In this document: piece by piece, positions 1 through 64,000 of the stretch | How positions within the stretch are numbered: position 1 is the stretch's first letter | Layout of the letters: the number at the start of each line of letters is the position of its first letter | Assembly (NCBI GenBank): GCA_963836085.1 | Contig: CAWIHT010000014.1 | Location: forward strand, 296,773-360,772 | Direction: 5' to 3' | DNA length: 64,000 bases | From: an uncultured Actinomycetota bacterium | Lineage (GTDB): Bacteria; Actinomycetota; Acidimicrobiia; Spongiisociales; UBA5794 | Translations under genes and position numbers: made by a program | Notes under the pieces: model-generated | Databases searched by the model: none | What the model was told of the DNA's origin: nothing | What the model saw: only the letters and a program-made list of their open reading frames with translations

Positions 1-600
1 TGCACGGACATCGATCGGCATCTGACCGACGGACTGACAGGCGTCGAGCAGGTAGGGGATACCGTGGGCGTTCGCGACCCGTCCGACCTCGGCAGCCGGG
101 TTCACGAGTCCGCTGTTGGTGGGGACATGGTTGATCGCGATCAGTCGCACCCGATCGTCGATCATCGCGTCGAGCACATCGACATCGATCTCGCCCGTCT
201 GGCGACTCGGAACGACCTCCACCGACGCACCCGATCGCCTCGCCACCTGCACGAACGCGATGACGTTGGATGCATACTCGCTCTCGGTGGTAAGGATGCG
301 ATCGCCGGCACGGAACGTCATGGCACTGAACGCAAGATCCCAGGCACGGGTGGCGCTGTCGACCAACGCGATCTCCGACCGATCGGCGCCGACGAGTTCG
401 CCCAGCGTGCCGTACACCGCCTGCAGGTCGTCACGGTGTGCCTCGGCGACCTCGTATCCCCCGAGGCGAGCCTCCTCGTTGAGGTAGCCGACGATCGTGT
501 CGAGGACCGGTTGAGGTGGCAGCGACGCGCCGGCGTTGTTGAAGTGGGTCACGAATGCGGCACCGGGCGTTTCGGCCCGCACCGATGTGAGATCGATCAT
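1..600 (-). CDS. Class V aminotransferase / cysteine desulfurase-like PLP enzyme; partial, 3' end lies outside the window.
   Basis: Minus-strand translation from the ATG at 600 reads MIDLTSVRAETPGAAFVTHFNNAGASLPPQPVLDTIVGYLNEEARLGGYEVAEAHRDDLQ..., which resembles SufS/CsdA-family N-termini. The +strand ORFs 64..663 and 116..487 are antisense artefacts. Confidence 0.7.
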   Translation of the reverse strand, partial: MIDLTSVRAETPGAAFVTHFNNAGASLPPQPVLDTIVGYLNEEARLGGYEVAEAHRDDLQAVYGTLGELVGADRSEIALVDSATRAWDLAFSAMTFRAGDRILTTESEYASNVIAFVQVARRSGASVEVVPSRQTGEIDVDVLDAMIDDRVRLIAINHVPTNSGLVNPAAEVGRVANAHGIPYLLDACQSVGQMPIDVRA

Positions 601-620
601 GGCCGCGACGCTAGCGGCGG

Positions 621-1564
621 GTGCTTGTCGAATCCGGTCATCGGCGCGACGATGCCATTGTGACGCTTCAACGCATTGCAGTTCTCGCCGTGACCATGGT
701 CGTCGTGACGGCCGGGTGCGGCGACTCCGAGCAGGAGGCGGCGACGCCCGACACGGAACCCTCGACGAGTTCGACGACCTCCTCGACCACAACCACGGTC
801 CCGACGACCACCACCACAGCGGTACCCAGCACACCACCACGACTGCGACGACGACCTCGACCACAACGACCACTGTTGCCACAACCACAACGACCAACGA
901 TCCGTCTCCGGGCACGGTCGGCGGACTCACGGTGGCAATCGGCGGCGGAAGCGGCGAGGTGATCCCCGAGTGGGATCGGGGGTCCGAGACCGACCTCAGC
1001 CTGTATCGGCTCTGGTACTCGGACGACCCGGGCGCCTCGAAGACACTCCTGGCCGAGATTCCGCATGACACGGCTTCGCTCCCTGCCCCGGCCTACAACG
1101 CCGGCGGTGGCCGCACCGCCTACGTCGACCTCAGAGCGCAGGAGGAGGGCAAACACTGCTACCAGGTCTCGGCCGTCGACACGGGCGGCAACGAAGGTTC
1201 GCGCAGCGGTGAGGAGTGCCTTCCCACGACACCACCTGCGACGCCATCCGGGTTCACGGTGGGATCCGGGGGCGGCAGCGGTGAGGTGATGATCTACTGG
1301 ACCCGGGTCTCCGACCCGAACGCCGTGGCCTACCGCCTCTGGTTCTCGGAGCTTTCCGGCGGTGCGAAGTCACTCCTGAACACGATCGCCCACGCAACGT
1401 CCTCGATCTCCGGACCTGCCTATGACATGGGCGGCGGTCAGACCGCCTACATCGACTTCCCGCGAGCGATCGAGAACGGTGTGAACTGCTATCAGGTCTC
1501 AACGGTCGACGCCGGCGGCAACGAGAGCCCGAGAACGAGCGAGGCCTGCCTGTCCGGTCTCTAG
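621..1564 (+). CDS. Secreted lipoprotein: Thr/Ser-rich linker followed by two tandem ~105-aa FN3-like domains. An apparent frameshift sits inside the Thr-rich linker (about 790-900).
   Basis: The frame starting at 621 gives a signal peptide and lipobox (IAVLAVTMVVVTAGC) then a poly-Thr region. The frame starting at 536 continues poly-Thr then two homologous domains, each with GGGSGEV..YRLW(Y/F)S..PAY..GGG.TAY.D..CYQVS.VD.GGNE..E.CL. The two frames are +1 apart. Confidence 0.5.
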
Positions 1565-1571
1565 CGTCGGG

Positions 1572-2009
1572 TCAGAGTCCCAACCGGTCGAGGAGATCGA
1601 GCATCGTCGGCGTGAGCGGCATCGCACGAACCTCGTCGAGCGGGACCCATCGGGCCTCGGCGGCATCGTCGCCGGCCCTGAGTTGTCCCCCGATCCTGAT
1701 CGCGGCGAAATCGACGACGGTGTAGTGGTAGGCGGGTGGTTGGGCGGGATCCAGGATGTCGCCGGCCCACACTAGATCTCCGACCTCGACGATGAGACCG
1801 GTCTCCTCAAGCGTCTCCCTTGCGGCTGCCTCGCGCATTGTCTCGCCGCGCCGCTGCCGCCCACCAGGGATTGCCCAGTGGTCGACGTAGGCCCCGCGGC
1901 CGCGCCGGACCAGCAGCAGCATGCCATCTTCGACAATAACGGCTCCGACCCCCGGTGTTGGATGGGACTCGTGCACGCCGTCACACACCTGCGGTTGAGC
2001 GGGCGGCAT
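1572..2009 (-). CDS. NUDIX hydrolase
   Basis: Nudix box GGRQRRGETMREAAARETLEETGL (GX5EX7REUXEEXGU). The start is uncertain: M at 2033 or 2009, overlapping the znuB 3' end. Confidence 0.8.
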   Translation of the reverse strand: MPPAQPQVCDGVHESHPTPGVGAVIVEDGMLLLVRRGRGAYVDHWAIPGGRQRRGETMREAAARETLEETGLIVEVGDLVWAGDILDPAQPPAYHYTVVDFAAIRIGGQLRAGDDAAEARWVPLDEVRAMPLTPTMLDLLDRLGL

Positions 2010-2844
2010 CGTCGAGTCTGCGCTCGCGGACACTCGCTGCGATGTTTCTCGAGGTGAGGACTGCGAAGAACAGCACGATCGGCACCACCGCCATCGTGGC
2101 CGAACCCGACGTGTTGGCGTGATACGAGATGATCAAGCCCGCCACCACGGAGAAGATTCCAATCAGAGCGGCGACCACCATCATCGCCGGGACCTTGCGT
2201 ACGAGCAGCGCCGCCGTTGCCGGCGGCCCGACGAGCAGGCCGAAAACCAGCAAGGTGCCAACCGTCTGGAAAGACCCGACGATCGATAGGACGACAAGCG
2301 CCAGGAGGAGCACGTGAGTGGCCCTGGGATGGAGTCCATAGAGGGAAGCCTTCTGCTCGTTGAACGACAACACCAGGAAACTGCGGTAGAAGACCACGGA
2401 GGCCACCACCGCGATAACGGTGATCACGGCGAGGACCACAAGGTCGGTAGTGGTGACGCCGAGCACATCACCGAAGAGAATGGCCGTGAGGTTCCCGCTG
2501 TAGGCGCTCGATTTCGAGATGAGGATCACGCCGAGTCCGAGCATTCCAACGAACAGCAAGCCGATTCCTGTGTCTTCCGAGAACGTCGTCTGCCGGTGGA
2601 CGAGATTGATCCCCCAGATCATCACCAGTGCCGCGATCGCAGCACCGAGCAACGGACTGAAGCCGAACAGGATGGCGAGCGCGATCCCCGGGATCACGCC
2701 GTGGACGAGTGCGTCACCGAGAAAGGTCATGCCTCGGATCACCACCCAGGTCCCAACGACGGACGTCGTCAGCGCCGCGAGCGATCCTGCCAGCAGTGCT
2801 CGCTGCTGGAATGCCAGTTCGAAAGGGGCGGTCAGCCAATCCAT
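1981..2844 (-). CDS. znuB: Metal (zinc/manganese) ABC transporter permease, ABC-3 / ZnuB-TroC family
   Basis: 287-aa polytopic membrane protein, MDWLTAPFELAFQQRALLAGSL... typical of ZnuB. Adjacent to znuA and to zur-znuC. Confidence 0.85.
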   Translation of the reverse strand: MDWLTAPFELAFQQRALLAGSLAALTTSVVGTWVVIRGMTFLGDALVHGVIPGIALAILFGFSPLLGAAIAALVMIWGINLVHRQTTFSEDTGIGLLFVGMLGLGVILISKSSAYSGNLTAILFGDVLGVTTTDLVVLAVITVIAVVASVVFYRSFLVLSFNEQKASLYGLHPRATHVLLLALVVLSIVGSFQTVGTLLVFGLLVGPPATAALLVRKVPAMMVVAALIGIFSVVAGLIISYHANTSGSATMAVVPIVLFFAVLTSRNIAASVRERRLDDAARSTAGV

Positions 2845-2881
2845 GCGACCGATACGGTACAGCGGCGGGGTGGGCGCCTGT

Positions 2882-3835
2882 TCACGGGGTTCCGAGTGCT
2901 TCCGCGATCCGGCTGACGTTCGTTGTGAGCATTCCGATCAGCGTGTCGCCATCGGTGCCCGACTCACCGAGCGAACCGGTGTACAACTCAACCACCGCGA
3001 CGTCGTAGCCGACCTCGGCAGCGACGGCCTGGGCGAGGGCGTCCGGCTCGATCGTCTCGGTGAAAATTGCAGGCACCTGTTCACGTTCGATGATGTCGAC
3101 GAGCGAAGCCAATTCTGCGGATGATGGGTTGGCGAGCGACGCGCCGCCCGGGATCACGGTCCCGATCATCTCGAACCCGTAGAGGTCGGAGAAATAGCCG
3201 AGCGACAGATGGTTGGTCACCAGTCTCCGATCGGTGACCGACACCACGGCCAACTGCTCGACGCTCTGGCTGTGCAACGCTTCGAGTTCGGCGGCGTACT
3301 CGTCTGCTGCCGCGGACCAGTCGACGTCCGGTGCGACTTCGGAGAGGTGTTCCGACATCAGCCCGGCGGCCGCAGCGACCCGGAGTGGGTCAAGCCAGAA
3401 GTGCGGGTCGAGGCTCCCGTGCTCGTGGCCGTCCTCGTCCTCGTGGCCGTCCTCCTCGTCGTTGTCGGCGGTGGCGAACAGCAGCGGGTCGAGATCGGCT
3501 GCGACCTCCCACACGAGCACCCCGTCGCTCTCTACCGCTTCGAGCACGTCGTGCAGTCCGGCCTCGAGTCCGAGGCCGTTCGCAACGACGAGATCAGCCC
3601 GCTGGATGGCTGCCACCTGCTGAGAGGACGGCTGGAAGTCGTGGGGGTTCACGCCGACGGGCATCAGGACTTCAACGTCTGCATTGTCGCCAGCGACGTT
3701 GCGGGCGATGTCGCCGAGAATCGTGGTCGTCGCAACGATCTGCACGGTGCTATCGGTTCCGTCATCGCTTGCACAACCGGTCAACAGAGCGGCGACCGAA
3801 CCAGCAATGACCACCAGAATCGCAACGCGTCGCAT
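2882..3835 (-). CDS. znuA: Metal ABC transporter substrate-binding lipoprotein (ZnuA/TroA family) with an acidic His-rich loop
   Basis: Signal peptide and lipobox LLTGC; the cluster-9 SBP fold; a His/Asp/Glu-rich loop DNDEEDGHEDEDGHEHGSLDPHFW typical of zinc-specific ZnuA. Confidence 0.85.
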   Translation of the reverse strand: MRRVAILVVIAGSVAALLTGCASDDGTDSTVQIVATTTILGDIARNVAGDNADVEVLMPVGVNPHDFQPSSQQVAAIQRADLVVANGLGLEAGLHDVLEAVESDGVLVWEVAADLDPLLFATADNDEEDGHEDEDGHEHGSLDPHFWLDPLRVAAAAGLMSEHLSEVAPDVDWSAAADEYAAELEALHSQSVEQLAVVSVTDRRLVTNHLSLGYFSDLYGFEMIGTVIPGGASLANPSSAELASLVDIIEREQVPAIFTETIEPDALAQAVAAEVGYDVAVVELYTGSLGESGTDGDTLIGMLTTNVSRIAEALGTP

Positions 3836-3845
3836 TCTCGACTCC

Positions 3846-3862
3846 TTGCACTAAATGAGAAT
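3846..3862. promoter_or_regulatory. Candidate Zur box in the znuA / zur-znuC divergent intergenic region
   Basis: AT-rich near-palindrome ATGAGAATGATTCCTAT in a 38-bp gap between divergent genes in a GC-rich genome. It resembles the actinobacterial Zur consensus (TGAAAATGATTTTCA-like). Confidence 0.4.
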
Positions 3863-3873
3863 GATTCCTATTA

Positions 3874-4338
3874 TTGAATGAACGCTATCACCGGGCGTCA
3901 CTAATGCAACATCTTGAACAGACCGTCGATCACCACCTCGCCGCTGCGGGCGTTCGCTTCACCAGGGGCAGGCGGGTGACCGTTCAGGTCATTGCCGAGG
4001 CAGGTGGTCCGAGGACCGCTGCAGAGATCCAGGCCGAGATCGGCGATGCCCTCCCCCTCTCTTCCCTGTACCGGTCGCTCTCGGTGCTCACCGACTCGGG
4101 GGTGCTCGTCGCCCAGCATGATTCCGGCGGCATCATGCGGTTCGAACTGGCTGAATGGCTCGCCGGACATCACCACCACTTCGTATGCGTATCGTGTGGG
4201 ACCGCCGTCGACGTGACACCGAATCCCGAACAGGAGCACGCCATCGAGAGACTCATCGAGGAGATGGCGTCCGCCAACGGGTTCGCCGTGACCGGGCACC
4301 GATTCGAGATCGAAGGCCGGTGCAACTCGTGCCGTTGA
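3874..4338 (+). CDS. zur: Fur-family zinc uptake regulator
   Basis: 154 aa with the Fur fold and metal-site motifs HHHFVCVSCG...C..C at the C-terminus. Co-transcribed with znuC, divergent from znuA. Confidence 0.85.
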   Translation: MNERYHRASLMQHLEQTVDHHLAAAGVRFTRGRRVTVQVIAEAGGPRTAAEIQAEIGDALPLSSLYRSLSVLTDSGVLVAQHDSGGIMRFELAEWLAGHHHHFVCVSCGTAVDVTPNPEQEHAIERLIEEMASANGFAVTGHRFEIEGRCNSCR

Positions 4339-5180
4339 GGAAAGCGGCCGTCGTGGTTGACGAGGCATCGTTCCGCTACGGATCGACGACCGCGGTCGCG
4401 CCATCGTCCGCCGAGATCCCCGAGGGCAGCATCACCGCCATCATTGGCCCAAACGGGTCGGGAAAGTCAACGATGCTGAACGGCATCGCCGGCCTGATCG
4501 CTCCGTCGACCGGTTCGATCACGACGATGCCCGTCGGCGACCGGTTGAGGCGGTTGGCCTACGTGTTGCAGTCCACCCGCGTGAACGAGTCCCTGCCGAT
4601 CACCGTGCGCGAGGTCGTCACGATGGGGAGATACCCATCGACAGGTCCCTACCGCCGGCTTCGCGGCGACGACCGGTCGGCCGTCACAGCCGCCATGGAG
4701 CGGATGAAGATCGCCAGCCTCGCCGACCGGCACCTCACCGAACTCTCCGGGGGTCAGCGCCAACGGGTCTTCGTCGCACAGGGCCTCGCTCAGGATCACG
4801 ACATGTTGCTGCTCGACGAGCCGCTGACCGGACTGGACATCACCTCGGCGCAGGCCATCGACGACGTCATTCACGAGGAACAGGCCGACGGGTGCACGAT
4901 CGTCCAGACGACCCACGACCTCACCGCGGCACAGGTTGCCGACTACGTGGTCCTGATGTCGGGGAGGATCGTGGCGTCTGGTCCGCCGAAGGCCGTTCTC
5001 ACCGAAGACAATCTGCGGGCCGCATACGGGCCGAGCCTGATCCACATGAAGGACACCCGTCTCTTCCTGGACGATCCGGCCCACCAGCACCCGACCGAGC
5101 GGCACGAGCACCAGGATCGATCGATCCATCTCGAGGTATCGCCGACCGATCGACATGCCGGAGACGCGGCGGTCGACTGA
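4329..5180 (+). CDS. znuC: Zinc ABC transporter ATP-binding protein with a His-rich C-terminal tail
   Basis: Walker A GPNGSGKST, signature LSGGQRQR, Walker B LLLDEP. A GTG start at 4329 overlaps the zur stop. The tail HQHPTERHEHQDRSIH is rich in His. The ORF-track start at 4155 is an upstream over-extension. Confidence 0.85.
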   Translation: MPLRKAAVVVDEASFRYGSTTAVAPSSAEIPEGSITAIIGPNGSGKSTMLNGIAGLIAPSTGSITTMPVGDRLRRLAYVLQSTRVNESLPITVREVVTMGRYPSTGPYRRLRGDDRSAVTAAMERMKIASLADRHLTELSGGQRQRVFVAQGLAQDHDMLLLDEPLTGLDITSAQAIDDVIHEEQADGCTIVQTTHDLTAAQVADYVVLMSGRIVASGPPKAVLTEDNLRAAYGPSLIHMKDTRLFLDDPAHQHPTERHEHQDRSIHLEVSPTDRHAGDAAVD

Positions 5181-5207
5181 ACCCTGCGCAAGGCAGAGCC
5201 GCGGTAG

Positions 5208-6275
5208 TCAGGCCGATGCGACCTGAGCCTTGCCCACCTTCGCCTTGTAGAAGAGGTACGTGCCGATCCCGATGAACACCTGTGGGAAGTAGGTGAGCGC
5301 CCGCCACACCATGACCGCGGCCAGTGCATCGTTGTTGACAGCGCCGAACCCCACCAGGATGCTGGTGATCACGGCATCGGTGGTTCCCAGGCCCCCGGGG
5401 GGCAGCGGGATGAACGTCGTGAGTCGCCCGAATGCGAAGGCAGCGAACGCCTCGAGGAACGTCACCGGTGCGTTCTCGGCGCCCTGGATGGCGAAGATCG
5501 CCGCCCAGAGGATCAGAAACTGCATGAACTGTTGGAGATAGCTGGTTCCGGTGATCCTGAGCCAGCCTTGGCTGACCACGTCGACCGTTGATGACCGGAA
5601 CTTCAGGACCTCGTCGACGACGCTGAAGGTGGGCTCCTTCTTGAACAGGCCGTACGCCCATCTGACAGCGCTGTCGCCCCATCGCCCGATCCTTCGGGCC
5701 GTATCCGGGCTCTTGAGAATCGCAGCGACCAACAGGACCACAGCGACAATGGCGGCCAACCCAATGAGGGCAACGACGAACGCCATGCCCTGGGCCTGTC
5801 CGATGAGAACGAGCCCGACGGCGGCAAAGATCGGCAGGCTGAGAGTGACGAACGTGTTCCAGGCGCTGACGATCCCGATACCGGCCGTCGACTCCGCCGG
5901 ACCGATCTTGTAGAAGTGAAGCATGGCGTACTGGACCGCGATGCCGAATGCGCCACCCAGCGGGATGACGTTGCTGATCATGAACGAAGTCTGACGGATG
6001 ATGAACGCCGGCTTGTACTTGAGGCCCGGCAGCGCAGCCTGATACGGCCAGACGTAGGCGATCACGTTGAAGACGGTCATGAGGAACAAGATGCCGAGAG
6101 CCACGGCCGACATGGCCTGGATTGCTGCCCAGGCATCGTCGTAGTCGCCGAACTGCGGCAGCACGATGCCGAACACGAGCACCAGCACGATGATCGTGAT
6201 GATCCCGCCGACGATGGTCTTGGTCTTGCTCGACTTCTGCGGAGCAGGAGGCGCTGCTGGTTGCTCGGTCGTCAT
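5208..6275 (-). CDS. Lysylphosphatidylglycerol-synthase TM-domain (flippase-like, UPF0104) membrane protein
   Basis: Polytopic membrane protein with the conserved PLPPGGLGTTDAVI motif. Real start is the ATG at 6275 (MTTEQPAAPP...). The ORF-track extension to 6731 reads through a repeat element. Confidence 0.65.
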   Translation of the reverse strand: MTTEQPAAPPAPQKSSKTKTIVGGIITIIVLVLVFGIVLPQFGDYDDAWAAIQAMSAVALGILFLMTVFNVIAYVWPYQAALPGLKYKPAFIIRQTSFMISNVIPLGGAFGIAVQYAMLHFYKIGPAESTAGIGIVSAWNTFVTLSLPIFAAVGLVLIGQAQGMAFVVALIGLAAIVAVVLLVAAILKSPDTARRIGRWGDSAVRWAYGLFKKEPTFSVVDEVLKFRSSTVDVVSQGWLRITGTSYLQQFMQFLILWAAIFAIQGAENAPVTFLEAFAAFAFGRLTTFIPLPPGGLGTTDAVITSILVGFGAVNNDALAAVMVWRALTYFPQVFIGIGTYLFYKAKVGKAQVASA

Positions 6276-6295
6276 GCCGGCGAGTGTAGCCCTGG

Positions 6296-6512
6296 ACGTC
6301 TCCCCTTCAGGGGGGAAGGCGAAGACACTCTTCGTCTCCCCCGCCACCAGGTGGGGGAGACGCGATCGAGCGACTGCTCGATCGCAGAGGGGCCACCTCA
6401 CCACACGGCAGGCCTCATCTTGGCGGTTCGATCTCCCAGAGCCCCCTCCGCTGCGCTCCGGCCTGGCGGCCGGTGCTCGCGCCTCCCCCACTTCGTAGGA
6501 GAGGCGAGGAGT
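6296..6512 (-). repeat. Composite GC-rich palindromic repeat element (full unit, reverse orientation) of the family also found at 18.0, 27.7, 47.5-48.7, 52.0 and 61.7-62.1 kb
   Basis: Contains the reverse complement of hairpin modules gcgatcgagc-N-gctcgatcgc, gtctccccc-N-gggggagac and cctctcccacg..cgtgggggagg, the ccggccgccaggccgg hairpin, and the closing inverted repeat ccccctctgc/gcagaggggg. Confidence 0.7.
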
Positions 6513-6519
6513 CGGACCT

Positions 6520-7410
6520 CTAGCTGCCGACTTCGATCCCGGACATCTTCTCCAGGGCTTTGACCAAGGCGTGGTTGCCTTCTGCGCCGAGGCCTTCGTT
6601 CTGGAGGGCCCGGTAGAGCTGGAAGACGAGGGCCGTCCCGGGGATCGGGGTTCCCGCAGCGTCTGCCGCCTCGAGAGCGAGACGCAGGTCCTTCTGCTGG
6701 AGATCGATGGTGAAACCGGGCCGCCAATCACGTTCGATCATCTGCGGACCGCGGTTCGCGAGCATCCACGAACCCGCGGCGCCACCCTTGACGGCGTCGA
6801 GCGTTGCCGAGAGGTCGAGACCGGCCGCCTGAGCGAACAGGAGCGCCTCGGACACCGCGAGTTGGTTCACCACGACGAGGATCTGATTGACGATCTTCAC
6901 CTGCTGGCCGGCGCCGACCGGTCCTACGTGGGTGATCGTCGTCCCGAACGCCTCCATGGCTGATGTCGCACGGGCGACGTCCTCGTCCGATCCGCCGACC
7001 ATGATCGAGAGCGTGCCCTTCGCCGCACCTTCGGAGCCGCCACTCACGGGGGCGTCGATCCACGCGCCACCGAGAACCCGAACTTCTTCTGCAAATTCGA
7101 CGGTTGCACCCGGGCTGATCGTCGAATGATCGACGACCAGCGATCCCTCGGAAATCCCTGCAAGCAGACCGTCTTCGCCATGAAGAACAGCGTCGACATC
7201 AGGCGTGTCCGAAACGCAGATCATCACAACCGAGCAGCGCCTGGCCACGTCGGCGGGCGAGTCCCCCGCCATGGCTCCGACCCCGACCAGCGGCTGCATC
7301 TTGGATCCAGTCCGATTCCACACCACAACGGTATGGCCCTTCTCTACGAGGTTCCTCGCCATTCCGGACCCCATGATCCCAAGCCCGACGAACCCGATCT
7401 GCTCCGACAT
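6520..7410 (-). CDS. NAD(P)-dependent oxidoreductase, 3-hydroxyisobutyrate / tartronate-semialdehyde reductase family
   Basis: MSEQIGFVGLGIMGSGMARNLVEKGH Rossmann N-terminus and a 6PGD-like C-terminal domain. Real start is the ATG at 7410; the ORF-track N-terminal extension is non-coding. Confidence 0.85.
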   Translation of the reverse strand: MSEQIGFVGLGIMGSGMARNLVEKGHTVVVWNRTGSKMQPLVGVGAMAGDSPADVARRCSVVMICVSDTPDVDAVLHGEDGLLAGISEGSLVVDHSTISPGATVEFAEEVRVLGGAWIDAPVSGGSEGAAKGTLSIMVGGSDEDVARATSAMEAFGTTITHVGPVGAGQQVKIVNQILVVVNQLAVSEALLFAQAAGLDLSATLDAVKGGAAGSWMLANRGPQMIERDWRPGFTIDLQQKDLRLALEAADAAGTPIPGTALVFQLYRALQNEGLGAEGNHALVKALEKMSGIEVGS

Positions 7411-7551
7411 CCACAGCCTCCGTATCTGGTGGCTCTCGACGGTACTCACTCCCGGGGCACCAAATGCGCTGGTTCGGCCTGCTCCACCATCACAATGGCG
7501 CCGCATCCGCCGTGACAGATCGACGGCGGGCGACGCCCGATAGGAGATTCC

Positions 7552-8683
7552 ATGTCGAAGGACAGCACAAGGCCGGTCATGCGAATTCAGTTGACCGGGA
7601 AGTCGATCTGGCAGGTCATCGGCGCCGTGCTGCTCACCCTCGGTCTGCTCTGGGCCATGGGGCAGATGCGCAGCCTGCTGTGGATGCTCATCCTGTCGTT
7701 CTTCTTCAGCCTCGCGCTCCAACCGGGCGTGAACTGGTGCGTCCAGCGTTTCGGGTGGCGCCGGGGATCGGCCGTGGGCGCGATCTACGGAATCGGCTTC
7801 CTCGGTGGCGGGCTCATGATCCTCATCCTCATTCCCGCAATCGCAGAACTCGCCCAGACCATCGGCGAGAGCGGCAGCGAATGGATCGCCAACGGAAGCG
7901 CATGGTTGTCGGATACGTTCGGCGTCGAGTTCCCGTCTCCCGGTACCGGAGATGACGTAGCCCAGAGCACCAGTCAGATCGTCGAGGACTGGGCGAAGGG
8001 AGCGATCGGCAACCTGGTCGGCATCGCGACCATCCGGCGTCGCGTTCATTTTCAACGTCGCGACGATTGCGATGTTCACGTTCTACTTCACCGCAGACGC
8101 CCCGCGATTTCAGCGGACCGTACTCTCGCACATGAGTCCCGATTCGCAGCAGCGGGTTGGCTGGACGTGGGATGAGGCGATTAAGCAGACAGGCGGTTAC
8201 TTCTACTCCCGCACGCTGCTCATGCTCATCAACAGCACCGGGTTCTTCTTCACCATGGTCCTGGTTGGCATGCCGGTGTCGATCGCCCTGCCGCTCGCGG
8301 CCTTCGGCGGATTCGTATCGGTGTTCATCCCGGCGATCGGCACCTACATCGGAGCCGCCATCCCCATCCTGCTCACGCTAGCGATCCAGGGATGGGGCGC
8401 CGCCCTCGTGGTGCTCGGGTATGCGCTCGTCTATCAGCAGATCGAGAACTACTGGCTGAGCCCGGCTATCAGTTCCAAGACCATGGCCCTCAATGGGGCG
8501 GTCGCATTCGGAGCGGCGCTCGCGGGTGGTGCCATCGCCGGCCCGATGGGTGCATTCATGGCGCTGCCGGTGGCGGCGCTCGTCATGTCGTTCGCTTCGA
8601 ACTTCACGAAGAGCTACGACGTCGTCTACCACAGCCCGAACGACGACAGCCCGGCAGACGAGTGGTCCGAGGCATCAACCTAG
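7552..8683 (+). CDS. AI-2E family transporter (PerM/YhhT-like); one apparent frameshift near 8030
   Basis: ORFs 7552..8175 and 8072..8683 are the N and C halves of a PF01594-like permease. They join by a single-base shift near GIAT/SGVAFIFNVATIAMF. Confidence 0.65.
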
Positions 8684-8782
8684 ATCGAGCAGCAGCCACC
8701 AAGCAGCGGCACGCGGTTCTGACGTCCGGAATCGGCGCAGCACCGAATGTGTTACAAGTACCCGACACCATGAGGAGATGCC

Positions 8783-9751
8783 GTGCCTGCTGTGACCGTC
8801 GACGACACGCTCGTCCTACCCCGAATCGATTCCGGCGCTCCCGATTCGACCGATCGTCCCGTGCGATCCGTGACGACGGGACCGACCGGTTTCGAAGGCG
8901 AGGGATTCCCGGTGCGTCGCGCGTTTGGTGGCGTTGACCTGGCTGATCTCGACCCGTTCATCCACCTCGACCAGATGGGTGAGGTCGAGTATGCGCCGGG
9001 TGAGCCGAAGGGCACGTCGTGGCACCCCCACCGGGGCTTCGAAACCGTCACCTACATGATCGACGGCACGATGGAGCATCAGGACTCGCACGGCGGCGGA
9101 GGGGTCATCACCAACGGGGACACGCAGTGGATGACCGCCGGCTCTGGGATTCTCCACATCGAGGCGCCTCCCGAGAAATTGGTCGTCAGCGGAGGACTGT
9201 TCCATGGTTTCCAACTGTGGGTGAATCTCCCGCGAGCCGACAAGTTCCTTGCGCCGCGATATCAGGACCTCAGCGCCGAGCGGGTCACGCTGCTCACCAC
9301 CCGGGACGGGGGAGCATTGGTGCGCCTCATCGCAGGAGACCTCGCCGGCCATCGTGGCCCTGGAGCCACGCACACGCCGATGACGATGTTTCACGCGACC
9401 TTGAGCCCCGGCGCTCGTCTCGAGGTTCCCTGGCGTCACGACTTCAACGCGCTCGCGTATGTGCTGAACGGCCGCGGTTCTTTCGGCGCGGAGCAGCGGC
9501 CGGCCGAGCCGGGGAATCTTGCGGTCTTCGGTGCTGGAGAGAGCGTGACGATCAGCGCCAGCGAGATACAGGAGTCGCGGAGCGCCGACATGGATGTGCT
9601 CGTGCTCGGCGGATTGCCGATCAGGGAACCGATTGCCTGGGCAGGTCCGTTCGTGATGAACACGCAAGCTGAACTGGTGACTGCATACGAGGACTATCAG
9701 GCCGGCCGCCTCGGCCAGATCCCACACCGTGGGATCGGAGGATTCGCCTAG
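8783..9751 (+). CDS. Pirin family protein (bicupin)
   Basis: HPHRGFETVTYMIDGTMEHQDS.GG motif and pirin N/C cupin domains; 322 aa. Confidence 0.9.
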   Translation: MPAVTVDDTLVLPRIDSGAPDSTDRPVRSVTTGPTGFEGEGFPVRRAFGGVDLADLDPFIHLDQMGEVEYAPGEPKGTSWHPHRGFETVTYMIDGTMEHQDSHGGGGVITNGDTQWMTAGSGILHIEAPPEKLVVSGGLFHGFQLWVNLPRADKFLAPRYQDLSAERVTLLTTRDGGALVRLIAGDLAGHRGPGATHTPMTMFHATLSPGARLEVPWRHDFNALAYVLNGRGSFGAEQRPAEPGNLAVFGAGESVTISASEIQESRSADMDVLVLGGLPIREPIAWAGPFVMNTQAELVTAYEDYQAGRLGQIPHRGIGGFA

Positions 9752-10020
9752 ACGGAACTCGTGGTCGGGTCGGATTCGGCCGAGATCTCAGCGGCCATGC
9801 GTTCGATGCGGGCACGGATCTGGTCTGCTTGCGAGGAGTCTTCCTCGACTTCTTTCGACGTCAAGCCGCGGAGACGACCGACGGTCCGTTCCTGATACCG
9901 CGCGGCATCCTCATCGTGCTTCTTGGACCAGAACGCCCGCATTCCCCACTCCTTCGAATCCCCAGCTGACGGGCATCCCGTGCACCGACCCCCACGGTCG
10001 GCAGGATCGCTCCGTCTCAT
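9748..10020 (-). CDS. Hypothetical small charged protein
   Basis: Open frame with a protein-like charged helical C-terminus; no recognisable family. Start uncertain. Confidence 0.25.
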   Translation of the reverse strand: MRRSDPADRGGRCTGCPSAGDSKEWGMRAFWSKKHDEDAARYQERTVGRLRGLTSKEVEEDSSQADQIRARIERMAAEISAESDPTTSSV

Positions 10021-10140
10021 GTAGGTGTCAGTATCCACGGCGCGCCGGCATCGCGTGAGACACAAGTCACGGGGTGCTCAAGGGACTAGTCCCCCAGAGG
10101 CTGGACCATTGGCGCGGCGGTCCAAGGACGGTGGGGTGGT

Positions 10141-10329
10141 CTACGCGGAGGTGTGAGCGAGCGCATCGTTCCGCCTGGCGTAACGGTCCATGTGCTCGAG
10201 ACGTTCGCGGACTCGAGCGGGATCGGCTCCGTCGAGAGCCCTCGTGCGCTCAGCCATCGTGCGCAGGCGGTCGGCCGTGCGCTCGAGATAGCCATCGTCC
10301 GCCTTGCTGCCCATCGTCAGGAATGTCAT
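10141..10329 (-). CDS. Hypothetical small helical protein
   Basis: MTFLTMGSKADDGYLERTADRLRTMAERTRALDGADPARVRERLEHMDRYARRNDALAHTSA; no family assignment. Confidence 0.25.
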   Translation of the reverse strand: MTFLTMGSKADDGYLERTADRLRTMAERTRALDGADPARVRERLEHMDRYARRNDALAHTSA

Positions 10330-10633
10330 CGGTATACCCCCGAAGTACGGTCCGACTGCCACGACGTTGGCTCGTGAACTGCCGTGGCTGCCCCGCTTGC
10401 TCGGGTCCATCGGCTGAGAGTCGGACGGTTGCTCATCTCCCTTTGATCGGCATTTGGCCAGCTGAGTAGAGAACCAAACTCGTCGCCATCGGACGGACTA
10501 GCTACCCGCGGCGACTGGATGGCCGTCGGACGCTCGGCGGGTTCCGCTGACTCGCTCAGAGAACCCAGACTTCCGTGAGAGAATTCCTCTGAGACACCCG
10601 TTTCTTGTCGCCCCCGGGACGTACGGTGTCGGT

Positions 10634-11899
10634 ATGTCCACGGCAGCGACACAGCTCTCCGAATCGACCGCTCGCTGGCTCGAGAACGTCGAACCCGGCG
10701 TTGAGTTGGCCGCCCGGCTGGCGGTCGTCGATGTGGCCTACTTGTCCGGCTACGACCGCATCGTCGTGCTTCAGGCGCACCAGCGGCTCGCCTCTCACTA
10801 CGCCGCGCAGGTGTACCGGGACATGGCCTCGGTGAGCGCATCGTTCGTCATCGAGGACGGTGTCGATCTGCAGTCGGCGGACGAGTTCGCTGCTGCCGAG
10901 ATCCGTGCAGCGTTGCGCCTCACCCGACGGGCGGCCGATGCTGAGCTCTCCTTCGCTCTGGATCTCCAACGCCGCCTCCCTCAGGCCTTCCGATCGCTGG
11001 AGGACGGGCACATCGACGTCCGCCGAGCGAAGGTTTTCGACCGCTGCACGATCGACCTGCCGATCGCGACGGCCCGAACGATCGTCGATCTGGTTCTGCC
11101 GGATGCGCCGAACCTCACCACCGGCCAACTCGGGGCCCGCCTCGATCGGCTCCGCATGGAGGTCGAACCGGAGGCCGCGCAGGATCGCTACGAGCATGCC
11201 GTGAACGACCGTCGCGTCGTCATGGAACCGACGCCCGCCGGCACGGCCAACATCCACGCGTTCGATCTTCCGCCCGACCGTGCCTCGGCGCTGATGAAGC
11301 GCATCAACCGCAACGCCCGGAGCCTTCGCCGGGCAGGCGACCAGCGTTCGATGGACCAGCTCCGCAGCGACGTCCTCCTCGACCTCGGCACAGCCGGGCC
11401 GGCGGATTCGCCGCCCGAAGGAGCCGTCGATCTCCTCGTCGATCTCGAGACGCTGGTCGGGTTGAACGACGATCCCGGAGAGCTCGCCGGGTACGGGCCG
11501 GTGATTGCCGACGTCGCCCGCGAGATCGCGAAGCGACAGGATCGAGGCGAGTGGACCTACACCGTCACCGATCCGGCGACCGGCAGACCCCTGGTCACCG
11601 GAACGACGAAACGCAGGCCCACGGCGGCTCAGCGCCGCGAGGTGGTGGCACGGAACCGCACCTGCATCTTCATCGGGTGCCGGTTGCCCGCCCGCGAGTG
11701 CGACCTCGATCATCGGATCCCGTGGGCACAAGGCGGGAAGACCAGGACGCAGGATCTCGGTCCATGTTGCAGACACGACCACCACATCCGCCACGCCGCC
11801 GGATGGTCCTACGAGATCCTTTCGGACGGCGACATTCTATGGAAGTCCGGTCTCGGCCACGTCTACCGGACGGGCAGTTCCACAGGCCTGCCGCCGTAG
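10634..11899 (+). CDS. DUF222 domain protein with C-terminal HNH endonuclease (REP13E12-family selfish-element-like)
   Basis: N-terminal DUF222-like region and a C-terminal HNH motif CRLPARECDLDHRIPWAQGGKTRTQDLGPCCRHDHHIRH. Typical of actinobacterial 13E12-repeat ORFs. Confidence 0.8.
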   Translation: MSTAATQLSESTARWLENVEPGVELAARLAVVDVAYLSGYDRIVVLQAHQRLASHYAAQVYRDMASVSASFVIEDGVDLQSADEFAAAEIRAALRLTRRAADAELSFALDLQRRLPQAFRSLEDGHIDVRRAKVFDRCTIDLPIATARTIVDLVLPDAPNLTTGQLGARLDRLRMEVEPEAAQDRYEHAVNDRRVVMEPTPAGTANIHAFDLPPDRASALMKRINRNARSLRRAGDQRSMDQLRSDVLLDLGTAGPADSPPEGAVDLLVDLETLVGLNDDPGELAGYGPVIADVAREIAKRQDRGEWTYTVTDPATGRPLVTGTTKRRPTAAQRREVVARNRTCIFIGCRLPARECDLDHRIPWAQGGKTRTQDLGPCCRHDHHIRHAAGWSYEILSDGDILWKSGLGHVYRTGSSTGLPP

Positions 11900-11971
11900 C
11901 CGGATGCGGGGCCGGTACGGCCCGGTTGACAGGAAGCCCGCATTCCACCGACCTGGAGATCAACGGACCGG

Positions 11972-12478
11972 TCAGCCGGTCTGAAGCTCACGGCTGTAGA
12001 CCGTGTCATTGGTGAAGAAGTTGTTCGTGGTGTCGCCCGAGCCGGCGAGTGCCCCGTAGGTGCCGGTCCCTCCCTCGATCTCCCACGCCCCGGCCTCTTG
12101 GGGAGTGTCGGATCCGACAAGGGCACTGGTGATCACTGTGTGCCACCTCATCGTGAACGTCCCAGACCCGTCGTCACACACGAAGTCCAGCACCGTGGCC
12201 CACTCGGCAACCTCGTCGTCGGCAAACGACGTGTTGTTGAAGATGGACCCTGTCTCGTCAGCAGTGATGACGTCACCCTCGACGGACTCGAAGTGGTCGA
12301 TCTCCATCAATCCACGCCCGCACACGACGCCACCGTCAACGGCATCGCCCGATGCCGAAAACGGCATGGTCTGCCAGGCCCACACCACGGAAATCTCCAC
12401 CGAGAGTGAATCCGAGGAAGAGCACCCGGCAACGCACGTCGCCAGTGCCGCGGCTACTACGAGGGTCCACCTACGCAT
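11972..12478 (-). CDS. Hypothetical secreted lipoprotein
   Basis: ATG at 12478; signal peptide and lipobox LATCVAGCSSS; 168 aa. Confidence 0.55.
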   Translation of the reverse strand: MRRWTLVVAAALATCVAGCSSSDSLSVEISVVWAWQTMPFSASGDAVDGGVVCGRGLMEIDHFESVEGDVITADETGSIFNNTSFADDEVAEWATVLDFVCDDGSGTFTMRWHTVITSALVGSDTPQEAGAWEIEGGTGTYGALAGSGDTTNNFFTNDTVYSRELQTG

Positions 12479-12500
12479 GACGCACCTCCTGTCTCTGGTC

Positions 12501-13343
12501 TCAGTAGCTCGGCGGTCCCGCGGCGATCCAGCGGGCGACCTCTTCGATCGTCTCGCCTTCGCCTGCAGGGCCGAAGTGAGCCCAGGTGACGCCGGCATCT
12601 GCGAAGTCCTTCAGTTGCTGCCGATCGGCGTCCTCATCGCCCGTTGGAACGATCGCGGCGCTCACCTCGTAGCCATCCATGCTCGGCCGATGCGACGCGA
12701 CCTCCGCTACCACCTCGCGCACACCCTGCGGCGTGATGAGGGTCGGGCTCCCGTTGTCGTCGGCGAGCGGGTAGACGCCCTCGTAGCGTGCCGCCCGGCG
12801 GAACGGGCCCTTGTTCGGCCAGGTTCCGGCAACCCAGATCGGAATGCGCGGCTGCTGAAGCGGCCGGGGCATGAACGTGGTCTCTTTCACCTGGTAGTAC
12901 GTGCCGTCATAGGAGAACGGCTCACCGGACCACATGCCGACGATCACGTCGAGCGCCTCATCGAGACGCTCCGCCCGTTCCCGCACACCGGTCGGTTCGC
13001 CGAAGGTGCCGAACTCAGGTTCCGGCGGGACTCCGATGCCAACACCGAGGACGAGACGCCCCCCACTCAGGTGATCGAGCGTCGCCGTCTGGCGAGCCAC
13101 CACCCACGGTCGGCGACGCGGCAGCGGCGTGACCATCGGACCGATCATGATGCGCTCGGTCGCCATCGCGACGGCGGTCAGGATCACCCACGGATCGCCA
13201 ACGGGCATACCGTCGGAGATCACGATGTGATCCCACACCACGAATCCGTCCCATCCGGATCGCTCGGCGGTGGCTGCGAGTTCGGCGACCGCGGCGGCGT
13301 CGGCATACGGGCCGAAGTTGGGGATGTTGAACGTGAACCTCAT
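12501..13343 (-). CDS. LLM-class (luciferase-like) F420-dependent oxidoreductase
   Basis: TIM-barrel LLM family hallmarks: N-terminal MRFTFNIPNFG and the glycine-rich RLVLGVGIG segment. Confidence 0.85.
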   Translation of the reverse strand: MRFTFNIPNFGPYADAAAVAELAATAERSGWDGFVVWDHIVISDGMPVGDPWVILTAVAMATERIMIGPMVTPLPRRRPWVVARQTATLDHLSGGRLVLGVGIGVPPEPEFGTFGEPTGVRERAERLDEALDVIVGMWSGEPFSYDGTYYQVKETTFMPRPLQQPRIPIWVAGTWPNKGPFRRAARYEGVYPLADDNGSPTLITPQGVREVVAEVASHRPSMDGYEVSAAIVPTGDEDADRQQLKDFADAGVTWAHFGPAGEGETIEEVARWIAAGPPSY

Positions 13344-13477
13344 GCGGCGAACCCTAGCGAGAGCACCTCGTCGCCCCCTGATGCGGGCTGCATTCGACTT
13401 GGTACGATATGCCGGTCTTCAGAGTCTGGCGCGCTCCAACGAGCGCCGCCCGTGCCCGAACGAAAGCGAGAGCCACC

Positions 13478-14806
13478 ATGACCGAGTTCTTCCCAGACGT
13501 TCAGCCGATCCGCTACGAGGGACCGGACGCTCAGAACGACCTGGCGTATCGCTACTACGACCCTGCGCGCATCGTGCTCGGCAAGCGCATGGACGAGCAA
13601 CTCCGCATCGCCGTCTGCTACTGGCACACGTTCAACTGGCCAGGTGCCGACGTGTTCGGCGCAGGGACGTTCGACCGCCCCTGGCTCGACGGTTCGATGG
13701 ACCCGATGGCCGCCGCCCGCATGAAGATGGATGCAGCATTCGAGTTCTTCGCAAAGCTCGGCACACCGTTCTGGACGTTCCACGATCTCGACATCGCACC
13801 CGAGGGCGCCACGTTCGCCGAGACGCAGCAGAACGTGAAGACGATGGTCGCCTACGCCGAGGAGAAGATGGCCGAGACCGGCGTCAAGCTCCTGTGGGGC
13901 ACCGCGAACCTGTTCAGCCACCCGCGCTACGCCGCAGGCGCAGCAACGAACCCGAACCCCGAGGTGTTCTCCTATGCCGCAGCGCAGGTCAAGAACGCCA
14001 TCGACGCCACCCACCAGTTGGGCGGCGCCAACTACGTGCTGTGGGGCGGCCGCGAGGGCTACGAGACGCTCCTCAACACGAAGCTGAGCAAGGAGACCGA
14101 CCAACTCGCCCGCTTCCTGCACATGGTCGTCGACTACAAGAAGTCGACCGGTTTCGAAGGCAAGCTGCTCCTCGAACCGAAGCCGCAAGAGCCGACCAAG
14201 CACCAGTACGACTACGACAGCTCAACGGTGCACGGATTCCTCGAGCGCTACGACCTGCTCGGCGAGTACTTCGTCAACATCGAGGCCAACCACGCGACCC
14301 TGGCGGGCCACAGCTTCCACCACGAGATCGCGTACGCCGTGGCAAACAACATCTTCGGCAGCATCGACGCCAACCGCGGCGACCCGCAGAACGGCTGGGA
14401 CACCGACCAGTTCCCGAACTCGGTCGAAGACGTGACCCTGGCGATGTACGAGATCCTCCAGGCCGGTGGCCTCACCAGCGGCGGTTTCAACTTCGACACG
14501 AAGCTGCGCCGTCAGAGCATGTCTCGCGACGACCTGTTCCACGGCCACATCGGGGGCATCGACACCCTCGCCTACTCGCTGCTGGTTGCGGCGAAACTGG
14601 TCGAGGACGGTGCGCTCAAGGCTGCCCAGGATGCCCGCTACGCGGGATGGGACTCTGCCCTCGGCGCCGCCATCACGGACGGCACCGCAGACCTCGCCTC
14701 GCTCGAGGCGAAGGTCGTCGCAGGCGAAATCGACCCGAGCGCGGTCTCCGGTCGCCAGGAGCAACTCGAGAACCTGATCAACCGGACGATCTGGAGCGCT
14801 TCCTAG
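13478..14806 (+). CDS. xylA: Xylose isomerase
   Basis: Near full-length collinear similarity to class II XylA ([61 protein letters not shown]). Confidence 0.95.
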
Positions 14807-16296
14807 CTGTCGAACGTCGACAGCTGATGGAATGACTCCCGCAGTGCGGGGTACAGGTCGCGGTACACGGGGTACAACGCGTCATACGTAGCCGTATCCA
14901 ATCCCGGCTCGGTCATCTCTCCGAGTTCGACGGCGACGTCACACGCTTCGGCGACGGAGCCGAAGACCCCAGCGCCGGTGGCGGCGAGGATGGCCGCCCC
15001 GTGTGCGGCCGACTCGGCCGTGCCGACGACGCGCACCGGGAGACCGATCACGTCGGCGATGATGCGGAGCCACAGATCGCTCGACGCTCCTCCCCCGGAG
15101 ACGCGGACCTCGCCCAACTCCATCTCGGCTGCCATCAACTCCACGGAGTCGCGCAGGCCGAAGGCGACGCCTTCCATGACCGCGCGGGCCATGTGTCCGA
15201 GGCCGTGGCGCACGGTGAGGCCGACGAAAGCGCCACGCGCCAGCGGGTCGGGGTGCGGCGTGCGCTCACCGGTGAGGTACGGGAGGAACACGAGGCCCTC
15301 CGAACCTGCCGGAGCGGCAGCAGCGGCATCGTTGAGTTCGTCGTAGCTGAGGTCGGAGGCGAACGTGTCTTTGAACCACTTGTAGCTGCCGGCAGCCGAA
15401 AGCATCACGCCCATCAGATGCCACATGTTGGGGACCGCATGACAGAAGGCGTGAAGGCGGCCGGCCGGTTCGATGATCGGGTGGTCGGCTGCAGCGAAGA
15501 CCACGCCGCTGGTGCCGACGCTCATCGCTACCACGCCGGGCGTCACCGCCCCAACGCCGACGCCGTTGGCTGCCTGATCGCCACCGCCCGCCATCACTGG
15601 AGTCCCGGGGCGCAGGCCGGTCAAGGCTGCAGCCGCTTCGGAGACGACACCGGTCACGTCGGGGCCTTCGAACGTCGGTGGCAGCCACTCGGTCGGGATG
15701 TCAAGCGCTGCCGCCACTTCGTCCGACCAGGTGCGGGCGGCGAGGTCAAACAGAATCGTGCCGGAACCACCGGCACGATCGACGGCGTACTCGTCGGTCA
15801 GGCGGAAGCGGACGTAATCCTTCGGCAGCAGAACGTGGGCCACCTGCGAGAACACGTCAGGTTCATTGTTCCGAACCCACAGGATCTTCGGTGCGGTGAA
15901 GCCGGTGAGCGCATCGTTGCCGGTGACCGCAATGAGGTTCTCCGATCCGACCCGGTCGCGAATCTCGTCACATTCGGCCTGCGTCCGCTGGTCATTCCAC
16001 AGAATCGACGGCCGGAGGACTACCCCTGCCTCGTCGAGGAGCACCAGGCCGTGCATCTGTCCGGTGAGGCCGATCCCCGCCACATCAGCGCCGTCGACGC
16101 CCGCCGCTGCAATCGCCTCGGTGATCGCGACCACGGTGGCGTCCCACCACAGGTCGGGCGACTGCTCCGACCAGAGCGGCCGCGGCGTCTCGAAGTCGTA
16201 CTCGGACCGACCGATCGCAACGACCGCTCCCCGTTCGTCCATCACCAACGCCTTGGTGGCTGTGGTGGACGAGTCGATTCCGATGAAGTAGCTCAC
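14803..16296 (-). CDS. xylB: Xylulokinase (FGGY carbohydrate kinase)
   Basis: [19 protein letters not shown]-terminal FGGY motif; 497 aa; convergent with xylA. Confidence 0.9.
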
Positions 16297-17189
16297 AGTG
16301 ACAGGACCTCCGGTACGGACGGCAAGGACTCGAGAACATCGCGAAGGTCTTCTTGAGGGACCTCGCTCAGCATCCAGATCTCACGATGCACCACGCTCTT
16401 GCCCGGTTGGACGGTGACCTTGGGTCCGAGCGTCTCGAGTTCGAGGAAGCGCTCATCGCGGTAGCACTGCGCGCTGGCGCCGAAGTCGCTGTAGAGATCG
16501 CCGTCTCGGTGCAGCGGGGACCATTTGACGAAGAGTTCGCCGTCGTGGGCATAGGCGATCCATCCGCGGCGGTTCGACACCCCCACCTTCGACTTTGACA
16601 CGCGGTCGGATGCGTGGACCGTCAGTTCATCATCGCGAATCGTGATCTCAGGACTCGAGGGGTCGGTGTAGGGCCACAGGACGATGTTGCGGTTGGGAAG
16701 AACGCCGTCCTTGTCCAGTGGGCCGATGGCCTGGGGCAGGTACGCCGTGCCGCCTGGTGCAAGTTGGGTGATCGCCCACGGTGCACACCGAACTGGCGTC
16801 CAGCCGTCATTGCGGAGCTCGTGGTCGACGATCGTGAAGGCTCCGGATTGGGTCACCGTGATGATCTTGGTGACGCTCTCGGAGTCGGGGGGTCCGACGA
16901 CTTCGACGCCACCATCCCGCTCGGTGATCGTGACGGCATCGTCATCTGGTGCGTAGGTGATGGCCGGCACCTCGGGTGCTCGCCAGAGCCGGTGTCCGCC
17001 GAGAAACCGGAACGTTCCAACGGCGGGGTGCTCGATCGCCTGGTCTGAGAGGGAGGCGAAGAGTTGCGGACCATCGTGGCGCGCATAGCTGAGGATTCGC
17101 GGGCCGGCGTCCGTGGCGATGGCGACGGCAACCGGTCCGAGATCGATCGTGGTGCTCTCGACCGGGTCTGAGACGTTGGGGTTGCTCAC
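16293..17189 (-). CDS. Aldose 1-epimerase (mutarotase)-like protein, co-transcribed upstream of xylB
   Basis: ~300-aa all-beta-looking protein. A GTG start at 17189 is preceded by GGAGGA. The 4-nt overlap with the xylB start suggests one operon. Family call is tentative. Confidence 0.45.
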   Translation of the reverse strand: MSNPNVSDPVESTTIDLGPVAVAIATDAGPRILSYARHDGPQLFASLSDQAIEHPAVGTFRFLGGHRLWRAPEVPAITYAPDDDAVTITERDGGVEVVGPPDSESVTKIITVTQSGAFTIVDHELRNDGWTPVRCAPWAITQLAPGGTAYLPQAIGPLDKDGVLPNRNIVLWPYTDPSSPEITIRDDELTVHASDRVSKSKVGVSNRRGWIAYAHDGELFVKWSPLHRDGDLYSDFGASAQCYRDERFLELETLGPKVTVQPGKSVVHREIWMLSEVPQEDLRDVLESLPSVPEVLSL

Positions 17190-17505
17190 GGATCCTCCGG
17201 GGATTGGCGATGAGGGGCGATGCCGCATGATGATACGGACTCACATCGCCTCGGCATCCCCGACCTCGGGATCGCCGACGCCGTGGCAACCGCGGTCTTC
17301 GCAGGTGGGCTTCGCGATGCCGCCTGGCTCGGCCGGTTCGGCGACTATCAGTTCATCGCGGTCACTGAAGACCGCCGCATCCTGCGTTCTCCCGCCGCGC
17401 GGTTCACCCCGTCCACCGCTCGATAGCCGAGCGATCGGGACGGTCGACCCTGGCGCGGTCGCAGCGACTCGGGGCACGATGCTCAGGACGATCGGGAGGA
17501 CCCAG

Positions 17506-18014
17506 ATGAACGCCCTCGTTGTCTACGAATCGCTCTACGGCAACACCAAACGGATCGCAGAGGCGATCGCCGAAGGACTCGCCCCCGAGTGCGACGTCAC
17601 AATCTCCGAAGTCGGCGTGGCTCCCGACGTACCCTCCGATGTCGATCTGCTCGTCGTGGGCGGCCCGACGCACCAGTTCGGCCTCAGCAGGAAGAGTTCC
17701 CGCCAGCAGGGCGCCGACGATCACGACGAGCCGGTGATCTCGCTCGATGTCGGCATCCGCGAGTGGATCGAAGGGCAGCCGCGCGTCTCGAACGGAGCAG
17801 CGGCAACGTTCGACACCAGCATCCGCAAGCCGAACCTTCCCGGGTCGGCCGCCGTGGTGCGGCGAAACGTCTGAAGAAGAAGGGCTACCGACTCGTCGTC
17901 CCCGGCGAACTCTTCCTCGTCGAGGGCGGCAAGGGTCCGATCACCGAAGGCGAGATCGACCGCGCAACGAAATGGGGTCAAGAAGTAGCGAACGCATTTC
18001 TAGCGAGTAGCTGA
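17506..18014 (+). CDS. Flavodoxin-domain protein; one apparent frameshift near 17860
   Basis: MNALVVYESLYGNTKRIAEAIAEGL... continues in another frame as ...AKRLKKKGYRLVVPGELFLVEGGKGPITEGEIDRATKWGQEVANAFL (ORFs 17113..17874 and 17589..18014). Confidence 0.6.
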
Positions 18015-18027
18015 ATCGTCACGAACG

Positions 18028-18090
18028 CAGCCCCCTCCGCTGTGCTCCGGCCAGCGGCCGGAACTCGCGCCTCCCCCACTTCGTGAGGGA
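18028..18090 (-). repeat. Partial copy of the palindromic repeat family (B module) between convergent genes
   Basis: cagccccctccgctgtgctccggccagcggccggaactcgcgcctcccccacttcgtgagggagacgaagg matches the reverse complement of the 47.5-48.7 kb B module. Confidence 0.65.
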
Positions 18091-18127
18091 GACGAAGGCG
18101 GTCGCTCGAGACACTCCATCACGTGTT

Positions 18128-19216
18128 TCACGACGGCGGGGTCGCGTTGCAGGGTGGCGTGGCTCGTCCGGCCGAAGACGGCCGCACTCGTCGGGGCCAG
18201 GTGGTTCCGTGCGGTGGCGCTGGACGGACGGACGACGAGATCGCCAACCGAGGCACCGAGCGGGTGTTTCGGATCCCCGTGATGGCGCCGGCGACGAAGT
18301 GGTGGTCGATCCCCGGCGGGAGCGAGTGGTCGCCGACGGTGTTGCGCAGAAGGGCATCCGGATCGCTGCCGAGCCAATCGTCCTCGACGATCGCTCCGAA
18401 TCGCAGATCCTTGATGCCGACGCTCCGACCGTTGAGGAAGTCGGCGAGTGGGCGCGTCTCCCTGGCGGCGCCGAGCGCCCAGGCCGTCGCGTTGACGAAC
18501 TTCTCGAGTGGGGCACCGCGGTGCGGTGTCCCGATCGTCACGACGCGATGGACGTCCCCGATCCACGGTGAACCGGTGTCCGATGCGACCGCACAAGCCC
18601 CCCGGATGACCAGGCCGCCAGCGGAGTGGCCGACCAGGGAGATCGACTCGACCGGAACCGGCCAGAACGAGTGGACGTCTTCGAGCAGCGCCGAAAGGAG
18701 CGCGCCGTTCTCCGAGATCCGCAGACCCGAGTTGTAGCGCATCATCACCGGAGTGAGGTCCGGATGATCGTCGAGACTCTCGAGCAGGCCCGGAGCCGAG
18801 TCAGTGCCGGCCCAGCATCGTTCGGTCTCGATGAGTCCGTGGACGAGCACGACCAAGTGCCCGGTCGCACCACAGAACGCGTCTCCGAGTTCATGATTGG
18901 CTGGGACGATGGCGCCGGAGCGGTCCCGAATAGCCATCTCGATCCCGAGACCGGACGCCCCCGGCCCGAGGTTGTCGCCCCACAGACCGTTCACGACGGA
19001 CTGCGCCGAATCCGCAGCTGCTGAGTGCCGACCCGTACGCGCTTCGACAACCGTTCCTGCGACGGCCCCTCCGAGGCGGATCGATCCGTACACGGCGTCC
19101 GAGACGCCGTCGTGCACCCGCCGTACCGGTCGTGCTGAGGGCCGCAGCCGAGAACCACCGGTCGGAGATTGCGCGATGCATGCCTTGAACCGGAGCGACG
19201 ACCCGTTGCGTCGCAA
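18128..19216 (-). CDS. Alpha/beta hydrolase, lipase/esterase-like (GHSAG nucleophile elbow)
   Basis: VVLVHGL...SLVGHSAGGLV...GTPHRG motifs. Start codon uncertain. Confidence 0.7.
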   Translation of the reverse strand: MRRNGSSLRFKACIAQSPTGGSRLRPSARPVRRVHDGVSDAVYGSIRLGGAVAGTVVEARTGRHSAAADSAQSVVNGLWGDNLGPGASGLGIEMAIRDRSGAIVPANHELGDAFCGATGHLVVLVHGLIETERCWAGTDSAPGLLESLDDHPDLTPVMMRYNSGLRISENGALLSALLEDVHSFWPVPVESISLVGHSAGGLVIRGACAVASDTGSPWIGDVHRVVTIGTPHRGAPLEKFVNATAWALGAARETRPLADFLNGRSVGIKDLRFGAIVEDDWLGSDPDALLRNTVGDHSLPPGIDHHFVAGAITGIRNTRSVPRLAISSSVRPAPPHGTTWPRRVRPSSAGRATPPCNATPPS

Positions 19217-19324
19217 CAGCTATGGAGTTGCCGATCACCATGCCGGCTCCGATCGTGGATGGGGTCCGAACCGTAGCGCAGACCACGGCCGGCCCCCGCC
19301 GGGATCAGCAGTGGAAACCATCTA

Positions 19325-19358
19325 GACAGGGGTTGAACAGTTGTTTATACTATTGAAC
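19325..19358. promoter_or_regulatory. AT-rich island with direct TTGAACA repeats upstream of tetR (candidate operator/promoter)
   Basis: ggttgaacagttgtttatactattgaacatgag is strikingly AT-rich for this genome. It lies in the divergent intergenic region between the hydrolase and tetR. Confidence 0.3.
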
Positions 19359-20075
19359 ATGAGTTCAGCCGAAGTGGCTCCGACCGGAGATGCGTCCGTG
19401 GATGACCGGACCACCAGGGCGAAGATCCGCGACGCCGCGATCGCCTGCTTCGCCGAGAACGGCATCACCGGGACGACCGCCCGCAAGGTCGCAGCCGCGG
19501 CCGGTGTCTCCCCCGGTCTCGTAATTCACCACTTCGGCACGATGGACGGTCTGCGCTCCGCGTGCGACGAGCACGTCGCCCTGACGATCAGGAACTTCAA
19601 GTATGAGGCCATGGACGAAGGGCCGAACCTCGACGTGCTCGCCGCCCTCCGCGGCGCGACCCAAGCGCCGCTGGTGGGCTATCTCGCTGCGGTGCTCGGC
19701 GACGACTCCCCAATCGTGAACAAGTTGGTCGACGACCTCGTCAGCGACGCCGAGGGCTACATCGAGCATGGCGTCGACACCGGGATGGTGCGTCCCTCCC
19801 CGAATCCGGGCGGACGGGCGGCGGTGCTCACGCTGTGGTCGCTCGGGGCCTTGGTCATGCACCGCCACCTCAAGCGAATCCTCGGCGTGGACCTCACCGA
19901 TCCAGATATCGGCGCCGACCCCGCAATGGCGGCGTACGCGATCCCGGTCTACGAGATCCTGGGCCAGGGCGTGCTCACCGAAGCCATCGCCACCCACCTC
20001 CAATCGGCGTTTGCCGACGCATCCGCAGATTTCCCGTCATCACCATCGGCAGCAACGAGCAAGGAAGACGCATGA
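19359..20075 (+). CDS. TetR/AcrR family transcriptional regulator
   Basis: N-terminal HTH IRDAAIACFAENGITGTTARKVAAAAGVSPGLVIHHFG. Its stop overlaps the start of the downstream ABC ATPase (ATGA). Confidence 0.85.
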   Translation: MSSAEVAPTGDASVDDRTTRAKIRDAAIACFAENGITGTTARKVAAAAGVSPGLVIHHFGTMDGLRSACDEHVALTIRNFKYEAMDEGPNLDVLAALRGATQAPLVGYLAAVLGDDSPIVNKLVDDLVSDAEGYIEHGVDTGMVRPSPNPGGRAAVLTLWSLGALVMHRHLKRILGVDLTDPDIGADPAMAAYAIPVYEILGQGVLTEAIATHLQSAFADASADFPSSPSAATSKEDA

Positions 20076-20971
20076 CCGACAACGTCGCAATCCACACCCA
20101 GGGACTCACCAAGCACTACGGCAAGGTCGAAGCCCTCGTGGACCTGAACCTCGACATCGTCCCCGGCGAGATCTTCGGATTCCTCGGGCCGAACGGCGCG
20201 GGCAAGACGACCGCGATCCGGACGCTCATGGACGAGATCCGGCCAACGAGTGGATCCGCCACGATCATCGGCCTCGATACGCACACGGACTCGGTCGAGA
20301 TCCGCAAGCACATCGGCTACATCCCCGGCGATCTCTCGATGTATCCGAACCTCACCGGCAGGGACACGCTCACCTACTTCTCGAATCTCCGCGGCGGCGT
20401 CGACTGGACCTTTGTCGATGCTCTTGCAGAGCGCCTCGAGGCCGACCTGTCGAGGAAGGTCGGGGATCTCTCGACCGGGAACCGCCAGAAGATCGGGATC
20501 ATCCAGGCGTTCATGAACAAGCCTCAGGTCTACATGATGGACGAACCGAGTTCAGGCCTCGACCCCCTCGTCCAGAGGGAGTTCCAGGGCATGATGAAGG
20601 AAGCCGTCGACGACGGAGCGACCGTCTTCCTCTCGAGCCACACGCTGTCCGAGGTCCAACGGGTCGCCGACCGCGTCGGCATCATCCGGACCGGCCACCT
20701 GGTTGCGGTCGAAGGCGTGCAGGAACTCCGATCAAAGGCGATCCGACGGGTCGATCTCTACTTCGACGGACCAGTAGACGGAAGCGTGTTCCTTCCCATC
20801 AACGGCGTTCGCGATGCCGAGGTCAGGAACCACCACGTCAACCTGTCGTTCGACGGGAGCATGGAGGAACTCCTCAATGTCGCCACGAGCAACTACACGC
20901 TCGTCGATATCAACACGCAGGAAGCGGACCTCGAAGAGATCTTCCTGACCTACTACCGCGAAGAGGCGTGA
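20072..20971 (+). CDS. ABC transporter ATP-binding protein (ABC-2 exporter type)
   Basis: Walker A GPNGAGKTT, signature LSTGNRQK, Walker B MMDEPSSGLD, H-loop SSHTL. Confidence 0.9.
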   Translation: MTDNVAIHTQGLTKHYGKVEALVDLNLDIVPGEIFGFLGPNGAGKTTAIRTLMDEIRPTSGSATIIGLDTHTDSVEIRKHIGYIPGDLSMYPNLTGRDTLTYFSNLRGGVDWTFVDALAERLEADLSRKVGDLSTGNRQKIGIIQAFMNKPQVYMMDEPSSGLDPLVQREFQGMMKEAVDDGATVFLSSHTLSEVQRVADRVGIIRTGHLVAVEGVQELRSKAIRRVDLYFDGPVDGSVFLPINGVRDAEVRNHHVNLSFDGSMEELLNVATSNYTLVDINTQEADLEEIFLTYYREEA

Positions 20972-20977
20972 CCCCGA

Positions 20978-22632
20978 TGCTTGCCAACGTATTCACCAAG
21001 ACCACCCTCGATCGGTGGAAGCCGCCCCTGATCGCGGCCGTCTCGCTCGCCGTGATACTCTTCTTCGGCATGGCGGTGTACCGCGGAATCGACGTCTCAT
21101 TCTGGGATGAACTCCCCGAGGCGTTCCGGAGCGTGTTCGGCATACCGGACGGAGCCGACGTCGGGGGCCTCGCCTACGGCGCCATCTACACGGGCTACGG
21201 CATGCTCACGATGGCAGCCGTTGCGCTCGCCGGAGGTGCGGTTTCGATCGCCGGCGAGGAGAAGAACGGAACGATCGGGCTTCTGCTCGGCAACCCGGTG
21301 AGCAGGACCACCATGGCCGTCTCGAAAGGGGCGGCGCTCGCCGCCGTGACCGCCGGGGCCTTCATCATCCTCTGGCTGGCCGGAATCGCCACCCCCGTGC
21401 TGCTCGACGTTGAGACCGGCACGATGGACATCAACGCACTGATCGTCATGATGTTCGTCAACGCCCTCTTCTACGGCTTCCTCGCGTTCGCCCTGAGTGG
21501 CTGGACGGGGAAGAGCTCGCTCGCCGGCGGCGTCACCGCCGGCATCATGGTGATCTCGTTCATCGCCGTCGGACTGCTGCCGCTGGTGGACAGCCTGGCG
21601 GGCCTCGCCAAGTTCTTCCCCTGGTACTACTTCAGCAGCAACGAGCCGGTCTTGAACGGCATCGATTGGGGCCACTTCGCCGTCCTGGCGGTTGGAGCCG
21701 CCGTGTTCTTCGCTGCCGGCGTCGTCGGCGTCAACCGACGCGACCTCCGGAGCCAGTCGGTCGGGACGAAGATGATCGACCGCCTGCGTGCCAACCCGAT
21801 GACCCACAAGGTCGCGGAGATGCTCGCCGGATCGGCGAGGGTGTCGAAGATCTGGATCAAGACGGCGTCGGAGCATCAGGCGCTGCTGTACGTGATCGTC
21901 CCGGTGATGTTCCTGATGTCCCTGATGATCGGTCCGATGTACACCATGATCGACGACACGCTCAAGTCGCTCGGAGAGCAGTTCCCGGAGACGCTGCTCG
22001 CGCTGTTCGGCGGTGGCGACATGGGCACCCCTGAGGGCTTCTATCAGATCGAGATGTTCGGAATGATGATCCCGATCAGCCTCCTCGTGGTCACCATCGT
22101 GATCGGGACGGCGGCTCTCGCCGGCGAAGAGAAGAACAACACGATGGGCCTGCTCCTCTCGAACCCGGTACGCCGGTCGACGGTCGTCCTCCAGAAGACG
22201 TGGACGATGATCCTGTACGCGGTGATCGTGGCACTCGCATCGTTCCTCGGAGTCGTTGCCGGATCACTGCTCGGCAATCTCGGCATGGACATCGGAAACA
22301 TCGCGGCTGCATGTGCCCTCGCCACCCTGCTCGGTCTGGCCTTCGGCGGCCTGGCCCTTGCGCTGGGCGCGGCTACCGGCCGCACGCAGATCGCCAGCTA
22401 CGGCGCGGTTGGCGTGGCGGTGGTCTCTTTCATCATCAACGGGTTCTTGCCGCTCAACGACAGCACCGCCGCATGGGCGAAGGTCTCGCCGTTCTACTAC
22501 TACCTGAGCAGCGATCCACTGCTGACCGGGATGCACTGGGGCCACGCCGCCGTCCTCGGCGGACTGTTCGTGATCCTGGTAACTGCGGCTGTCTGGTTCT
22601 TCCAGCGGAGGGATCTCCGGCAGAACGGATAG
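20978..22632 (+). CDS. ABC-2 family permease, internally duplicated (two 6-TM halves fused), 551 aa
   Basis: Two homologous halves (…IAGEEKNGTIGLLLGNPVSRTTM… and …LAGEEKNNTMGLLLSNPVRRSTV…). Immediately downstream of the ATPase. Confidence 0.8.
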
Positions 22633-22644
22633 CGGGGCCGTCAC

Positions 22645-22794
22645 TCAGCGGCGGTTCATCATCCCGAAGAGGAGAGACAGGCCGACGGTGAGCACGACGC
22701 TCCCGATGATCGAGATGTTCCAGCCGAAGAAGAACTTCAGCACCAGGAGCACGAGCACGAAGACGGCGAGCCGCCCGAACACTGAATTCTGCAT
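22645..22794 (-). CDS. Small (49 aa) membrane protein, GlsB/YeaQ/YmgE-like
   Basis: MQNSVFGRLAVFVLVLLVLKFFFGWNISIIGSVVLTVGLSLLFGMMNRR; below the ORF-track length cut-off. Confidence 0.35.
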   Translation of the reverse strand: MQNSVFGRLAVFVLVLLVLKFFFGWNISIIGSVVLTVGLSLLFGMMNRR

Positions 22795-22826
22795 GGCGCC
22801 TCCGTCTCGATCGAGGATCGGCGACC

Positions 22827-24203
22827 CTACCCCGAACTCGCCGCACAGCGAAGGGGCCGGCCATCTTCGAGCGCACTGACGCCTAGTGGAGGGTCTCCTC
22901 CTCCACGACGTCTACAACCTCGACGACCTTCTCCCTCTGCCGCGGGTGCGACGGCTTCGGGCTCCGGCGCCGCAAGGACTTCTGTGACAACGATGACGGC
23001 GAGGACGATGACGGCCGTCAGCAGCACAGAGAATCCGGTCGGCGGCGGTCCGAAGAGGATGAAGCCGAGCCCGATCACCACGGCAACAACCTCGATCGTC
23101 GGCTTCCAGTCAGCGACGAAGTCCGTCAACAAGTTGGGTCGGCTTCGGCAGGTTGCCGCCATCGCTGGATCGTGCCCGATACCCAGGTGCGGAGTTCACT
23201 GACCGGGACGACGGCCCCATGGCCCAGGCGATGATGCCGACAATCAACCCGAGGATCAGGCCTGCCCACATCATCTGCAGGAGCCGATTCAGGACGAGAT
23301 CCCAGGCTGCGCCGGCCGCCTGCTGCTTGGTTACGTCCTCGATCGCATTGACCACGTAGTTGCGTCCGTAGCGCAGCCCAATGAGGGTCACGACCAAGCC
23401 GATGGCGGTGCCGAAGCCGAGGAACGCCGTGGTGCTCCTGCGGTCACGGGAGATCCAGATGGCAGCTGCGATGAACAACAGGGCCAGCAGCGGCAGGAAC
23501 CACCCGAGCGTATCGATCGCCTGAGCCAACGACTGGACAGCAGCGAGCTGCCGGTCTTCGTACACCACGATCGATCCGAGTTGCAGCTCGGTGTCGGGCA
23601 ATTCGAGTCCGGTAGCCTCGACCTTCTCGATGACGACCCCGGCGATGTCGTCGAGGTTGATCGAGACCACACCGCCTTCGGACTCCAGAGCGCGCCGTTG
23701 CCGGAGACAATTGCACTCGCAGCCCTGTGGGTCACCCGGAGCGCTCCCGACCAGACCGAGCCGAAAGCATCCGAGACGATGACCTCGTTCGCCGCACCGG
23801 CGACCACAGCCGTGATCGATTCCGTCAGCGGAACCGAGAGGAACTTCAGGCCGTCGGGGAGGTTTCCCTGAACCCAGGCCTCGACATCGCCCGCCTCGAC
23901 GACGCCATCGGCAACAAGAACGGCAATGACCGAGGCAACCGACTCCTCCTGTGGAAGCGGCTCCAACGTCGCAACAAACTGGTCCTCGTCCTGGATCGTG
24001 GTCTTCGCCCACGCGACGCTGACCGATGCCACCATCGCAACGATCGCAAGCACCACCAGCAGCCCGACGACGGCCTTCCTCCACCACGGATTCGCCGTTG
24101 ATTTCGGCTTCGTCTTCTTGGATGCTGGCTGGGCGGCCAGTTGTCGCCGCAATTCCTCGTTCTCGGCTGAGAGTCGCCAGATCCTCGAGATCGACGAGTT
24201 CAA
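22827..24203 (-). CDS. Membrane protein with N-terminal coiled-coil; apparently split by two or more frameshifts (about 23160 and 23480)
   Basis: ORFs 23388..24203 (N-terminus MNSSISRIWRLSAENEELRRQLAA…TM), 23110..24087 (central/C-terminal TM segments) and possibly 22827..23162 form one protein across frames 2/0/2. Confidence 0.35.
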
Positions 24204-24411
24204 CCTCCGCCGCTACGAATCGTCGTCGGACGGTGTTTCGGATCCGGGGCTACCGGGCGTCGCCAGGTCTCGTCGGTGCTCATGTGGTGATCTCCTTCAC
24301 GTCAGAGCCTACCGTTGGCCGGCGGCGGACGGCCGAGTCGATTGACCGGGCGCAGGCACCGATCGCGGACGGTATCGTGCGGGTCACACGCAGGCACCTC
24401 AAGGGGTTCAC

Positions 24412-25260
24412 ATGACAGATTCAGCTGACTCGGTATTCGACACGATTGAACCGGTGAACAGCAACAAGAAGCCCAAGCTCCCCAAGAAGGTCTACGAAGC
24501 GGAACTCGAGCGGCTTCAGACCGAACTCGTCAAGCTCCAGAGTTACGTCAAGGAGGAGGGCCTCAAGGTCGTCGTGATCTTCGAGGGACGCGACGCGGCC
24601 GGCAAGGGCGGCGTGATCAAGCGGATCACCGAGCGCCTGAACCCCCGCATCTGCCGCGTCGTGGCGCTGGGCACGCCGACCGAGCGCGAGAAGACGCAGT
24701 GGTACTTCCAGCGCTACGTCGCCCACCTGCCGGCCGCCGGCGAGATGGTGCTGTTCGACCGCAGCTGGTACAACCGCGGCCTGCGTCGAGCGGGTCATGG
24801 GCTTCTGCACCGAGGACGAGTACACGGAGTTCCTGCGCTCCTGCCCCGAGTTCGAGCGCATGCTGGTCCGCATCGGGGATCATCCTCATCAAGTACTGGT
24901 TCTCGGTGAGCGACGAGGAGCAGGAGCGCCGATTCCAGGCGCGGATCGACGACCCGACCAAGCGCTGGAAGCTCAGCCCCATGGACCTGGAGTCGCGCGC
25001 CCGGTGGGTCGAGTACTCCAGGGCCAAGGACGAGATGTTCGACCACACGGACATCAAGCAGGCGCCGTGGTACGTCGTCAACGCCGACGACAAGAAGCGG
25101 GCGCGGCTGAACTGCATCAGCCACCTGCTGAGCATGATCCCCTACGAGGACCTCACGCCGGACCGATCGAACTGCCGCCGCGCCAGGACGACAGCGGCTA
25201 CATCCGGCCGCCGATCGCGGAGCAGACGTTCGTGCCCGACCACTACTGAGCGGCAGCGAG
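24412..25260 (+). pseudogene. ppk2: Polyphosphate kinase 2 (PPK2) interrupted by three single-base indels (pseudogene or sequence errors)
   Basis: Collinear PPK2 sequence ([69 protein letters not shown] | [26 protein letters not shown] | [39 protein letters not shown]… | PIELPPRQDDSGYIRPPIAEQTFVPDHY) spread over three frames. Shifts are near 24785, 24878 and 25160. Confidence 0.75.
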
Positions 25261-25320
25261 ATTCCGGCGATTCCACTCTGATACGCTTCGCGCCCCCGTC
25301 CGTGGAGCCGTTCGAGAACC

Positions 25321-27738
25321 ATGTCATACGGATACTTCGACGATGACGCCCGCGAGTACGTCATCACCACCCCGCGTACCCCGTACCCGTGGATCAACTA
25401 CCTGGGCATGGAGGAGTTCTTCGGGCTGATCTCGAACACCGGCGGCGGCTACACCTTCTTCCGCGATGCCCTCATGCGCCGTCTCATTCGCTTGCGCTAC
25501 AACAACGTGCCGACCGATGCCGGCGGCCGCTGCTACTACTCAACGACGGCGGCGACATCTGGTCCCCGACCTGGCCACCGGTCGGCGCAGAGCTCGACCA
25601 GTTCGAGGCCGGCACGGCATGTGCTACACGTCGATCACTGGGGAGCGCAACGGCATCCGCGGCGAGGTCACGTTCTTCGTGCCCCTCGGTGCCACGGCGA
25701 GATCCACGGGTTCGCTGACCAACACCACCGACTCTGCCCGGTCGTCCACCTGTTCTCGTTCGCCGAGTTCTGCCTCTGGAACGCCGCGGACGACTCGACG
25801 AACTTCCAGCGGAACCTCTCCTCGGCGAGGTCGAGGTCGAGGGCAGCGCGATCTACCACAAGACCGAGTATCGCGAGCGCCGCAATCACTACGCGTTCTA
25901 CAGCGTCAACGCCCCAATCCAGGGATTCGACACCGACCGGGAGAGTTCTTCGGCCTCCGCAGCAACGGGCTGCCCCCGAGGCGGTGGTCGAGGGCAAGAG
26001 CCGCAACTCCATCGCCAGCGGTTGGGCCCCCGTCGGGTCCCATCAACTGGACATCGAACTGGCGCCCGGCGAACAGCGGGACCTGATGTTCGTCCTCGGC
26101 TACGTGGAGAACGCCGAAGACGAGAAGTGGGAATCGCCCGGGGTCATCAACAAGACGAAGGCCGAGGAGCTCCTCGCACGGTTCTCGACATCGGCGTCCG
26201 TCGACGCGGCGCTCGCCGAACTGAGGGACTACTGGAGCGGACTGCTCGCGACACCGCGGTATCGAGCGGGGACCCGCGCCTCGACCGGATGATCAACATC
26301 TGGAACCCGTACCAGTGCATGGTCACCTTCAACATGTCGCGGAGCGCCTCCTACTTCGAGTCCGGACTGGGGCGCGGCATGGGCTTCCGGGACTCCGCTC
26401 AGGACCTCCTCGGGTTCGTGCACCTGATCCCGGACCGGGCCAGGCAGCGCATCCTCGATATCGCCGCCACCCAACTCCCGGACGGGAGCGACTGGCACCA
26501 GTATCAGCCGCTGACCAAGCGAGGCAACGAGGGCGTGGGCGGCGGATTCAACGACGACCCGCTCTGGCTCATCGAAGGGACCGCCGCCTACATCAGGGAG
26601 ACCGGCGACCTGACGATCCTCGACGAGGTCGTCCCGTTCGACAACGACCCGGAGGATGCGGCACCGCTGCTCGAACACCTCGCCCGCTCGTTCCACCACG
26701 TGCTCGCCAACCTCGGTCCGCACGGTCTGCCGCTCATCGGGCGGGCCGACTGGAACGACTGCCTGAACCTCAACGCCTTCTCGACCGAACCGGGTGAGTC
26801 GTTCCAGACAATGGAGACCCAGGACGGTCGAACCGCCGAGTCGATCTTCATTGCCGGCCTGTTCGTCCATGCCGGTGAGCAGTACGCCGACATCCTCGAA
26901 GCGCTCGGCATGGGCGACGGGGCGACCACGGCGGGAGAGCGGATCGCCGAGATGGCCGACACCGTGCTCGAGCACGGTTGGGACGGATCGTGGTTCCTCA
27001 GGGCCTACGACCATTTCGGCGACAAGGTCGGATCTGCGCAGAACGATGAGGGCCAGATCTTCATTGAGCCCCAGGGCATGTGCGTGATGGCCGGCATCGG
27101 TGCCGAGACATCTCACGCCAACCAGGCCCTCGACTCGGTCAATGCCCGGCTGAACTCCGACCACGGCATCCTGCTGCTCCAACCGGCGTTCACCCGATTC
27201 CACGTCGAGTTGGGCGAGATCACCACCTACCCGCCGGGGTACAAGGAGAACGGCAGCGTCTTCTGCCACACCAACCCGTGGGTGATGATCGCCGCGACCC
27301 GCCTCGGACGGGCCGAAGAGGCGTACGAGTACTGGAAGAAGATCGCACCGGCGTTCCGCGAAGGAGATCGCCGACGGGCATCGCACCGAGCCGTACGTCT
27401 ACGCCCAGATGATCGCCGGGCAGCGACGCGCCGCGTACGGGGAGGCGAAGAACTCCTGGCTGACGGGCACCGCTGCATGGAACTGGGTCGCGATCACCCA
27501 GCACATCATCGGCGTGCGCCCGGAACTTGAAGGACTCCGCGTCGAACCGTGTCTCGCCGCCGAGATCGGCGACCTCAGCTACGTGCGGCACTGCCGAGGC
27601 GCCGAGTACCGGGTGAACATCGCCAACGGGCCGGGAGACGGATCACCAAAGCTCACGGTGGATGGGTCGGCCCACGAGGGCACCCTGGTGCCGTATGCCG
27701 AGCCGGGTGCGGTCGTTGTGGTTGACGTGGTGGTCTGA
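25321..27738 (+). pseudogene. GH94 cellobiose/chitobiose phosphorylase interrupted by about five single-base indels (pseudogene or sequence errors)
   Basis: Very strong collinear similarity to cellobiose phosphorylase across ORFs 25321, 25389, 25466, 26022 and 27409: MSYGYFDDDAREYVITTPRTPYPWINYLG, LNDGGDIWSPTW, ITGERNGIRGEVTFFVPLG, FSFAEFCLWNAADDSTNFQRNLS, MINIWNPYQCMVTFNMSRSASYFESGLGRGMGFRDSAQDLLGFVHLIP, YVYAQMIAGQRRAAYGEAKNSWLTGTAAWNWVAI. Confidence 0.8.
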
Positions 27739-27780
27739 GCTACCAGCTAACAGCAAGATGTGGTCTCGCCTCATCGTGCT
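27739..27780 (+). repeat. Short fragment related to the linker module of the palindromic repeat family, ~110 nt upstream of hoxE
   Basis: gctaccagctaacagcaagatgtggtctcgcc shares ccaagatgtggtctcgc with the tandem-array linker and gctaccagct..cagcaag with 51.97-52.0 kb. Confidence 0.35.
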
Positions 27781-27883
27781 CGGGCTGCCCCCAGAGTCCT
27801 TGTTCCTCAAGTGATCGTGCCATTGGCCCCTACCCCCAGCTCACGCGTCCAGACAAGGTATGGCGATACGGAGACGGGGAACG

Positions 27884-28420
27884 ATGACTGACAGCACAAC
27901 GGCAACTGCTCGCCCACATCCAGCGGAGAAGCCGCATCCCTCCGGGGACGACCGGTTCAATCTGCTCGACAAGCAACTCAAGCGCGTCCGCTACGGCCAG
28001 GACCAACTCATCGAGATCCTGCACCTCGCGCAGGACGTGTTCGGCTACCTGGACGACGACATCCTGATCTACCTCGCCAGGAAGCTCATGCTCCCGCCGA
28101 GCATGGTCTACGGCGTCGCCACCTTCTACCAACTCTTCACCTTCGACCCGCCGGGAGACCACTCCTGCACCGTCTGCACCGGCACGGCATGCTTCGTCAA
28201 GGGCGCGGACGACATCGTGACCTCGGTCTCCGACGCACACTCGGTCGCAGTGGGGACGACCTCCGAAGACGGCACGCTGACGCTCAAGACCGCCCGCTGC
28301 ATCGGCTCGTGCGGCCTCGCCCCGGTGCTGGTCGTCGACGGCGAAGTCCTCGCACATCAGACACCGGAGTCGGCGCTCGAAGTCGTCGGTGCCGCACTCG
28401 CCACGGGAGGTGACGCCTGA
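27884..28420 (+). CDS. hoxE: Bidirectional [NiFe] hydrogenase diaphorase subunit HoxE (NuoE-like 2Fe-2S)
   Basis: NuoE/24-kDa fold with cluster cysteines CTVCTGTAC…CIGSCGLAP. First gene of the hoxEFUYH cluster. Confidence 0.8.
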
Positions 28421-30051
28421 TGGCCGCCCCAATCGATCTTCACGAAGTCAGCGAGCGGGAACTCTCCGAGCGATACCGCTTCCCATGGCGCGTGAAGGCC
28501 TGCATGAGCACCGCCTGCCTGTCGGCCGGTGCCGGCGCGGCGTTCCAGTCCATGGAACAGACGATCGAGCGTGAGGATCTCGCCCTCGAAGCACGCCTCA
28601 TCCCGACCGGATGCATGGGTCTCTGCAGCCGTGGACCGCTGGTCCGCGTTCTCCGCCGCGGCACCGAAGAGACGATGTACCAGGCCGTGAACGCCGAAGT
28701 CGGCATCGACATCATCAGCAGCCACGTCAAGGACCACAAGCCTGTCGAGACGAACATCCTCGACCACAAGATCCCGTTCTTCTCGAGCCAGGAACGCATC
28801 GTGCTCGAGAACGGCGGCGTCATCGACCCGAACCGCATCGAGTCCTACGTCGGCCACCGCGGCTACCAGGCGCTCGAACGGGTCATCACCCGCATGGCGC
28901 CGGAAGAGGTCGTCGAGATCGTCCGCGAGTCCGGACTCCGCGGCCGTGGCGGTGCCGGCTATCCCGCCGGATCGAAGTGGGCGCTCCTCGCCGCCGCTGA
29001 GGGGAAGACAAAGTACGTCGTCGCCAACGGTGACGAGGGCGACCCCGGCGCCTACATGGACCGCACGGTGATGGAAGACGATCCGCACCGCCTCCTCGAA
29101 GGCATGGCGATCGCCGCCTATGCCACCGGCGCCACCAAGGGCTACATCTACGTCCGTGCCGAATACCCGCGGGCCGTCGAACGCCTCGACCGGGCGATCA
29201 GCGTCGCCAGGCGGAAGCGCCTCCTCGGCAGGAAGATCCTCGACACCGACTTCACTCTCGACATCGAGGTTCGCATCGGGGCCGGCGCCTTCGTTTGCGG
29301 TGAAGAGACGGCGCTTCTGGCGTCGATCGAAGGCAGGCGCGGCATCCCACGCCTCCGCCCACCCTTCCCGACCGAGCGCGGCCTGTGGGGCGCCCCGACG
29401 ATGATCAACAACGTCGAGACGCTCGCCAACATCCCGACGATCATGCGCAAGGGTGCCGAGTGGTACTCGTCAATCGGCACCGAGGGAAACGCCGGCACCA
29501 AGGTGTTCGCGCTCGCCGGCGACCTCGTCAATACCGGACTCATCGAGGTGCCCATGGGCATCACGCTCCGCCACATCGTCGAAGACATGGGCGGTGGCAT
29601 CCCGGACGGCAAGGCCTTCAAGGCGGCCCAGACCGGCGGACCATCCGGCGGGTGCATCTCTGCCGAGTTCCTCGACACCAAGGTGGACTACGACAGCCTT
29701 CGCAACCTCGGATCGATCATGGGATCGGGCGGTCTGGTCGTCATGGACGAGGACGTCAGCATGCCGGAGATCGCCAAGTTCTTCATGGCGTTCTCCATGG
29801 ACGAGAGTTGCGGCAAGTGCTTGCCGTGCCGGGCCGGCACCGTCCAACTCCACGAGCTCCTCGAACGGATCACCGGAGGTTCCGGGACGCGTCAGGACAT
29901 GCGCGATCTCGAGCACCTCTGCCACGTGGTCAGGGACACGAGCCTGTGTGGCCTCGGACAGACCGCACCGAGTCCGGTGCTCAGCACGCTGCAGTACTTC
30001 CGCCCCGAATACGAGGAACTGATCGCCGGAGAGGAGGCCGCTCATGCGTGA
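28420..30051 (+). CDS. hoxF: Hydrogenase diaphorase subunit HoxF (NuoF-like; FMN/NAD-binding, 4Fe-4S, N-terminal 2Fe-2S domain)
   Basis: 543 aa: [20 protein letters not shown] motifs, C-terminal [10 protein letters not shown] 4Fe-4S, N-terminal CMSTAC…CMGLC thioredoxin-like cluster. Confidence 0.9.
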
Positions 30052-30787
30052 ACGGCGCAAGTCAGCGACCATCAGCTTCAACGGCGAGGAAGTCAAGGCG
30101 TACATCGACGAGACCGTCTTGCAGGCGGCACGACGCAACAACGTCTTCATCCCCTCGCTCTGCTACGTCGAAGGGCTCTCCGTGTGGGGCGGCTGCCGCC
30201 TCTGCATGATCGAGATCGAGGAAGACCGCAAGATGCGGCCGGCCTGCGCAACGCCGATCAACCCGGGCATGGAAGTCAACACGATGACCCCACGGCTGAA
30301 GGCGCATCGCAAGGCAATCCTCGAACTCCTCTTCGCCGAGGGCAACCACGTGTGTGCCGTGTGCGTATCGAACGGCAACTGCGAACTCCAGGACATGGCC
30401 GTGGCATGCGACATGGACCACGTCCGGTACGACTACCGCTCACCGTTGCGCAGAGTCGACGCCAGCCATCCGAAGTACGTGTTCGACGCCAACCGCTGCA
30501 TCCTCTGCACCCGCTGTGTCCGGGTCTGTGACGAGATCGAGGGCGCCCACGTGTGGGACGTCGCCTCGCACGGCGCCGACGCCATGCTCATCACCGACCT
30601 CAACCAGCCATGGGGCGAATCGATGTCCTGCACCTGGTGCGGAAAGTGCGTCGCCGTCTGCCCGACCGGGTCGCTGTCCTATCAGGGCACGGCCGTCGGC
30701 GAGATGGAACACTCAGTCGCAATGATCAGCCGCCTCGCCGTCGCCCGAAACCGGGGCGAATGGCTCAACCCGGAGTCCGTGTCATGA
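30044..30787 (+). CDS. hoxU: Hydrogenase diaphorase subunit HoxU (NuoG N-terminal-like Fe-S protein)
   Basis: 2Fe-2S ferredoxin motif [15 protein letters not shown] and 4Fe-4S motifs [23 protein letters not shown]. Confidence 0.85.
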
Positions 30788-31327
30788 GCAAAGTCCGACT
30801 CGCTACCGCATGGCTCGGAGGATGCTCCGGATGCCACATGTCGTTCCTCGACATGGACGCCTGGCTCTTCGATCTCGCCGCCGTCGCCGACGTCGTCTAC
30901 AGCCCGATCGCCGACGTCAAGGTGTTCCCACCGAACGTCGACATCGCGCTCGTGGAAGGTGCCGTCGCCAACGAGGACAACGCGGAACTCGCCAAGGAGA
31001 TCCGCGGAGAACTCAAAGCTGGTCGTGTCGTTCGGAGACTGCGCCGTCACCGGCAACGTCACCGCGATGCGGAATCCGCTCGGCGATCCGCTCGCAATTC
31101 TCGAAGCGGTCTACGTCGACGCCCCCGATCGGGACGGCCAACTCCCGATCGCACCGGGCATCGTGCCGCCACTCCTCCCGCAGGTGCTCCCCCTCCACAA
31201 GGTGATCAAGGTGGACGCGTACTTGCCAGGATGCCCGCCACCGGCGGATCGCATCCAGCGGGCGATTGAGGCCCTCCTCGATGGAGAGCCCTCCCGCATC
31301 ACCGGTGAAGACATCAGGTTTGGCTGA
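30784..31327 (+). CDS. hoxY: [NiFe] hydrogenase small subunit HoxY; one apparent frameshift near 31010
   Basis: [23 protein letters not shown]… then in another frame …[21 protein letters not shown]…YLPGCPP. A homopolymer G run at the junction. Confidence 0.75.
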
Positions 31328-31340
31328 GGAGGACGACAAC

Positions 31341-32779
31341 GTGAAGAACATGGTGGTGATCGATCCGGTCACACGCATCGAGGGTCACGCGAAGATCACA
31401 ATCGCGCTCGACGATTCCGGTCAGGTCTCCGACTGCCGATTCCACGTGACCGAATTCCGCGGCTTCGAGGAGTTCTGCAAGGGTCGGCCGGTCTGGGAGA
31501 TGCCGAGCCTCACGGCCCGCACATGCGGGATCTGCCCGGTCAGCCACCTCCTCGCTTCGGCGAAGGCAGGCGACGCCGTCATGGGCGTCAAGATCCCCGA
31601 CACGGCGGTGAAGCTCCGTCGCATCGTGAACCTCGGCCAGATCATCCAGTCCCATGCCCTCAGCTTCTTCCATCTCAGCGCTCCCGACCTCCTGCTCGGG
31701 TGGGATTCTGATCCTGCAGCCCGCAACGTCTTCGGACTCATGGCGGAAGAACCGGAACTGGCGAGACGCGGCATCATGCTGCGCAGCTTCGGCCAGGGAG
31801 TCATCGAATCGATCGCGGGCCGCAAGGTCCACTCCCCCGGCATCCTCCCTGGCGGCATCGCCGAGCCGATGACCCAGGAGACCCGCGAACGCCTCCAGGA
31901 AGGACTCGTCGAGGCCCGTCGCACCGCAGAGGACGCTCGGTGCTGTTCACCGGCATGCTCGACATGTTCAAGCGCGAGGTCCAGGCATTCGGATCGTTCC
32001 CCAGCTACTACCTCGGCCTCTCGAACGACGACGGCCTGTGGGAACACTACGACGGCTACTTGAAGATGGTCGATGCCGACGGAAACGTGGCCGCAACCGG
32101 CGTCGCGCCATTCGACTACCGCACGATCATCGGTGAAGCCGGGCGCCGCGACTCGTACCTGAAGTCCCCGTACTTCAAGCCAGCCGTCGCACCCGCCGAC
32201 GACCCGCTCAAGGGCATCTACCGCGTCGGACCACTCGCCCGTCTCAACGTGTGTGAGCGCATGGGTGCGCCGGCCGCAGACGAGGCGCTGGTCGAGTACC
32301 GCGAGCGTGCAGGCGGCATTGCCAGTTCGTCGTTCTTCTACCACTACGCCCGCCTCATCGAGATCCTCGGTGCCACGGAGCGGATGGCCATGCACCTGGC
32401 CGACGACACCGTGGTCGGCCCCCACGTGCGGGCCCGCGCCGGCGTCAATGAGCGTCATGTGGTCGGCGTCTCGGAGGCACCGCGAGGAACGCTCTTCCAC
32501 GAGTATCAGGTCGACGACCATGGCGTCCTGACCGACATGAACATGATCATCGCCACCGGTCAGAACAACCTCCCAATGAACGAGACCGTCCTCCAGATCG
32601 CCAAAGAATGGATCGACGGACCGGACATCCCCGAGGGCATCCTGAACCGGATCGAGGCCGGGATTCGCGCCTACGACCCATGCCTGAGTTGCTCGACCCA
32701 CGCGATCGGACAGATGCCCCTCGTGGTCAGCCTGCTGGCGCCCGACGGTGAGGTCCTCTCCGAAGTCCGGCGTGGCTAA
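31341..32779 (+). CDS. hoxH: [NiFe] hydrogenase large subunit HoxH (group 3d, NAD-linked); one apparent frameshift near 31940
   Basis: N-terminal [10 protein letters not shown] and C-terminal DPCLSCSTH Ni-binding motifs; RIEGHAKI motif. The junction between ORFs 31266..32063 and 31940..32779 is at a GGG/GG homopolymer. A GGAGGA sequence lies upstream of the GTG at 31341. Confidence 0.8.
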
Positions 32780-33209
32780 CAGCCTCGTTGTCGGATACGG
32801 GAACGACCTCCGCGGAGATGATCGCGCCGGGCGGCTCGTCGCTTCTCTGATCGAAGAAACCGATCTTCCTGGCGTCCACGTCCTGTCGCAGTCCCAGCTG
32901 ACGCCCGAGATTTCGCTCGAAATCGCCAAGGTCGATCTTGTGGTCTTCGTTGATGCGAGCGTCGAGACCGCGACACTCGACATCTCTGCCGTGGGGCCCG
33001 GGGTCGCCGGACCTACGACGATGAGCCATCATGCCGATCCGGCAACGCTCCTGCGCCTCGCTCGCGACCTCGGGAAGATGCCGAACGAGGCATACGTCGT
33101 CTCCATCCCCGCCTCGAACCTGGACCTCGGGTTCAACCTGTCACCGAAGACCGCGCGGGCCGTCGACGAGGCCGTTGGGGCAATCGTGGAGCTCGTGCGC
33201 GGTAGCTAG
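32772..33209 (+). CDS. hoxW: Hydrogenase maturation endopeptidase (HoxW/HycI family)
   Basis: VVGYGNDLRGDDRAGRLV motif (GNxxxxDDGxG) and a conserved His near the C-terminus. The GTG start overlaps the hoxH stop. Confidence 0.7.
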   Translation: MANSLVVGYGNDLRGDDRAGRLVASLIEETDLPGVHVLSQSQLTPEISLEIAKVDLVVFVDASVETATLDISAVGPGVAGPTTMSHHADPATLLRLARDLGKMPNEAYVVSIPASNLDLGFNLSPKTARAVDEAVGAIVELVRGS

Positions 33210-34087
33210 GGCACCACCGCCGGCATCCGACGCGCGCTCGCCGCAGTCAGGGAGACGGCTGCGACGGCGACGACGATCAGGACCAGACCGACCATCTGGA
33301 ATACGACGAGGGATTCGTCGAGGATCACCCAAGCGGTCAGCGCTGCGGCAACCGGCTCGATCGTGATGACGACACCGACGACTCGCGCCGGCGTCCTCGA
33401 CAGCGAAGCGATCTCGAGCGACAGCGGGAGTGCCATGGCGAGCGTCCCGAGGAGCACGACGGCCCAGATCACCTTGGGATCAGACGGAATCGGCATGGAC
33501 CACGGCCTCGCGATGAAGAATCCGACAGCGCCACCCATCGCGATCGCACCGGCCGCGAGCGGGAACCCGCCGACAATCGCCCCGACATCCTCGCTCAGTC
33601 TCAGATACGTGGCGAGGAAGACCGCCGACAGGAACCCGGCGAGAACACCGAAGACGTCCAGCGTTTCCAGATTCCCGACCTGGACCAGCAGACCAACCCC
33701 GATCACGGAAGAGACGACCGCTGCCCATGTGACCGGACGCGGATGGGCATGACCGGCGACCCGATCCCAGACCACCACAAGCACCGGCGCAAGGAACTCG
33801 AGACCCACCGCAGGGCCGACACCGATCCGGGAGATGGAGATGTAGAAGAAGCCGTTGAGCACAATCTGCAAAACGCCGACAACGGCGACCCGCGCCGGTG
33901 CGCGGCTGATCTGCGACCGGTATGCGATCGCCCACGGGAGCATGCACACACCGGCAATCGCGACGCGGAGCGCAGAGAGTCGGAACGGGTCGAACTCGTC
34001 GATCACGAAGCCGACAACCGCGGCACTCGTCCCGAAGATGATTCCGCCGATTGCGGCCATCACGATGCCGGTCGCGGTGCGGTTCAC
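33206..34087 (-). CDS. EamA/DMT superfamily transporter
   Basis: 10-TM protein with duplicated EamA halves; 293 aa. Confidence 0.85.
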   Translation of the reverse strand: MNRTATGIVMAAIGGIIFGTSAAVVGFVIDEFDPFRLSALRVAIAGVCMLPWAIAYRSQISRAPARVAVVGVLQIVLNGFFYISISRIGVGPAVGLEFLAPVLVVVWDRVAGHAHPRPVTWAAVVSSVIGVGLLVQVGNLETLDVFGVLAGFLSAVFLATYLRLSEDVGAIVGGFPLAAGAIAMGGAVGFFIARPWSMPIPSDPKVIWAVVLLGTLAMALPLSLEIASLSRTPARVVGVVITIEPVAAALTAWVILDESLVVFQMVGLVLIVVAVAAVSLTAASARRMPAVVP

Positions 34088-34268
34088 AGCGTCCGCCCGC
34101 GCCGACGTCTCGCCACTTGGGTCAGCGCCATAGGGGCAATCGTTTCATCGGTCGTCGTGCTGAGGTGGTCACGCCGTGACGGTAACCCCGGGTTGGAATC
34201 AACCCGCCGAACGCCGAGCTTGGCACTCGTGACGCGGGTATCGTCGAAACACTCACCGAGGAGCCCCC

Positions 34269-36965
34269 GTGACGACACAGATTGAACAGACCAGCGCCTG
34301 GCACTGCGTGACCGCCGGGGAGATCCCTGCCCGCTTCGAGACCGATCTCGAGACCGGACTGTCTTCAGCCGAGGTGGCGACGCGCCTCACCGAGTATGGA
34401 CCGAACTCGATTCCGAAGGAGCAGCCGCCGAGCACCTGGAAGATCGCGGTCAAGCAGATCCGCGAACCGATGAACCTCATGCTCATCGTCGTGACCGTCC
34501 TGAGTGTCGTCATCGGACAGGTATCGACCGCGATCCTGATCGGATTCCTCGTCCTCCTCAACGTCTGGATGGCCACCAGCCAGGCCCTCAAGGCTCGGGC
34601 AAGCGTCAACGCCCTCGACCAACTCCAGGTGCCGTCGGCACGGGTCGTCCGCGATGGACGCGTCGAGAGCATCGACTCGCTCGATCTCGTCCCCGGCGAT
34701 GTCGTCACCGTCGAAGCGGGCGACCTCGTCCCGGCCGACGGCCGCATCATCACCTCGGCCACGCTCGAGGTCCAAGAGGCAGCCCTCACCGGTGAGAGCG
34801 CCCCGGTCCCGAAAGACTCGGGCGTGCTCAGCGACCCGGAGACGGCACTCGGCGATCGCTCGAACATGCTGTTCCAGAACACGTCCGTGACCCGCGGAAC
34901 GGCCACGATCATCGTGACGGCAACCGGTTCACACACCGAGATGGGCAAGATCGCCGGGATGCTCCAGGGCGTCACCCGGGAGCCGTCTCCGCTCGAGCGC
35001 GAACTCGGGGAACTCACGAAATGGCTCGGAATCATCGCCTGGGTGTCCGTCGCGGTCATCTTCCTGGCAGGCTGGGCACGCGGCCTCGACATGGACACCC
35101 TGCTCCTGCTGTGCGTCCTGACGGCCATCTCCGCGATCCCCTCAGGCCTGCCCACGTTCGTTCAGATCATGTTGTCGTCGGGAGCTCAACGCCTCGCACA
35201 CGCCAAGGCTGTGGTGAAGAGCCTCAACGATGTCGAGACGCTCGGTTCAACCAGCGCCATCAACAGCGACAAGACCGGCACCCTGACCATGAACGAGATG
35301 ACCGCCGTTTCGATGTTCACGGGTGGTCGCTGGTACAAGGTCGAGGGCAGCGGCTATGAGAAGACCGGAGCGATCCTGCATTCCGCCGGTGACGAAGTCC
35401 CCGACTTCAACGCCCTGGGCTACGGCCTGACGTTGTGCAGCGATGCGGTTGTCGAAGACGACGGCACGGTGATCGGTGATCCCACGGAAGCCGCGCTCGT
35501 TGTTCTCGCCGCCAAGCTCGGGGTGGACGCCGAAGTCTCCCGTGCCGAGCTCCCGCGTCTCGCCGAAGTGCCGTTCGACTCCGCCTACAAGTTCATGGCG
35601 ACCTTCCACCGCATCCCGGATGCGGAAGGCGATCCCGTCATCGAATTGGTGAAGGGAGCCCCCGATGTGCTCCTGGACCGCAGCGCGACCGCCCTGTGGC
35701 ACGGCGAAGAGGTGCCGCTCGACGAGGTTCGGGACCAGATCATCGCGTCGAACCGGGAACTCTCGGAGAAGGGACTCCGTGTCCTCTCGTTCGCCGTGCG
35801 GCGCTACTCCGAATCCGCGGTGTCGACAATCCAGGACGACCCGATGGCGCAGGTCACCGACCTGGTGTTCATCTCACTCGTCGGAATCATCGACCCGCTG
35901 CGCCCTGAGGCCAAGGTCGCGGTCGACATCGCCAAGAAGGCCGGCATCGACGTTCGGATGATCACCGGCGACCACACGATCACGGCGCGGGCGATCGCGG
36001 ACGACCTCGGACTCGGCAGCGGTGTCATGACCGGCAAGGAGTTTCAGGCGCTCTCCGACGAGGAACTCACCGCACAGGTCCCGGACCTTCACGTCTTCGG
36101 CCGTGTCTCCCCGGAGGACAAGCTGCGGTTGGTCGATTCCATGCAGGCGACCGGCCAGATCGTCGCCATGACCGGCGATGCCGTGAACGACGCTGCTGCG
36201 CTGAAGAAGGCCGACATCGGCGTCGCCATGGGGTCGGGAAGCGAAGTATCCAAGCAAGCGGCGAAGATGATCCTCACCGACGACAACTTCGCCACGCTCG
36301 TCCACGCGGTGGAACTCGGCCGGGACATCTACGACAAGGTCAAGGCCTACATCAGCTACCAGCTGTCCGGAATGTTCGGGCTCCTGGCACTGATGCTGAT
36401 GGCGACGATCTTCAACGTCAACAAGGGCGTGGCCCTGAGTCCGGGGATGCTCATCTACGTGAGCTTGTTCATCACGATCTTCCCGGTGATCGCCATCATG
36501 AACGACGAACCCGATCCGGACTTGATGCTCCGCTCACCGCGCGATCCACGGGTGCCGATCTTCAACCGAAAGAGCGGCATCCGCTGGATCATCGTCGGGA
36601 TCCTGCTGGGAATCTGTGCAATCATCCCCCTCATCTGGGGACCGGACAAGCCGCAGATCGATGCCCCGTCAATCTCGATGACGATGACGTATGCGATCAC
36701 CGCCCTGACCACCGTCGGCATCGGCGTGGTGAGTCGGCGGGACCCGGGTCCGTTCTGGCGGGGTCCGGTCTATCCGTTCTTCGCATGGCTCGCGATCCCG
36801 GCAGTGATCACTTGGCTCGGTGTGGAGTTGCCGCTCCTGCAGCGCTGGCTCGATACGACCTCCCTCACCGGTTCGCAGTGGCTCGCCGTATTCGCCCTCT
36901 CGCTCGTCGTCCCGGTCCTCGTCGAATTAGAGAAGGCCTACCGCCGGAGCCGTCTCACGGCGTAG
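34269..36965 (+). CDS. Cation-transporting P-type ATPase, type IIA (Ca2+/Mg2+-type), 898 aa, intact
   Basis: DKTGTLT phosphorylation site, TGES, MTGD, GDAVNDAAALKKADIGVAMG hinge, 10 TM segments. GTG start. Confidence 0.9.
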   Translation: MTTQIEQTSAWHCVTAGEIPARFETDLETGLSSAEVATRLTEYGPNSIPKEQPPSTWKIAVKQIREPMNLMLIVVTVLSVVIGQVSTAILIGFLVLLNVWMATSQALKARASVNALDQLQVPSARVVRDGRVESIDSLDLVPGDVVTVEAGDLVPADGRIITSATLEVQEAALTGESAPVPKDSGVLSDPETALGDRSNMLFQNTSVTRGTATIIVTATGSHTEMGKIAGMLQGVTREPSPLERELGELTKWLGIIAWVSVAVIFLAGWARGLDMDTLLLLCVLTAISAIPSGLPTFVQIMLSSGAQRLAHAKAVVKSLNDVETLGSTSAINSDKTGTLTMNEMTAVSMFTGGRWYKVEGSGYEKTGAILHSAGDEVPDFNALGYGLTLCSDAVVEDDGTVIGDPTEAALVVLAAKLGVDAEVSRAELPRLAEVPFDSAYKFMATFHRIPDAEGDPVIELVKGAPDVLLDRSATALWHGEEVPLDEVRDQIIASNRELSEKGLRVLSFAVRRYSESAVSTIQDDPMAQVTDLVFISLVGIIDPLRPEAKVAVDIAKKAGIDVRMITGDHTITARAIADDLGLGSGVMTGKEFQALSDEELTAQVPDLHVFGRVSPEDKLRLVDSMQATGQIVAMTGDAVNDAAALKKADIGVAMGSGSEVSKQAAKMILTDDNFATLVHAVELGRDIYDKVKAYISYQLSGMFGLLALMLMATIFNVNKGVALSPGMLIYVSLFITIFPVIAIMNDEPDPDLMLRSPRDPRVPIFNRKSGIRWIIVGILLGICAIIPLIWGPDKPQIDAPSISMTMTYAITALTTVGIGVVSRRDPGPFWRGPVYPFFAWLAIPAVITWLGVELPLLQRWLDTTSLTGSQWLAVFALSLVVPVLVELEKAYRRSRLTA

Positions 36966-37050
36966 GAGCCGCTCCGATCACGGGGGCCGTCGATCTTTCG
37001 ATCGATCGACAGCTCGATAGGATTGGGTAATCCAACCGGTCGGAGAAGCC

Positions 37051-38280
37051 GTGTTCGCTGCCATCGTGTTGCTCGTCGTGGGCCTGTGGTCCGCGGCCGC
37101 CACGATCAACGCGTTCCGGCCGTTCCGCCAGACGCTGTTGCTGTTCCCGAGCATGTTCTGGTCGTGGCTGGTGATCGGACTCCCTCTCCAGCATGTGGCG
37201 CTGCAGATGATCATCACCGGTCTCCTGATCTGGTGGGGTGCCCTCGACCACGCCCTCGGGTGGATCGGGTTGGCCCTGTTGGTGGCCTCGTGGATCGGGT
37301 CGGCCGTCCTCGTGATGAAGACCAGGAAGTCGAGAGCGATCGTCGACACCACGCTCGATGCCCACGGCATCCAGCGCACCGGGATCCCCGTCGCCACGTG
37401 GCGGACCGTCCTCGCCGCTCCATTCCGCGGTCGCGACGTCGAGAAGATCGCGAACGTGCCCTACCGCACCGTGGCCGGTCGCATCCTCAAACTCGACGTC
37501 TACCGACCCGCCACCGGCGCGGCGGGTCGTCCGGCACTCCTTTACGTCCACGGCGGGGGATGGACGGTCGGCGACAAACGGGAACAGGGACTCCCCCTCC
37601 TCCACCACATGGCGAGGAACGGTTGGGTCTGCTTCACCGCGAACTACCGGTTGAGCCCGGGGGCGACGTTCCCCGACCATCTCGTCGACGCAAAGGCCGC
37701 GCTGGCCTGGATCCGCGAGCACGGGGTTCAGTACGGCGCCGACCCCTCGTTCGTCGCCATCGCGGGTGGATCGGCCGGTGGCCACCTCGCGGCCCTCGTC
37801 GGCCTCACGGAGAACGAGGCTCGATACCAACCAGGATTCGAGTCGGTCGACACGTCGGCGCAGGCCGTCGTCCCGATCTACGGCGTCTACGACGCAACCA
37901 ATCGGTTCGGTGCCCAGAGCGATCAGTACGTCCCCATGCTCATGGAGCCGCTCGTCATCAAGGCGTTCCTCGACGACGAACCCGACAAGTTCCGCGACGC
38001 GTCCCCCCTCGACCGGGTGCACGCCGACATCCCCCCGTTCCTCGTCGTCCAGGGAGATCGGGACACCCTCGCGCCGGTGGTAGAAGCCAGGGCATTCGTC
38101 GAGGCGCTCGAAGACCAGTCCGACTCGCGGGTCCTCTACATGGAGTTCCCGGGAGCCCAACACATCTTCGACCTCTTCTACTCACATCAGTCGGCGCAGA
38201 TGGTCGAAGGGGTGCTCGCGTTCCTCAACGACGAGTACACAGCGTCACGCGATTCGGACCCGACGGAGCCGACGGTCTAG
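37051..38280 (+). CDS. Membrane-anchored alpha/beta hydrolase (esterase/lipase, Abhydrolase_3 type)
   Basis: N-terminal TM helices, then HGGGWTVGD oxyanion motif and GGSAGGHLAA nucleophile elbow. Confidence 0.85.
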   Translation: MFAAIVLLVVGLWSAAATINAFRPFRQTLLLFPSMFWSWLVIGLPLQHVALQMIITGLLIWWGALDHALGWIGLALLVASWIGSAVLVMKTRKSRAIVDTTLDAHGIQRTGIPVATWRTVLAAPFRGRDVEKIANVPYRTVAGRILKLDVYRPATGAAGRPALLYVHGGGWTVGDKREQGLPLLHHMARNGWVCFTANYRLSPGATFPDHLVDAKAALAWIREHGVQYGADPSFVAIAGGSAGGHLAALVGLTENEARYQPGFESVDTSAQAVVPIYGVYDATNRFGAQSDQYVPMLMEPLVIKAFLDDEPDKFRDASPLDRVHADIPPFLVVQGDRDTLAPVVEARAFVEALEDQSDSRVLYMEFPGAQHIFDLFYSHQSAQMVEGVLAFLNDEYTASRDSDPTEPTV

Positions 38281-38762
38281 CCGGCCGACTCTTCGCTCCG
38301 CCAGTCGGCCTCGTCGTCAAGGTCGGCAAGGCGTTGTACCGCGAACTCGATCTGGCGCATGCAGTTCGTCTGCCAGATGCCCGATTCGATGAAGCGGTCG
38401 TGCTCCCCCGGCTTCCGAAGGTCGAGGCCGAGGAGACCGCGGCAGGAGGTCGAGCCGAACTCGACCTCGAACTCGTCCATCACCTCCATCATCATCTCGC
38501 GAGCCTTCGTCTTGGCCTCGGCGTGATCGGTGATGCGCCGGCCGGCGAGTTGACCGACCGCGAGTGCGGCCCCGGAGATCGCGCCACAGACACCCCCCGA
38601 GTAGGCCACCCCACCATTGAGCGCCATGGCGGCCGACGAGTCGTCAGCATCGGGGAGTCCGTAGGCAGTCTTGAGCGTGATATACGTGGCCTCGGCGCAA
38701 CCATGCGCGTTGTCGTCGGTGAGGAAGAGATCTCGTGCCTGAGCGATCGGGTCGTCGGTCAT
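38277..38762 (-). CDS. C_GCAxxG_C_C family protein (putative redox-active)
   Basis: HGCAEATYITL … GGVCGAISGA … C motifs characteristic of the family; 161 aa. Confidence 0.65.
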   Translation of the reverse strand: MTDDPIAQARDLFLTDDNAHGCAEATYITLKTAYGLPDADDSSAAMALNGGVAYSGGVCGAISGAALAVGQLAGRRITDHAEAKTKAREMMMEVMDEFEVEFGSTSCRGLLGLDLRKPGEHDRFIESGIWQTNCMRQIEFAVQRLADLDDEADWRSEESAG

Positions 38763-38935
38763 GGGCGCAGTATGGTCGAAATCATCGGATCACCCGCCGA
38801 CGGCCGGTCACGCTTCGCTACCGATTTCGCGCCAGGCGGATCGCCTGGGAACATGGGAGCCATGGGGTCCGAGTGAGGCAGGGAACGGCAATCGCTCATC
38901 TTGCTCGCTGCTGGCATGCCGACTACCATCGCGCT

Positions 38936-38949
38936 ATCGATAATCGATG
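38936..38949. promoter_or_regulatory. Instance 1 of the recurrent direct-repeat motif TCGATAATCGATGA (candidate operator), ~50 nt upstream of the cupin gene
   Basis: gctatcgataatcgatgatcgg in the divergent intergenic region. The same 14-mer occurs at 45.37, 50.13 (reverse complement) and 61.65 kb. Confidence 0.4.
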
Positions 38950-39000
38950 ATCGGGAGGACCGGTGCACCCGGGACGTCTCGACGAACTGCGAGGTGCAGC

Positions 39001-39363
39001 ATGCTCAAGGCCGTCACGAGAGACGAAGCGGAACTGTTCGAACTCCCCGGACGAAAGTGGTACCACTACAGCGGACCGGCCCTCACCGGCGCCGAGCACC
39101 TGACGGTCGGCTTCGCCATCTTCCCCCCCGGTTCAGCGCCCGAAGGCCACGTGCATCCCACGCAGGAAGAAACGATCTACATCACGGCCGGTCACGGTGA
39201 ACTCGTGACGCCGGAAGGCACCGTTGCCCTCGAGCCCGGCACCACCGTGTTCATCCCGATCGGACTGCACCACGCGACCGTATCCAACGGCCCCGGCGAT
39301 CTCGAGATGGTGACCGCCTTCGGTCCACCGGTGGTCCCCGGTTCCTACGAAGACGACAAGTAA
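39001..39363 (+). CDS. Cupin domain protein
   Basis: Cupin_2 motifs G(X)5HxH…(PEGHVHPTQEE)…G…H (LHHAT). Confidence 0.75.
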   Translation: MLKAVTRDEAELFELPGRKWYHYSGPALTGAEHLTVGFAIFPPGSAPEGHVHPTQEETIYITAGHGELVTPEGTVALEPGTTVFIPIGLHHATVSNGPGDLEMVTAFGPPVVPGSYEDDK

Positions 39364-39389
39364 TCATCCAGCCACGGAGGGCACCATCG

Positions 39390-40262
39390 ATGACTGATAT
39401 CGCGACCACCTACTCCCCCGACGACATGGCGGAGTTCGCCCGCCAAGCGCGGGTCCGGATTCTGGAAGCGGTCAAACATGCAGGCGGCGGCCACGTGGGT
39501 GGCCCCTACTCCGCCTCCGACATGCTGGCTGCGCTCTACTTCGGCATCATGAACGTCCGGCCCGACGAGCCAGACTGGCCCGACCGCGACCGGTTCATCC
39601 TGTCGAAAGGACACAGTTCGATCGCGCTCTACACCATGCTTGCGCTGCGCGGCTACTTCCCGGTCGAGGAGCTCCTCACATTCGACTCGATCAACTCGCG
39701 TCTTCAGGGGCATCCGGACATGACGGTCACCCCCGGTGTCGACATGTCCTCCGGTTCTCTGGGACTCGGCTTCGCCGGTGCCCTCGGCATCGCCCTCGGC
39801 GCCCGAGCCGAAGGCCGCGACTTCACCACCTATGTGATGCTCGGCGACGGCGAATGCAACGAAGGCGTCGTATGGGAAGGCGCACACGTCGCCGCCCGCT
39901 ACGCACTCGACAACATCGTCGCAATCGTTGACCACAACAAGTTGCAGCAGTTCGGCTGGACCGGCGAGTCGCTCACCGACCGCATCACGCCGTACACCGG
40001 AACCCAACTCGCCGACCGCTGGCGGGCCTTCGGGTGGGAAGTCATGGAGATGGACGGCCACCACATCCCGGAAGTCCTCGAAACCCTCGCCGCCGCGCGG
40101 GACTTCGAAGGCGGACCGGTCGCCGTGATTGCCCACACCATCAAGGGCAAGGGCGTCTCCTACATGGAAGGCGACTACACGTGGCACAGCAAAGTGCCGA
40201 ACGACGAGGAATTCGCCCTCGCCATGGAAGAACTCGGTGAAGCCGAAGGAGGTGCGGCGTGA
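39390..40262 (+). CDS. Transketolase, N-terminal (TPP-binding) subunit
   Basis: GGHVGGPYSASDMLAALYF, GHSSIALY, GSLGLGF, MLGDGECNEG motifs of split transketolase. Confidence 0.9.
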   Translation: MTDIATTYSPDDMAEFARQARVRILEAVKHAGGGHVGGPYSASDMLAALYFGIMNVRPDEPDWPDRDRFILSKGHSSIALYTMLALRGYFPVEELLTFDSINSRLQGHPDMTVTPGVDMSSGSLGLGFAGALGIALGARAEGRDFTTYVMLGDGECNEGVVWEGAHVAARYALDNIVAIVDHNKLQQFGWTGESLTDRITPYTGTQLADRWRAFGWEVMEMDGHHIPEVLETLAAARDFEGGPVAVIAHTIKGKGVSYMEGDYTWHSKVPNDEEFALAMEELGEAEGGAA

Positions 40263-41206
40263 CAACGCTTGCCAAAGGGAAGTCCCTCCGCATGGCGTTC
40301 GGTGAGACGATCACCGAACTCGCGGAGACCGACAAGCGACTCGTCGTCCTCGACGGCGACACCGGAAGTTCCACCTACACATCGATCTTCGAAGCCGCGC
40401 ACCCGGACCGCTTCTTCCAGATGGGCATCACCGAGCAGAACATGCTCGGCATGGCCGCCGGAATGGCGACCCTCGGGTTGGTTCCGATCGTCAGCACATT
40501 CTCGTGCTTCATCGTGTCAAGGGCCCATGACTCGATCCGGGTCCTCATCGCGCAGCCGAAGGCCAACGTCAAGATGATGGGCGGATACGCCGGCCTGCTC
40601 GCAGGCATGACCGGCAAGACACACCTGATGTTCGACGACATCTCAATCATGCGAGCCATGGCCAACATGACCGTCGTTGCACCCGTCGACGAGGTCGAGA
40701 CCCGCAGCGCCCTCAAGGCAATCATGGAGTACGACGGTCCGGTCTACTTCCGGCTCAACCGTCCCGACACGCCGATCATCTTCGACGACGACTACGAGTT
40801 CGAACTCGGCAAGGCCGTCGTTGTTCGTGAGGGAACCGACGTGACCGTATTCTCCACCGGCACCCAGACGTCACGCGCCTTCGAGGCGGCCGAGGCACTC
40901 GCCGCTGAGGGCATCGACGTGCACCTCGTCCATGTTCCGACGGTAAAGCCACTCGACGTAGAGACCGTCGTTGCGGCTGCCAAGAAGACCGGTCTGGTCG
41001 TGACGACCGAAGAGCACACCGTGGTCGGCGGTCTTGGCGGAGCCATTGCCGAGGCGCTGGCCGTCAACGCCCCGACGCCCATGGTCATCCACGGGATCAA
41101 CGACGTCTTCGGCGAGTCGGGTCCCGACGGTCCACTCCTGGAGAAGTACGGTATCTCCTCGGAGAAGACCGCAGCAGCAATCAAAGGCGCCGTCGCCAAT
41201 CGCTAG
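40259..41206 (+). CDS. Transketolase, C-terminal (pyrimidine-binding) subunit
   Basis: Start overlaps the upstream stop (GTGA). Transketolase_C / Pyr domain motifs, e.g. FGETITELAE…GITEQNMLGMAAGMA. Confidence 0.9.
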   Translation: MTTLAKGKSLRMAFGETITELAETDKRLVVLDGDTGSSTYTSIFEAAHPDRFFQMGITEQNMLGMAAGMATLGLVPIVSTFSCFIVSRAHDSIRVLIAQPKANVKMMGGYAGLLAGMTGKTHLMFDDISIMRAMANMTVVAPVDEVETRSALKAIMEYDGPVYFRLNRPDTPIIFDDDYEFELGKAVVVREGTDVTVFSTGTQTSRAFEAAEALAAEGIDVHLVHVPTVKPLDVETVVAAAKKTGLVVTTEEHTVVGGLGGAIAEALAVNAPTPMVIHGINDVFGESGPDGPLLEKYGISSEKTAAAIKGAVANR

Positions 41207-41239
41207 CCACAAACCAACGACCTCTCCGAAAGGACACCA

Positions 41240-42022
41240 ATGAGTATCGACATGTTCAAGCTGGACGGGAAGGTCGTGATGATTCCGGGCGGGAGCGGCG
41301 GCATCGGCTCCGCTCTCGCGCTGGGAGTCTGTGAGGCCGGAGCGCAGGTCGCCGTGGTCGATCGCGACGGCGACGGCCTCGAACGCTCGTGTAGTCGCAT
41401 CCGTGCCGTGGGATCGGAGCCGCTCGCCGTTGCGGCCGACCTCACGACCAAAGAAGGCGCCGACCGTGCGGTTGCCGAGACCGTCGACCACTTCGGTCAC
41501 GTCGACGTCATCATCAACGCTGTCGGCGGCGGAGCCGGCAAGGTGCTCTTCGACGCCCAGGACTACCCCCAGCCGGAGTGGGACTGGATCATGGAGTTGA
41601 ACCTTCGCGCCACGCTGCTGCCAACCCAGGCCGCGGTCAAGGCGATGATCGAAGCAGGGAACGGCGGACGGGTGATCAACATCTCCTCGGTACGTGCGAA
41701 CCTCGGCATCAATGCGGGCTACTCCGCGTACGTCGCTGCGAAGGGCGCGATCAGTTCCCTGACCCGCCAATGGGCCACGGAGTGGGCGAAGTACGGCATC
41801 ACCGTCAACGCAATCGCTCCGACGTTCGTCGACACACCGCAGGTCGCGATGTTGCTCGAGGACCCGGACTTCAAGGCGGGCGTCGTCAATCGCATCCCGA
41901 TCGGACGGGTCGGAGAGCCCAGCGACCTTGTCGGGCCGGTTGTGCTTTTCGCCTCAGATGCGTCATCCTTCGTGACGGGTCAGATCCTCGGAATCGACGG
42001 CGGACTGACCGCAACGCAATAG
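41240..42022 (+). CDS. SDR family oxidoreductase
   Basis: GGSGGIGSA cofactor motif, NAVGG, catalytic YVAAKGA. Confidence 0.9.
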   Translation: MSIDMFKLDGKVVMIPGGSGGIGSALALGVCEAGAQVAVVDRDGDGLERSCSRIRAVGSEPLAVAADLTTKEGADRAVAETVDHFGHVDVIINAVGGGAGKVLFDAQDYPQPEWDWIMELNLRATLLPTQAAVKAMIEAGNGGRVINISSVRANLGINAGYSAYVAAKGAISSLTRQWATEWAKYGITVNAIAPTFVDTPQVAMLLEDPDFKAGVVNRIPIGRVGEPSDLVGPVVLFASDASSFVTGQILGIDGGLTATQ

Positions 42023-42043
42023 AACGAACAGAGAGGCCGCCCC

Positions 42044-42895
42044 ATGGAGAATGTCACACCCACCATCTTCACCGAGACCAAGGTCCGTGGATGCAACCCG
42101 AGCTTCGTCGTGACGTCAGACGGCGTCGTCATCATCGACACGCCGCAGTTGCCGACCAAGGCCGTTGAGATGCGCGAGATGGCGGAGTCCTACGGGACAC
42201 TCCGCTATCTGATCAACACCGAGCATCACGTCGACCACATCTTCGGCAATTACTACTTCAAGGGCGGCCCCACGGTCGTCCACCATCAAGGCGTCTACGA
42301 CAACTTCATGGTGGTCGGCCCGGAACTCGACCCGTTTGCGTACGCCAAGGAGGCGCTGCCGACCGACGATCCGGAGGGCGAAGCGATCTTCCCCGACCGT
42401 GACGTCTACTACTCGGATCCGAACAAGGGCCAGATCGTCTTCACGGGTGATCTGACGCTTCGCGTCGGCGATCACACCTTCGAGTTGCTCCACACGCCTG
42501 GTCACACACCGGGCCAGATCGCGGTGTACTGCCCCGAGGAGCGGGCGGTCTTCACCGGAGACACGATCTTCAGCGAGTGCCAGACATGGCTGATGACGTC
42601 GAACGTCGACGAGTGGCTCGCCGCCCTTGATCGAATCGGTGAACTCGATGTCGACTACGTCATCCCTGGACATGGCCCGATCACCACGAAGGCCTACCTC
42701 GCGACCCAGCGGGCGATGCTGATGGAGTGGAAGACGGCCGTTGCTGTCGCCGTAGCGAAGGGCTGGACGAGGGAAGAGACGGTCGAGCGAGTCGAGTTCA
42801 AGGACCGCTACCCGGTCGACATCGGCCAGGAGTACATGATGGACTACATCAACTCCTACAACGCCGGCTCCCTCTACGACAAGCTCACGTCATAG
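42044..42895 (+). CDS. MBL-fold metallo-hydrolase
   Basis: HHVDHIFG (HxHxDH) and downstream His/Asp ligands. Confidence 0.85.
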   Translation: MENVTPTIFTETKVRGCNPSFVVTSDGVVIIDTPQLPTKAVEMREMAESYGTLRYLINTEHHVDHIFGNYYFKGGPTVVHHQGVYDNFMVVGPELDPFAYAKEALPTDDPEGEAIFPDRDVYYSDPNKGQIVFTGDLTLRVGDHTFELLHTPGHTPGQIAVYCPEERAVFTGDTIFSECQTWLMTSNVDEWLAALDRIGELDVDYVIPGHGPITTKAYLATQRAMLMEWKTAVAVAVAKGWTREETVERVEFKDRYPVDIGQEYMMDYINSYNAGSLYDKLTS

Positions 42896-42930
42896 GGCCT
42901 GAGGTGGCCGGGGAGACTTCCTCCCCCACC

Positions 42931-44115
42931 GTGGCATGGCGCGGGGTGACGCCCGCGCTCGTGGCAACGATCGTCGCCATGCTGCCGAGCTTCCTGACCG
43001 CCGCGCTCATCGTTCAGATCGGCGATGACACCGGCCTGACGGTGACCGGGCTCGGCGCCGTCATCAGCCTGTTCTTCGGTAGTGCGGCGCTGGTGTCTCC
43101 GGCGGCCGGTCGCCTCTCGGAGCGGGTGGGGTGGGCGAACGGCCTCCGGACCTCAACGCTGCTCTCCGCCGTCGCACTCGGCGCGATCGGACTCCTCGGT
43201 AGCTCGGTCGCCATCATCGGGATCTCGCTCGCCATCGCGGGCGTCGGGAGTTCGCTCACACAGACGGCCTCCAACCACACGATCGCGCGATGCGTCGTCC
43301 CGCGTCGACACGGCTGGGTGCTCGGGATCAAGCATGCCTGCGTGCCGGCAGCGATGTTCATTGCCGGTCTCGCCGTTCCGACCGTCGCTCTGACCATTGG
43401 CTGGCGTTGGGCATTCGCCGTCGCCGCGGTTCTGGCACTCGCGACCACAGCGTCCATCCCACGGCACGAGGGTTCGCACACGCTCACACCCCCACCGACG
43501 AGGGCCGGCAGAGCTGTCGGGAGGCCAACAACTCCGCAGCACCTGCTGGTCGTGCTCGCGGTTGCGGTCGGCCTCGGCATCGGTGCGCTCGATCCGCTCG
43601 GATCGTTCTTCGTCAGCTACTCGGTCTCGATCGGCGTTGAGGAACAGATCGCAGGCATCCTTCTGTCAATCGGTGGACTCTGCGGGATCATCGCCCGCCT
43701 CGTAGCCGGACGGCTCATCGACCGGATGGCCCAGGCCGACTTCACGGTGATCGCCTCGATGATGGTGGCGGGCGCGCTCGGCATCGTCATCTTGAACCTC
43801 GGCGGCTACCCGGGCCTCCTCATCGGAGCACTGATCGGCTTCACCGCAGGCTGGGGCTGGTCGGGGATCTTCACGTTCGCGGTGGTGAAGGACAACCCGG
43901 ACGCACCCGCCGCTGCGTGGGGCGTTGCCCAGACCGGGAAGTTCCTCGGCGCCGCCGTCGGGCCGCTCGTGTTCGGCGTGGTCGCAGACCGGATCTCGTT
44001 CGACGCGGCGTTCTGGATGTCCACGGTTGCCCTCCTCGCCGCCGCCGGGCTGATCCTCTACGTGAGGAGTCAACGGCCTGCGATCCCTACGCCGCAGCCT
44101 GGGTCCGCTCTCTGA
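42931..44115 (+). CDS. MFS transporter
   Basis: 12-TM MFS. A GTG start at 42931 follows the MBL gene; the ORF-track start at 42727 is an over-extension. A paralog is encoded convergently at 44087..45289. Confidence 0.75.
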   Translation: MAWRGVTPALVATIVAMLPSFLTAALIVQIGDDTGLTVTGLGAVISLFFGSAALVSPAAGRLSERVGWANGLRTSTLLSAVALGAIGLLGSSVAIIGISLAIAGVGSSLTQTASNHTIARCVVPRRHGWVLGIKHACVPAAMFIAGLAVPTVALTIGWRWAFAVAAVLALATTASIPRHEGSHTLTPPPTRAGRAVGRPTTPQHLLVVLAVAVGLGIGALDPLGSFFVSYSVSIGVEEQIAGILLSIGGLCGIIARLVAGRLIDRMAQADFTVIASMMVAGALGIVILNLGGYPGLLIGALIGFTAGWGWSGIFTFAVVKDNPDAPAAAWGVAQTGKFLGAAVGPLVFGVVADRISFDAAFWMSTVALLAAAGLILYVRSQRPAIPTPQPGSAL

Positions 44116-45289
44116 GCAGCGCCACCGTCATCAGGACCGCACCGAGGGCGAGGGCGGCGCTCATGATGACCCATGCGGCGGTGAACGATGCCTCCGCCAC
44201 CAGACCGAACAACGCGGGGCCGGCTGCGGCACCGACGTAGATCCCAGTCATCGTGATCCCGGTCGCTGCGGCGGGAGCAGCAGGGTTCCGGCGGACGACG
44301 GCGAAGGTGAACAACCCGGACCAGCCCCAGCCGAACGTGAAGGCAACCAGCGAGCCAACAACAATGGCCGGATCGGATCCGATGGCGAGCAGCGCCATAC
44401 CCGCTGCGCCGAGGGCGAGGAACGTGGCGACCGTTGCCAGACCACCGGCCGTGCGTCGGTCGATCAACCACCCCATGATGAGGCGCGTGATGATGCCGAG
44501 CACGCTTCCGGCTGCGAGCAGGATTCCGGCCGCGCCCTCTCCGAAACCGACCTCGACCGCATAGGGGACGAGGAACGTGGCGAGTGCATCCATTCCGAAT
44601 ATCCCGAGCCCCGCGCCGATCGCCATCAGGACGAGGAGCGACATCGGTGAACTCCGAACCACTGGCGCGTCGCTCTTCTTCGACTCGTCACGCGCAACCT
44701 CATACGACTGAGGTGAACGCGGAACGAGAAGCACGGCCACAAGGGCGAGGCCCGCACACAACACGTAGACCCACTGCCATCCGAGCGGGATCGCCACAAT
44801 GGGGAGAGCAAGTCCGGCAATGGCAGTCGCCGCCGGAATCGCCCCATGCTTGAACCCGTAAGCCAAGCCCTGGTGCCGAACGACCGTGGTTCTCGCGATG
44901 CCGAGGTTCACGGCCGGGTGGGCGAGCGCAAGGAAGAGTCCCCCGATGACCGTCACAACCCCGAGCATCGGCACCGACTGCCCGAGGAGCGGGGTCAGCA
45001 GCAGCGTTGTGGCTGCGCCAAGGGCGGCGATCCGCATCGCCGGAGCCCAGTCCAGGCGTTCGACCAGCCGACCGAGACGCGACGAGGCGAGGGCCGACAT
45101 GCCGAAGAACGCCCCCACGATCAGACCGACGCCGGCCTCAGCGATGCCAAGAGAGTCGGACAGTTGGACGGCGAGCGCACCGGGGAGAAAGCCGGGGAGA
45201 ATGGCGACCGTGATCGTGATGATCGAGGCAGCGATCACCCTCCACTGGATGGCTGGTCCGATGGTCGATGGAGTCAGAGGCACGGCCAT
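44087..45289 (-). CDS. MFS transporter (paralog of 42931..44115)
   Basis: 12-TM MFS sharing FTFAVV..NP.APAAA.G…GAA.GP..FG.VA with the neighbouring gene. The 3' ends overlap by 29 nt. Confidence 0.8.
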   Translation of the reverse strand: MAVPLTPSTIGPAIQWRVIAASIITITVAILPGFLPGALAVQLSDSLGIAEAGVGLIVGAFFGMSALASSRLGRLVERLDWAPAMRIAALGAATTLLLTPLLGQSVPMLGVVTVIGGLFLALAHPAVNLGIARTTVVRHQGLAYGFKHGAIPAATAIAGLALPIVAIPLGWQWVYVLCAGLALVAVLLVPRSPQSYEVARDESKKSDAPVVRSSPMSLLVLMAIGAGLGIFGMDALATFLVPYAVEVGFGEGAAGILLAAGSVLGIITRLIMGWLIDRRTAGGLATVATFLALGAAGMALLAIGSDPAIVVGSLVAFTFGWGWSGLFTFAVVRRNPAAPAAATGITMTGIYVGAAAGPALFGLVAEASFTAAWVIMSAALALGAVLMTVALLRERTQAAA

Positions 45290-45364
45290 GTCTGCTTCAG
45301 GCTCCGACCGGGCAAGAGACTGGCTGGGACACGCGGAATAGACCTCTCGCCGGCGGTGCGACTA

Positions 45365-45378
45365 ATCTTCGATAATCG
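45365..45378. promoter_or_regulatory. Instance 2 of TCGATAATCGATGA motif between the divergent MFS and E1-alpha genes
   Basis: cttcgataatcgatgatacgg. Confidence 0.4.
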
Positions 45379-45470
45379 ATGATACGGATTCGGCCAGCCA
45401 AACACCAACGGAAGGGCCTGCGGATGCGGGCGCTCCAAGGCTCCCCCGCCGCCAGCCCGAGGAGGCGTCC

Positions 45471-46478
45471 ATGAACGATATTCGCGGTTCACGACCCGAG
45501 ATTGCAGACTCCGTCCGCCTGGACATGTACTCCGCCATGGTGCGGGCCCGGGTCTTCGAGAAGCGCACATACGACCTCTTCATGAGCGGACTCGTCAAGG
45601 GGACCACCCACCTTGGAACGGGCCAGGAGGCCGTCGCAGCGGGATTCGCCACCGCTATGCGCGACGACGACATGGTCTTCTGCACGTATCGGGGCCACAA
45701 CCACACCCTCCTTCGCGGTGCCCCCATGGACTCGCTCATGGGTGAACTCCTCGGGCGCGAGAGCGGGTGCTGCGGGGGCAAGGGCGGATCGATGCACCTG
45801 ACCGACGTCGAGCAGTACGCCATGGGCTCGTATGCCATCGTCGGGGCGCACCTCCCCGTCGCGGCCGGTACGGCCTGGGCGTCGCAGGAGCGGGGAACCG
45901 GGCAGGTGACCGTCTGCTTCTTCGGTGACGGCACCACCAACATCGGCGCCTTCCACGAGTCCCTCAACATGGCGGCCGTGTGGGGACTCCCCGTCGTCTA
46001 CGTGTGCGAGAACAACCTCTATATGGAATACACGCCGATCTCGTCGGTCACAGCCGTACCGAATCCGGCCGCTGACCGCGCAGCGTCCTACGGACTCGAC
46101 CGAATCATCGTGGACGGCAACGACGCGGACGCCGTGTATCGGACAGCCCTCGCCGCCCTCGGTCGGGCCCGCGCGGGCGACGGACCGTCTCTCATCGAGG
46201 CCCAGACCTACCGCCACCACGGACACTCAAGAGCCGACCCTGGCAAGTACCGCCCCGACGAAGAGGTCGCGGCCTGGATGAACAAGGATCCTCTGGTGAT
46301 CTACCGGGATCGGCTCGAGGGCATGGGCTTCGCAGCTTCCGATCTCGATCGCGTCGAGGAGGAAGCCAGGGCCGAAATCGACGCCGCCACCGAGGCCGCA
46401 AAGGCGTCGCCCGAACCTGGCGAAGCGGTCCTGATGACCGATCTGTGGGCCGATGGAGGTTCCTCATGGCGACGCTGA
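45471..46478 (+). CDS. 2-oxoacid (pyruvate/acetoin) dehydrogenase E1 component alpha subunit, TPP-dependent
   Basis: TPP-binding GDG…N region (FFGDGTTNIGAFHESLNMA) and the HGHS phosphorylation-loop equivalent YRHHGHSRADP. Confidence 0.9.
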   Translation: MNDIRGSRPEIADSVRLDMYSAMVRARVFEKRTYDLFMSGLVKGTTHLGTGQEAVAAGFATAMRDDDMVFCTYRGHNHTLLRGAPMDSLMGELLGRESGCCGGKGGSMHLTDVEQYAMGSYAIVGAHLPVAAGTAWASQERGTGQVTVCFFGDGTTNIGAFHESLNMAAVWGLPVVYVCENNLYMEYTPISSVTAVPNPAADRAASYGLDRIIVDGNDADAVYRTALAALGRARAGDGPSLIEAQTYRHHGHSRADPGKYRPDEEVAAWMNKDPLVIYRDRLEGMGFAASDLDRVEEEARAEIDAATEAAKASPEPGEAVLMTDLWADGGSSWRR

Positions 46479-47440
46479 CCTACCGAGAAGCCGTTGCGCG
46501 GGGTATTGCGCAGGAGATGGCGCGCGACGATCGCGTACTCCTCATCGGCGAAGATGTCGCAGAGGCCGGCGGGGTCTTCAAGACCACGCAGGGACTGCGT
46601 GAGCAATTCGGCCCACGCCGGGTTCGCGACACCCCGATCTCTGAGGAGGCCATCACCGGCATGGTGATGGGCGCCGCGATGAACGGTCTCCGTCCGATCG
46701 GCGAGATCATGTTCAGCGACTTCCTCGCTACCTGCTGGGACATCGTGGTCAACCAGATCGCCAAGACCCGCTACATGACCGGCGGGCAGGTTGAACTGCC
46801 TCTCGTTCTGCGTTCTGCCAACGGTGGGGGCGCGAGGTTCGGGGGACAGCACTCACAGAGCATCGAGAACTGGGCGATGGCGATCCCTGGCCTCAAGGTG
46901 GTCGCCCCGTCCAGTCCGATCGATGTGGTTGGCCTCATGGCGGCCTCGATCCGGGATCAAGACCCCGTGGTCTTCCTGGAGCACAAGGCGCTCTTTGCGA
47001 CCAAGGGCGAAGTACCGGACGGCGAAATCGTTGACACCCTCGGCACGGCAAGGACCCTTCGACAAGGCGACAATGCCACGATCGTGGCGCTCGCCGCGAT
47101 GGTGCCGAAGGCAGTTGAGGCGGCCGAGATCCTGGCCGCGGAAGGGATCAACGCGGAGGTCATCGACCCTCGCACCCTGGTCCCCCTCGATGTCACCGCG
47201 ATTGCGACGTCGGTCTCGAAGACCGGTCGCTTGTTCACCGTCGAGGAGAACCCCCGTCTGTGCGGTTGGGGCGCCGAAGTGTCGTCGATCGTCGCAGAAG
47301 AATGCTTCTGGGATCTCGACGGCCCGATCGTCCGAATAACGACCCCCCACATCCCCCTCCCCGCGGCAGACGCCATCGAAGACCTGGCCATCCCGTCCGT
47401 AAACCGAATCGTAGAGACCGTCAGAACCTCGATGCAGTAG
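46466..47440 (+). CDS. 2-oxoacid dehydrogenase E1 component beta subunit
   Basis: Transketolase-like pyrimidine and C-terminal domains; MATLTYREAV start with GGAGG 6 nt upstream. Confidence 0.9.
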   Translation: MATLTYREAVARGIAQEMARDDRVLLIGEDVAEAGGVFKTTQGLREQFGPRRVRDTPISEEAITGMVMGAAMNGLRPIGEIMFSDFLATCWDIVVNQIAKTRYMTGGQVELPLVLRSANGGGARFGGQHSQSIENWAMAIPGLKVVAPSSPIDVVGLMAASIRDQDPVVFLEHKALFATKGEVPDGEIVDTLGTARTLRQGDNATIVALAAMVPKAVEAAEILAAEGINAEVIDPRTLVPLDVTAIATSVSKTGRLFTVEENPRLCGWGAEVSSIVAEECFWDLDGPIVRITTPHIPLPAADAIEDLAIPSVNRIVETVRTSMQ

Positions 47441-47486
47441 GCGCCTGATCTTCGCCTCTGCCGTGTGTGTTGCCTCGGGCGTGTAC

Positions 47487-47558
47487 GTCTTCGCCTCTCC
47501 CACGCAGTGGGCGAGGCGCGAGCACCGGCCGCCAGGCCGGAGCGCAGCGGAGGGGGCT
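47487..47558 (+). repeat. Partial copy (B module) of the palindromic repeat family
   Basis: gtcttcgcctctcccacgcagtgggcgaggcgcgagcaccggccgccaggccggagcgcagcggagggggct. Confidence 0.7.
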
Positions 47559-47562
47559 GTCC

Positions 47563-47946
47563 TCAGCGTTCTCGATTGAGTGGGTCCGGCACGGACGCCG
47601 GGTCTTCAAGAGCACGGGCAATGAGATGGAGCGTGTCGTCCATCTGATCGAGGACGTAGTCGTCCCAGAAGCGCAGCACGAACCATCCGTTGCGTCGGAA
47701 CCAGAGGTCTCGACCTCGGTCCCGCTCGCGTTGCTTGTCGGTGTGCGTGTCGCCGTCGACCTCCACGATGAGCCGGGCTGAGAGACACGCAAAGTCCGCG
47801 ATGAACGGCCCGATCGGCTCCTGGCGCCGGAACCTGACTCCCATGTGCTTGCGCCTCAGGTGATACCACAGACGATCCTCAGCAACCGTCGGATCCGCCC
47901 GCATCTCTCGCGCAAACCGCAGCGTTCTCCGCTCCCGATAGGCCAT
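47563..47946 (-). CDS. DUF559 (Vsr/restriction-endonuclease-like fold) domain protein
   Basis: RRQEPIGPFIADFACLSARLIVEVDGDTH…DRGRDLWFRRNGWFVLRFWDDYV matches DUF559; embedded between repeat copies. Confidence 0.8.
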   Translation of the reverse strand: MAYRERRTLRFAREMRADPTVAEDRLWYHLRRKHMGVRFRRQEPIGPFIADFACLSARLIVEVDGDTHTDKQRERDRGRDLWFRRNGWFVLRFWDDYVLDQMDDTLHLIARALEDPASVPDPLNRER

Positions 47947-47996
47947 GAACGAGTCGTACCGCGTCCGTACTCCCCATTCAAGACCCGTGAAAGCCG

Positions 47997-48700
47997 GAGG
48001 CCCCCTCTGCGATCGAGCAGCCGCTCGATCGCGTCTCCCCCACCTGACGGCGGTGGAGACGAAGACCTGTCTTGGCCTCTCCCACGCCGTGGGGGAGGCG
48101 CGAGCACCGGCCGCCAGGCCGGAGCGCAGCAGAGGGGGCTCACGGGGATTGAATCACCAAGATGTGGTCTCGCGTGTGGCGAGATGCCCCCTCTGCGATC
48201 GAGCAGCCGCTCGATCGCGTCTCCCCCACCTGACGGCGGTGGAGACGAAGACCTGTCTTGGCCTCTCCCACGCCGTGGGGGAGGCGCGAGCACCGGCCGC
48301 CAGGCCGGAGCGCAGCAGAGGGGGCTCACGGGGATTGAATCACCAAGATGTGGTCTCGCGTGTGGCGAGATGCCCCCTCTGCGATCGAGCAGCCGCTCGA
48401 TCGCGTCTCCCCCACCTGACGGCGGTGGAGACGAAGACCTGTCTTGGCCTCTCCCACGCCGTGGGGGAGGCGCGAGCACCGGCCGCCAGGCCGGAGCGCA
48501 GCAGAGGGGGCTCACGGGGATTGAATCACCAAGATGTGGTCTCGCGTGTGGCGAGATGCCCCCTCTGCGATCGAGCAGCCGCTCGATCGCGTCTCCCCCA
48601 CCTGACGGCGGTGGAGACGAAGACCTGTCTTGGCCTCTCCCACGCCGTGGGGGAGGCGCGAGCACCGGCCGCCAGGCCGGAGCGCAGCGGAGGGGGCTAC
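47997..48700 (+). repeat. Tandem array of about 3.8 near-identical copies of a 186-bp composite palindromic unit
   Basis: Unit boundaries at 48001, 48187, 48373 and 48559 (period exactly 186). Each unit carries hairpins gcgatcgagc/gctcgatcgc, gtctccccc…ggtggagac, cctctcccacg/cgtgggggagg, ccggcc/ggccgg and tctcgc/gcgaga, with the closing inverted repeat gccccctctgc/gcagagggggc. The period is divisible by 3, which creates spurious long ORFs in all frames. Confidence 0.85.
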
Positions 48701-49038
48701 TCCGCTGCCGGGAGGTAGCGGTCGGGTTCTTCGAAGATGTCGAGGCCACGGGTGCCTGGGGCGACCCAGGTGGTGTGGGGGATGCCGCCTGGGACGAAGT
48801 AGGTGTCGCCGCGGTGATACTCGCCGGTCTCATCACCGATCTGCATCCGGACCGTCCCGCTGAGGACGATCCCCCATTGGTCGCCGTGGACGTGTTCTGG
48901 CACGACGATCTCTCGATCGGTCGCTTCATAGAACATCACAAGACCGCGATCTCCCGACGAAAGGTACGCGTCGAGAGCGACATCCCCGTCCGGCCTCGGC
49001 AGCGCTTTGACGAAGGCGGGGAACTCGTTCTCCATCAA
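48697..49038 (-). CDS. Cupin domain protein
   Basis: Cupin_2 motifs (VPEHVHGDQWGIVLSG…GDTYFVPGGIPH). Confidence 0.8.
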   Translation of the reverse strand: MMENEFPAFVKALPRPDGDVALDAYLSSGDRGLVMFYEATDREIVVPEHVHGDQWGIVLSGTVRMQIGDETGEYHRGDTYFVPGGIPHTTWVAPGTRGLDIFEEPDRYLPAAE

Positions 49039-49049
49039 ACCTCCGTGAG

Positions 49050-50060
49050 TCAGGAGTACTGCTGCACCGCTTCGGGAACACCGCCCTTTTCGGCAGAGCG
49101 GACAAGGGCTTCGAGGATCGCCACGTTGCCGAGTCGCTCAGCGTTGCTGAAGCGGTAGTCGGCACGTCCTGCGACCGCGTCGGCCCAGTGCTCGTAGCCG
49201 GCCTTGACCGGACTGGCCGGCTCGAAGTCGATGCGAGCCTGGTCGGTGTCGCCGCGGTGGCGGGTGTAGAAGTGGGTCGTCCCGCCCGGATCGACATGCT
49301 GGGTCTCGCGGGCCTCGGCCCATGCGAGGCTACCGAACACTGCGAATCGGGCGTAGTCGGGGGTGGCGGAGAGAGCGGCGATGCTACCGGTCGAACCATC
49401 GGCGAAGCGGAAGTGCGCGGACACGACGTCACCAGTCGGAATCGCAAGGATGCGCTTGGCAACATGCGCCTGCACTTCGACGACCTCGCCGGCAAGGCTG
49501 AGCATCATGTCGCTGAGGTGAACACCCATGCCGGTCCATCCGGCGGCCGGGGACTCTTCCTTGCTCCCGCGCCAGTTGTCGGCTGCCATGTTGAGCCAGC
49601 GGTCGTGGCTCCAATGCGCCTCCATGTGGAGGATCGTGCCCAACTCGCCCGAATCGGCCATGCGCTTCATCTCTTCCCATGCTGGCTCGAAACGACGTTC
49701 GTGACCGATACCCATGATGATCCCTGCGCGATCACAGGCCTCGATCATCGTCCGGGCGCTGTCGACAGTGAGGGCCAGCGGCTTCTCGCAGAAGATCTCC
49801 TTGCCGGCTGCAGCAGCGCGGACAACGGCCTCTTCATGGAACAGGTGAGGAATGGTGAGGATCACGGCTTCGACGTTCGGGTCGTCGAGCGCGTCCTGGT
49901 AGTCGGGGTAGACGGGCAGGCCGTAGTCGGCCGTGTACTTCTTCGCCGTCTCTTCAAACGGATCGACGCCGCAGACGATCTCGATCTTCTCGCTGTCCTC
50001 CAGGACCTTGGTGACCTGGCTCCCCCACCAACCGAGCCCGACCTGGGCGGCCTTCAACAT
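49050..50060 (-). CDS. Gfo/Idh/MocA family oxidoreductase
   Basis: N-terminal Rossmann KAAQVGLGWWG and the EKP motif (IFCEKPLALT). Confidence 0.9.
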   Translation of the reverse strand: MLKAAQVGLGWWGSQVTKVLEDSEKIEIVCGVDPFEETAKKYTADYGLPVYPDYQDALDDPNVEAVILTIPHLFHEEAVVRAAAAGKEIFCEKPLALTVDSARTMIEACDRAGIIMGIGHERRFEPAWEEMKRMADSGELGTILHMEAHWSHDRWLNMAADNWRGSKEESPAAGWTGMGVHLSDMMLSLAGEVVEVQAHVAKRILAIPTGDVVSAHFRFADGSTGSIAALSATPDYARFAVFGSLAWAEARETQHVDPGGTTHFYTRHRGDTDQARIDFEPASPVKAGYEHWADAVAGRADYRFSNAERLGNVAILEALVRSAEKGGVPEAVQQYS

Positions 50061-50127
50061 GCGTGCTCCTTGTCCGCTCGGCCCCTTCTAGGCCGATTCG
50101 TTCCGGTGCGCATTGTAGGCACATTCA

Positions 50128-50141
50128 GATCATCGATTATC
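50128..50141. promoter_or_regulatory. Instance 3 (reverse complement) of the TCGATAATCGATGA motif. It overlaps the putative -35 of a TACAAT promoter for the Gfo/Idh/MocA gene and lies ~75 nt upstream of the PHP gene.
   Basis: +strand tcatcgattatcgt. On the minus strand: acgataatcgatgatctgaatgtgccTACAAT. Confidence 0.4.
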
Positions 50142-50212
50142 GTTTGTGTGGAATTGGCGGCGATTCACCGTGTACCATCCCCCTCGGCGGGCCACCAACC
50201 TTGAAGGGCACC

Positions 50213-51121
50213 ATGAGCGACTCCCATCTCCACCTCTACCCCCATCGCAAGGGCGACCCCCTGCCCGCTCCCCCGCCGACGACCTACCGACTCGACCATA
50301 TCGAGGCCTACGTCGACAAAGCGATACGCCGCGACGTTAACGAACTCACCTTCACCGAGCACCTCTATCGGTGCGTCGAGTCCGAGGAAGCGATCGGCAA
50401 TATCTGGGAACGCGCGTCCGACCCGACCATCCGCTCCAACACCGAGTACGACCTCCTCGCCGATCGCACGATGTCGCTCGAGCGATACGTCGAGGTCATC
50501 ACAAAGGCCAAAGATGCGGGTCTTCCCGTGCTGTTGGGCCTGGAGGTCGACTTCTTCTCCGACAACATCGAGGCCGTTCTCGAGCTCATCGAACCATATC
50601 CGTGGGATGTGCTGCTCGGTTCGATCCACTGGATCGATGGGTGGTGGTTTGACCGGGCCCACTCCGAGTTCGAGTGGGAACGCCTTGGGCCGCGCCGCGT
50701 CTACGAGCGCTACTTCGAACTCCTGTCCGAGATGGCCGCGTCTGGAACCGTCGACATCATCACGCATCCCGACCGGGTCAAGTACCTCCGCAAACCGTTC
50801 CTCACCGAGCAGACCGACCTGTACGCCGGTTTCCTCGCGGCAGCGCAGCAGACCAACATGGTCATCGAGATCAACACCGGGGGCCTGCGGCACCCGGTGC
50901 ACGAGATCTACCCGTCGCCGATCTTCATCCGCATGATTCACGAGGCCGGTCTCGCGATCAGTTTCGGGAGCGACGCCCACGCCCCGAAGCAGGCAGCGTG
51001 GGGATTGGACCTGGCCAGGGAGGAAGCTGCCGAAGCCGGCTTCACCCACCGCGCCCGGTTCGTCGGCCGGGAGCGAACGATGGTTCCATTCGAAGCCCCA
51101 CCCCAGTCGTTCACCGACTGA
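50213..51121 (+). CDS. PHP-domain histidinol-phosphatase family hydrolase
   Basis: MSDSHLHLYPH…FTEH…GLEVD…GSIHW…ITHPD…GSDAHAP metal-ligand pattern of the HisK/PHP family. Confidence 0.8.
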   Translation: MSDSHLHLYPHRKGDPLPAPPPTTYRLDHIEAYVDKAIRRDVNELTFTEHLYRCVESEEAIGNIWERASDPTIRSNTEYDLLADRTMSLERYVEVITKAKDAGLPVLLGLEVDFFSDNIEAVLELIEPYPWDVLLGSIHWIDGWWFDRAHSEFEWERLGPRRVYERYFELLSEMAASGTVDIITHPDRVKYLRKPFLTEQTDLYAGFLAAAQQTNMVIEINTGGLRHPVHEIYPSPIFIRMIHEAGLAISFGSDAHAPKQAAWGLDLAREEAAEAGFTHRARFVGRERTMVPFEAPPQSFTD

Positions 51122-51131
51122 CGGCGACACC

Positions 51132-51968
51132 ATGCGACTCTCCTTCAAGACGCGACCCCAACACAGCGAGTGGCAACCGATCGTCGACTTCTGGAAGGAA
51201 GGCGACCGGATCGACCTATACGACGCGGGGTGGACGTTCGACCACCTCGATCCCATCTTCAGCGATCGCTCGGGACCGGTGTACGAAGGCTGGACGATGC
51301 TGGCCGCGCTGAGCGGGATCGTGCACCGGCTTCGACTCGGCGTGCTCGTAACCGGCAATACCTACCGGCATCCTTCCGTCCTCGCCAACATGGCGTCGAC
51401 GCTCGATGTGGCATCCGGCGGGCGTCTCGAGATCGGCCTGGGCACCGGCTGGATCGAACCCGAGCATGTCGCCTACGACATTCCGCTTCCGTCGTGGAAG
51501 GAACGCTTCGACCGCCTGGAGGAGACGTGCGAGATCCTCCACCTGCTCTTTACCGAGGAGATCACGGACTTCGACGGGCCTTTCCATCGCCTCGAGAACG
51601 CGCGAGCCTTGCCGAAGCCGATCCAGAAGCCCCATCCCCCGATCGTCATCGGCGGCACCGGCGAGAAGCGGACCCTACGCATCGCCGCCCTGTGGGCCGA
51701 TCAGTGGAACCTGCCGGGAGGCGACCCCGACATGCTCCGTCACAAGATCGGGGTGCTCCACGCCCACTGCGCGGATGTCGGGCGCGATCCTGCCGAAATC
51801 GAGGTCTCGGCGAAGCTGGCGGCCGACGGCGATCCGGCCGAACTCGCGGACCTGGTCGGAGCCTTCCGCGAAGCCGGCGCCGACCACATCATCGCCATGT
51901 TCGAAGCCCCCTTCGATCCCGCACGGCTCGGCATCGTCGCCGAGCACCTGGAGCCGGTCATCCGTTGA
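51132..51968 (+). CDS. LLM-class F420-dependent oxidoreductase
   Basis: Luciferase-like TIM-barrel signatures (RLEIGLGTGW, IVIGGTGEKRTLRIAA). Confidence 0.85.
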   Translation: MRLSFKTRPQHSEWQPIVDFWKEGDRIDLYDAGWTFDHLDPIFSDRSGPVYEGWTMLAALSGIVHRLRLGVLVTGNTYRHPSVLANMASTLDVASGGRLEIGLGTGWIEPEHVAYDIPLPSWKERFDRLEETCEILHLLFTEEITDFDGPFHRLENARALPKPIQKPHPPIVIGGTGEKRTLRIAALWADQWNLPGGDPDMLRHKIGVLHAHCADVGRDPAEIEVSAKLAADGDPAELADLVGAFREAGADHIIAMFEAPFDPARLGIVAEHLEPVIR

Positions 51969-52029
51969 GGGAGCTACCAGCTGCCAGCCACCAGCAAGAG
52001 GCGATCCAGCCGCATCTTCGCGCTTGAAG

Positions 52030-52108
52030 CTCCCAGAGCCCCCTCCGCTGCGCTCCGACCTAGCGGCCGGTGCTCGCGCCTCCCCCACTGCGTGGGAGAG
52101 GCGAAGAC
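52030..52108 (-). repeat. Partial copy (B module plus linker) of the palindromic repeat family between convergent genes
   Basis: gagccccctccgctgcgctccgacctagcggccggtgctcgcgcctcccccactgcgtgggagaggcgaagac. Confidence 0.7.
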
Positions 52109-52128
52109 ACGTCGGGCTCGTAGCTCTC

Positions 52129-53172
52129 CTACGGCTCGATGATCACTTTCAACGCACCGTCTCGGCGCTCGTTGAAGGTGTCAATGGCGGTGCGGAAATC
52201 GTCGAGGGGGAAGGTGTGGGTGTGGAGTTCGTTCACGCGGATGCGTCCGTCCGATACGAGCGGCATCGCCCGGCGCATTCCGCCGGCTGTTGCTCGAACG
52301 CCGACCAGTTCCTTCTCGTAGAGCACGAGATCCTGGAGCGAGAGGGTCACATCCTCGACCGGGATACCGACCGAGGCACATCGCCCGCCCTTGTGGAGCA
52401 TGGCGAGCGCCCAGCGGTAGGAGTCCGGCACGCCGGCGCAGTCGAGCGCCACGTCGGGCCCGATGTCGTCGGTCATCGCTCGCACCGTCTCGACCGGATC
52501 ATTGACGGCGTAGTCGACCGTCTCGTATCCCAACTCGGCAGCCTTCGCGAGGCGCTCACCGCGCCCCACCACGATCACCCGTCCGGCGCCAAGCGCCTTC
52601 GCCGCGTCACAGGCCAACAGACCCACCGGTCCGGGACCGAGGACGACCACCGTTGCACCGGAACTGATATTGCCGCGCTCGGCCGTGTGGAGGGCGATCG
52701 CTGCCGGGTCGAGCAAGGCGCCCTCGTGAAAGCTCATCTCGTCCGGCAAGTGGAAGACCGATTTGACGCCGTGGACGACGTACTCGGCGAAGGCTCCCTG
52801 CCAGTTGTGCCCGTACTGGCGATGCACATCGGTGTTGCCGTAGTTCTCGCACAGGTTGTAGCGACCCTCGACACACTTCTTGCAGAACCCGCACGCATCG
52901 TGCGAAGTGCCGGCGACGCGATCACCGACCGCGAATCCGAGGGCGGCGGCACCCTCGCCGAGTTCGCACACCACACCGGCCCACTCATGGCCGGGGATGA
53001 ACGGATATGACGGTGGCCAGAAGCCCGGGTAGTCGCCTCGCAAGAGGTGGGCATCGGTGCCACAGATCGTGATGGCCTTGACGCGGCACAACACCTCCTG
53101 CGGCCCGGGAGCCGGCTTCTCGACATCTTCGATGCCGAACTCGTCGGGACCAGTGAGCACTAGAGCCTTCAT
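52129..53172 (-). CDS. Zinc-dependent alcohol dehydrogenase (MDR family)
   Basis: ATG at 53172 (MKALVLTGP). Catalytic Zn GHE motif (GHEWAG), structural Zn Cys cluster CGFCKKCVEGRYNLC, GPGPVG Rossmann. Confidence 0.9.
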   Translation of the reverse strand: MKALVLTGPDEFGIEDVEKPAPGPQEVLCRVKAITICGTDAHLLRGDYPGFWPPSYPFIPGHEWAGVVCELGEGAAALGFAVGDRVAGTSHDACGFCKKCVEGRYNLCENYGNTDVHRQYGHNWQGAFAEYVVHGVKSVFHLPDEMSFHEGALLDPAAIALHTAERGNISSGATVVVLGPGPVGLLACDAAKALGAGRVIVVGRGERLAKAAELGYETVDYAVNDPVETVRAMTDDIGPDVALDCAGVPDSYRWALAMLHKGGRCASVGIPVEDVTLSLQDLVLYEKELVGVRATAGGMRRAMPLVSDGRIRVNELHTHTFPLDDFRTAIDTFNERRDGALKVIIEP

Positions 53173-53185
53173 GAGCAGTCCCCGC

Positions 53186-54076
53186 CTAGAGCATCGCCAC
53201 CGGATCGACCATCGATCCGGTCGCACCCTTGATCTTCAGCGGGAGCATCACGAAGAGGAACTCGTACACCTTGTCGCGGGCGATCTCTTCCAGATAGATG
53301 CTCTCGAGCAGGTAGATCCCGTTCTCGATGAGCAGCTTGGTGTGAACCGGCTGCGGGTTCGCAGGCGATCCGCGGTCCGGCGTCGGCATGACCTCATAGG
53401 TCTCCGTGTCGGTTCCGGTCGCGACCACGCCCTTCTCCAGCAGCCACTCGGCGGCGGAGAGATCGGGGCCGGCCGTCTTGTGCTCCGCCATCGCCTCGGC
53501 ATCCGGCCAGTACTTGAGATAGCCGGTGCGGATCAACACGACGTCCCACGGCCGAATCTCGACGCCCTGTGCGTCTGCGATGGCTTGCAGTTCGTCGGCT
53601 CCGATCGGTTCGCTCGACGGCAACGCGTCGATACCCCGGTAGGCGGGCGGATCGAGCAGAACACCCCTGGTGAAGAACGGCGGGAGATGCGAGGCATCGC
53701 CGACGATCGGACCATGGTCGGTGAGGTGCTCGGCGGTGTTCCCTCCGCCGTACCAGTGGTTGTCGTCGCCGATCGTCATGTGACCGAGACCATCGATGTG
53801 GGCGCCCGAGTGCGAGCACGCCATGATGTACTCGGCCATGTAGCCGAGGCCGACCTCGTTCGGCGGGCCCCACGGCTGTACGCCGCCGGCCTTGATGCCG
53901 GGAGGCGTCCGATAGTTGAGAACCTGGAACGGCGGATGGCCTGGGAAGAGCGGCATCCCGGTGAAGCGAGGCACCGACAACGAGTAGGAGCGGCCCTCCT
54001 TCACCATCTGCGCTGCTTCGACCACCTTCTCGGCCGGCATGTCCCTCACAGGACCGACGTGCTGAATCTCACTCAT
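53186..54076 (-). CDS. Cyclase-family metal-dependent amidohydrolase (kynurenine formamidase / isatin hydrolase-like)
   Basis: HSGAHIDGLGH (HxGTHxDxPxH-type) motif; 296 aa. Its start overlaps the stop of the Mo-subunit gene. Confidence 0.8.
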   Translation of the reverse strand: MSEIQHVGPVRDMPAEKVVEAAQMVKEGRSYSLSVPRFTGMPLFPGHPPFQVLNYRTPPGIKAGGVQPWGPPNEVGLGYMAEYIMACSHSGAHIDGLGHMTIGDDNHWYGGGNTAEHLTDHGPIVGDASHLPPFFTRGVLLDPPAYRGIDALPSSEPIGADELQAIADAQGVEIRPWDVVLIRTGYLKYWPDAEAMAEHKTAGPDLSAAEWLLEKGVVATGTDTETYEVMPTPDRGSPANPQPVHTKLLIENGIYLLESIYLEEIARDKVYEFLFVMLPLKIKGATGSMVDPVAML

Positions 54077-56325
54077 GACTCCTGCTCCCTCATGGCTTCC
54101 CACACTCGCTGGGGTGTCAGCGGCAGATCACGGATGATCAGCCCGGTGGCGTCGCGAACCGCCGCTCCGACGGCCGGCGCCGTGCACAACAGGCTTCCTT
54201 CGCTGACTCCCTTGACCCCGTAGGGCCCGGGTCCGTCGTGATTCTCGATACTCGCGCTGATCAACTCGATCGGCAGGTCCTTGCTGGTTGGGATCCGGTA
54301 GTCGATGGCGCCCAGATTCCTGGTGCGGCCCTCTTCGTCGAGGATGTATCCCTCCATCAGCGAGTGGCCGAGGCCCATGATCGCTGCGCCGTCGTCCTGC
54401 CCGTGCACCTGCTGCGGGTTGAGGGCGGTTCCGACGTCGCCGACGGTGACGTGCTTGATGATCTGGATCTCACCCGTCTCGTCGTCCACCGTTGCCTCGA
54501 TCGCCGTGCAGTTGAATTCGAAGAACGCTGCCGAACCCGCGAGCGGGTGGCCCGGCACCTTGTCTTTGCGCATCTCGCCGTTGCCGATGACTTCTCCACC
54601 GAGCGGCCCGAGCCCCGCTGTGACCACGTCCATGATCGGCAGGTCTTCGCCCGCCATTCGGACGACGCCTCCGTCGACCTCGATCTCGGATTCGTCCACA
54701 TCGTGGACCCTTGCGGCCATGGTCTTCACCTTGCCGTGCACGTCCTTACAGGCTCGGTAGACCGACGTGCCCATGAGGACCGTCGACCGGCTTGCGGATG
54801 TCTGCTGGTCGTAGGGCACGGTGGCCGTATCACCCATGATGACATTGACGTTCTCGAGGGGAATGCCCATCTCCTGCGCGACAATCTGCGCGAACACCGT
54901 CCTGGCGCCCTGGCCCATGTCGGACGTCCCGCTGAAGAGAATCGCACTGCCGTCGGCCAGCAGGCGGACCGTCGAATAGGACAGACCGGTCGTCGGACCG
55001 GACTTCAGTCCGAGCGCGACTCCACGGCCGTGACCCTCGGGGAGTGGCGTGTCCCAGCCGATCAGTTCCGCGGCCTTGTCGATCGTCTGCATCCACTCGC
55101 CGTCGGCAGGTGTGTCTCCCGGCACGAATTCGTAGCCCTTTTCGGGGATGTTGCGACGTCTGATCTCGAACCGGTCGATGCCGAGTTCGAGCGCGGCTTC
55201 GTCCAACGTCGACTCACGAGCCCACGTGATCTGGGGAACGCCAAATCCGCGGAATGCGGTCGTCGGTGCCGTATTCGAGAGGATCGTCCTCCCGATGATC
55301 TTCACGACCGGGACCTTGTACGGGCCGGCCGCCACATAGGACGACTTGCTCGCGACACGATCTGCGATGTCGACGTAGGCGCCAATGAGGTAGTTCGTCT
55401 CGATGTCCTTGAACACCATGATGCCATCGTTGGTCAACCCCATCCGAACGCGAACACGGGTTGACGGACGGCGCACGGCCTGGAAGGTCTCTTCGAGCGA
55501 CATGATCAGCCGGACCGGCCGTCCGGTCTTCAGCGCCATGTAGCAAACCAGCGGTTCGAGCTTCGGATGCTGCTTGCCTCCGAAACCGCCACCGGGATCC
55601 GGAGCGAAGACCCGCAGCTTCGACAGCGGGATGTTGAGCAGCTTTGCGAGCGTCTTCTGGAGCTGGAATGGATGCTGGATCGTGCTCCAGACATTCAGTT
55701 CATCGCCGTCGGGCTGCGCGATGAACGCATGCGGTTCGATGGCGAAGTGGGTGATCATCGGGAACTCGTACTCCCGCTCGATCACGAAGTCCGCATCCGC
55801 TTCGACGTCCGCGATGTCGCCCCAGCCGAAGTTGATCTCGGTCTTGATGTTCGTGTTCGCGAACGGTTCACCAACCCGCAGCGACGGGTCTTGCACGAGC
55901 GGAGCATCGGGGGCGAGCGCCGCATCGATCGTGTGGACGTTCGGCAGCACCTCGTACTCCACGACCACGGCGGCAGCGCCTTCCTCGGCGGCCTCCTTCG
56001 TGTCGGCGGCCACGGCGGCCACCGGCTCGCCGTGGTAGTTGACCGTACCGACCGCCAGGACCGGTCGGTCCTGATACTGAGGTCCGAAGCGCGGCATCGG
56101 CGTCGGCAGGTCGTCAGGGGTCATGACGAGCCGGACGCCCGGCACCTGCTCTGCTTTCGTCGTGTCGATCGAGATGATCCTTGCCTTCGACTCGTCGATT
56201 GTGACGAGCTTGGCGTGGAGTTCGTCAACGAGATGGACGTCTGCGACGTACTCCTGCGCGCCGGTGACGCGGTCGCGGCCGCCGACGCGGTTCGGCGAGG
56301 ATCCGACGAACGTGTTCGATGTCAT
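54073..56325 (-). CDS. Xanthine-dehydrogenase-family molybdopterin-binding large subunit (CoxL/XdhA-like)
   Basis: ATG at 56325 (MTSNTFVGSSPNRVGGRDRVTGAQEY). AFRGFGVPQ motif, Ald_Xan_dh_C and C2 domains. The ORF-track N-terminal extension to 56676 is antisense/overlap read-through. Confidence 0.9.
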   Translation of the reverse strand: MTSNTFVGSSPNRVGGRDRVTGAQEYVADVHLVDELHAKLVTIDESKARIISIDTTKAEQVPGVRLVMTPDDLPTPMPRFGPQYQDRPVLAVGTVNYHGEPVAAVAADTKEAAEEGAAAVVVEYEVLPNVHTIDAALAPDAPLVQDPSLRVGEPFANTNIKTEINFGWGDIADVEADADFVIEREYEFPMITHFAIEPHAFIAQPDGDELNVWSTIQHPFQLQKTLAKLLNIPLSKLRVFAPDPGGGFGGKQHPKLEPLVCYMALKTGRPVRLIMSLEETFQAVRRPSTRVRVRMGLTNDGIMVFKDIETNYLIGAYVDIADRVASKSSYVAAGPYKVPVVKIIGRTILSNTAPTTAFRGFGVPQITWARESTLDEAALELGIDRFEIRRRNIPEKGYEFVPGDTPADGEWMQTIDKAAELIGWDTPLPEGHGRGVALGLKSGPTTGLSYSTVRLLADGSAILFSGTSDMGQGARTVFAQIVAQEMGIPLENVNVIMGDTATVPYDQQTSASRSTVLMGTSVYRACKDVHGKVKTMAARVHDVDESEIEVDGGVVRMAGEDLPIMDVVTAGLGPLGGEVIGNGEMRKDKVPGHPLAGSAAFFEFNCTAIEATVDDETGEIQIIKHVTVGDVGTALNPQQVHGQDDGAAIMGLGHSLMEGYILDEEGRTRNLGAIDYRIPTSKDLPIELISASIENHDGPGPYGVKGVSEGSLLCTAPAVGAAVRDATGLIIRDLPLTPQRVWEAMREQES

Positions 56326-56798
56326 TCCTTCCCCGCCTTCGCGGCCACGAGGACCGCCTCGGTGATCTGCAGGTACCCGGCGCAACGACAGAGGTTCCCG
56401 CCGAGAGCCTCGTGTACGTCGTCGATCGTCGGGTCTGGATTGCTCTGCAGCAACGCGTGTGCCGACATCAGCTGTCCCGGGATGCAGAACCCGCACTGCG
56501 GGGCGCTGACATCGAGGAACGCCTGCTGGAGCGCACTCAGGTGCCCGTCGACGGCAAGTCCTTCGACACTGGTGACATCCCGTCCGTCGACTTCGACGGC
56601 GAGCATGAGGCACGAGTTCATCGGGATGCCGTCGACGACGACCGTGCAGGCCCCGCACTCGCCAACCACGCAGCATTCTTTGGTGCCGGTGAGTCCGAGT
56701 TGGTCGCGAAGAACGTCGAGCAGGGTGTGGTTCGGTGCAACCTCAAATGAGCGATCGCGCCCGTTGATGGTTGCTTCGATCTCAATCAGTTCGCTCAT
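56322..56798 (-). CDS. (2Fe-2S)-binding small subunit of molybdenum hydroxylase (CoxS-like)
   Basis: CVVGECGACTV plant-type and CGFCIPG…CRCAGY second 2Fe-2S motifs. Confidence 0.9.
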   Translation of the reverse strand: MSELIEIEATINGRDRSFEVAPNHTLLDVLRDQLGLTGTKECCVVGECGACTVVVDGIPMNSCLMLAVEVDGRDVTSVEGLAVDGHLSALQQAFLDVSAPQCGFCIPGQLMSAHALLQSNPDPTIDDVHEALGGNLCRCAGYLQITEAVLVAAKAGKE

Positions 56799-57667
56799 GA
56801 CACTCCTTGCAGTTCCTGCAGGCGCTCGATGGCCCTGCGGATGGCCCGGGCGCCGAGCACCCGCAACATCGCCTGTCGATAGTCCGGACTGGCCCGCATC
56901 GAGCGTACCGACGGACTGGCGTCGGCGAAGATCTCCTCGAGCACCTCGGCCTTGGCCTCCTTCGAGGCCGCGGGATCCGCGAGCACACCGGTATCGTCGG
57001 TCCGGAGGAAGGCACGGGGCCCCACGCTTCCGAACGCAACCTGGGCGACACCGGCGTCGTCGACGGTTGCGCAGAGCGTCACCGATGCCAGGTCCGTACC
57101 CTTTCTACGCGTCATCCGCTCGTACGCGCCGCCGAGCATCCGCGTCGGCGTGGTGAGCTCCAGAGCGATGGCGAGTTCGCCCTCCTGGAGATCGGTCTTC
57201 CCTGGGCCGACAATGAAGTCGTTGATCGGTATGCGGCGCTGTCCGCTGGGACCGGCCACCACGATGACCGCTTCATACGCCAGGAGCGGAGGCGCGGTGT
57301 CGGCCGCGGGTGAGCCGTTGCAGATGTTGCCGAGCAGGGTCGCCCGGTTTCTGATCTGCACCGAACCGACCACGACCGCTGCCTCGACGAGTGCCGGGAA
57401 GTGCTTGTTGATCCCCGGGTCATTGACGATCTCGGTCATCGTTGCCGCGGCGCTCACCGTCAACGTGTCTCCGTCCCACCTGAGGGTCGGGTACAGCTCG
57501 ACGATCCGCTTCAGGTCGACGACGACCTTCGGCTGGCGGTACCGGTCCCGCATGGCGATCACCAAGTCGGTTCCGCCCGCGAGAATCTCGGTCTCCGAAC
57601 CACTCGCAGCAAGCACCTGAAGCGCCTCGTCGAGCGACTCAGGACGTTCGTAAGAGAACTCCTTCAT
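56795..57667 (-). CDS. FAD-binding medium subunit of molybdenum hydroxylase (CoxM-like)
   Basis: FAD_binding_5 (AGGTDLV) and CO_deh_flav_C domains. Confidence 0.9.
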   Translation of the reverse strand: MKEFSYERPESLDEALQVLAASGSETEILAGGTDLVIAMRDRYRQPKVVVDLKRIVELYPTLRWDGDTLTVSAAATMTEIVNDPGINKHFPALVEAAVVVGSVQIRNRATLLGNICNGSPAADTAPPLLAYEAVIVVAGPSGQRRIPINDFIVGPGKTDLQEGELAIALELTTPTRMLGGAYERMTRRKGTDLASVTLCATVDDAGVAQVAFGSVGPRAFLRTDDTGVLADPAASKEAKAEVLEEIFADASPSVRSMRASPDYRQAMLRVLGARAIRRAIERLQELQGVS

Positions 57668-57688
57668 GTCGTCACGCTTTCTCGATTG

Positions 57689-58576
57689 TCAGATGACCTT
57701 GTCGACCTCATCCATCAGCGCCTGCGGATTGGCGGCACGAATCATGTAGAACTTGCGGGGACCGCAGAAGCTCTCTGTGAAGTCGGCCCGCGCTTGGCGC
57801 AGCGCCTCGGTGTCCGTCAACGGCATCGTGTGGCCCGGTGCCAGCAACTCGTTGGTGAGGAAGTAGTTCTGGAGTGAGTGGAAGTTCTGGAATTGTGCCT
57901 CGAACTGACCGAGTTCGGAGGTCGTCGGATCGAAGTTGCCGTCGATAGCGGGAACGATGACGATATCGACGTTGCTCGGCTCGTCGTAGTCCTCCCACGT
58001 CGGCATTTCGTCACCGAAGAAGATCTGGGCGCCACGCTCGGGAGCGGCCTTGTCGGCCCGCTCGGTGCCCTTGGCCCGGCTCTTGATGAAGACCGTCTTG
58101 GATCCCATGATCACGGTTCCGGTCTCGTCGATCACCGTGGTCTCGGTGGAGACGAGCTTCCCGCCGCGCCGGCAGGCTTCGATCTGGCACATGCTCTTGC
58201 CGTGGTTGGATTCTCCGCCGAGGAACAGGACCGTCTTGCCCTGGTAGCGCACGGCAGACGAGTGGAACGGATGCAGGCCCTCGGCCTCCATGCGCAAAGC
58301 GAGCACGGTGACGATCGCCTTCTGGATGGGGCCCTCGGCCCAATCGCCGTCGAAGCGCATCGTCGTGCCGTCCCACGTAACCGACTTCTCGGTTGCGTCG
58401 CGGTCCCAGACCAGATCCGGTTCGCTGAGGATGGAATCGGGCTCGAGCGTGACGTCAGCGAGGCGGTAGTTCATGAAGTCCATGTTCTGGAGCACGTGCT
58501 CGGGAACCTCGGAACCGACGACGTCGATCCGAATTCTCGCGGTGCTGGCCGACATTTCCTCGGTGAGCATTGCCAT
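57689..58576 (-). CDS. HPr-kinase/phosphorylase C-terminal-domain-like P-loop protein (stand-alone)
   Basis: FHSSAVRYQGKTVLFLGGESNHGKSMCQIEACRRGGKLVSTE aligns with the HprK_C P-loop pattern (H-G-x-V-x3-G-x-V-L-h-x-G-x-S-x2-GKS-x3-E-x3-RG-x-LV). GGAGAG lies upstream of the ATG at 58576. Confidence 0.55.
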   Translation of the reverse strand: MAMLTEEMSASTARIRIDVVGSEVPEHVLQNMDFMNYRLADVTLEPDSILSEPDLVWDRDATEKSVTWDGTTMRFDGDWAEGPIQKAIVTVLALRMEAEGLHPFHSSAVRYQGKTVLFLGGESNHGKSMCQIEACRRGGKLVSTETTVIDETGTVIMGSKTVFIKSRAKGTERADKAAPERGAQIFFGDEMPTWEDYDEPSNVDIVIVPAIDGNFDPTTSELGQFEAQFQNFHSLQNYFLTNELLAPGHTMPLTDTEALRQARADFTESFCGPRKFYMIRAANPQALMDEVDKVI

Positions 58577-58800
58577 GGTGTTCTCTCCTCAATCGGTTGT
58601 TCGTTCTCTGTGTCATCAATCCGGGCGGCACGAGGGCTCCCGGCAATCGTGATGGATCGTTCGGCCCTTCGGGGGGCATATCAGGTGCCGATCACCCGGA
58701 GGACCCTCGTCAAGTCTCGGTTCCGCGGCGCCTCATCGCTCCCGGGGGTTCTCGTTCCAGCAGTCGGCGCCGCTCCTCCCCGTGATCTCTCGGAGTGTTC
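58577..58800 (-). other. 224-nt GC-rich, hairpin-rich intergenic leader inside the operon (between GntR and the HprK-like gene)
   Basis: No ORF longer than the cut-off; contains several inverted repeats (e.g. cccggg…cccggg, gggagccctcgtgccgcccgg). Possible attenuator, processing site or cis-regulatory RNA. Confidence 0.3.
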
Positions 58801-59493
58801 CTATGCCTCAACCGTCTCCTTGCGCACCTGGTCGATGCCCTCGATGAGAACCGCAGCTTCGGCAGCGTGCTTGCGGCTCAGGTCGGCAGCGAGTTCGGGA
58901 TCTTGGTCCCGTATGGCTGCGAGCAATGGCTCGTGCCGCTTCGAGAGCCAGTGCAGATCGATGCCGGGCGCAGAAGCCGTGATGTAGGTCCGCGAGAACG
59001 GTTCGAGCATCGACCACTGCCGCTCCAACGTCGGATTGTGCGCTGCCGCAATGATTCGGGCATGGAACCGGGTGTTGTTGAGCGCCTGGTCGTGAGCATC
59101 GCCCCGATCGGCCGCCTCGTCCATGGCCTCATACAGCATTTGGAGGTCGACGATGCATTGTTCAGTGCGTCGCTCTGCGGCCAGTCGGCCACCCAGCGCC
59201 TCGAGTTCAGCGCGTACCTCGATGGCCTGCGTGAGCTCTTCGCGGGTGGGCTTGCGGACCCGGGCTCCTTTGTGGGGTTTCATCTCGACGAATCCGAGGA
59301 TCGCCAGGTCGCGGAGCGCTTCGCGCACCGGAGCTTGACTCACGCCCAGTTCGCGGGCGACCCGGGTCTCGACGATGCGAGACCCGGGCGCCAGCTCTCC
59401 TTCGAGAATCCACGTGAGAATGCGGTCTTTGACCCCTTCGGAGAGCACTTCTCTCGTCACGGGTGCGGACTGATTCTCTTGCAGATTCGTCAT
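58801..59493 (-). CDS. GntR family transcriptional regulator (FadR/FCD-type C-terminal domain)
   Basis: N-terminal wHTH (RIVETRVARELGVSQAPVREALRDLAILGFVEMKPHKGARV) and an all-helical FCD C-terminal domain. Confidence 0.9.
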   Translation of the reverse strand: MTNLQENQSAPVTREVLSEGVKDRILTWILEGELAPGSRIVETRVARELGVSQAPVREALRDLAILGFVEMKPHKGARVRKPTREELTQAIEVRAELEALGGRLAAERRTEQCIVDLQMLYEAMDEAADRGDAHDQALNNTRFHARIIAAAHNPTLERQWSMLEPFSRTYITASAPGIDLHWLSKRHEPLLAAIRDQDPELAADLSRKHAAEAAVLIEGIDQVRKETVEA

Positions 59494-59530
59494 ATCAACT
59501 CTCAGGTCCTTCTGGGACCTGCTCCTATCG

Positions 59531-61282
59531 CTAGAGGATCTCTACGACACCATTCGTACCGTCGACCCGCAGGCGGTCGCCGGTCTTGATCTCGCGGGTG
59601 GCGACACCGGTGCCGGTGACACCCGGAATGCCGAACTCGCGAGCCATGACGGCGGGGTGCGCAACCATACCGCCGGCGTCACACACAATTCCGCCGATGA
59701 TGGCGAACACCGGCGTCCAGGCCGGGTTGGTCATCTGGCAGACCATGATGTCGCCCTGCTTCAACTGGTCGAACTCGGCCGGTGAGGAGACGACTTTCGC
59801 CACGCCCTCGATGACGCCTGGCGAAACGCCGATGCCTTCGATCCTGCCCTTGGTCTCGGTGTCGTGACCAAGCTTCTCGGGGAAGCCCCAGAGGTTCAGG
59901 TAGGGGAACTGCAACTGGTCTTCAGTCGCCGTGCCGATGAAGTCTGGCGGGCGGATCATCTCTTGTTCGGCGCGCAGCGCCCGGCGCTCGGCGACGATGC
60001 TCTTGGCCTCGTAGCCCTCCGGATCGCCCATCAGATAGCGCAGCTCGTTGTAGCGGAGGAACATGACGTCGTCCGCCTCGGTCAACGCGCCCATCTCAAC
60101 CAGCTTCCGACCGATGCACATCAACACCACACGAGTGTGCTGGTGCGTGCCCTGGTCGATGTAGAAGTGGTGGTCCGGAGTGAGCGGGGCCATCTTCAGG
60201 TTGATCTCGTTCGCTGCCTTCAGGGCCTCGAGGGCGTCGCCCTCTTCGATCCCCTCGAGGAGCTCCTCGGCCGCGGCCTGAATATCCGTCGCGAGATGCG
60301 CAACGATCGGGCGATGGTCGTAGTCGGAGTCGAGGTAACCCTTGATCACGTCGAGGACCGGTTCCGGCGTCTCGAACCGTGACGGGTAGATGAACTCGTG
60401 GCTCCAGACGGCGTGCCAGCCGAACTCGCGCTGGTAGACCTTCAGGCCGGACTCGATGAAGTCGCGCCCTTCCTCGGTCGCTTCGAGTGCTGCCAGGATG
60501 TCGGCGCCGGCCTCGTTGGCGAATGCCGCCATGAGAACGGGGTCGGCCTTGATCCGATCCTTCAGGTTGACGAGCAACTCGATCGCATCCCAGTTGCGGT
60601 CCGAGGACGAGTTCTGCAGACGGCCGAGGATCTCCTCGTGCTTCTGCGTGATCTCGCCGCCGAGCGCCTCTTCGAGCGTGGCGCGCAGCGCCAGTGTCGA
60701 CGAGAGCTGCGCGAAGTTGAGCATCCAGTGGATCTTCCAGTGGCGATCGAGCATGTCGATCGCGTCCTCGAGAACCACGGCCCACTCCATCAGCGAGATA
60801 TTCTCGTAGTCGTCGATCTTCTCTTCGAGATAGGCCAGATTCCGAGCCATCTCGGGGACGAGGCGATCTCGCCACCAGTCGGGGAAGTTGGCTCCGTAGA
60901 CGGGGAGCACGGCGCCGAGGTAGGCACCGATCTTCTCTGCGTAGTCGGGATCGGCATCCGTCGGCACACGCGGCGAGTACGTAAATCCGAGTTGGACGGT
61001 CGGGACGACCATGTCCGCGTCCGCTGGGATGGCGGCTGTGAACAGGTAGCCGTTGACGACCTTGCCGATCCAGTCGGTCGCGAACGGCGTACCGAAGCGA
61101 CGGAACATGTGATCACACGTGAGCACCCAGTTGCCGATGTCGTCATACATCGGAGAGACGGGGCGCGGGCAGTGCAGATCGTCGTAGACCCAGAACAGCT
61201 TCTTCTCTTGCTCCGATTCCCAATCAACCGGGAAACTCTCGTCTCCGAAGAACTCCGCTACAACCTTGCTGTTATCTGCCAT
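59531..61282 (-). CDS. PEP-utilizing-enzyme family protein: ~500-aa uncharacterised N-terminal domain plus C-terminal swivel phosphohistidine (mobile) domain; no ATP-grasp domain
   Basis: The C-terminal ~90 aa match the PEP-utilizers mobile domain (GDIMVCQMTNPAWTPVFAIIGGIVCDAGGMVAHPAVMAREFGIPGVTGTG), with the catalytic His present but the preceding Thr replaced (VAH instead of TSH). ATG at 61282 (MADNSKVV…). Confidence 0.65.
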   Translation of the reverse strand: MADNSKVVAEFFGDESFPVDWESEQEKKLFWVYDDLHCPRPVSPMYDDIGNWVLTCDHMFRRFGTPFATDWIGKVVNGYLFTAAIPADADMVVPTVQLGFTYSPRVPTDADPDYAEKIGAYLGAVLPVYGANFPDWWRDRLVPEMARNLAYLEEKIDDYENISLMEWAVVLEDAIDMLDRHWKIHWMLNFAQLSSTLALRATLEEALGGEITQKHEEILGRLQNSSSDRNWDAIELLVNLKDRIKADPVLMAAFANEAGADILAALEATEEGRDFIESGLKVYQREFGWHAVWSHEFIYPSRFETPEPVLDVIKGYLDSDYDHRPIVAHLATDIQAAAEELLEGIEEGDALEALKAANEINLKMAPLTPDHHFYIDQGTHQHTRVVLMCIGRKLVEMGALTEADDVMFLRYNELRYLMGDPEGYEAKSIVAERRALRAEQEMIRPPDFIGTATEDQLQFPYLNLWGFPEKLGHDTETKGRIEGIGVSPGVIEGVAKVVSSPAEFDQLKQGDIMVCQMTNPAWTPVFAIIGGIVCDAGGMVAHPAVMAREFGIPGVTGTGVATREIKTGDRLRVDGTNGVVEIL

Positions 61283-61643
61283 ACGGCAAATCTCCTTCCT
61301 CGACGGACCTCCGCCGGGACCGGCCCGCAACGGGCACAATCAGACTCCGACGCTCTTGTGCGTTCTTTGAGATAGCCGACTTCTGTGTTGGTGCTCCTCT
61401 CGCTACGTCGGTCGGACCGACCCGAGGCGAAGCCCTCGGAGGGCACGGCGCGCTCGAGCCTTCAATACGGGTGGTGCGGGCATATCGAGGAGGGCGACGG
61501 CAACCATGCTCACATCCCCAACACCGCTGGAAACCCAGGCGAAACAAAGAGAATCCGCCGGACGGTCGCTGGGACCGGGAGGGGCGTCACCGAGAGAGCC
61601 ATCACCATGGCACGGTTGTTCTCGACACCTGCACGCATCATCC

Positions 61644-61692
61644 TCGATAATCGATTACTTGCAGTTTACGGCCGAGAATCGCGATCCGTCAA
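61644..61692 (-). promoter_or_regulatory. Candidate sigma-70-like promoter (TTGACG-18-TAAACT) with instance 4 of the TCGATAATCGAT motif immediately downstream of the -10 (operator-like). It drives the PEP-utilizer/Mo-hydroxylase operon via a ~360-nt leader.
   Basis: Minus strand: aagTTGACGgatcgcgattctcggccgTAAACTgcaagTAATCGATTATCGAgg. The +strand motif tcgataatcgatta is at 61644..61657. Confidence 0.35.
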
Positions 61693-61704
61693 CTTGAGAT
61701 GAGG

Positions 61705-62115
61705 CGCCAGTCGCCAGTCGCCAGTCGCCGGTTCGGGGTCGGTCGCAGGCCTTCGCCTCTCCCACGGAGTGGGAGAGGCGCGAGCACCGGCCGCCAGGCC
61801 GGAGCGCAGCGGAGAGGGCTCTGGGAGCGCGAGCGCGCAGATGAGGCCTGGCGTGTGGCGAGACGCCCCCACTGCGATTGAGCAACCGTCTTCGCCTCTC
61901 CCACGCAGTGGGAGAGGCGCGAGCACCGGCCGCCAGGCCGGAGCGCAGCGGAGAGGGCTCCTCGCCTCGACACCACCTCAATCCTGAAGAACGCACCAGA
62001 GCTCATCCTCGCGATCCCATCCCCCAGGCCGCCCCCTCTGCGATCGAGCATCCGCCCGATCGCGTCTCCCCCACCTGGCGGTGGGAGAGACGAAGACCGC
62101 GACTGGCGACTGGTC
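61705..62115. repeat. ~410-bp composite repeat block bounded by inverted heptamer tandem repeats (ccagtcg x3 … cgactgg x2); candidate MITE-like insertion
   Basis: The left end is gcgccagtcgccagtcgccagtcgcc and the right end gcgactggcgactgg (its reverse complement). Inside are two B modules (61750..61820, 61890..61960), a linker-like segment and one A module (62030..62098) of the palindromic repeat family. Confidence 0.6.
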
Positions 62116-64000
62116 TCAGTCCGCCTCGAGCTCCCCCATCGCTTTCAGGATCTTCTCCGGGGTGATCGGGAGGTCACGGATGCGCACACCGATGGCGTCA
62201 TAGAGCGCGTTCGCGATGGCGGGTGGTGTTGCGGCGGCTGCCGGTTCGCCGACACCCTTGGCACCGTACGGGGCCTCGTCATGGACCGACTCGACGATGA
62301 TCGGAACGATCGGAGGGATGTCCATGATCGTCGCGACCTTGTAGTCCGCAAGGTTGCCGTTCTCGATGCGACCGTTGTCGTATGAGAATCCCTCGAGGAT
62401 TCCATTCGACAGGCCCATCACGACGCCGCCCTCGATCTGTTGCTCGACGGTCATCGGGTTGATGGCCTTCCCGACGTCTGCGGCTGCGGCCACCTTGAGA
62501 ACGCGAATCACGCCGGTATCGGTGTCAACCTCGATCTCGGCGGCCTGGGTGCACAGCATCCAGAAGATGCTGCTCATCCACTCCTCACCGGGATCGGCCT
62601 TGAGGAGCGGCGAGTTCGCGCTCGAGAACCGCGCCCCTGCCGTGATCGAGTAGTACTCGCCGTAGAACTTCGCGAGGAGGTCCTTGAGCGTGATCTGGAG
62701 TTCGCCGTCGAGGTCGCAGATGATGCCATCGCGCATCTCGAGCGTCTCCGGTTCGACTTCGAGCACCTCGCCGGCGAGGCTGAGGACCTGTTCGCGGATC
62801 TCGCCGCCTGCGTCGAGGATCGCATTGCCCATGTGATAGGTCGTGCGACTCGATGCCACGGGTCCGTTGTACGGAGTCAACAGCGTGTCGGTGGCAGGGA
62901 CCGAGACGTCCGAGAGGGGTACGCCGATCGCGTCCGCCGCGATCTGGGCGAGCACCGTGTCCTGGCCAGAGCCGATCTCAGGGGCTGCACAGATCACTGT
63001 GGCCCGACCGTCCTGCTCGAGGTTGATCACGACGTTCGAACTCGACGGAGTCATCGTGGGCTTGATCATCGTGGCGATGCCTTTACCGCGACGCAGGTTG
63101 GGCGCCGGCTCGCGCTCGACCGATCCCCAACCGATCTCGGCGGCTGACCGTTCAATGGTCTCGCGGAGGCCGACGGAGCGCATGATCTGGCCGTTGAGAT
63201 AGGCGTCGCCCTCTTCGTACCCGTTCATGAGGCGGATCTCGACGGGATCGATGCCCAATTCGACGGCGATCTCGTCCATCTGCGTTTCGCAGGCCCAGGT
63301 GACCTGGGTCGTGCCGTACCCGCGGTACGAACCGGTGATCGACTTGTTGGTGTAGACCTGGCGGGAGAGGATCTTGAGATCGGGGATCCGATAGGGCCCG
63401 ATGATGGTCTGCGACCCGCGGATCGCGACGCCGACCGTATACGCCGTGTACGCACCGCTGTCCCAGAGGACTTCGGCGCTCCGCGCAACCATCAGGCCGT
63501 CTCGGTTGACGCCGGTCTTGAGCTTCATGATGGCGGGCACGCGCAACTGGGACGCAACCAGGTCTTCCTCGCGGGTGAACTCGACCTTGACGGGACGGCC
63601 GCCCGAATGGCGCGCCAGGGCAACAGCGATCGCTTCGGCAACGGGAACACCCTTGGCTCCGAACGAACCGCCGACCTGGGCGACGATCAGGCGGACGCGG
63701 CTGCTGTCGACGCCGAGACCGGTCGCGAGTTCATTCCGCAGCAGGAACGGCCGATCCGTGGAGACCCAGAGGGTGTAGCCCCCGGAACCGGAGTCGTACT
63801 GGGCAATGGCAGCATGCACCTCGAGCGCGACGTGGCTGATCGCGTGGGCGGAGTACTCGCCCTCCACGACGACGTCGGCCGCAGCGAATCCGGCCTCGAC
63901 GTCGCCGCGCTCATACGTATAGAGCGTGTTGATGTTGGTGTGGGGGACGATCTCACTCGGCCCCCGCTTGTAGGTGTGGAGATCGGGATGGACGAGAGGG
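62116..64000 (-). CDS. Second xanthine-dehydrogenase-family molybdopterin-binding large subunit (paralog); N-terminus lies beyond the window end
   Basis: SYRGYGTTQ motif and Ald_Xan_dh_C/C2 domains. The ORF-track start at 63867 is internal; homology continues upstream to the window edge. Confidence 0.75.
   Translation of the reverse strand, partial: PLVHPDLHTYKRGPSEIVPHTNINTLYTYERGDVEAGFAAADVVVEGEYSAHAISHVALEVHAAIAQYDSGSGGYTLWVSTDRPFLLRNELATGLGVDSSRVRLIVAQVGGSFGAKGVPVAEAIAVALARHSGGRPVKVEFTREEDLVASQLRVPAIMKLKTGVNRDGLMVARSAEVLWDSGAYTAYTVGVAIRGSQTIIGPYRIPDLKILSRQVYTNKSITGSYRGYGTTQVTWACETQMDEIAVELGIDPVEIRLMNGYEEGDAYLNGQIMRSVGLRETIERSAAEIGWGSVEREPAPNLRRGKGIATMIKPTMTPSSSNVVINLEQDGRATVICAAPEIGSGQDTVLAQIAADAIGVPLSDVSVPATDTLLTPYNGPVASSRTTYHMGNAILDAGGEIREQVLSLAGEVLEVEPETLEMRDGIICDLDGELQITLKDLLAKFYGEYYSITAGARFSSANSPLLKADPGEEWMSSIFWMLCTQAAEIEVDTDTGVIRVLKVAAAADVGKAINPMTVEQQIEGGVVMGLSNGILEGFSYDNGRIENGNLADYKVATIMDIPPIVPIIVESVHDEAPYGAKGVGEPAAAATPPAIANALYDAIGVRIRDLPITPEKILKAMGELEAD

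Follow-up and report, generated by a model that had tools for sequence, protein, structure and literature searches.

The window analysed here, a stretch of 64,000 nucleotides, carries GC-rich palindromic sequences at about 6 to 8 loci, which raises the question of what these elements are, how they spread, and why a nuclease gene should lie among them. A preliminary description, made from the sequence alone, proposed a REP/MITE-like family composed of two modules, A and B, joined by a linker. The reading that we prefer, at a probability of roughly one half, is that the family consists of REP/BIME-like mosaics of triplex-type repeats belonging to an Acidimicrobiia-type lineage, and that a DUF559 nuclease would act on the units while recombinational repair spreads them.

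Copies of the family in the window

The dispersed palindromic family is real, since every large copy of the preliminary description was recovered with blastn and nhmmer, and E-values of 1e-14 to 1e-74 in a 64-kb window exclude chance for these copies. The features are the following:

6297..6328, minus strand: truncated unit, head GTCTTCG and hairpin 1 only (sequence reading)
6329..6392, minus strand: locus 1 A-type unit (nhmmer E 2.5e-17)
6393..6439, minus strand: locus 1 tail-to-tail linker L, 45-47 nt (nhmmer L profile E 3.5e-11)
6440..6510, minus strand: locus 1 B-type unit (nhmmer E 2.2e-19)
18029..18103, minus strand: solo B-type unit between convergent genes (blastn 82% over 77 nt, E 7e-14; nhmmer E 5e-16)
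27739..27769, plus strand: possible relic, heptad-like GCTACCAGCTAACAGC, then 15 nt of linker core, AAGATGTGGTCTCGC (E 0.04-0.08 only)
47447..47487, plus strand: partial duplicate of head and C-arm, plus GTGTGTGTTGCCTCGGG (sequence reading)
47488..47558, plus strand: B-type unit (nhmmer E 2.6e-19)
47563..47946, minus strand: DUF559 (Vsr-like PD-(D/E)xK) nuclease gene, 127 aa (Pfam PF04480, E 8.5e-33)
47947..47996, minus strand: cassette leader, TTGAAT-N17-TACGAC-N6-ATG (same pattern in L095, L096 and L097)
48000..48698, plus strand: tandem array, 3.8 x 186 bp (TRF score 1391, 99% matches; nhmmer)
51977..51994, plus strand: CCAG heptad repeat adjoining the 52010 copy
52010..52113, minus strand: extended solo unit, B (52037-52107) plus linker core (blastn 86% over 104 nt; nhmmer E 3e-20; fold)
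61705..61729, plus strand: (CGCCAGT)3.6 heptad repeat, left flank of locus 6 (TRF)
61751..61863, plus strand: locus 6 B-type unit (61751-61820) and linker L (blastn, nhmmer)
61865..61888, plus strand: locus 6 A-type fragment, tail and half of hairpin a (blastn)
61889..61959, plus strand: locus 6 B-type unit (nhmmer E 7e-20)
61960..62031, plus strand: locus 6 alternative linker L2, 72 nt
62032..62096, plus strand: locus 6 A-type unit (nhmmer E 6e-18)
62099..62113, plus strand: (GCGACTG)2 heptads in the opposite orientation to 61705-61729, which close locus 6

Locus 1 as a whole (6297-6510, minus strand) is a B-linker-A element plus the truncated unit, which adjoins the A-type unit head-to-head and matches positions 32-63 of the A profile weakly (nhmmer E 0.13); its B-type unit starts 10 nt beyond the stop of a dehydrogenase gene (6520-8079, minus strand). 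This B unit and the copy in the L050 group have locus-specific variants in common (head TCCTCG, loop GAA), and are hence orthologous. The solo unit at 18029..18103, with the hairpin 2 variant CCGGCC-GCT-GGCCGG, is kept in the relatives L014, L043 and L054. The site at 27739-27780, previously listed as a linker fragment, comes down to a match of 15-19 nt that is not significant alone; we regard it as a plausible relic, mainly because it resembles the 52010 copy in being preceded by the heptad-like GCTACCAGCTAACAGC string.

The duplicate of head and C-arm with GTGTGTGTTGCCTCGGG is a module that recurs ahead of B units and is also seen in L037. The proposed array of 3.8 tandem units was found by TRF at 48000-48698; it is laid out as A-type unit, 4 nt, B-type unit and 45-nt linker, repeated, with copies 1-3 100% identical and the last B overlapping the stop of a cupin gene (48697-49038, minus strand). 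In the extended unit at 52010..52113 the CGAAGAT of the linker core pairs with the head GTCTTCG, and in locus 6 the A-proximal part of L2 is an inverted linker core (GAGCTCATC...CCCAGGCC). It should be noted that the preliminary description overlooked the CCAG/CTGG heptads: the window holds only three CCAG-heptad sites, all three adjoining elements, and those at 62099..62113 sit just before the stop of the gene at 62116-63867 (minus strand).

Anatomy and arrangement of the units

A and B had been presented as independent modules, but they are two orientations and subtypes of one unit of ~71 nt (~105 nt including a 35-nt 3' extension), inverted paralogues of each other, and the A profile gives opposite-strand matches to B units (nhmmer). 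The unit runs from the head GTCTTCG through hairpin 1 (pyrimidine arm CCTCTCCCAC, purine arm GTGGGAGAGG) and a variable hairpin 2 to a purine tail. Hairpin 2, of ~30 nt, is variable in sequence and conserved in pairing. It reads CCGGCC-GCCA-GGCCGG in B. Of the 10 pairs of the A-type hairpin, 5 display compensatory changes; double-change cells number 40, where shuffles give 13.3 +/- 2.8, and pairing is kept in 88.9% of cells, a share that drops to 34-48% when partners are slid. The outer inverted repeats of the full unit (GCCCCCTCTGC / GCAGAGGGGGC) are present as described, and folding of the A-B doublet as ssDNA yields -57.3 kcal/mol with a z of -8.2.

The purine tail mirrors the purine arm, and the two covary over 98 units in three variants (GGGGGAGGCG with GCGGAGGGGG, GGGAGAGGCG with GCGGAGAGGG, and GGGGGAGACG with GCAGAGGGGG). 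Arm and tail match at 84% as a mirror and at 64% as a direct repeat in these 98 units, and the mirror match of a tail falls from 84% with its own arm to 66% with the arms of other units. The unit is a split version of the G/C-rich intrastrand-triplex motif known as BoxC, PIT or TMECO; the triplex is predicted from this mirror symmetry, the folding tools covering Watson-Crick pairs only. The preliminary description had overlooked the relation of the units to this mirror-repeat motif.

Repeats of the BoxC/PIT/triplex type, which include the BoxC of Bachellier et al., have been known from enterobacteria since the 1990s. They share with the present family the succession of pyrimidine arm, loop, purine arm and a second purine block mirroring the first, as well as an extragenic, multi-copy distribution, often as inverted pairs, that is tied to local genome variability. 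The window family differs in having a ~30-nt hairpin in place of the 3-nt second loop, a fixed head and 35-nt 3' extension, and BIME-like mosaics and tandem arrays. Given this second loop and the arms CCTCTCCCAC/GTGGGAGAGG, it does not match the literal TMECO pattern, CCCTCNCCC-N3-6-GGGNGAGGG-N3-GGGNGAGGG (PMC4666352). Later counts of triplex-type repeats cover more than 260 genomes and tie them to instability of the surrounding genome, and no in vivo triplex signal was obtained for TMECO by Holder et al. (2015, NAR; PMC4666352).

Unit orientation alternates, with head-to-head gaps of 3-8 nt and tail-to-tail gaps of 38-88 nt, the tail-to-tail linkers having the conserved core CTGGGAG-N12-GATGAGGyC. 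Head-to-head and tail-to-tail joining builds doublets, clusters and the 186-bp tandem array; B-linker-A measures 184-186 nt and has ~70-nt terminal inverted repeats. The repeats favour gene 3' ends, and window units begin 4-47 nt past stop codons. That most copies lie between convergent genes was an overstatement, as this holds for 3 of 6 window loci, the other three lying between co-directional genes, and for 22 of 43 clusters in all the DNA fetched, with 16 tandem and 5 divergent by rough gene calls. At the co-directional loci the element is forward with respect to the upstream gene at locus 1 and reverse at the array and at 61750-62098.

The family is by no means restricted to this window, being found in four Acidimicrobiia/Actinomycetota MAGs and in about 80 metagenome contigs; its B core is present in the four MAGs and at 85 metagenome loci, and about 170 units, all intergenic, lie in 0.7 Mb of related DNA. 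Nor does it correspond to a known ncRNA family in Rfam, whose covariance models at gathering score give 0 matches in the window. Occupancy varies between relatives: the junction at ~33209 is empty in the window and filled in L079 and L037, and L068 has a 450-nt insert where L030 is empty.

The REP/BIME-like architecture proposed at the outset stands, with short extragenic palindromes, alternating orientation, conserved linkers and a BIME-2-like array. As in REP/BIME and REPIN-RAYT systems, imperfect palindromes at gene 3' ends are joined by orientation-specific linkers, inverted doublets form a single long hairpin on folding, and the loops of the palindromes serve as IS targets; the units are, however, of greater size (71-105 nt) and possess two hairpins as well as a mirror tail, and the host is an actinomycetote, in contrast to the Proteobacteria of REP/BIME. 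The MITE-like label holds for shape, through the terminal inverted repeats and the existence of a gene-carrying counterpart, but not otherwise: direct repeats flanking 30 doublets were sought as target-site duplications and none was found, no transposase, DDE or other, is associated with B-linker-A elements, the gene-carrying counterpart encodes a nuclease, and solo half-elements are the commonest form.

The DUF559 gene and its constant neighbours

New here is the embedding of a DUF559 nuclease gene in the repeat family. It occupies exactly the tail-to-tail slot between B and A, its stop codon 4 nt from the tail end of the B unit at 47488..47558. Vsr-fold nucleases of the DUF559 family are very common, and the gene scores 112.9 bits against PF04480 (gathering cut-off 20.6) and matches PDB 3HRL at E 1.4e-20. 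Across 12 homologues, E. coli YcjD among them, the catalytic positions D51, E62, D64 and H68 do not vary, and dN/dS between the window and L050 is 0.10. The leader at 47947..47996 looks promoter-like, in which case the mRNA would be leaderless; a strict sigma-70 scan does not call it. The preliminary description had overlooked this gene, which separates the solo B unit from the array.

A cassette 86-93% identical fills the slot of locus 1 in L050, L055, L088 and L021, whose flanks match window positions 3291-10512, where the window has linker L, and at the E1-beta locus the cassette is present in the window, L017 and L065. It thus shows presence/absence at homologous sites and occupies different target copies, and L050, L088 and L101 carry the gene as a pseudogene. 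In B-linker-A we seem to have B-DUF559-A in a form that lacks the gene. These traits recall homing endonuclease genes, i.e. a small nuclease ORF with its own, here putative, promoter, presence/absence polymorphism, different copies of a repeated target and frequent pseudogenisation, although the putative target is a dispersed repeat and not a conserved gene; to our knowledge DUF559 is not an established homing-endonuclease family. In REPIN-RAYT systems, too, inverted units stand on either side of a small gene present in single copy, but that gene encodes an HUH/Y1 transposase instead of a PD-(D/E)xK nuclease, and RAYT genes are described as stably inherited and single-copy, whereas the DUF559 gene is found in different slots from strain to strain and frequently decays.

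Adjacent triplex-type motifs occur in 13 of 13 independent DUF559 contexts, including other phyla and E. coli ycjD, the sample of homologues covering a single subfamily, with identities to the query of 38% or more. Homologues 63-74% identical, in four other neighbourhoods, have family units on both sides, tails pointing towards the gene; for those 46-57% identical, in seven further contexts that include Steroidobacteraceae and Thermodesulfobacteriota, triplex motifs of the canonical or the split kind lie 1-90 nt from the gene ends. Canonical BoxC/PIT/TMECO versions, literal TMECO-type motifs among them, flank distant DUF559 homologues, and a TMECO lies 163 nt downstream of E. coli ycjD. The layout varies by phylum: tails are inverted in Actinomycetota, L110 has direct repeats, and in L102 the motif is confined to the upstream side. 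Most of the 417 homologues are carried by contigs <3 kb. Genomes of E. coli that are ycjD-negative still have 2-20 motif copies, hence the gene is not needed for repeat persistence. Holder et al. found no mobility-related genes near triplex motifs (PMC4666352), in contrast to the consistently adjacent nuclease gene of the window family, and in Caulobacter a DUF559 protein acts in vivo as a nuclease that damages DNA (PMC12907096). In our reading the repeats are the home and probably the substrate of the DUF559 nuclease, a purely correlational link; the adjacency can also arise from a selfish gene that merely prefers repeat clusters.

How the repeats may spread

In the preferred reading, the DUF559 nuclease would recognise and nick or cut the folded unit or the tail-to-tail junction, and recombinational repair from other copies would carry units, linkers or the gene cassette into new repeat sites, in a homing- or gene-conversion-like manner. 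Such a model would account for mosaic clusters, homogenised arrays, absence of target duplications, gene movement between slots and frequent gene decay; the three pseudogenes fit the life cycle of a homing gene. We know of no strand-transfer activity of a lone PD-(D/E)xK nuclease. A broader version, which we hold only tentatively, makes the YcjD-like DUF559 subfamily the cognate enzymes of BoxC/PIT/TMECO repeats and of their split BIME-like derivatives, in a second system of repeat and enzyme, independent of RAYT and reaching from Actinomycetota to E. coli; the nuclease would act on the folded (hairpin or triplex) repeat, and repair would spread, homogenise or delete repeats and shift the gene between slots.

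Two other selfish elements also use the repeat clusters. An IS1380-family IS is inserted in hairpin-1 loops with a CGGAG duplication, its TIRs being seen in at least 5 loci, and in L044 and L053 the space between units holds DUF222-HNH genes; much as IS1397 and ISKpn1 use enterobacterial BIMEs as landing pads, all three gene types, DUF559 included, might be unrelated settlers on ordinary REP/BIME-type repeats that owe their spread to an unseen enzyme (a RAYT elsewhere in the genome) or to recombination in the host and replication slippage. The frequent decay of DUF559 copies and the up to 20 motifs in E. coli genomes without ycjD agree with this, yet we consider it rather unlikely. Unit-bracketed ORFs within 1.4 kb are DUF559, DUF222-HNH and YjeF_N only, with no RAYT-sized ORF bracketed by units in about 0.7 Mb of repeat-bearing DNA. 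A GTAG-like 5' tetranucleotide next to the palindrome is the RAYT cleavage signal (E. coli TnpA-REP), and unit alignments show no conserved GTAG, the head being GTCTTCG. Finally, an association in 13 of 13 contexts across phyla, where repeat sequences differ and the motif type stays the same, is tighter than opportunistic insertion would give.

A terminator or mRNA-stabiliser role, as suggested initially, is not favoured. Action mainly in RNA, as 3'-UTR structures (terminators lacking a U-tract, or stabilisers) kept by selection, would suit the excess of convergent and tandem over divergent contexts, the proximity to stop codons and the very stable hairpins with conserved pairing, although purifying selection against insertions in promoter regions is expected to enrich 3' ends as well. 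We judge it improbable, since the window scan for T-tract terminators shows no T-run after any hairpin, Rfam gives no match, orientation with respect to the transcribed strand differs among loci, and the mirror-repeat tail has no RNA-duplex rationale; moreover, related PIT/TMECO motifs lacked promoter or terminator activity in E. coli in published work, as far as it is cited in PMC4666352. Very improbable, in our view, is a link by repair of deaminated sites in place of mobility, in which this DUF559 would be a solitary nuclease of very-short-patch mismatch repair, coupled to a cytosine methyltransferase, and the repeats would do no more than harbour the methylated sequence that it acts on (CCGG, GGCC or CCWGG, in hairpin 2). 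Caulobacter VsrA, a DUF559 protein, is functionally linked to a solitary C5-methyltransferase (PMC12907096), CCAGG lies within B hairpin 2, and the unit at 52037-52107 has two C-to-T differences exactly in that hairpin (CTAGG and GGTCGG, from the alignment). Hairpin 2 is, however, wholly different in A-type, B-type and other lineages (GATCGAGC, GCCCGGAC, GGCCAAGC and others), the constant neighbour of DUF559 genes is the triplex-type hairpin and tail, the position of the gene between units at different loci is left unexplained, and no methyltransferase gene is seen next to the DUF559 gene.

That the array is an assembly duplication, protein-coding repeats or another repeat class has a negligible probability, despite its 100% identical copies and the long ORFs traversing it: an independent assembly of the same strain (L009, 99.8% identical) also runs into the array, the MAGs L008 and L066 have arrays of different sequence, and the array ORFs lack Pfam support and do not keep their frames between copies. 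A CRISPR array was rejected, as the whole 186-bp period is identical between copies and there are no unique spacers.

The DUF559-repeat adjacency hints at a missing partner enzyme of a widespread repeat class, and offers a concrete hypothesis for the origin and spread of the repeats and for DUF559 function that is testable in E. coli. If true, the REP-RAYT idea of dispersed repeats with one host-resident enzyme gene would extend to a different enzyme fold and to non-B DNA. On the side of annotation, contig ends often fall in an element, and the family explains why contigs break and ORFs are spuriously extended in MAGs of Acidimicrobiia.

Repeat copies in the window and in related genomes

The window (65% G+C) carries a tandem array with a period of 186 bp, for which Tandem Repeats Finder gives 3.8 copies with 99% matches, copies 1-3 being identical. 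Each period is composed of an A unit, 4 nt, a B unit and a 45-nt linker, where A and B are two orientations or subtypes of one repeat unit of about 71 nt. The use of blastn with one unit, together with iterated nhmmer profiles, recovered the dispersed copies listed here, and array and copies together bear out the repeat family proposed in the preliminary description.

6297-6510, minus strand, dispersed copy (locus 1)
18029-18103, minus strand, dispersed copy
47488-47558, plus strand, dispersed copy (solo B unit)
47563-47946, minus strand, DUF559 nuclease gene
48000-48698, tandem array
52010-52113, minus strand, dispersed copy
61751-61863, 61865-61888, 61889-61959 and 62032-62096, plus strand, dispersed copies (locus 6)

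The linker fragment proposed at 27739-27780 is a plausible relic, since heptads of GCTACCAGCT type precede it, similar to the string adjoining the 52010 copy, but the match spans just 15-19 nt (E 0.04-0.08). An Rfam scan of the whole window at gathering scores returned 0 matches.

The repeat family is real and lineage-wide. Copies are not confined to the window: a 24-nt core of module B is found in four MAGs, whose labels are Acidimicrobiaceae, Actinomycetes or Actinomycetota and of which one (L008; such handles denote numbered comparison contigs from other genomes and metagenomes) has three tandem A+B units, and a shorter core of 20 nt in 85 metagenome stretches, nearly all true family members and many at contig ends. 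The NCBI contig JBAVXZ010000162.1 (GCA_049698555.1), 99.8% identical to window 42563-48303, terminates within the array, which rules out an artefact of a single assembly. Elements are moreover polymorphic in presence and absence. The convergent junction near 33209 (ORFs 32748-33209, plus strand, and 33206-34087, minus strand) is element-free in the window (33203-33231) and filled in relatives by a B-linker-A' cluster plus an insertion sequence (L079 and L037, flanks 88-93% identical), and L068 carries a 450-nt composite insert where L030 is empty. The empty site of L030 retains two CTGG heptads. A separate insertion of ~2.1 kb in the relative L054 (6026-8178), absent from the window at ~17260, lies close to the 18029-18103 unit.

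Unit anatomy and arrangement

B units are matched by the A profile on the opposite strand, hence A is an inverted paralogue of B. Both are built, in head-to-tail order, of the head GTCTTCG, hairpin 1 (CCTCTCCCAC / loop / GTGGGAGAGG), CG followed by hairpin 2, and the tail, (GCA)GCGGAGGGGGC; the inverted repeats noticed earlier at the outer ends of a full unit are explained as the tails belonging to two units in inverted orientation. In B, hairpin 2 reads CCGGCC-GCCA-GGCCGG, and in A-type units it varies by copy and lineage (e.g. GATCGAGC, GCCCGGAC, GGCCAAGC, GGACGAGC) with self-complementarity kept: in 5 of its 10 pairs both sides have changed, double-change cells number 40 (13.3 +/- 2.8 in shuffles), and the paired share of cells is 88.9%, versus 34-48% with slid partners. 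The tail is the mirror image of the purine arm, not its reverse complement, and arm and tail covary (GGGGGAGGCG with GCGGAGGGGG, GGGAGAGGCG with GCGGAGAGGG and, in A-type units, GGGGGAGACG with GCAGAGGGGG). Over 98 units, the tail matches the mirror of its own arm at 84%, versus 64% for a direct repeat and 66% for the arms of other units. Mirror symmetry, which duplication or inversion does not produce, is the hallmark of the purine-motif intrastrand triplex elements BoxC, PIT and TMECO (Holder et al. 2015, PMC4666352), from which the window family differs in having hairpin 2 where those elements have a 3-nt second loop. The unit is a triplex-type motif that is split and whose pairing and mirror symmetry are conserved. 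Counts from a strict detector of triplex motifs are lower bounds, since it overlooks many true units as well as the E. coli copy.

In the unit at 52037-52107, hairpin 2 (52054-52075) reads CCGGCCGCTAGGTCGG against the consensus CCGGCCGCCAGGCCGG, and its two C-to-T differences lie in CCAGG and GGCCGG contexts, as deamination of methylated cytosines would predict, an anecdotal case.

Concerning the higher-order arrangement, adjacent units alternate in orientation across ~170 units, with head-to-head spacings of 3-8 nt (some 18-22) and tail-to-tail spacings of 38-88 nt. Tail-to-tail linkers have in common the core CTGGGAG-N12-GATGAGGyC, whose sense relative to the adjacent tail is constant, and folds of the extended ~105-nt solo unit show the linker-core GAAGAT paired with the head. 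As ssDNA, the A-B doublet has a folding energy of -57.3 kcal/mol (z -8.2). Only three sites in the window have CCAG/CTGG heptad repeats (51977-51994, 61705-61729 and 62099-62113), all three abutting elements, and such repeats also adjoin elements in L003-L006 and L068. Tandem heptads, e.g. (GCCAGTC)n, stand on either side of elements in inverted orientation to each other. Set against established descriptions of enterobacterial BIMEs, the family has a BIME-like organisation, and the original REP/BIME reading was right as to architecture, albeit incomplete. No RAYT-like ORF bracketed by units was found in all fetched loci, and no target-site duplications were visible at 30 doublet ends, whose outer flanks tend to consist of CCAG/CTGG heptads or additional inverted repeats. 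A CRISPR reading was rejected, the array being without spacers.

A DUF559 gene inside the repeats

The minus-strand gene, an ORF of 127 aa, is situated between the solo B unit and the array's first A (48001). It matches DUF559 (PF04480, E 8.5e-33) and, among solved structures, the 'endonuclease-like protein' 3HRL (E 1.4e-20). Its stop codon is 4 nt from the B tail, and a 50-nt leader separates its start from the A tail. In L050, L055, L088 and L021, with flanks 83-90% identical to window 3291-10512, the cassette (86-93% identical) occupies the tail-to-tail slot of locus 1, adjoining a B unit whose locus-specific variants recur in the window copy. That slot holds a 45-nt linker in the window, so the cassette uses different slots in related strains. 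The idea that the linker is a deleted cassette is unsupported, as alignment of this linker and of an alternative one with the cassette ends gave no convincing homology.

Residues D51, E62, D64 and H68 are invariant. The gene is intact in the window, L017, L095, L096 and L097, and several copies are decayed, with an in-frame stop (L050), frameshifts (L088, L101) or a dN/dS of 0.63 (L065); dN/dS between the window and L050 genes is 0.10.

A wider survey comprised 417 DUF559 homologues (E <= 1e-10), most on contigs <3 kb, from which flanking contexts were picked solely for how long their contigs were. The motif is adjacent to DUF559 in 13/13 independent contexts; the gene resides inside repeats, and generally so.

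Repeat motifs at DUF559 genes in other genomes. Identity to the window protein is that of the best BLASTP alignment, except for ycjD (full alignment).
L095/L101, L096, L097: 63-74% identity; neighbour genes differ; family units with tails facing the gene
L115, L118: 56-58% identity; split-motif architecture as in the window family
L102, L110 (Steroidobacteraceae), L113 (Thermodesulfobacteriota, 47% G+C), L116, L117: 49-54% identity; canonical triplex motifs 1-90 nt from gene ends
ycjD of E. coli K-12 (L114): 38% identity; TMECO 163 nt downstream, a partial duplicate of the gene's own 3' end between

The leader TTGAAy-N17-TAynny-N6-ATG is conserved in L095/L101, L096 and L097. In several DUF559 proteins the C-terminal tail (PSP, PPSCPSP etc.) is encoded by the adjoining triplex motif, the ORFs entering the repeat (L102 1860-1899, L110 1850-1887, L114 4411-4425). 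In L110 the gene is bracketed by ~55-nt repeats (1446-1500 and 1916-1970), each a triplex motif plus CAAGCGCAnGGA, which are direct, not inverted, and thus differ from the Actinomycetota arrangement. The ycjD 3'-end duplicate (GTTCAG..CTGCCGAATATTCTCCAGCACCGTCTCC) in the ycjD-fabI interval, at L114 4290-4400, lies between ycjD and the TMECO at 4204-4245, and suggests a past rearrangement or the remnant of a second cassette.

Mobility functions were never found near TMECO sites by Holder et al. (PMC4666352). Our literature search, in a library without most subscription journals, turned up no paper that connects DUF559 with such repeats. The repeat family by itself is a variant of an already known type, and what could matter is its consistent association with DUF559, which is testable in E. 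coli.

Possible roles of the nuclease and the repeats

We infer that the nuclease would act on the folded repeat, after which recombinational repair would move or homogenise repeats and gene. In E. coli, phylogroups A, B1 and C have ycjD in place of the eefRABCD operon (PMC12817139). The gene is single-copy in the 3378 of 5426 complete genomes that have it, hence there is no sign of its current multiplication. Sampled ycjD-positive genomes have 17-34 motif-like places versus 1-20 in ycjD-negative ones, and Holder's table (PMC4666352) gives B2 strains 1-2 motifs versus 19-30 in A/B1 strains, a relation which fits the hypothesis and is suggestive, though confounded by phylogroup.

The main rival to nuclease action on the folded repeat is that DUF559 is one of several selfish genes exploiting repeat clusters, for which speak an IS1380-family element sitting in hairpin-1 loops and DUF222-HNH genes between units. 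Less favoured is a role purely in VSP repair; the sole functional DUF559 study found here concerns Caulobacter VsrA, which triggers an SOS response in cells without a cytosine methyltransferase. An RNA-level terminator or stabiliser role of the units, also less favoured, would suit the position mostly between convergent genes that was first attributed to them, which holds for 22 of 43 clusters by rough gene calls (16 tandem, 5 divergent) but for only 3 of 6 window loci, the other 3 lying between co-directional genes. Against it, no T-run follows any hairpin, and a scan of 47300-48900 for sigma-70 promoters and intrinsic terminators found nothing, so a canonical terminator role is unsupported.

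The IS1380-family element (DDE_Tnp_1_4, E 4e-45; terminal repeats CCTGGATCCGCGG / CCGTGGATTCAGG; L079 3265-4769 with L037 1-112) is inserted in the hairpin-1 loop of B units with a CGGAG duplication, and resembles IS1397 of E. coli BIMEs in being repeat-loop-specific. Its termini interrupt units at at least 5 other loci, and are seen in L101 ~3640-3900 (a ~230-nt MITE-like derivative), L096 ~2200 and the ends of L039, L040, L069, L072 and L080. The DUF222-HNH genes (REP13E12-like; Pfam DUF222 + HNH) lie at L044 5064-6218 and L053 1027-2235, each with a B unit directly 3', and related copies are present in L052 and L084.

Follow-up and report, generated by a model that had tools for sequence, protein, structure and literature searches.

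The stretch examined here raises the question of why one short sequence, TCGATAATCGAT, is repeated in front of several of its operons, which protein would recognize it and which genes would fall under its control. The analysis covered the whole stretch of 64,000 nucleotides (64 kb; the window), its counterparts in other genomes and a scan of metagenome sequences.

Occurrence and structure of the repeated motif

The repetition of TCGATAATCGAT is real and non-random. The 11-nt core CGATAATCGAT had four exact copies per 64 kb (38938, 45370, 50132 on the minus strand, and 61645) and no other. A first-pass annotation of this DNA had described a 14-nt motif at four places, exact or with one mismatch, and our search agreed, as the 14-mer TCGATAATCGATGA was exact at 38937-38950 (+) and 45369-45382 (+) and carried one mismatch each at 50130-50143 (-) and 61644-61657 (+); the four loci named earlier were correct, but their start coordinates were 0–4 nt off. 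Allowing up to two mismatches to TCGATAATCGATGA added no further locus in the 64-kb window, with 0.5 matches expected in the shuffled window and six matches reached in 0 of 100 shuffles. A 22-nt weight matrix trained on 127 sites, all from other genomes, scored the four sites at 25.4–34.7 bits and the rest of the window at 7.2 bits or less, while on 50 shuffles it gave a maximum of 17.0 bits and a mean of 8.4.

All four sites lie between genes supported by Pfam matches, which upholds the earlier claim that copies occur in intergenic regions only. Site 1 (38937..38954, unstranded; TCGATAATCGATGATCGG, 26.8 bits) separates a C_GCAxxG gene (-) from a cupin gene (+) whose ATG, at 39001, follows the site centre by about 56 nt. 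Site 2 (45369..45386, unstranded; TCGATAATCGATGATACG, 33.0 bits) is found between an MFS gene (-) and E1-alpha (+), site 3 (50126..50143, minus-strand sequence ACGATAATCGATGATCTG, 25.4 bits) between the Gfo/Idh/MocA-cupin2 genes (-) and a PHP-luciferase-like pair (+), and site 4 (61644..61657, minus strand; TAATCGATTATCGA, 34.7 bits) upstream of a PEP-utilizer gene (-).

The conserved core was 14–15 nt long, TCGATAATCGATTA(T), and contained TCGA half-sites with a 7-bp period. Because these half-sites recur every 7 bp, the tandem heptamer recognized previously is confirmed but is only part of the description, as the motif is also a palindrome with the forms TCGAT-A-ATCGA and TAATCGATTA. Across genomes, the complete consensus was the 18-mer TCGATAATCGATTATCGA, matched at 16 of 18 positions by site 1 and at 14 of 18 by sites 2–4. 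Its geometry is 4-3-4, TCGA-N3-TCGA(-N3-TCGA), and conservation within the core was lowest at the centres of the spacers, matrix positions 6 and 13.

Conservation of the motif in other genomes

Phylogenetic footprinting, as suggested in the first-pass annotation, was carried out on 78 loci from other species in Acidimicrobiia/Actinomycetota and Chloroflexota/Limnocylindria that encode an ortholog (49–90% identity) of the GntR-family regulator in the window. Of these 78 regulator-first loci, 69 had one or more sites scoring at least 18 bits, with the same genes downstream. Nine loci had no site, and in seven of them the contig breaks off within the first operon gene or immediately ahead of it; L007 and L034 carried a GntR ortholog with neither site nor cluster. 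Co-occurrence of GntR and motif is partly built into this set because the loci were picked by their GntR gene, and a motif-first set of 120 metagenome stretches containing TATCYTCGATAATCGAT (66 high-GC and 54 low-GC) offsets this selection bias in part only, because many of its contigs are short. Cluster genes adjoined the motif in approximately 52 of the 66 high-GC stretches and, among the 16 high-GC stretches that reach 8 kb, a GntR ortholog was found on 12, while a credible cluster homolog was found in none of the 54 low-GC stretches. Taken together, the footprinting and the motif-first scan strongly support the original operator and regulon reading.

Across 1.35 Mb of related loci, 165 sequence windows fell within four mismatches of the 18-mer in comparison to 0.5 expected. 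At least 79% of 131 sites (127 from other species and the four of the window) were located in non-coding sequence, itself at most 18% of the total, a distribution far from the equal frequency in coding regions that the first-pass annotation had held would speak against an operator. Sorted by the gene downstream, sites preceded pep (35), an ABC permease (19), cupin1 (19), e1a (11), sdr (8), gntR (6) and glyoxalase (3). Site 3 is kept at position 19353 of L001, a contig 97% identical to the window, and a fifth site was identified past the right end of the window (L001 at 3068; L002:3422; L003:3288), upstream of a glyoxalase/second Mo-hydroxylase operon with a divergent ABC transporter on its other side.

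The GntR/FCD regulator as candidate binding protein

A gene at 58801..59493 (-), within the operon downstream of site 4, encodes a 230-aa GntR-family regulator of the FCD type, which we propose as the repressor. Pfam identified a GntR winged helix-turn-helix domain (PF00392; 57 bits against a cut-off of 27, residues 17–79) and a C-terminal all-helical FCD domain (PF07729; 81 bits against 24.3, residues 91–210). Co-localisation and conservation indicate that the motif is very probably the operator of this protein, and since the gene lies inside the site-4 operon, GntR would regulate itself. NCBIfam gave no named-regulator model above its cut-off, the best being phnR_burk (100 bits against 271). 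The nearest solved structure by sequence was PDB 7xp0 (E = 9e-26, residues 15–213), and all PDB relatives were FCD-type GntR proteins. Among 28 orthologs, H144, H187 and H209 of the FCD domain were invariant, H144 being aligned to a His of 7xp0, and the recognition-helix region R39-R61, which includes SQAPxREALR, was nearly invariant. The near-invariance of this DNA-reading part fits a predicted operator that has itself stayed unchanged.

A rival reading, which we hold to be unlikely, has the operator bound by some other transcription factor from another part of the genome, with the GntR gene as only a member of the regulon. The motif does lack the canonical GT/AC boxes of the FadR subfamily (PMC4494728), and some long motif-first contigs (L089, L126 and L182) have cluster genes with no GntR gene on the stretch, both of which would suit such a factor. 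However, no second regulator gene was found among the Pfam-scanned genes of the 38–64 kb cluster or in the 20 kb of L001, the GntR gene accompanies the motif in two phyla, and the near-invariance of its DNA-reading helix argues for the GntR protein as well. Furthermore, where gntR is detached from pep (L010, L015, L061 and L074) the gene has retained its own site, 120–132 nt upstream. Of the regulators proposed earlier, the local GntR thus stands, as the only regulator in the cluster and one that travels with the motif, while the other two were rejected: the TetR gene (19326-20075) is 18.9 kb from the nearest site, no matrix match apart from the four loci exceeding 7.2 bits, and neither a Response_reg nor a histidine-kinase domain indicative of a response regulator system occurred in the Pfam-scanned 38–64 kb genes or in the genes of L001.

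Position of the motif relative to promoters

A scan of all four sites found a strict sigma-70-type promoter in the window at site 4 only, where the PEP-utilizer operon promoter (61663..61692, -) consists of TTGACG (61692-61687), an 18-nt spacer and TAAACT (61668-61663). Site 4 starts 5 nt past this -10 box, at about +1 of TTGACG-N18-TAAACT as the first-pass annotation had stated, and the layout of -35, N17-18, TAnnnT, approximately 5 nt and operator recurs in orthologous loci. Promoters at sites 1–3 are weak, were read by eye and have poor -35 boxes, and at site 1 neither a convincing -35 nor a convincing -10 was seen. Site 2 has a candidate promoter, TAGACC-N18-TAATCT (also read by eye), that stops 1 nt ahead of the CGAT in this site, and its 11 e1a counterparts in other loci have in common a TATC(C/T)T -10 box abutting the motif. 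Site 3 overlies the -35 position that belongs to a minus-strand TACAAT box (50116-50111), in agreement with the overlap noted previously.

Two arrangements predominated over the wider set of sites. In 79 cores, TTGACN-N16-19-TAnnnT ended 4–10 nt upstream with a peak at 7–8 nt (8 of 2900 for random positions), and in another 46 cores a -10 box, mostly TATCCT, abutted the core directly. An alignment of 13 pep promoters from two phyla left as invariant the TTGAC, the TA of the -10 box, the 12-nt ATCGATTATCGA and one isolated spacer base. Judged from these alignments, the fixed placement of the motif, about 5 nt past the -10 box of sigma-70-type promoters or abutting it, is that of a repressor.

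E. coli FadR both activates and represses, and a similar dual role, or activation, can be considered for GntR on this motif in place of plain repression. Two features seen here can mark activator-dependent promoters: the location of site 3 at the -35 of the putative TACAAT promoter, and the poor -35 boxes of sites 1–3. We regard this as decidedly unlikely, given that most orthologous promoters have a good TTGAC -35 together with a TAnnnT -10 and that the site is located over the -10 box or the start point, where a bound protein occludes RNA polymerase. Very improbable is a motif that serves no protein at all and is part of the promoter (e.g. GATAAT as -10) or a short 5' transcript hairpin: its GATAAT is -10-like (the scan gives TCGACA-N18-GATAAT on the plus strand at site 4) and it is palindromic and partly transcribed, but it occurs in two set placements with respect to -35 and -10 boxes that are distinct from it and conserved, and therefore cannot itself be the -10, its fourteen nearly invariant bases go far beyond the requirements of a promoter element, any RNA stem would have just 4–5 bp, and Rfam gave no match.

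Proposed mechanism and composition of the regulon

For repression by GntR, we infer the binding mode, stoichiometry and effector as follows. A GntR dimer would occupy TCGA half-sites 7 bp apart (TCGA-N3-TCGA), and the 18-mer is completed by a third half-site after another 7 bp, which may hold a second dimer or may just strengthen binding. As the sites lie on or just past the -10 box and over the transcription start, bound GntR would block RNA polymerase. A small molecule from the pathway, either a substrate or an intermediate, would bind the FCD domain and release the repressor, and at least five transcription units would then be switched on simultaneously.

The first unit would be the PEP-utilizer/GntR/Mo-hydroxylase/cyclase/ADH operon (52129..61339, -), with the regulator itself included, and site 4 is most likely its operator as predicted from sequence. 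According to Pfam, its genes in order of transcription, all on the minus strand, are a PEP-utilizer/Rph-like gene (59531-61339), GntR, a P-loop protein of no known family (57689-58576), the FAD subunit (56795-57667), the 2Fe-2S subunit (56322-56798), the Mo large subunit (54073 to ~56325), a cyclase-family hydrolase (53186-54103) and a Zn-ADH (52129-53226). The same gene order was found in most of the loci L002-L079.

The second unit would comprise E1 alpha and beta of a TPP-dependent 2-oxoacid/acetoin-type dehydrogenase (45471..47440, +; Pfam) downstream of site 2, with no E2 gene adjoining them at this locus, together with the divergent MFS transporter gene (44087..45289, -; Pfam), a possible member by its position. 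E1 alpha has the site at 11 orthologous promoters.

A cupin, a transketolase split into N and C parts, an SDR, a metallo-beta-lactamase-fold (MBL) protein and an MFS transporter (39001..44115, +; Pfam) would form the third unit under site 1. The order cupin1-tktN-tktC-sdr-mbl with the motif upstream is recurrent in both regulator-first and motif-first loci, and in 17 of 19 Chloroflexota cases the counterpart of site 1 has the same orientation and is located 47–79 nt upstream of cupin1. The divergent C_GCAxxG_C_C redox-protein gene (38277..38762, -; Pfam) is a probable member, and three Chloroflexota contigs (L096, L147 and L188) have the motif ahead of a gcaxxg-gntR pair.

The fourth unit would consist of the Gfo/Idh/MocA oxidoreductase (49050-50060) and cupin2 (48697-49038) on the minus-strand side of site 3 (48697..50060; Pfam and L001 gene calls) and the divergent PHP-family (HisJ-like) phosphatase and luciferase-like monooxygenase genes (50213..51968, +; Pfam and NCBIfam). 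Further targets, outside the window, would be the ABC transporter and the operon of the second Mo-hydroxylase. The large subunit of this second Mo-hydroxylase runs off the window end (62116..64000, -; Pfam and L001 genes) and its gene comes last in a glyoxalase-FAD-Fer2-Mo operon; the promoter of that operon and the fifth site are both beyond the window, and the regulon probably takes in this operon as well. The membership first proposed, namely the Mo-hydroxylase operon, E1 alpha/beta, a cupin and Gfo/Idh/MocA, is retained but was too short, and is extended here by the split transketolase-SDR-MBL-MFS genes, C_GCAxxG, the PHP/luciferase-like genes and the ABC transporter outside the window. 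Additional sites in other parts of the genome may widen the regulon beyond this list.

Most likely this is a switch of an ordinary bacterial kind over an uncharacterised pathway conserved in uncultured Acidimicrobiia and Chloroflexota. More tentatively, the operator may mark the complete, horizontally shared regulon of an undescribed catabolic pathway with a two-part small-molecule kinase at its core. One part of the putative kinase would be a 600-aa protein that has a phosphohistidine swivel domain together with an Rph/PigC-like substrate-binding region but lacks an ATP-grasp domain, and the other a conserved 295-aa PEPCK/HprK-like P-loop protein that belongs to no known family. The second unusual part of this core would be the combination of two molybdenum hydroxylases, a cyclase-family hydrolase, E1 alpha/beta without E2, a split transketolase and an ABC importer of the HAAT type. 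If this is true, the GntR effector would name the pathway substrate, and the motif would offer a way to trace this pathway in full among uncultured Acidimicrobiia and Limnocylindria.

Comparison with known FCD-type regulators

FadR, PdhR, LldR, GlcC and ExuR/UxuR have the same pair of GntR winged helix-turn-helix and FCD domains as the protein encoded at 58801-59493, and their logic is alike, with a local catabolic regulator, here probably autoregulated, and a symmetric, A/T-rich operator close to the promoter. The canonical FadR-type site is TKGT-N3-ACMA, which has the same 4-3-4 half-site geometry as TCGA-N3-TCGA, and GT/AC dinucleotides mark most FadR-subfamily operators (PMC4494728). These hallmark pairs are absent from the 127-site matrix because the half-site here is TCGA in place of TKGT/ACMA. 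Non-canonical motifs are known in the subfamily for BioR (TTATMKATAA) and NanR (direct repeats), and the missing GT/AC boxes therefore do not exclude membership of this protein family; extra half-sites 7–12 nt from the site centre are likewise common in it (PMC4494728).

The α-proteobacterial BioR site is a GT/AC-free, A/T-rich palindrome centred on MK and is similarly non-canonical, and its motif allows the form TTATCGATAA (PMC4494728), while site 1 holds CTATCGATAA (9 of 10 positions) and the consensus here holds TTATCGA. BioR differs in that it belongs to other taxa and controls a biotin regulon, whereas the present motif has 14–18 nt with 7-bp periodic half-sites. A BioR-type regulon was rejected, as no biotin synthesis or transport gene occurs in the regulon and the motif match is partial. 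E. coli NanR is an FCD-type GntR repressor with an operator of tandem short units, (GGTATA)3, which three NanR dimers bind cooperatively (PMC8012715), in comparison to up to three TCGA at 7 bp here. The NanR repeat unit has another sequence and is not self-complementary, and its effector and regulon are unrelated. PDB entries 7xp0 and 7xp1, described as 'Probable transcriptional regulator', are probably P. aeruginosa PmiR, an assignment suggested by a QQEGD segment in the alignment. PmiR is an FCD-type GntR protein that senses a metabolic intermediate, with reported DNA recognition unlike the FadR consensus (PMC9728974). The similarity of our regulator to 7xp0 is modest, and the DNA motifs reported for PmiR differ from ours and are GC-rich.

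Motif copies and gene map of the cluster

The exact 14-mer TCGATAATCGATGA was found at 38937-38950 (site 1) and 45369-45382 (site 2) of the 64-kb window, both on the + strand, and copies with one mismatch were found at 50130-50143 (site 3, - strand) and 61644-61657 (site 4, + strand), confirming the four places reported in the first-pass annotation. No further match with up to two mismatches occurred in the 64 kb, where dinucleotide-preserving shuffles gave an expectation of 0.5, and the 11-nt core CGATAATCGAT was present in four exact copies. A weight matrix built from foreign sites recovered exactly these four window loci at 25–35 bits, while the rest of the window did not exceed 7.2 bits and the shuffle maximum was 17. 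The earlier descriptions of the motif as intergenic and AT-rich also held, as all four sites lie between genes and 10 of the 14 motif bases are A or T in a window of 63–67% G+C throughout. Comparison of the flanks of the four sites showed that similarity ends past about 18 nt, indicating short sites and not pieces of a longer repeat. Literature searches with the literal strings TAATCGATTA, TCGATAATCGA, ATAATCGATTAT and TTATCGATAA returned only primers and unrelated matches.

Pfam scans provided the gene map. Site 1 (38937) lies between a C_GCAxxG gene (38277-38762, -) and a + strand series encoding a cupin (39001-39363), a split transketolase N and C (39390-41206), an SDR (41240-42022), a metallo-beta-lactamase fold protein (42044-42895) and an MFS protein (to 44115). 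Site 2 (45369) separates another MFS gene (44087-45289, -) from the E1 alpha and beta genes (45471-47440, +), and site 3 (50130) separates a second cupin gene (cupin2; 48697-49038, -) and a Gfo/Idh/MocA gene (49050-50060, -) from those of a PHP phosphatase (50213-51121, +) and a luciferase-like monooxygenase (51132-51968, +). The genes that follow are all on the - strand and encode a Zn-ADH (52129-53226), a cyclase-family hydrolase (53186-54103), the Mo large subunit (54073 to about 56325), the 2Fe-2S (56322-56798) and FAD (56795-57667) subunits, a family-less 295-aa protein (unk295; 57689-58576), the GntR/FCD regulator (58801-59493) and a PEP-utilizer/Rph-like protein (59531-61339). Beyond site 4 (61644) a second Mo large subunit gene (-) runs from 62116 to the window end at 64000, where it is truncated.

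The four sites most probably serve as operators for the GntR/FCD repressor encoded in the cluster itself, judging from the sequence comparisons described here, and the operator and regulon reading of the first-pass annotation is thereby both supported and sharpened. Binding of a different factor to the same site is unlikely: no regulator gene apart from GntR/FCD was found in the 26-kb cluster block, and the one other regulator among the scanned ORFs, a TetR gene at 19326-20075, is distant from all sites.

Conservation of regulator, cluster and motif

An identical GntR protein is encoded on a 136-kb metagenome contig (L001), the DNA of which is 97% identical to window positions 48803-64000. Protein searches identified many further GntR orthologs of 64–95% identity, all from uncultured bacteria, with the named hosts belonging to Acidimicrobiia or Actinomycetota. 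In an alignment of 28 of these orthologs the helix-turn-helix region hardly varied between R39 and R61, and a scan with this alignment, using one genome per species, identified 78 loci (L002-L079) at 49–90% identity, of which about one third were from Acidimicrobiia/Actinomycetota and the remainder from Chloroflexota (Limnocylindria-type). The sequence read for this analysis comprised the whole 64 kb of the window and, for each of the other contigs, a segment no longer than about 20 kb. A second GntR protein of 50–52% identity is encoded next to the C_GCAxxG gene in three contigs recovered through the motif (L096, L147 and L188).

The cluster itself was conserved across the loci in tblastn searches with the window proteins. 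One recurring block has the E1 beta and alpha genes divergent from genes for the PEP-utilizer, GntR, unk295, FAD subunit, (2Fe-2S subunit), Mo large subunit, cyclase-family hydrolase and ADH, and another contains metallo-beta-lactamase fold, SDR, transketolase C and N and first cupin genes in addition to an ABC transporter. The motif core was present in almost all 78 GntR-ortholog loci, with the 18-mer TCGATAATCGATTATCGA as cross-locus consensus; 1.35 Mb contained 165 windows within four mismatches of it, against 0.5 expected from composition. At least one site of at least 18 bits was found in 69 of the 78 loci, and in seven of the nine site-less loci the contig begins within the PEP-utilizer gene or immediately ahead of it. 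The phylogenetic footprinting proposed earlier showed the motif to be kept before the same genes in other species. Sites preceded genes for the PEP-utilizer (35), ABC permease (19), first cupin (19), E1 alpha (11), SDR (8), GntR (6) and glyoxalase (3). They were concentrated 2–4 kb upstream of the gntR gene, at the PEP-utilizer promoter, and none fell within the PEP-utilizer–gntR operon of the 78 loci. The intergenic preference on which the operator reading depended was also upheld, as coding sequence held 27 of 131 sites in comparison to 82% of bases, a value inflated by the rough ORF calling used, and only 1 of 130 merged sites lay inside a homolog-annotated gene.

A fifth operator copy, ATAGATAATCGATTATAT, lies at L001:3068-3085, past window base 64000, and recurs at L002:3422 and L003:3288. 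It is located between an ABC transporter operon and a glyoxalase-FAD-Fer2-Mo operon, the latter ending in the Mo subunit truncated at window 62116-64000. Chloroflexota promoter regions often carry two sites 77–135 nt apart (for example L054:6537+6614, L058:7331+7409, L057:7885+7962, L069:3911+4004), one of the type ATCGAT(C/G)ATCGAT and one of the type TCG(G/A)(T/C)AATCGATTATCGA, and the window sites are single. Such pairs could point to cooperativity or DNA looping, or to a pair of GntR paralogs, given the second GntR protein encoded in L096, L147 and L188.

As the 78 loci had been picked by the regulator gene, another scan was started from the motif, in which TATCYTCGATAATCGAT was searched against metagenome contigs and the neighbours of each of the 120 matches were checked. 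The 54 matches in low-GC DNA included no credible cluster homolog and are thus regarded as chance matches, while about 52 of the 66 matches in DNA above 58% G+C had cluster genes directly beside the motif. A GntR ortholog was found on the same, often short, contig for 21 of these 66 matches, and in 12 of the 16 high-GC stretches of at least 8 kb. Several other high-GC matches precede genes for aldehyde dehydrogenase (n = 2), a SIS-domain protein and an E1 protein, which may be further regulon members in other genomes.

Position of the sites relative to promoters

Two fixed arrangements of site and promoter recur across the loci. In class 1 (PEP-utilizer, gntR and some ABC genes), TTGACG-N17/18-TAnnnT is followed after about 5 nt by TAATCGATTATCGA; a promoter ended 4–10 nt upstream of 79 cores, in comparison to 8 of 2900 random positions, with a distance peak at 7–8 nt from ATCGAT. 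In class 2 (first cupin, E1 alpha, SDR and some ABC genes; n = 46), TTGACC-N17/18-TATCCT abuts CGATAATCGAT, and the TATC(C/T) flank is conserved because it is the -10 box abutting the core. Alignment of 13 PEP-utilizer promoters from two phyla left as invariant blocks only TTGAC, the TA of the -10 box and ATCGATTATCGA, together with one isolated spacer base. Acidimicrobiia with divergent E1 alpha and PEP-utilizer genes have a single site between the facing promoters, which would cover both start points.

Within the window, site 4 is an exact class 1 arrangement (TTGACG-N18-TAAACT-GCAAG-TAATCGATTATCGA) and the sole scan-supported promoter, as strict sigma-70 scans found none at sites 1–3. Read by eye, site 2 is a loose class 2 arrangement (TAGACC-N18-TAATCT-T-CGAT...) and site 3 overlies the -35 position of a TACAAT box. 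Site 1, about 56 nt from the cupin start, has no convincing promoter, and its distance and orientation to the cupin are the same as those of its Chloroflexota counterparts. The class 1, class 2 and window positions are those of a repressor, and activation from these sites is therefore unlikely. It is also improbable that the motif is itself a promoter element: GATAAT within it was considered as a plain -10 box and rejected, as the motif stands in two fixed registers against separate conserved -10 boxes. The PEP-utilizer leader (61340-61656) is about 300 nt long in the window lineage, compared with 60–200 nt elsewhere; neither it nor the rest of the window matched an Rfam family above the gathering cut-offs, and ARAGORN likewise detected no RNA across the 64 kb. 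These results speak against a known riboswitch or other known RNA family in the leader, and an RNA element is an unlikely explanation of the motif. A perfect microsatellite, (CGCCAGT) x 3.6, lies at 61705-61729, just 5' of the PEP-utilizer promoter's -35 box.

Anatomy of the predicted operator

The weight matrix showed a nearly invariant block A-T-N-ATCGAT-N-ATCGA, which on the other strand is the window form TCGAT-N-ATCGAT-N-AT; the two N are the least conserved core positions, and weaker TCG and NGAT elements lie at opposite flanks of the core. This sequence reads as candidate TCGA half-sites spaced every 7 bp (TCGA-N3-TCGA-N3-TCGA). TCGA being its own reverse complement, the sequence can be read both as the tandem heptamer described in the first-pass annotation, which is borne out, and as several palindromes that overlap (TCGATNATCGA, TAATCGATTA).

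Canonical FadR-subfamily sites, TKGT-N3-ACMA (PMC4494728), share this 4-3-4 layout, but their GT/AC pairs are absent from the motif. Documented exceptions in the subfamily are BioR (TTATMKATAA) and NanR (direct repeats), and sites with an additional half-site 7–12 nt from the centre are common (PMC4494728); the NanR triple repeat holds three dimers (PMC8012715). The system is of a known kind, with an operator lacking the usual subfamily GT/AC signature and an uncharacterised target pathway. It provides a new, well-populated example of a predicted FadR-subfamily operator without that signature, represented by 127 sites in the other-species loci found through GntR and by further motif-first metagenome contigs.

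Genes probably controlled and their significance

None of ten cluster proteins matched an NCBIfam model above its curated cut-off, so the pathway cannot be named, and no paper on this set of genes was found by keyword. The PEP-utilizer protein matches the C-terminal two-thirds of rifampin phosphotransferase (Rph), PigC and RedH, and has the substrate-binding region and swivel histidine domain without the ATP-grasp. The unk295 gene adjoins gntR in most loci and its product has an invariant GGESNHGKS P-loop. Searches of Pfam and NCBIfam, and of the PDB with the single sequence, gave nothing significant for this protein; its profile weakly matched the P-loop region of ATP-dependent PEP carboxykinase in the PDB (1j3b, E = 0.003). 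It could act as ATP-binding partner to the ATP-grasp-less PEP-utilizer protein. The ABC transporter belongs to the branched-chain-amino-acid (HAAT) type and has a binding protein of the Peripla_BP_6 family.

Taken alone, this would be a routine local repressor-operator pair, and its value is practical, as the 14–18 nt motif and the GntR gene mark which oxidoreductase genes act together here. The same gene set is kept, and putatively co-regulated, in soil and freshwater bacteria, mostly uncultured, that belong to two distant phyla, and the regulon, regulator, operator and promoter layout common to both suggests that the whole unit was transferred. Regulator and site offer a direct experimental way into the pathway, via the ligand that releases the regulator.

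Repeats and broken genes

A GC-rich intergenic element, whose conserved core spans about 73 nt (AGCCCCCTCCGCTGCGCTCCGGCCTGGCGGCCGGTGCTCGCGCCTCCCCCAC..CGTGGGAGAGGCGAAGAC) and includes a hairpin of about 10 bp, occurs both as scattered copies (window about 6440-6510, 47486-47558 and 61751-61960; L001 7530-7741 and 17392-17487) and as a tandem array at 48000-48698 (period 186, 3.8 copies, 99% identity). The element resembles REP or MITE repeats and is unrelated to the operator. A DUF559 ORF (47563-48153, -; PF04480, E = 3e-32; Vsr-like endonuclease fold) is inserted between the E1 beta and cupin2 genes with element copies on both sides, namely 47486-47558 and the array, which is listed jointly with the ORF on the - strand and overlaps its 5' end; ORF and repeats may form a small mobile cassette.

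Truncated or split-looking genes are present in the window at 24346-24909 and 25719-27530; a PPK2 match reaches no further than position 102 of the 229 in the profile, and a GH94 match is missing the greater part of the supersandwich domain. The genes for the PEP-utilizer and Mo subunit, intact in the window, are in pieces in L001 (8210-9963 and 13166-15426). These can be interpreted either as pseudogenes or as assembly frameshifts. In keeping with the actinobacterial origin to which its relatives point, the window also encodes, at 10502-11899 (+), a DUF222/HNH-endonuclease protein of a kind common in Actinomycetota.

Follow-up and report, generated by a model that had tools for sequence, protein, structure and literature searches.

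The BoxC/PIT/TM repeats of E. coli were recognized in the 1990s, and no origin, function, or enzyme has been assigned to them. The DUF559 family is very large and consists of small Vsr-like nucleases of unassigned function; its E. coli member is YcjD. Minisatellite VNTRs such as the mycobacterial MIRUs are intergenic head-to-tail repeats of tens to hundreds of base pairs, and their copy number shifts by slippage or unequal exchange. A 2015 survey described BoxC/PIT/TM repeats without association to mobile elements and reported no association with a nuclease (Holder et al., PMC4666352). A known partnership of dispersed repeats with a small nuclease gene is that of the REP, BIME, and REPIN elements with RAYT, the REPtron (Nunvar et al. 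2010, PMC2817692; Bertels and Rainey 2011, PMC3116915). No paper in the library searched ties BoxC, triplex, or REP-type repeats to DUF559 or YcjD.

The window (the whole 64-kb stretch of DNA that was analyzed) contains a tandem array that is probably a non-coding cluster of eight BoxC/PIT/TM-like units, forming the upstream flank of an inserted DUF559 cassette and amplified recently in place. Tandem Repeats Finder places the array at 48000-48698 with a period of 186, 3.8 copies, 99% matches, 0 indels, and a score of 1391. The initial annotation gave unit starts at 48001, 48187, 48373, and 48559, exactly 186 bp apart, and this spacing is borne out by Tandem Repeats Finder and by a self-match at lag 186 that is perfect over 48000-48688. 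It also described the copies as identical. Direct comparison shows this for the three 186-nt units at 48001, 48187, and 48373, but the fourth copy (48559-48698) is a 140-nt partial with a single mismatch at 48689 (G for A). The flanks are as stated there, with the 3' end of a cupin gene on one side and the 5' side of the DUF559 gene on the other. The last base of the array is overlapped by the TAG stop of the minus-strand cupin gene, and the DUF559 ATG is 53 nt from the array. The features of the locus and the other units in the window are listed here.

6329-6512, minus strand: single B-C-A composite (blastn, nhmmer)
18029-18100, minus strand: solitary B unit, more diverged (blastn, nhmmer)
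47441-47485, no strand: spacer of the inserted block with a degenerate unit-head fragment (cttcgcctctgcc), absent from the L096/L098 empty site
47486-47558, plus strand: unit B0, BoxC/TM-like, with head GTCTTCG, hairpins X and Y, and tail CGCAGCGGAGGGGGC (blastn, nhmmer)
47563-47946, minus strand: DUF559 gene, Vsr-like PD-(D/E)XK nuclease of 127 aa (PF04480, E=8.5e-33, Pfam)
47947-47999, minus strand: leader between the first A tail and the DUF559 ATG, 53 nt, conserved in relatives
48000-48698, no strand: tandem array of four A (minus) and four B (plus) units in head-to-head pairs, with three copies of linker C
48000-48066, minus strand: unit A, first of four, inverted paralogue of B (alignment, nhmmer, mirror test)
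48186-48252, 48372-48438, and 48558-48624, minus strand: unit A, copies 2-4 (nhmmer)
48068-48139, plus strand: unit B, first of four (blastn, nhmmer, alignment with A)
48254-48325, 48440-48511, and 48626-48697, plus strand: unit B, copies 2-4 (blastn, nhmmer)
48140-48185, plus strand: linker C, first of three (homologous copies elsewhere)
48326-48371 and 48512-48557, plus strand: linker C, copies 2-3 (homologous copies elsewhere)
48697-49038, minus strand: cupin gene (PF07883)
51969-52130, minus strand: B unit (52035-52109) with a partial C and a heptamer micro-array (nhmmer), an insertion relative to L099
61748-62098, plus strand: cluster of B, C, partial A, B, an inverted C-like spacer, and A (nhmmer), bracketed by inverted heptamer arrays

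The repeated module is made up of two inverted copies of one element and a linker. A blastn search of the 186-bp unit against the window splits it into A (1-67), B (68-141), and linker C (142-186), and the period is 186 bp because the module is the sum of A, B, and C. When A is reverse-complemented and aligned with B, the two prove to be inverted paralogues of one element of about 65-72 nt. This element has the head GTCTTCG, hairpin X (GCCTCTCCCAC nnn GTGGGAGAGGC or a variant), GCG, hairpin Y, and the tail CGCAG(CG)GAGGGGGC, in that order. Hairpin Y of unit A (GATCGAGC nnnn GCTCGATC) is unlike that of B, and the A tail is CGCAGAGGGGGC. In the array the layout A(-) B(+) C is repeated, so that there are four inverted pairs, each head-to-head, and C connects the tails of one pair to the next, with 1 nt between A and B and about 45-46 nt (C) between pairs. 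Linker C is a conserved module of about 45 nt (tCTGGGAG..CGAACC..AAGATGAGG..) that always abuts a unit tail, in either orientation. Other copies of C in the window are at 6393-6438, 61822-61864, and 51996-52035 (partial), and homologues are also found in L005, L006, L009, L011, L010 (inverted), L014, L016, and L092. The possibility that C is an internally deleted remnant of a DUF559 cassette, as for a MITE derived from an autonomous element, was rejected, as anchored alignments of three C variants with the ends of the cassette were no better than shuffles. A CRISPR array was ruled out as well: the "spacers" (C) are mutually identical, and the neighbors are cupin, oxidoreductase, and E1 dehydrogenase genes.

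Base pairing and mirror symmetry are maintained among 30 distinct units from the window and related loci. The sequence of hairpin Y changes completely while its pairing stays, with 97.9% of cells paired; in slid controls the figure is about 45%. On average 8.53 of 9 tail positions are the mirror image of the 3' arm of hairpin X, a value reached by none of 5000 shuffles. Compensatory double changes occur at 6 of the 10 pairs of hairpin Y, and two variable positions show mirror covariation between the tail and the 3' arm of hairpin X; the copies are related, so both sets of changes represent few independent events. A and B together are 141 nt long and closed by an 11-bp terminal stem, and they fold as single-stranded DNA at -57.3 kcal/mol (z = -8.2) with tools that model Watson-Crick pairs only. 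The minus-strand RNA of the array is extremely structured (z = -15). The units may form triplexes or hairpins in vivo.

Units of this kind are dispersed in the window. The window has a total of 16-17 units, all outside genes. The B units usually follow closely on the stop of a gene in the same orientation, and units are found in both orientations relative to neighboring genes. A search of the genome collection with the 26-nt B core found only seven loci, all in uncultured Actinomycetota MAGs. One locus, L010, has an imperfect array of such units with periods of 183 and 257 bp. The initial description of the array as a composite element stands, and the array is non-coding and built of dispersed modules. 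Overlooked by the initial annotation were the relationship of A and B as inverted copies of one unit, the origin of the surrounding block by insertion, and the recurrent adjacency of DUF559.

The array belongs to a 1.25-kb block that is a lineage-specific insertion between convergent genes. The block (47441-48696) comprises the spacer, unit B0, the DUF559 gene, the leader, and the array. Two long contigs of about 80% identity, L096 and L098, are collinear with the window over 43.8-51.9 kb and have an empty site, TAG-cgcc-CTA, where the stops of the cupin and E1-beta genes are 4 nt apart. The block is an insertion because only these 4 nt lie between both stops in L096 and L098. Relative to these contigs, which are only about 80% identical, the block boundaries show at most 1 nt of target-site duplication. 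In a third relative, L099, the site of the 52-kb unit is empty, and the two stop codons there are 9 nt apart. No units were found anywhere in the L096-L100 loci.

The DUF559 gene and its flanking units form a cassette that is conserved among close relatives. The tail of unit B0 faces the DUF559 stop codon, and a B0-type unit directly follows the stop of the DUF559 orthologue in L012, L013, L015, L017, and L092-L095. The leader contains TCTTGAAT, 17 nt, TACGACT, 5 nt, and ATG. It is conserved in L012, L014/L015, L016, L017, and L092-L095, is 100% identical in L012, and is a possible promoter for a leaderless mRNA. A promoter and terminator scan of 47300-49100 gave no match, the promoter consensus being of the E. 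coli type. All of the close DUF559 orthologues (62-99% identity; L012-L017 and L092-L095) are flanked by units with their tails inward and share the leader, and their cassettes are found in differing genomic contexts.

The identity profile of a related contig points to recent transfer of the block, unless that contig is a chimera. In JGI contig Ga0316197_10048184 (L012) the block is 97-100% identical to that of the window, versus 89-91% for the flanking E1 genes. The spacer at 47441-47485 is 98% identical, versus 89% for the adjoining E1-beta gene, and the identity switches about 90 nt inside E1-beta. Such a jump marks a recently transferred element, except if it stems from a strain-chimeric metagenome contig, which could account for it. 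Another contig, L013, was considered as proof that DUF559 had relocated to the 6.4-kb locus. It was set aside as possibly chimeric through a shared unit, because the contig end of L002 makes the same kind of false walk.

Other assemblies show that more than one module is present at this locus and that copy number varies at a related one. GCA_049698555.1 (L001/L003), a short-read assembly of 99.8% identity, has the same locus, and both of its contigs end inside the array. Its array copies differ by a few bases, versus the identical copies in the window. The L012 contig also has small differences between copies and ends inside the array; every other assembly of this locus breaks there. Each of these two assemblies carries at least A-B-C-A-B or A-C-B-A. 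More than one module, at least two, is thus real, and the count of 3.8 comes from the window assembly alone. In L092, L093, and L094, three independent k141 assemblies, the same DUF559 orthologue is located between enoyl-CoA hydratase and aminotransferase genes. The unit cluster upstream of DUF559 in these three samples consists of one module, one module and a 44-bp partial unit, and at least 1.6 modules. These differences appear to be copy-number polymorphism of the same kind of array.

Amplification in place is the likeliest origin of the array and would have taken two steps. A cassette made up of a unit, the leader, DUF559, and an inverted unit would have been acquired between the convergent genes together with one or two A-B-C modules. 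The 186-bp module would then have multiplied in place, perhaps by unequal homologous exchange or by replication slippage between direct repeats. Amplification appears recent because three copies are still identical, and the initial proposal of recent amplification by slippage or unequal crossing-over is consistent with this perfect identity.

It is unlikely that the array is an artefact of assembly or polishing, in which the true modules are fewer, more numerous, or non-identical and the 3.8 homogenized copies were made by the assembler or polisher. Assembly or polishing may still have shaped the exact copy number and the perfect identity. Each of the three short-read assemblies of the locus does stop within the array, and in GCA_049698555.1 a few bases distinguish copies that are identical in the window. 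In addition, the end of the L002 contig walks into the head of the 6.4-kb unit, showing that unit repeats mislead assemblers. A single-copy artefact, which the initial annotation had named as the refuting case, is contradicted by the presence of at least two A and at least two B copies in two independent assemblies. The window is probably part of a 418-kb contig, which implies long reads or good scaffolding, whereas a perfect 700-bp array assembled from short reads would collapse. Comparable arrays are also present in finished genomes such as that of N. gonorrhoeae.

Serial transposition, in which A+B (141 nt) is a MITE that inserted repeatedly beside itself at C as a preferred target, is improbable and is less likely than amplification in place. 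A+B does have traits of a MITE: it has terminal inverted repeats, is shorter than 300 bp, and has no protein family match. The inverted repeats of 11-12 bp (GCCCCCTCTGCG/CGCAGAGGGGGC) close a long stem, the units are lineage-specific insertions with clean empty sites, and C always abuts a tail. Whole-module duplication, however, predicts what is seen in the array, where three modules including C are base-identical and exactly in phase. No target-site duplication longer than 1 nt is visible at the block boundaries against the relatives of about 80% identity, and the window yielded no transposase that shares these ends.

There is also only a slim chance that the array is maintained as structured RNA, acting either between cupin and DUF559, as a multi-hairpin terminator, stabilizer, or insulator, or on the 5' side of DUF559, as a regulatory region, with its copy number under selection. 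The usual position of B units just past the stop of a co-oriented gene, the z score of the minus-strand RNA, and the covariation of hairpin Y would fit such a role. A purine-motif triplex, like a mirror-symmetric tail, fits DNA rather than RNA, and the PIT elements of E. coli are reported to lack promoter and terminator activity (PMC4666352). The array has no U-tracts, the scan found no terminator-like sites, and the units occur in both orientations relative to their neighbors. No Rfam family reached its gathering score in the whole window, and over 47400-48800 there was only a meaningless miRNA match (E=0.48). No tRNA or tmRNA genes were found in a search of the window.

The initial annotation stated that all six frames stay open through the array, which is wrong: three of the six lack stops (+1, +2, and -1), with ORFs of 257, 437, and 357 aa. 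Its view that these ORFs are artefactual is upheld, and the chance that one of them encodes a repeat protein is practically nil in spite of a period divisible by 3 and three open frames: no Pfam family scored above cut-off for the long ORFs, units occur in both orientations and at sites that are 4-9-nt gaps between convergent genes in relatives, periods elsewhere are 183 and 257 bp, and substitutions obey base-pairing and mirror rules rather than codon positions.

Among known repeats, the units most resemble BoxC/PIT/TM elements. Both have pyrimidine, complementary purine, and mirror purine blocks (CCTCTCCC / GGGAGAGG / GGAGAGGG; PMC4666352); in the window units the first two pair as hairpin X and the tail is the third. 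Both are G/C-rich, strictly intergenic, and often found as inverted pairs, at loci that differ between close relatives. The spacing is different, since the second loop is 3 nt in E. coli and 28-32 nt with the covarying hairpin Y here, and the elements are 34-37 nt in E. coli versus about 70 nt here. The window units also have a conserved head GTCTTCG, a conserved 45-nt linker, a long tandem array, and an Acidimicrobiia host, unlike BoxC/PIT/TM. A regex for the published E. coli consensus, CCCTCNCCC N3-6 GGGNGAGGG N3 GGGNGAGGG (PMC4666352), has no match in the window, as hairpin Y brings the second loop to 28-32 nt. The same regex has 64 matches beside distant DUF559 homologues and 1 beside E. 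coli ycjD. With the three-block mirror layout, intergenic position, inverted pairs, and unstable loci present and the consensus spacing absent, the window units qualify in part as BoxC/PIT/TM elements whose second loop is enlarged into a hairpin.

The array is organized like a BIME but falls outside the definition of REP/RAYT in the form of its units and the family of its protein. As in the REPtron, extragenic palindromes are dispersed and their stems are kept by compensatory change, and as in REP/BIME there are inverted doublets and clusters of alternating orientation. A small nuclease gene lies between two inverted units and sometimes abuts a cluster in both systems; the E. coli rayt gene is flanked by BIME-2. 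RAYT is an IS200/IS605-type HUH tyrosine transposase, whereas the protein here is a Vsr-like PD-(D/E)XK nuclease (PF04480, DUF559). REP units are single imperfect palindromes of 20-40 nt with an unpaired GTAG or CGTC head, whereas the units here are 65-72 nt with two hairpins and a mirror tail. The CGTC-tagged REPs of Di Nocera were considered and rejected, as the only CGTC lies paired in the stem of hairpin X, and stems and loops differ.

Two other systems share part of this organization. Minisatellite VNTRs are likewise intergenic head-to-tail repeats, and copy-number differences between close populations are seen at the related locus. Here, by contrast, the module consists of two inverted structured units and a linker, and it comes from a dispersed family that is linked to a nuclease gene. 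The Vsr-like "EDxHD" homing endonuclease genes of the free-standing kind (I-Bth0305I, 3R3P) are also small Vsr-fold genes that show presence/absence polymorphism and have a clean empty site. A block far less diverged than its flanks, as seen in the possibly chimeric L012, is expected of a recently spreading selfish gene of this type. Unlike those genes, the DUF559 gene is outside an intron or intein, and its putative target would be a repeat found at many places, not one unique, conserved gene.

The DUF559 protein has conserved acidic and histidine residues, and its dN/dS versus the L095 orthologue is 0.15. It has a Vsr-like PD-(D/E)XK fold and matches PDB 3HRL (E=3.9e-33), the structure of the N. 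gonorrhoeae DUF559 protein. The match to I-Bth0305I (3R3P) is marginal (E=0.015). Residues E23, D51, E62, D64, H68, R79, and D80 are invariant in 30 DUF559 homologues. The PADLOC defense-system models gave no match for the protein. DUF559 homologues are present in 45 of 72,556 plasmid records, mostly chromids, and the idea that DUF559 is a typical plasmid-borne gene was rejected on these numbers.

The adjacency of DUF559 to triplex-type repeats is not an accident and recurs across phyla. The strict E. coli-type motif regex was applied to a distant set of 74 metagenome loci, sampled in a wide range of environments, whose DUF559 homologues are 41-56% identical. Of 74 motif matches, 64 overlap DUF559 or lie within 250 nt of it, a zone that makes up 13.9% of the sequence. 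A motif near DUF559 is present in 38 of the 74 distant loci, and roughly half are without one. Motif orientation is biased, with 18 plus and 10 minus on the 5' side and 8 plus and 26 minus on the 3' side (p = 0.0018), and 11 distant loci have full inverted flanks around DUF559. In a control restricted to intergenic segments, the motif is found in 32/109 versus 2/79 (p = 5.6e-7).

Finished genomes agree and show several arrangements of the repeats around the gene. In E. coli K-12, TMECO #9 is 168 nt downstream of ycjD, co-oriented with the gene and not inverted. The 3' end of ycjD contains a motif-like piece, and a partial duplicate of that end is present. The ycjD site is where other phylogroups of E. 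coli carry eefRABCD (PMC12817139). In Azospirillum lipoferum the DUF559 gene is preceded, at a distance of 44 nt, by an inverted motif pair, and a Sphingomonas DUF559 gene has motif-like hairpins at both ends. In N. gonorrhoeae, a 281-bp tandem array of inverted motif pairs (3.1 copies) starts 68 nt after the DUF559 gene.

These arrangements raise the possibility, offered tentatively and with the odds somewhat against it, that DUF559 proteins are the dedicated nuclease of BoxC/PIT/TM repeats. The E. coli YcjD and the N. gonorrhoeae 3HRL protein would be included. The gene would travel in a cassette between inverted units, and its product would recognize or nick folded units and seed solitary units, pairs, and arrays. 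Breaks made by the nuclease may drive the amplification or spread of units. If this is true, the pairing of DUF559 with BoxC/PIT/TM parallels that of RAYT with REP/REPIN, loci with triplex motifs are explained as rearrangement hot spots, and the array in the window is a fresh product of DUF559 activity beside its own gene.

In the window, the block at 47.4-48.7 kb is unstable and accessory, and short-read assemblies break in it. By itself the array is modestly interesting. The greater interest is in a cross-phylum partnership of DUF559 with triplex-type repeats, which is directly testable in E. coli. With examples in Acidimicrobiia, E. coli, Azospirillum, Sphingomonas, and Neisseria, this physical association would provide each partner with a function open to testing, and it would place a second partnership of a nuclease with a repeat family, mechanistically unlike the first, beside RAYT/REP.

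Tandem arrays are also found in other organisms, some of them beside genes for DUF559 nucleases. The arrays are as follows:

L010 3167-3825, imperfect (94%) tandem array of the A-B-C composite (hairpin units A and B plus linker C), uncultured actinomycete LOGT_bin.0024
L105 1919-2778, 281-bp x3.1 tandem array with 97% matches, N. gonorrhoeae 2022NG-0032
L032 773-916, triplex motif present three times in tandem, repeating every 53 bp, immediately downstream of a distant DUF559 homologue

The LOGT_bin.0024 array has periods of 183 and 257 bp and is preceded by a glucose-6-phosphate-dehydrogenase-like gene. Its linker C is inverted, it includes a hairpin (Y) of different sequence, and no DUF559 gene is seen within the 8-kb locus. 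The N. gonorrhoeae array begins 68 nt past a DUF559 gene, and each 281-bp unit contains a pair of triplex-type motifs in inverted orientation, along with the DUS-like sequence AGGTCGTCTGAA. The record for this strain is labelled a plasmid, yet it is 2.17 Mb long and is probably the chromosome.

In E. coli K-12, one feature is noted at the locus of ycjD, which encodes a DUF559 protein:

L101, NC_000913.3 1351040-1351420, partial duplicate of the ycjD 3' end (ggagacggtgctggagaatattc...), downstream of ycjD

The duplicate is flanked by a motif-like piece within the ORF on one side and by the triplex motif TMECO #9 on the other, which suggests that this DUF559 locus was rearranged in the past.

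Several features concern assembly and annotation. In L013 (1-401), a DUF559 gene with an in-frame TGA is linked via a shared unit to the sequence orthologous to the 6.4-kb locus of the window, and the final 71 nt of L002 (4363-4433) are identical to the 6.4-kb unit, not to the array unit. The L013 junction and the L002 end look like repeat-induced assembly walks. The L095 contig, from a public assembly, opens with Nextera transposase adapter sequence (1-45, agatgtgtataagagacag) that was left untrimmed. The window's DUF559 gene (47563-47946, minus strand) is annotated in the probable source contig of 418 kb as a 93-aa product starting at an internal Met (cluster member P0137); its homologues support the full reading of 127 aa.

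Unit clusters in the window and in L007, L006, and L092/L093/L095 are directly adjoined on the outside by short heptamer or octamer micro-arrays. Those located in the window are:

61705-61729 and 62099-62113, heptamer micro-arrays of the cluster at 61.7-62.1 kb
51972-51995, micro-array

The repeats are CGCCAGT (x3.6), GCGACTG (x2.1, the reverse complement of CGCCAGT), AGCTACC (x3.4), and CAGCTACT (x4). The 61.7-62.1 kb cluster is bracketed by micro-arrays in inverted orientation; the 47.4-48.7 kb locus has no such heptamer or octamer micro-array. The micro-arrays may represent the ends of elements, iterons that bind protein, or by-products of slippage.

The E1-alpha/E1-beta dehydrogenase gene pair adjoining the insertion (window 45471-47440) is itself missing in two relatives (L099 and L100), in which the MFS genes come immediately after cupin or GFO. 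The variability of the region extends beyond the repeat block.
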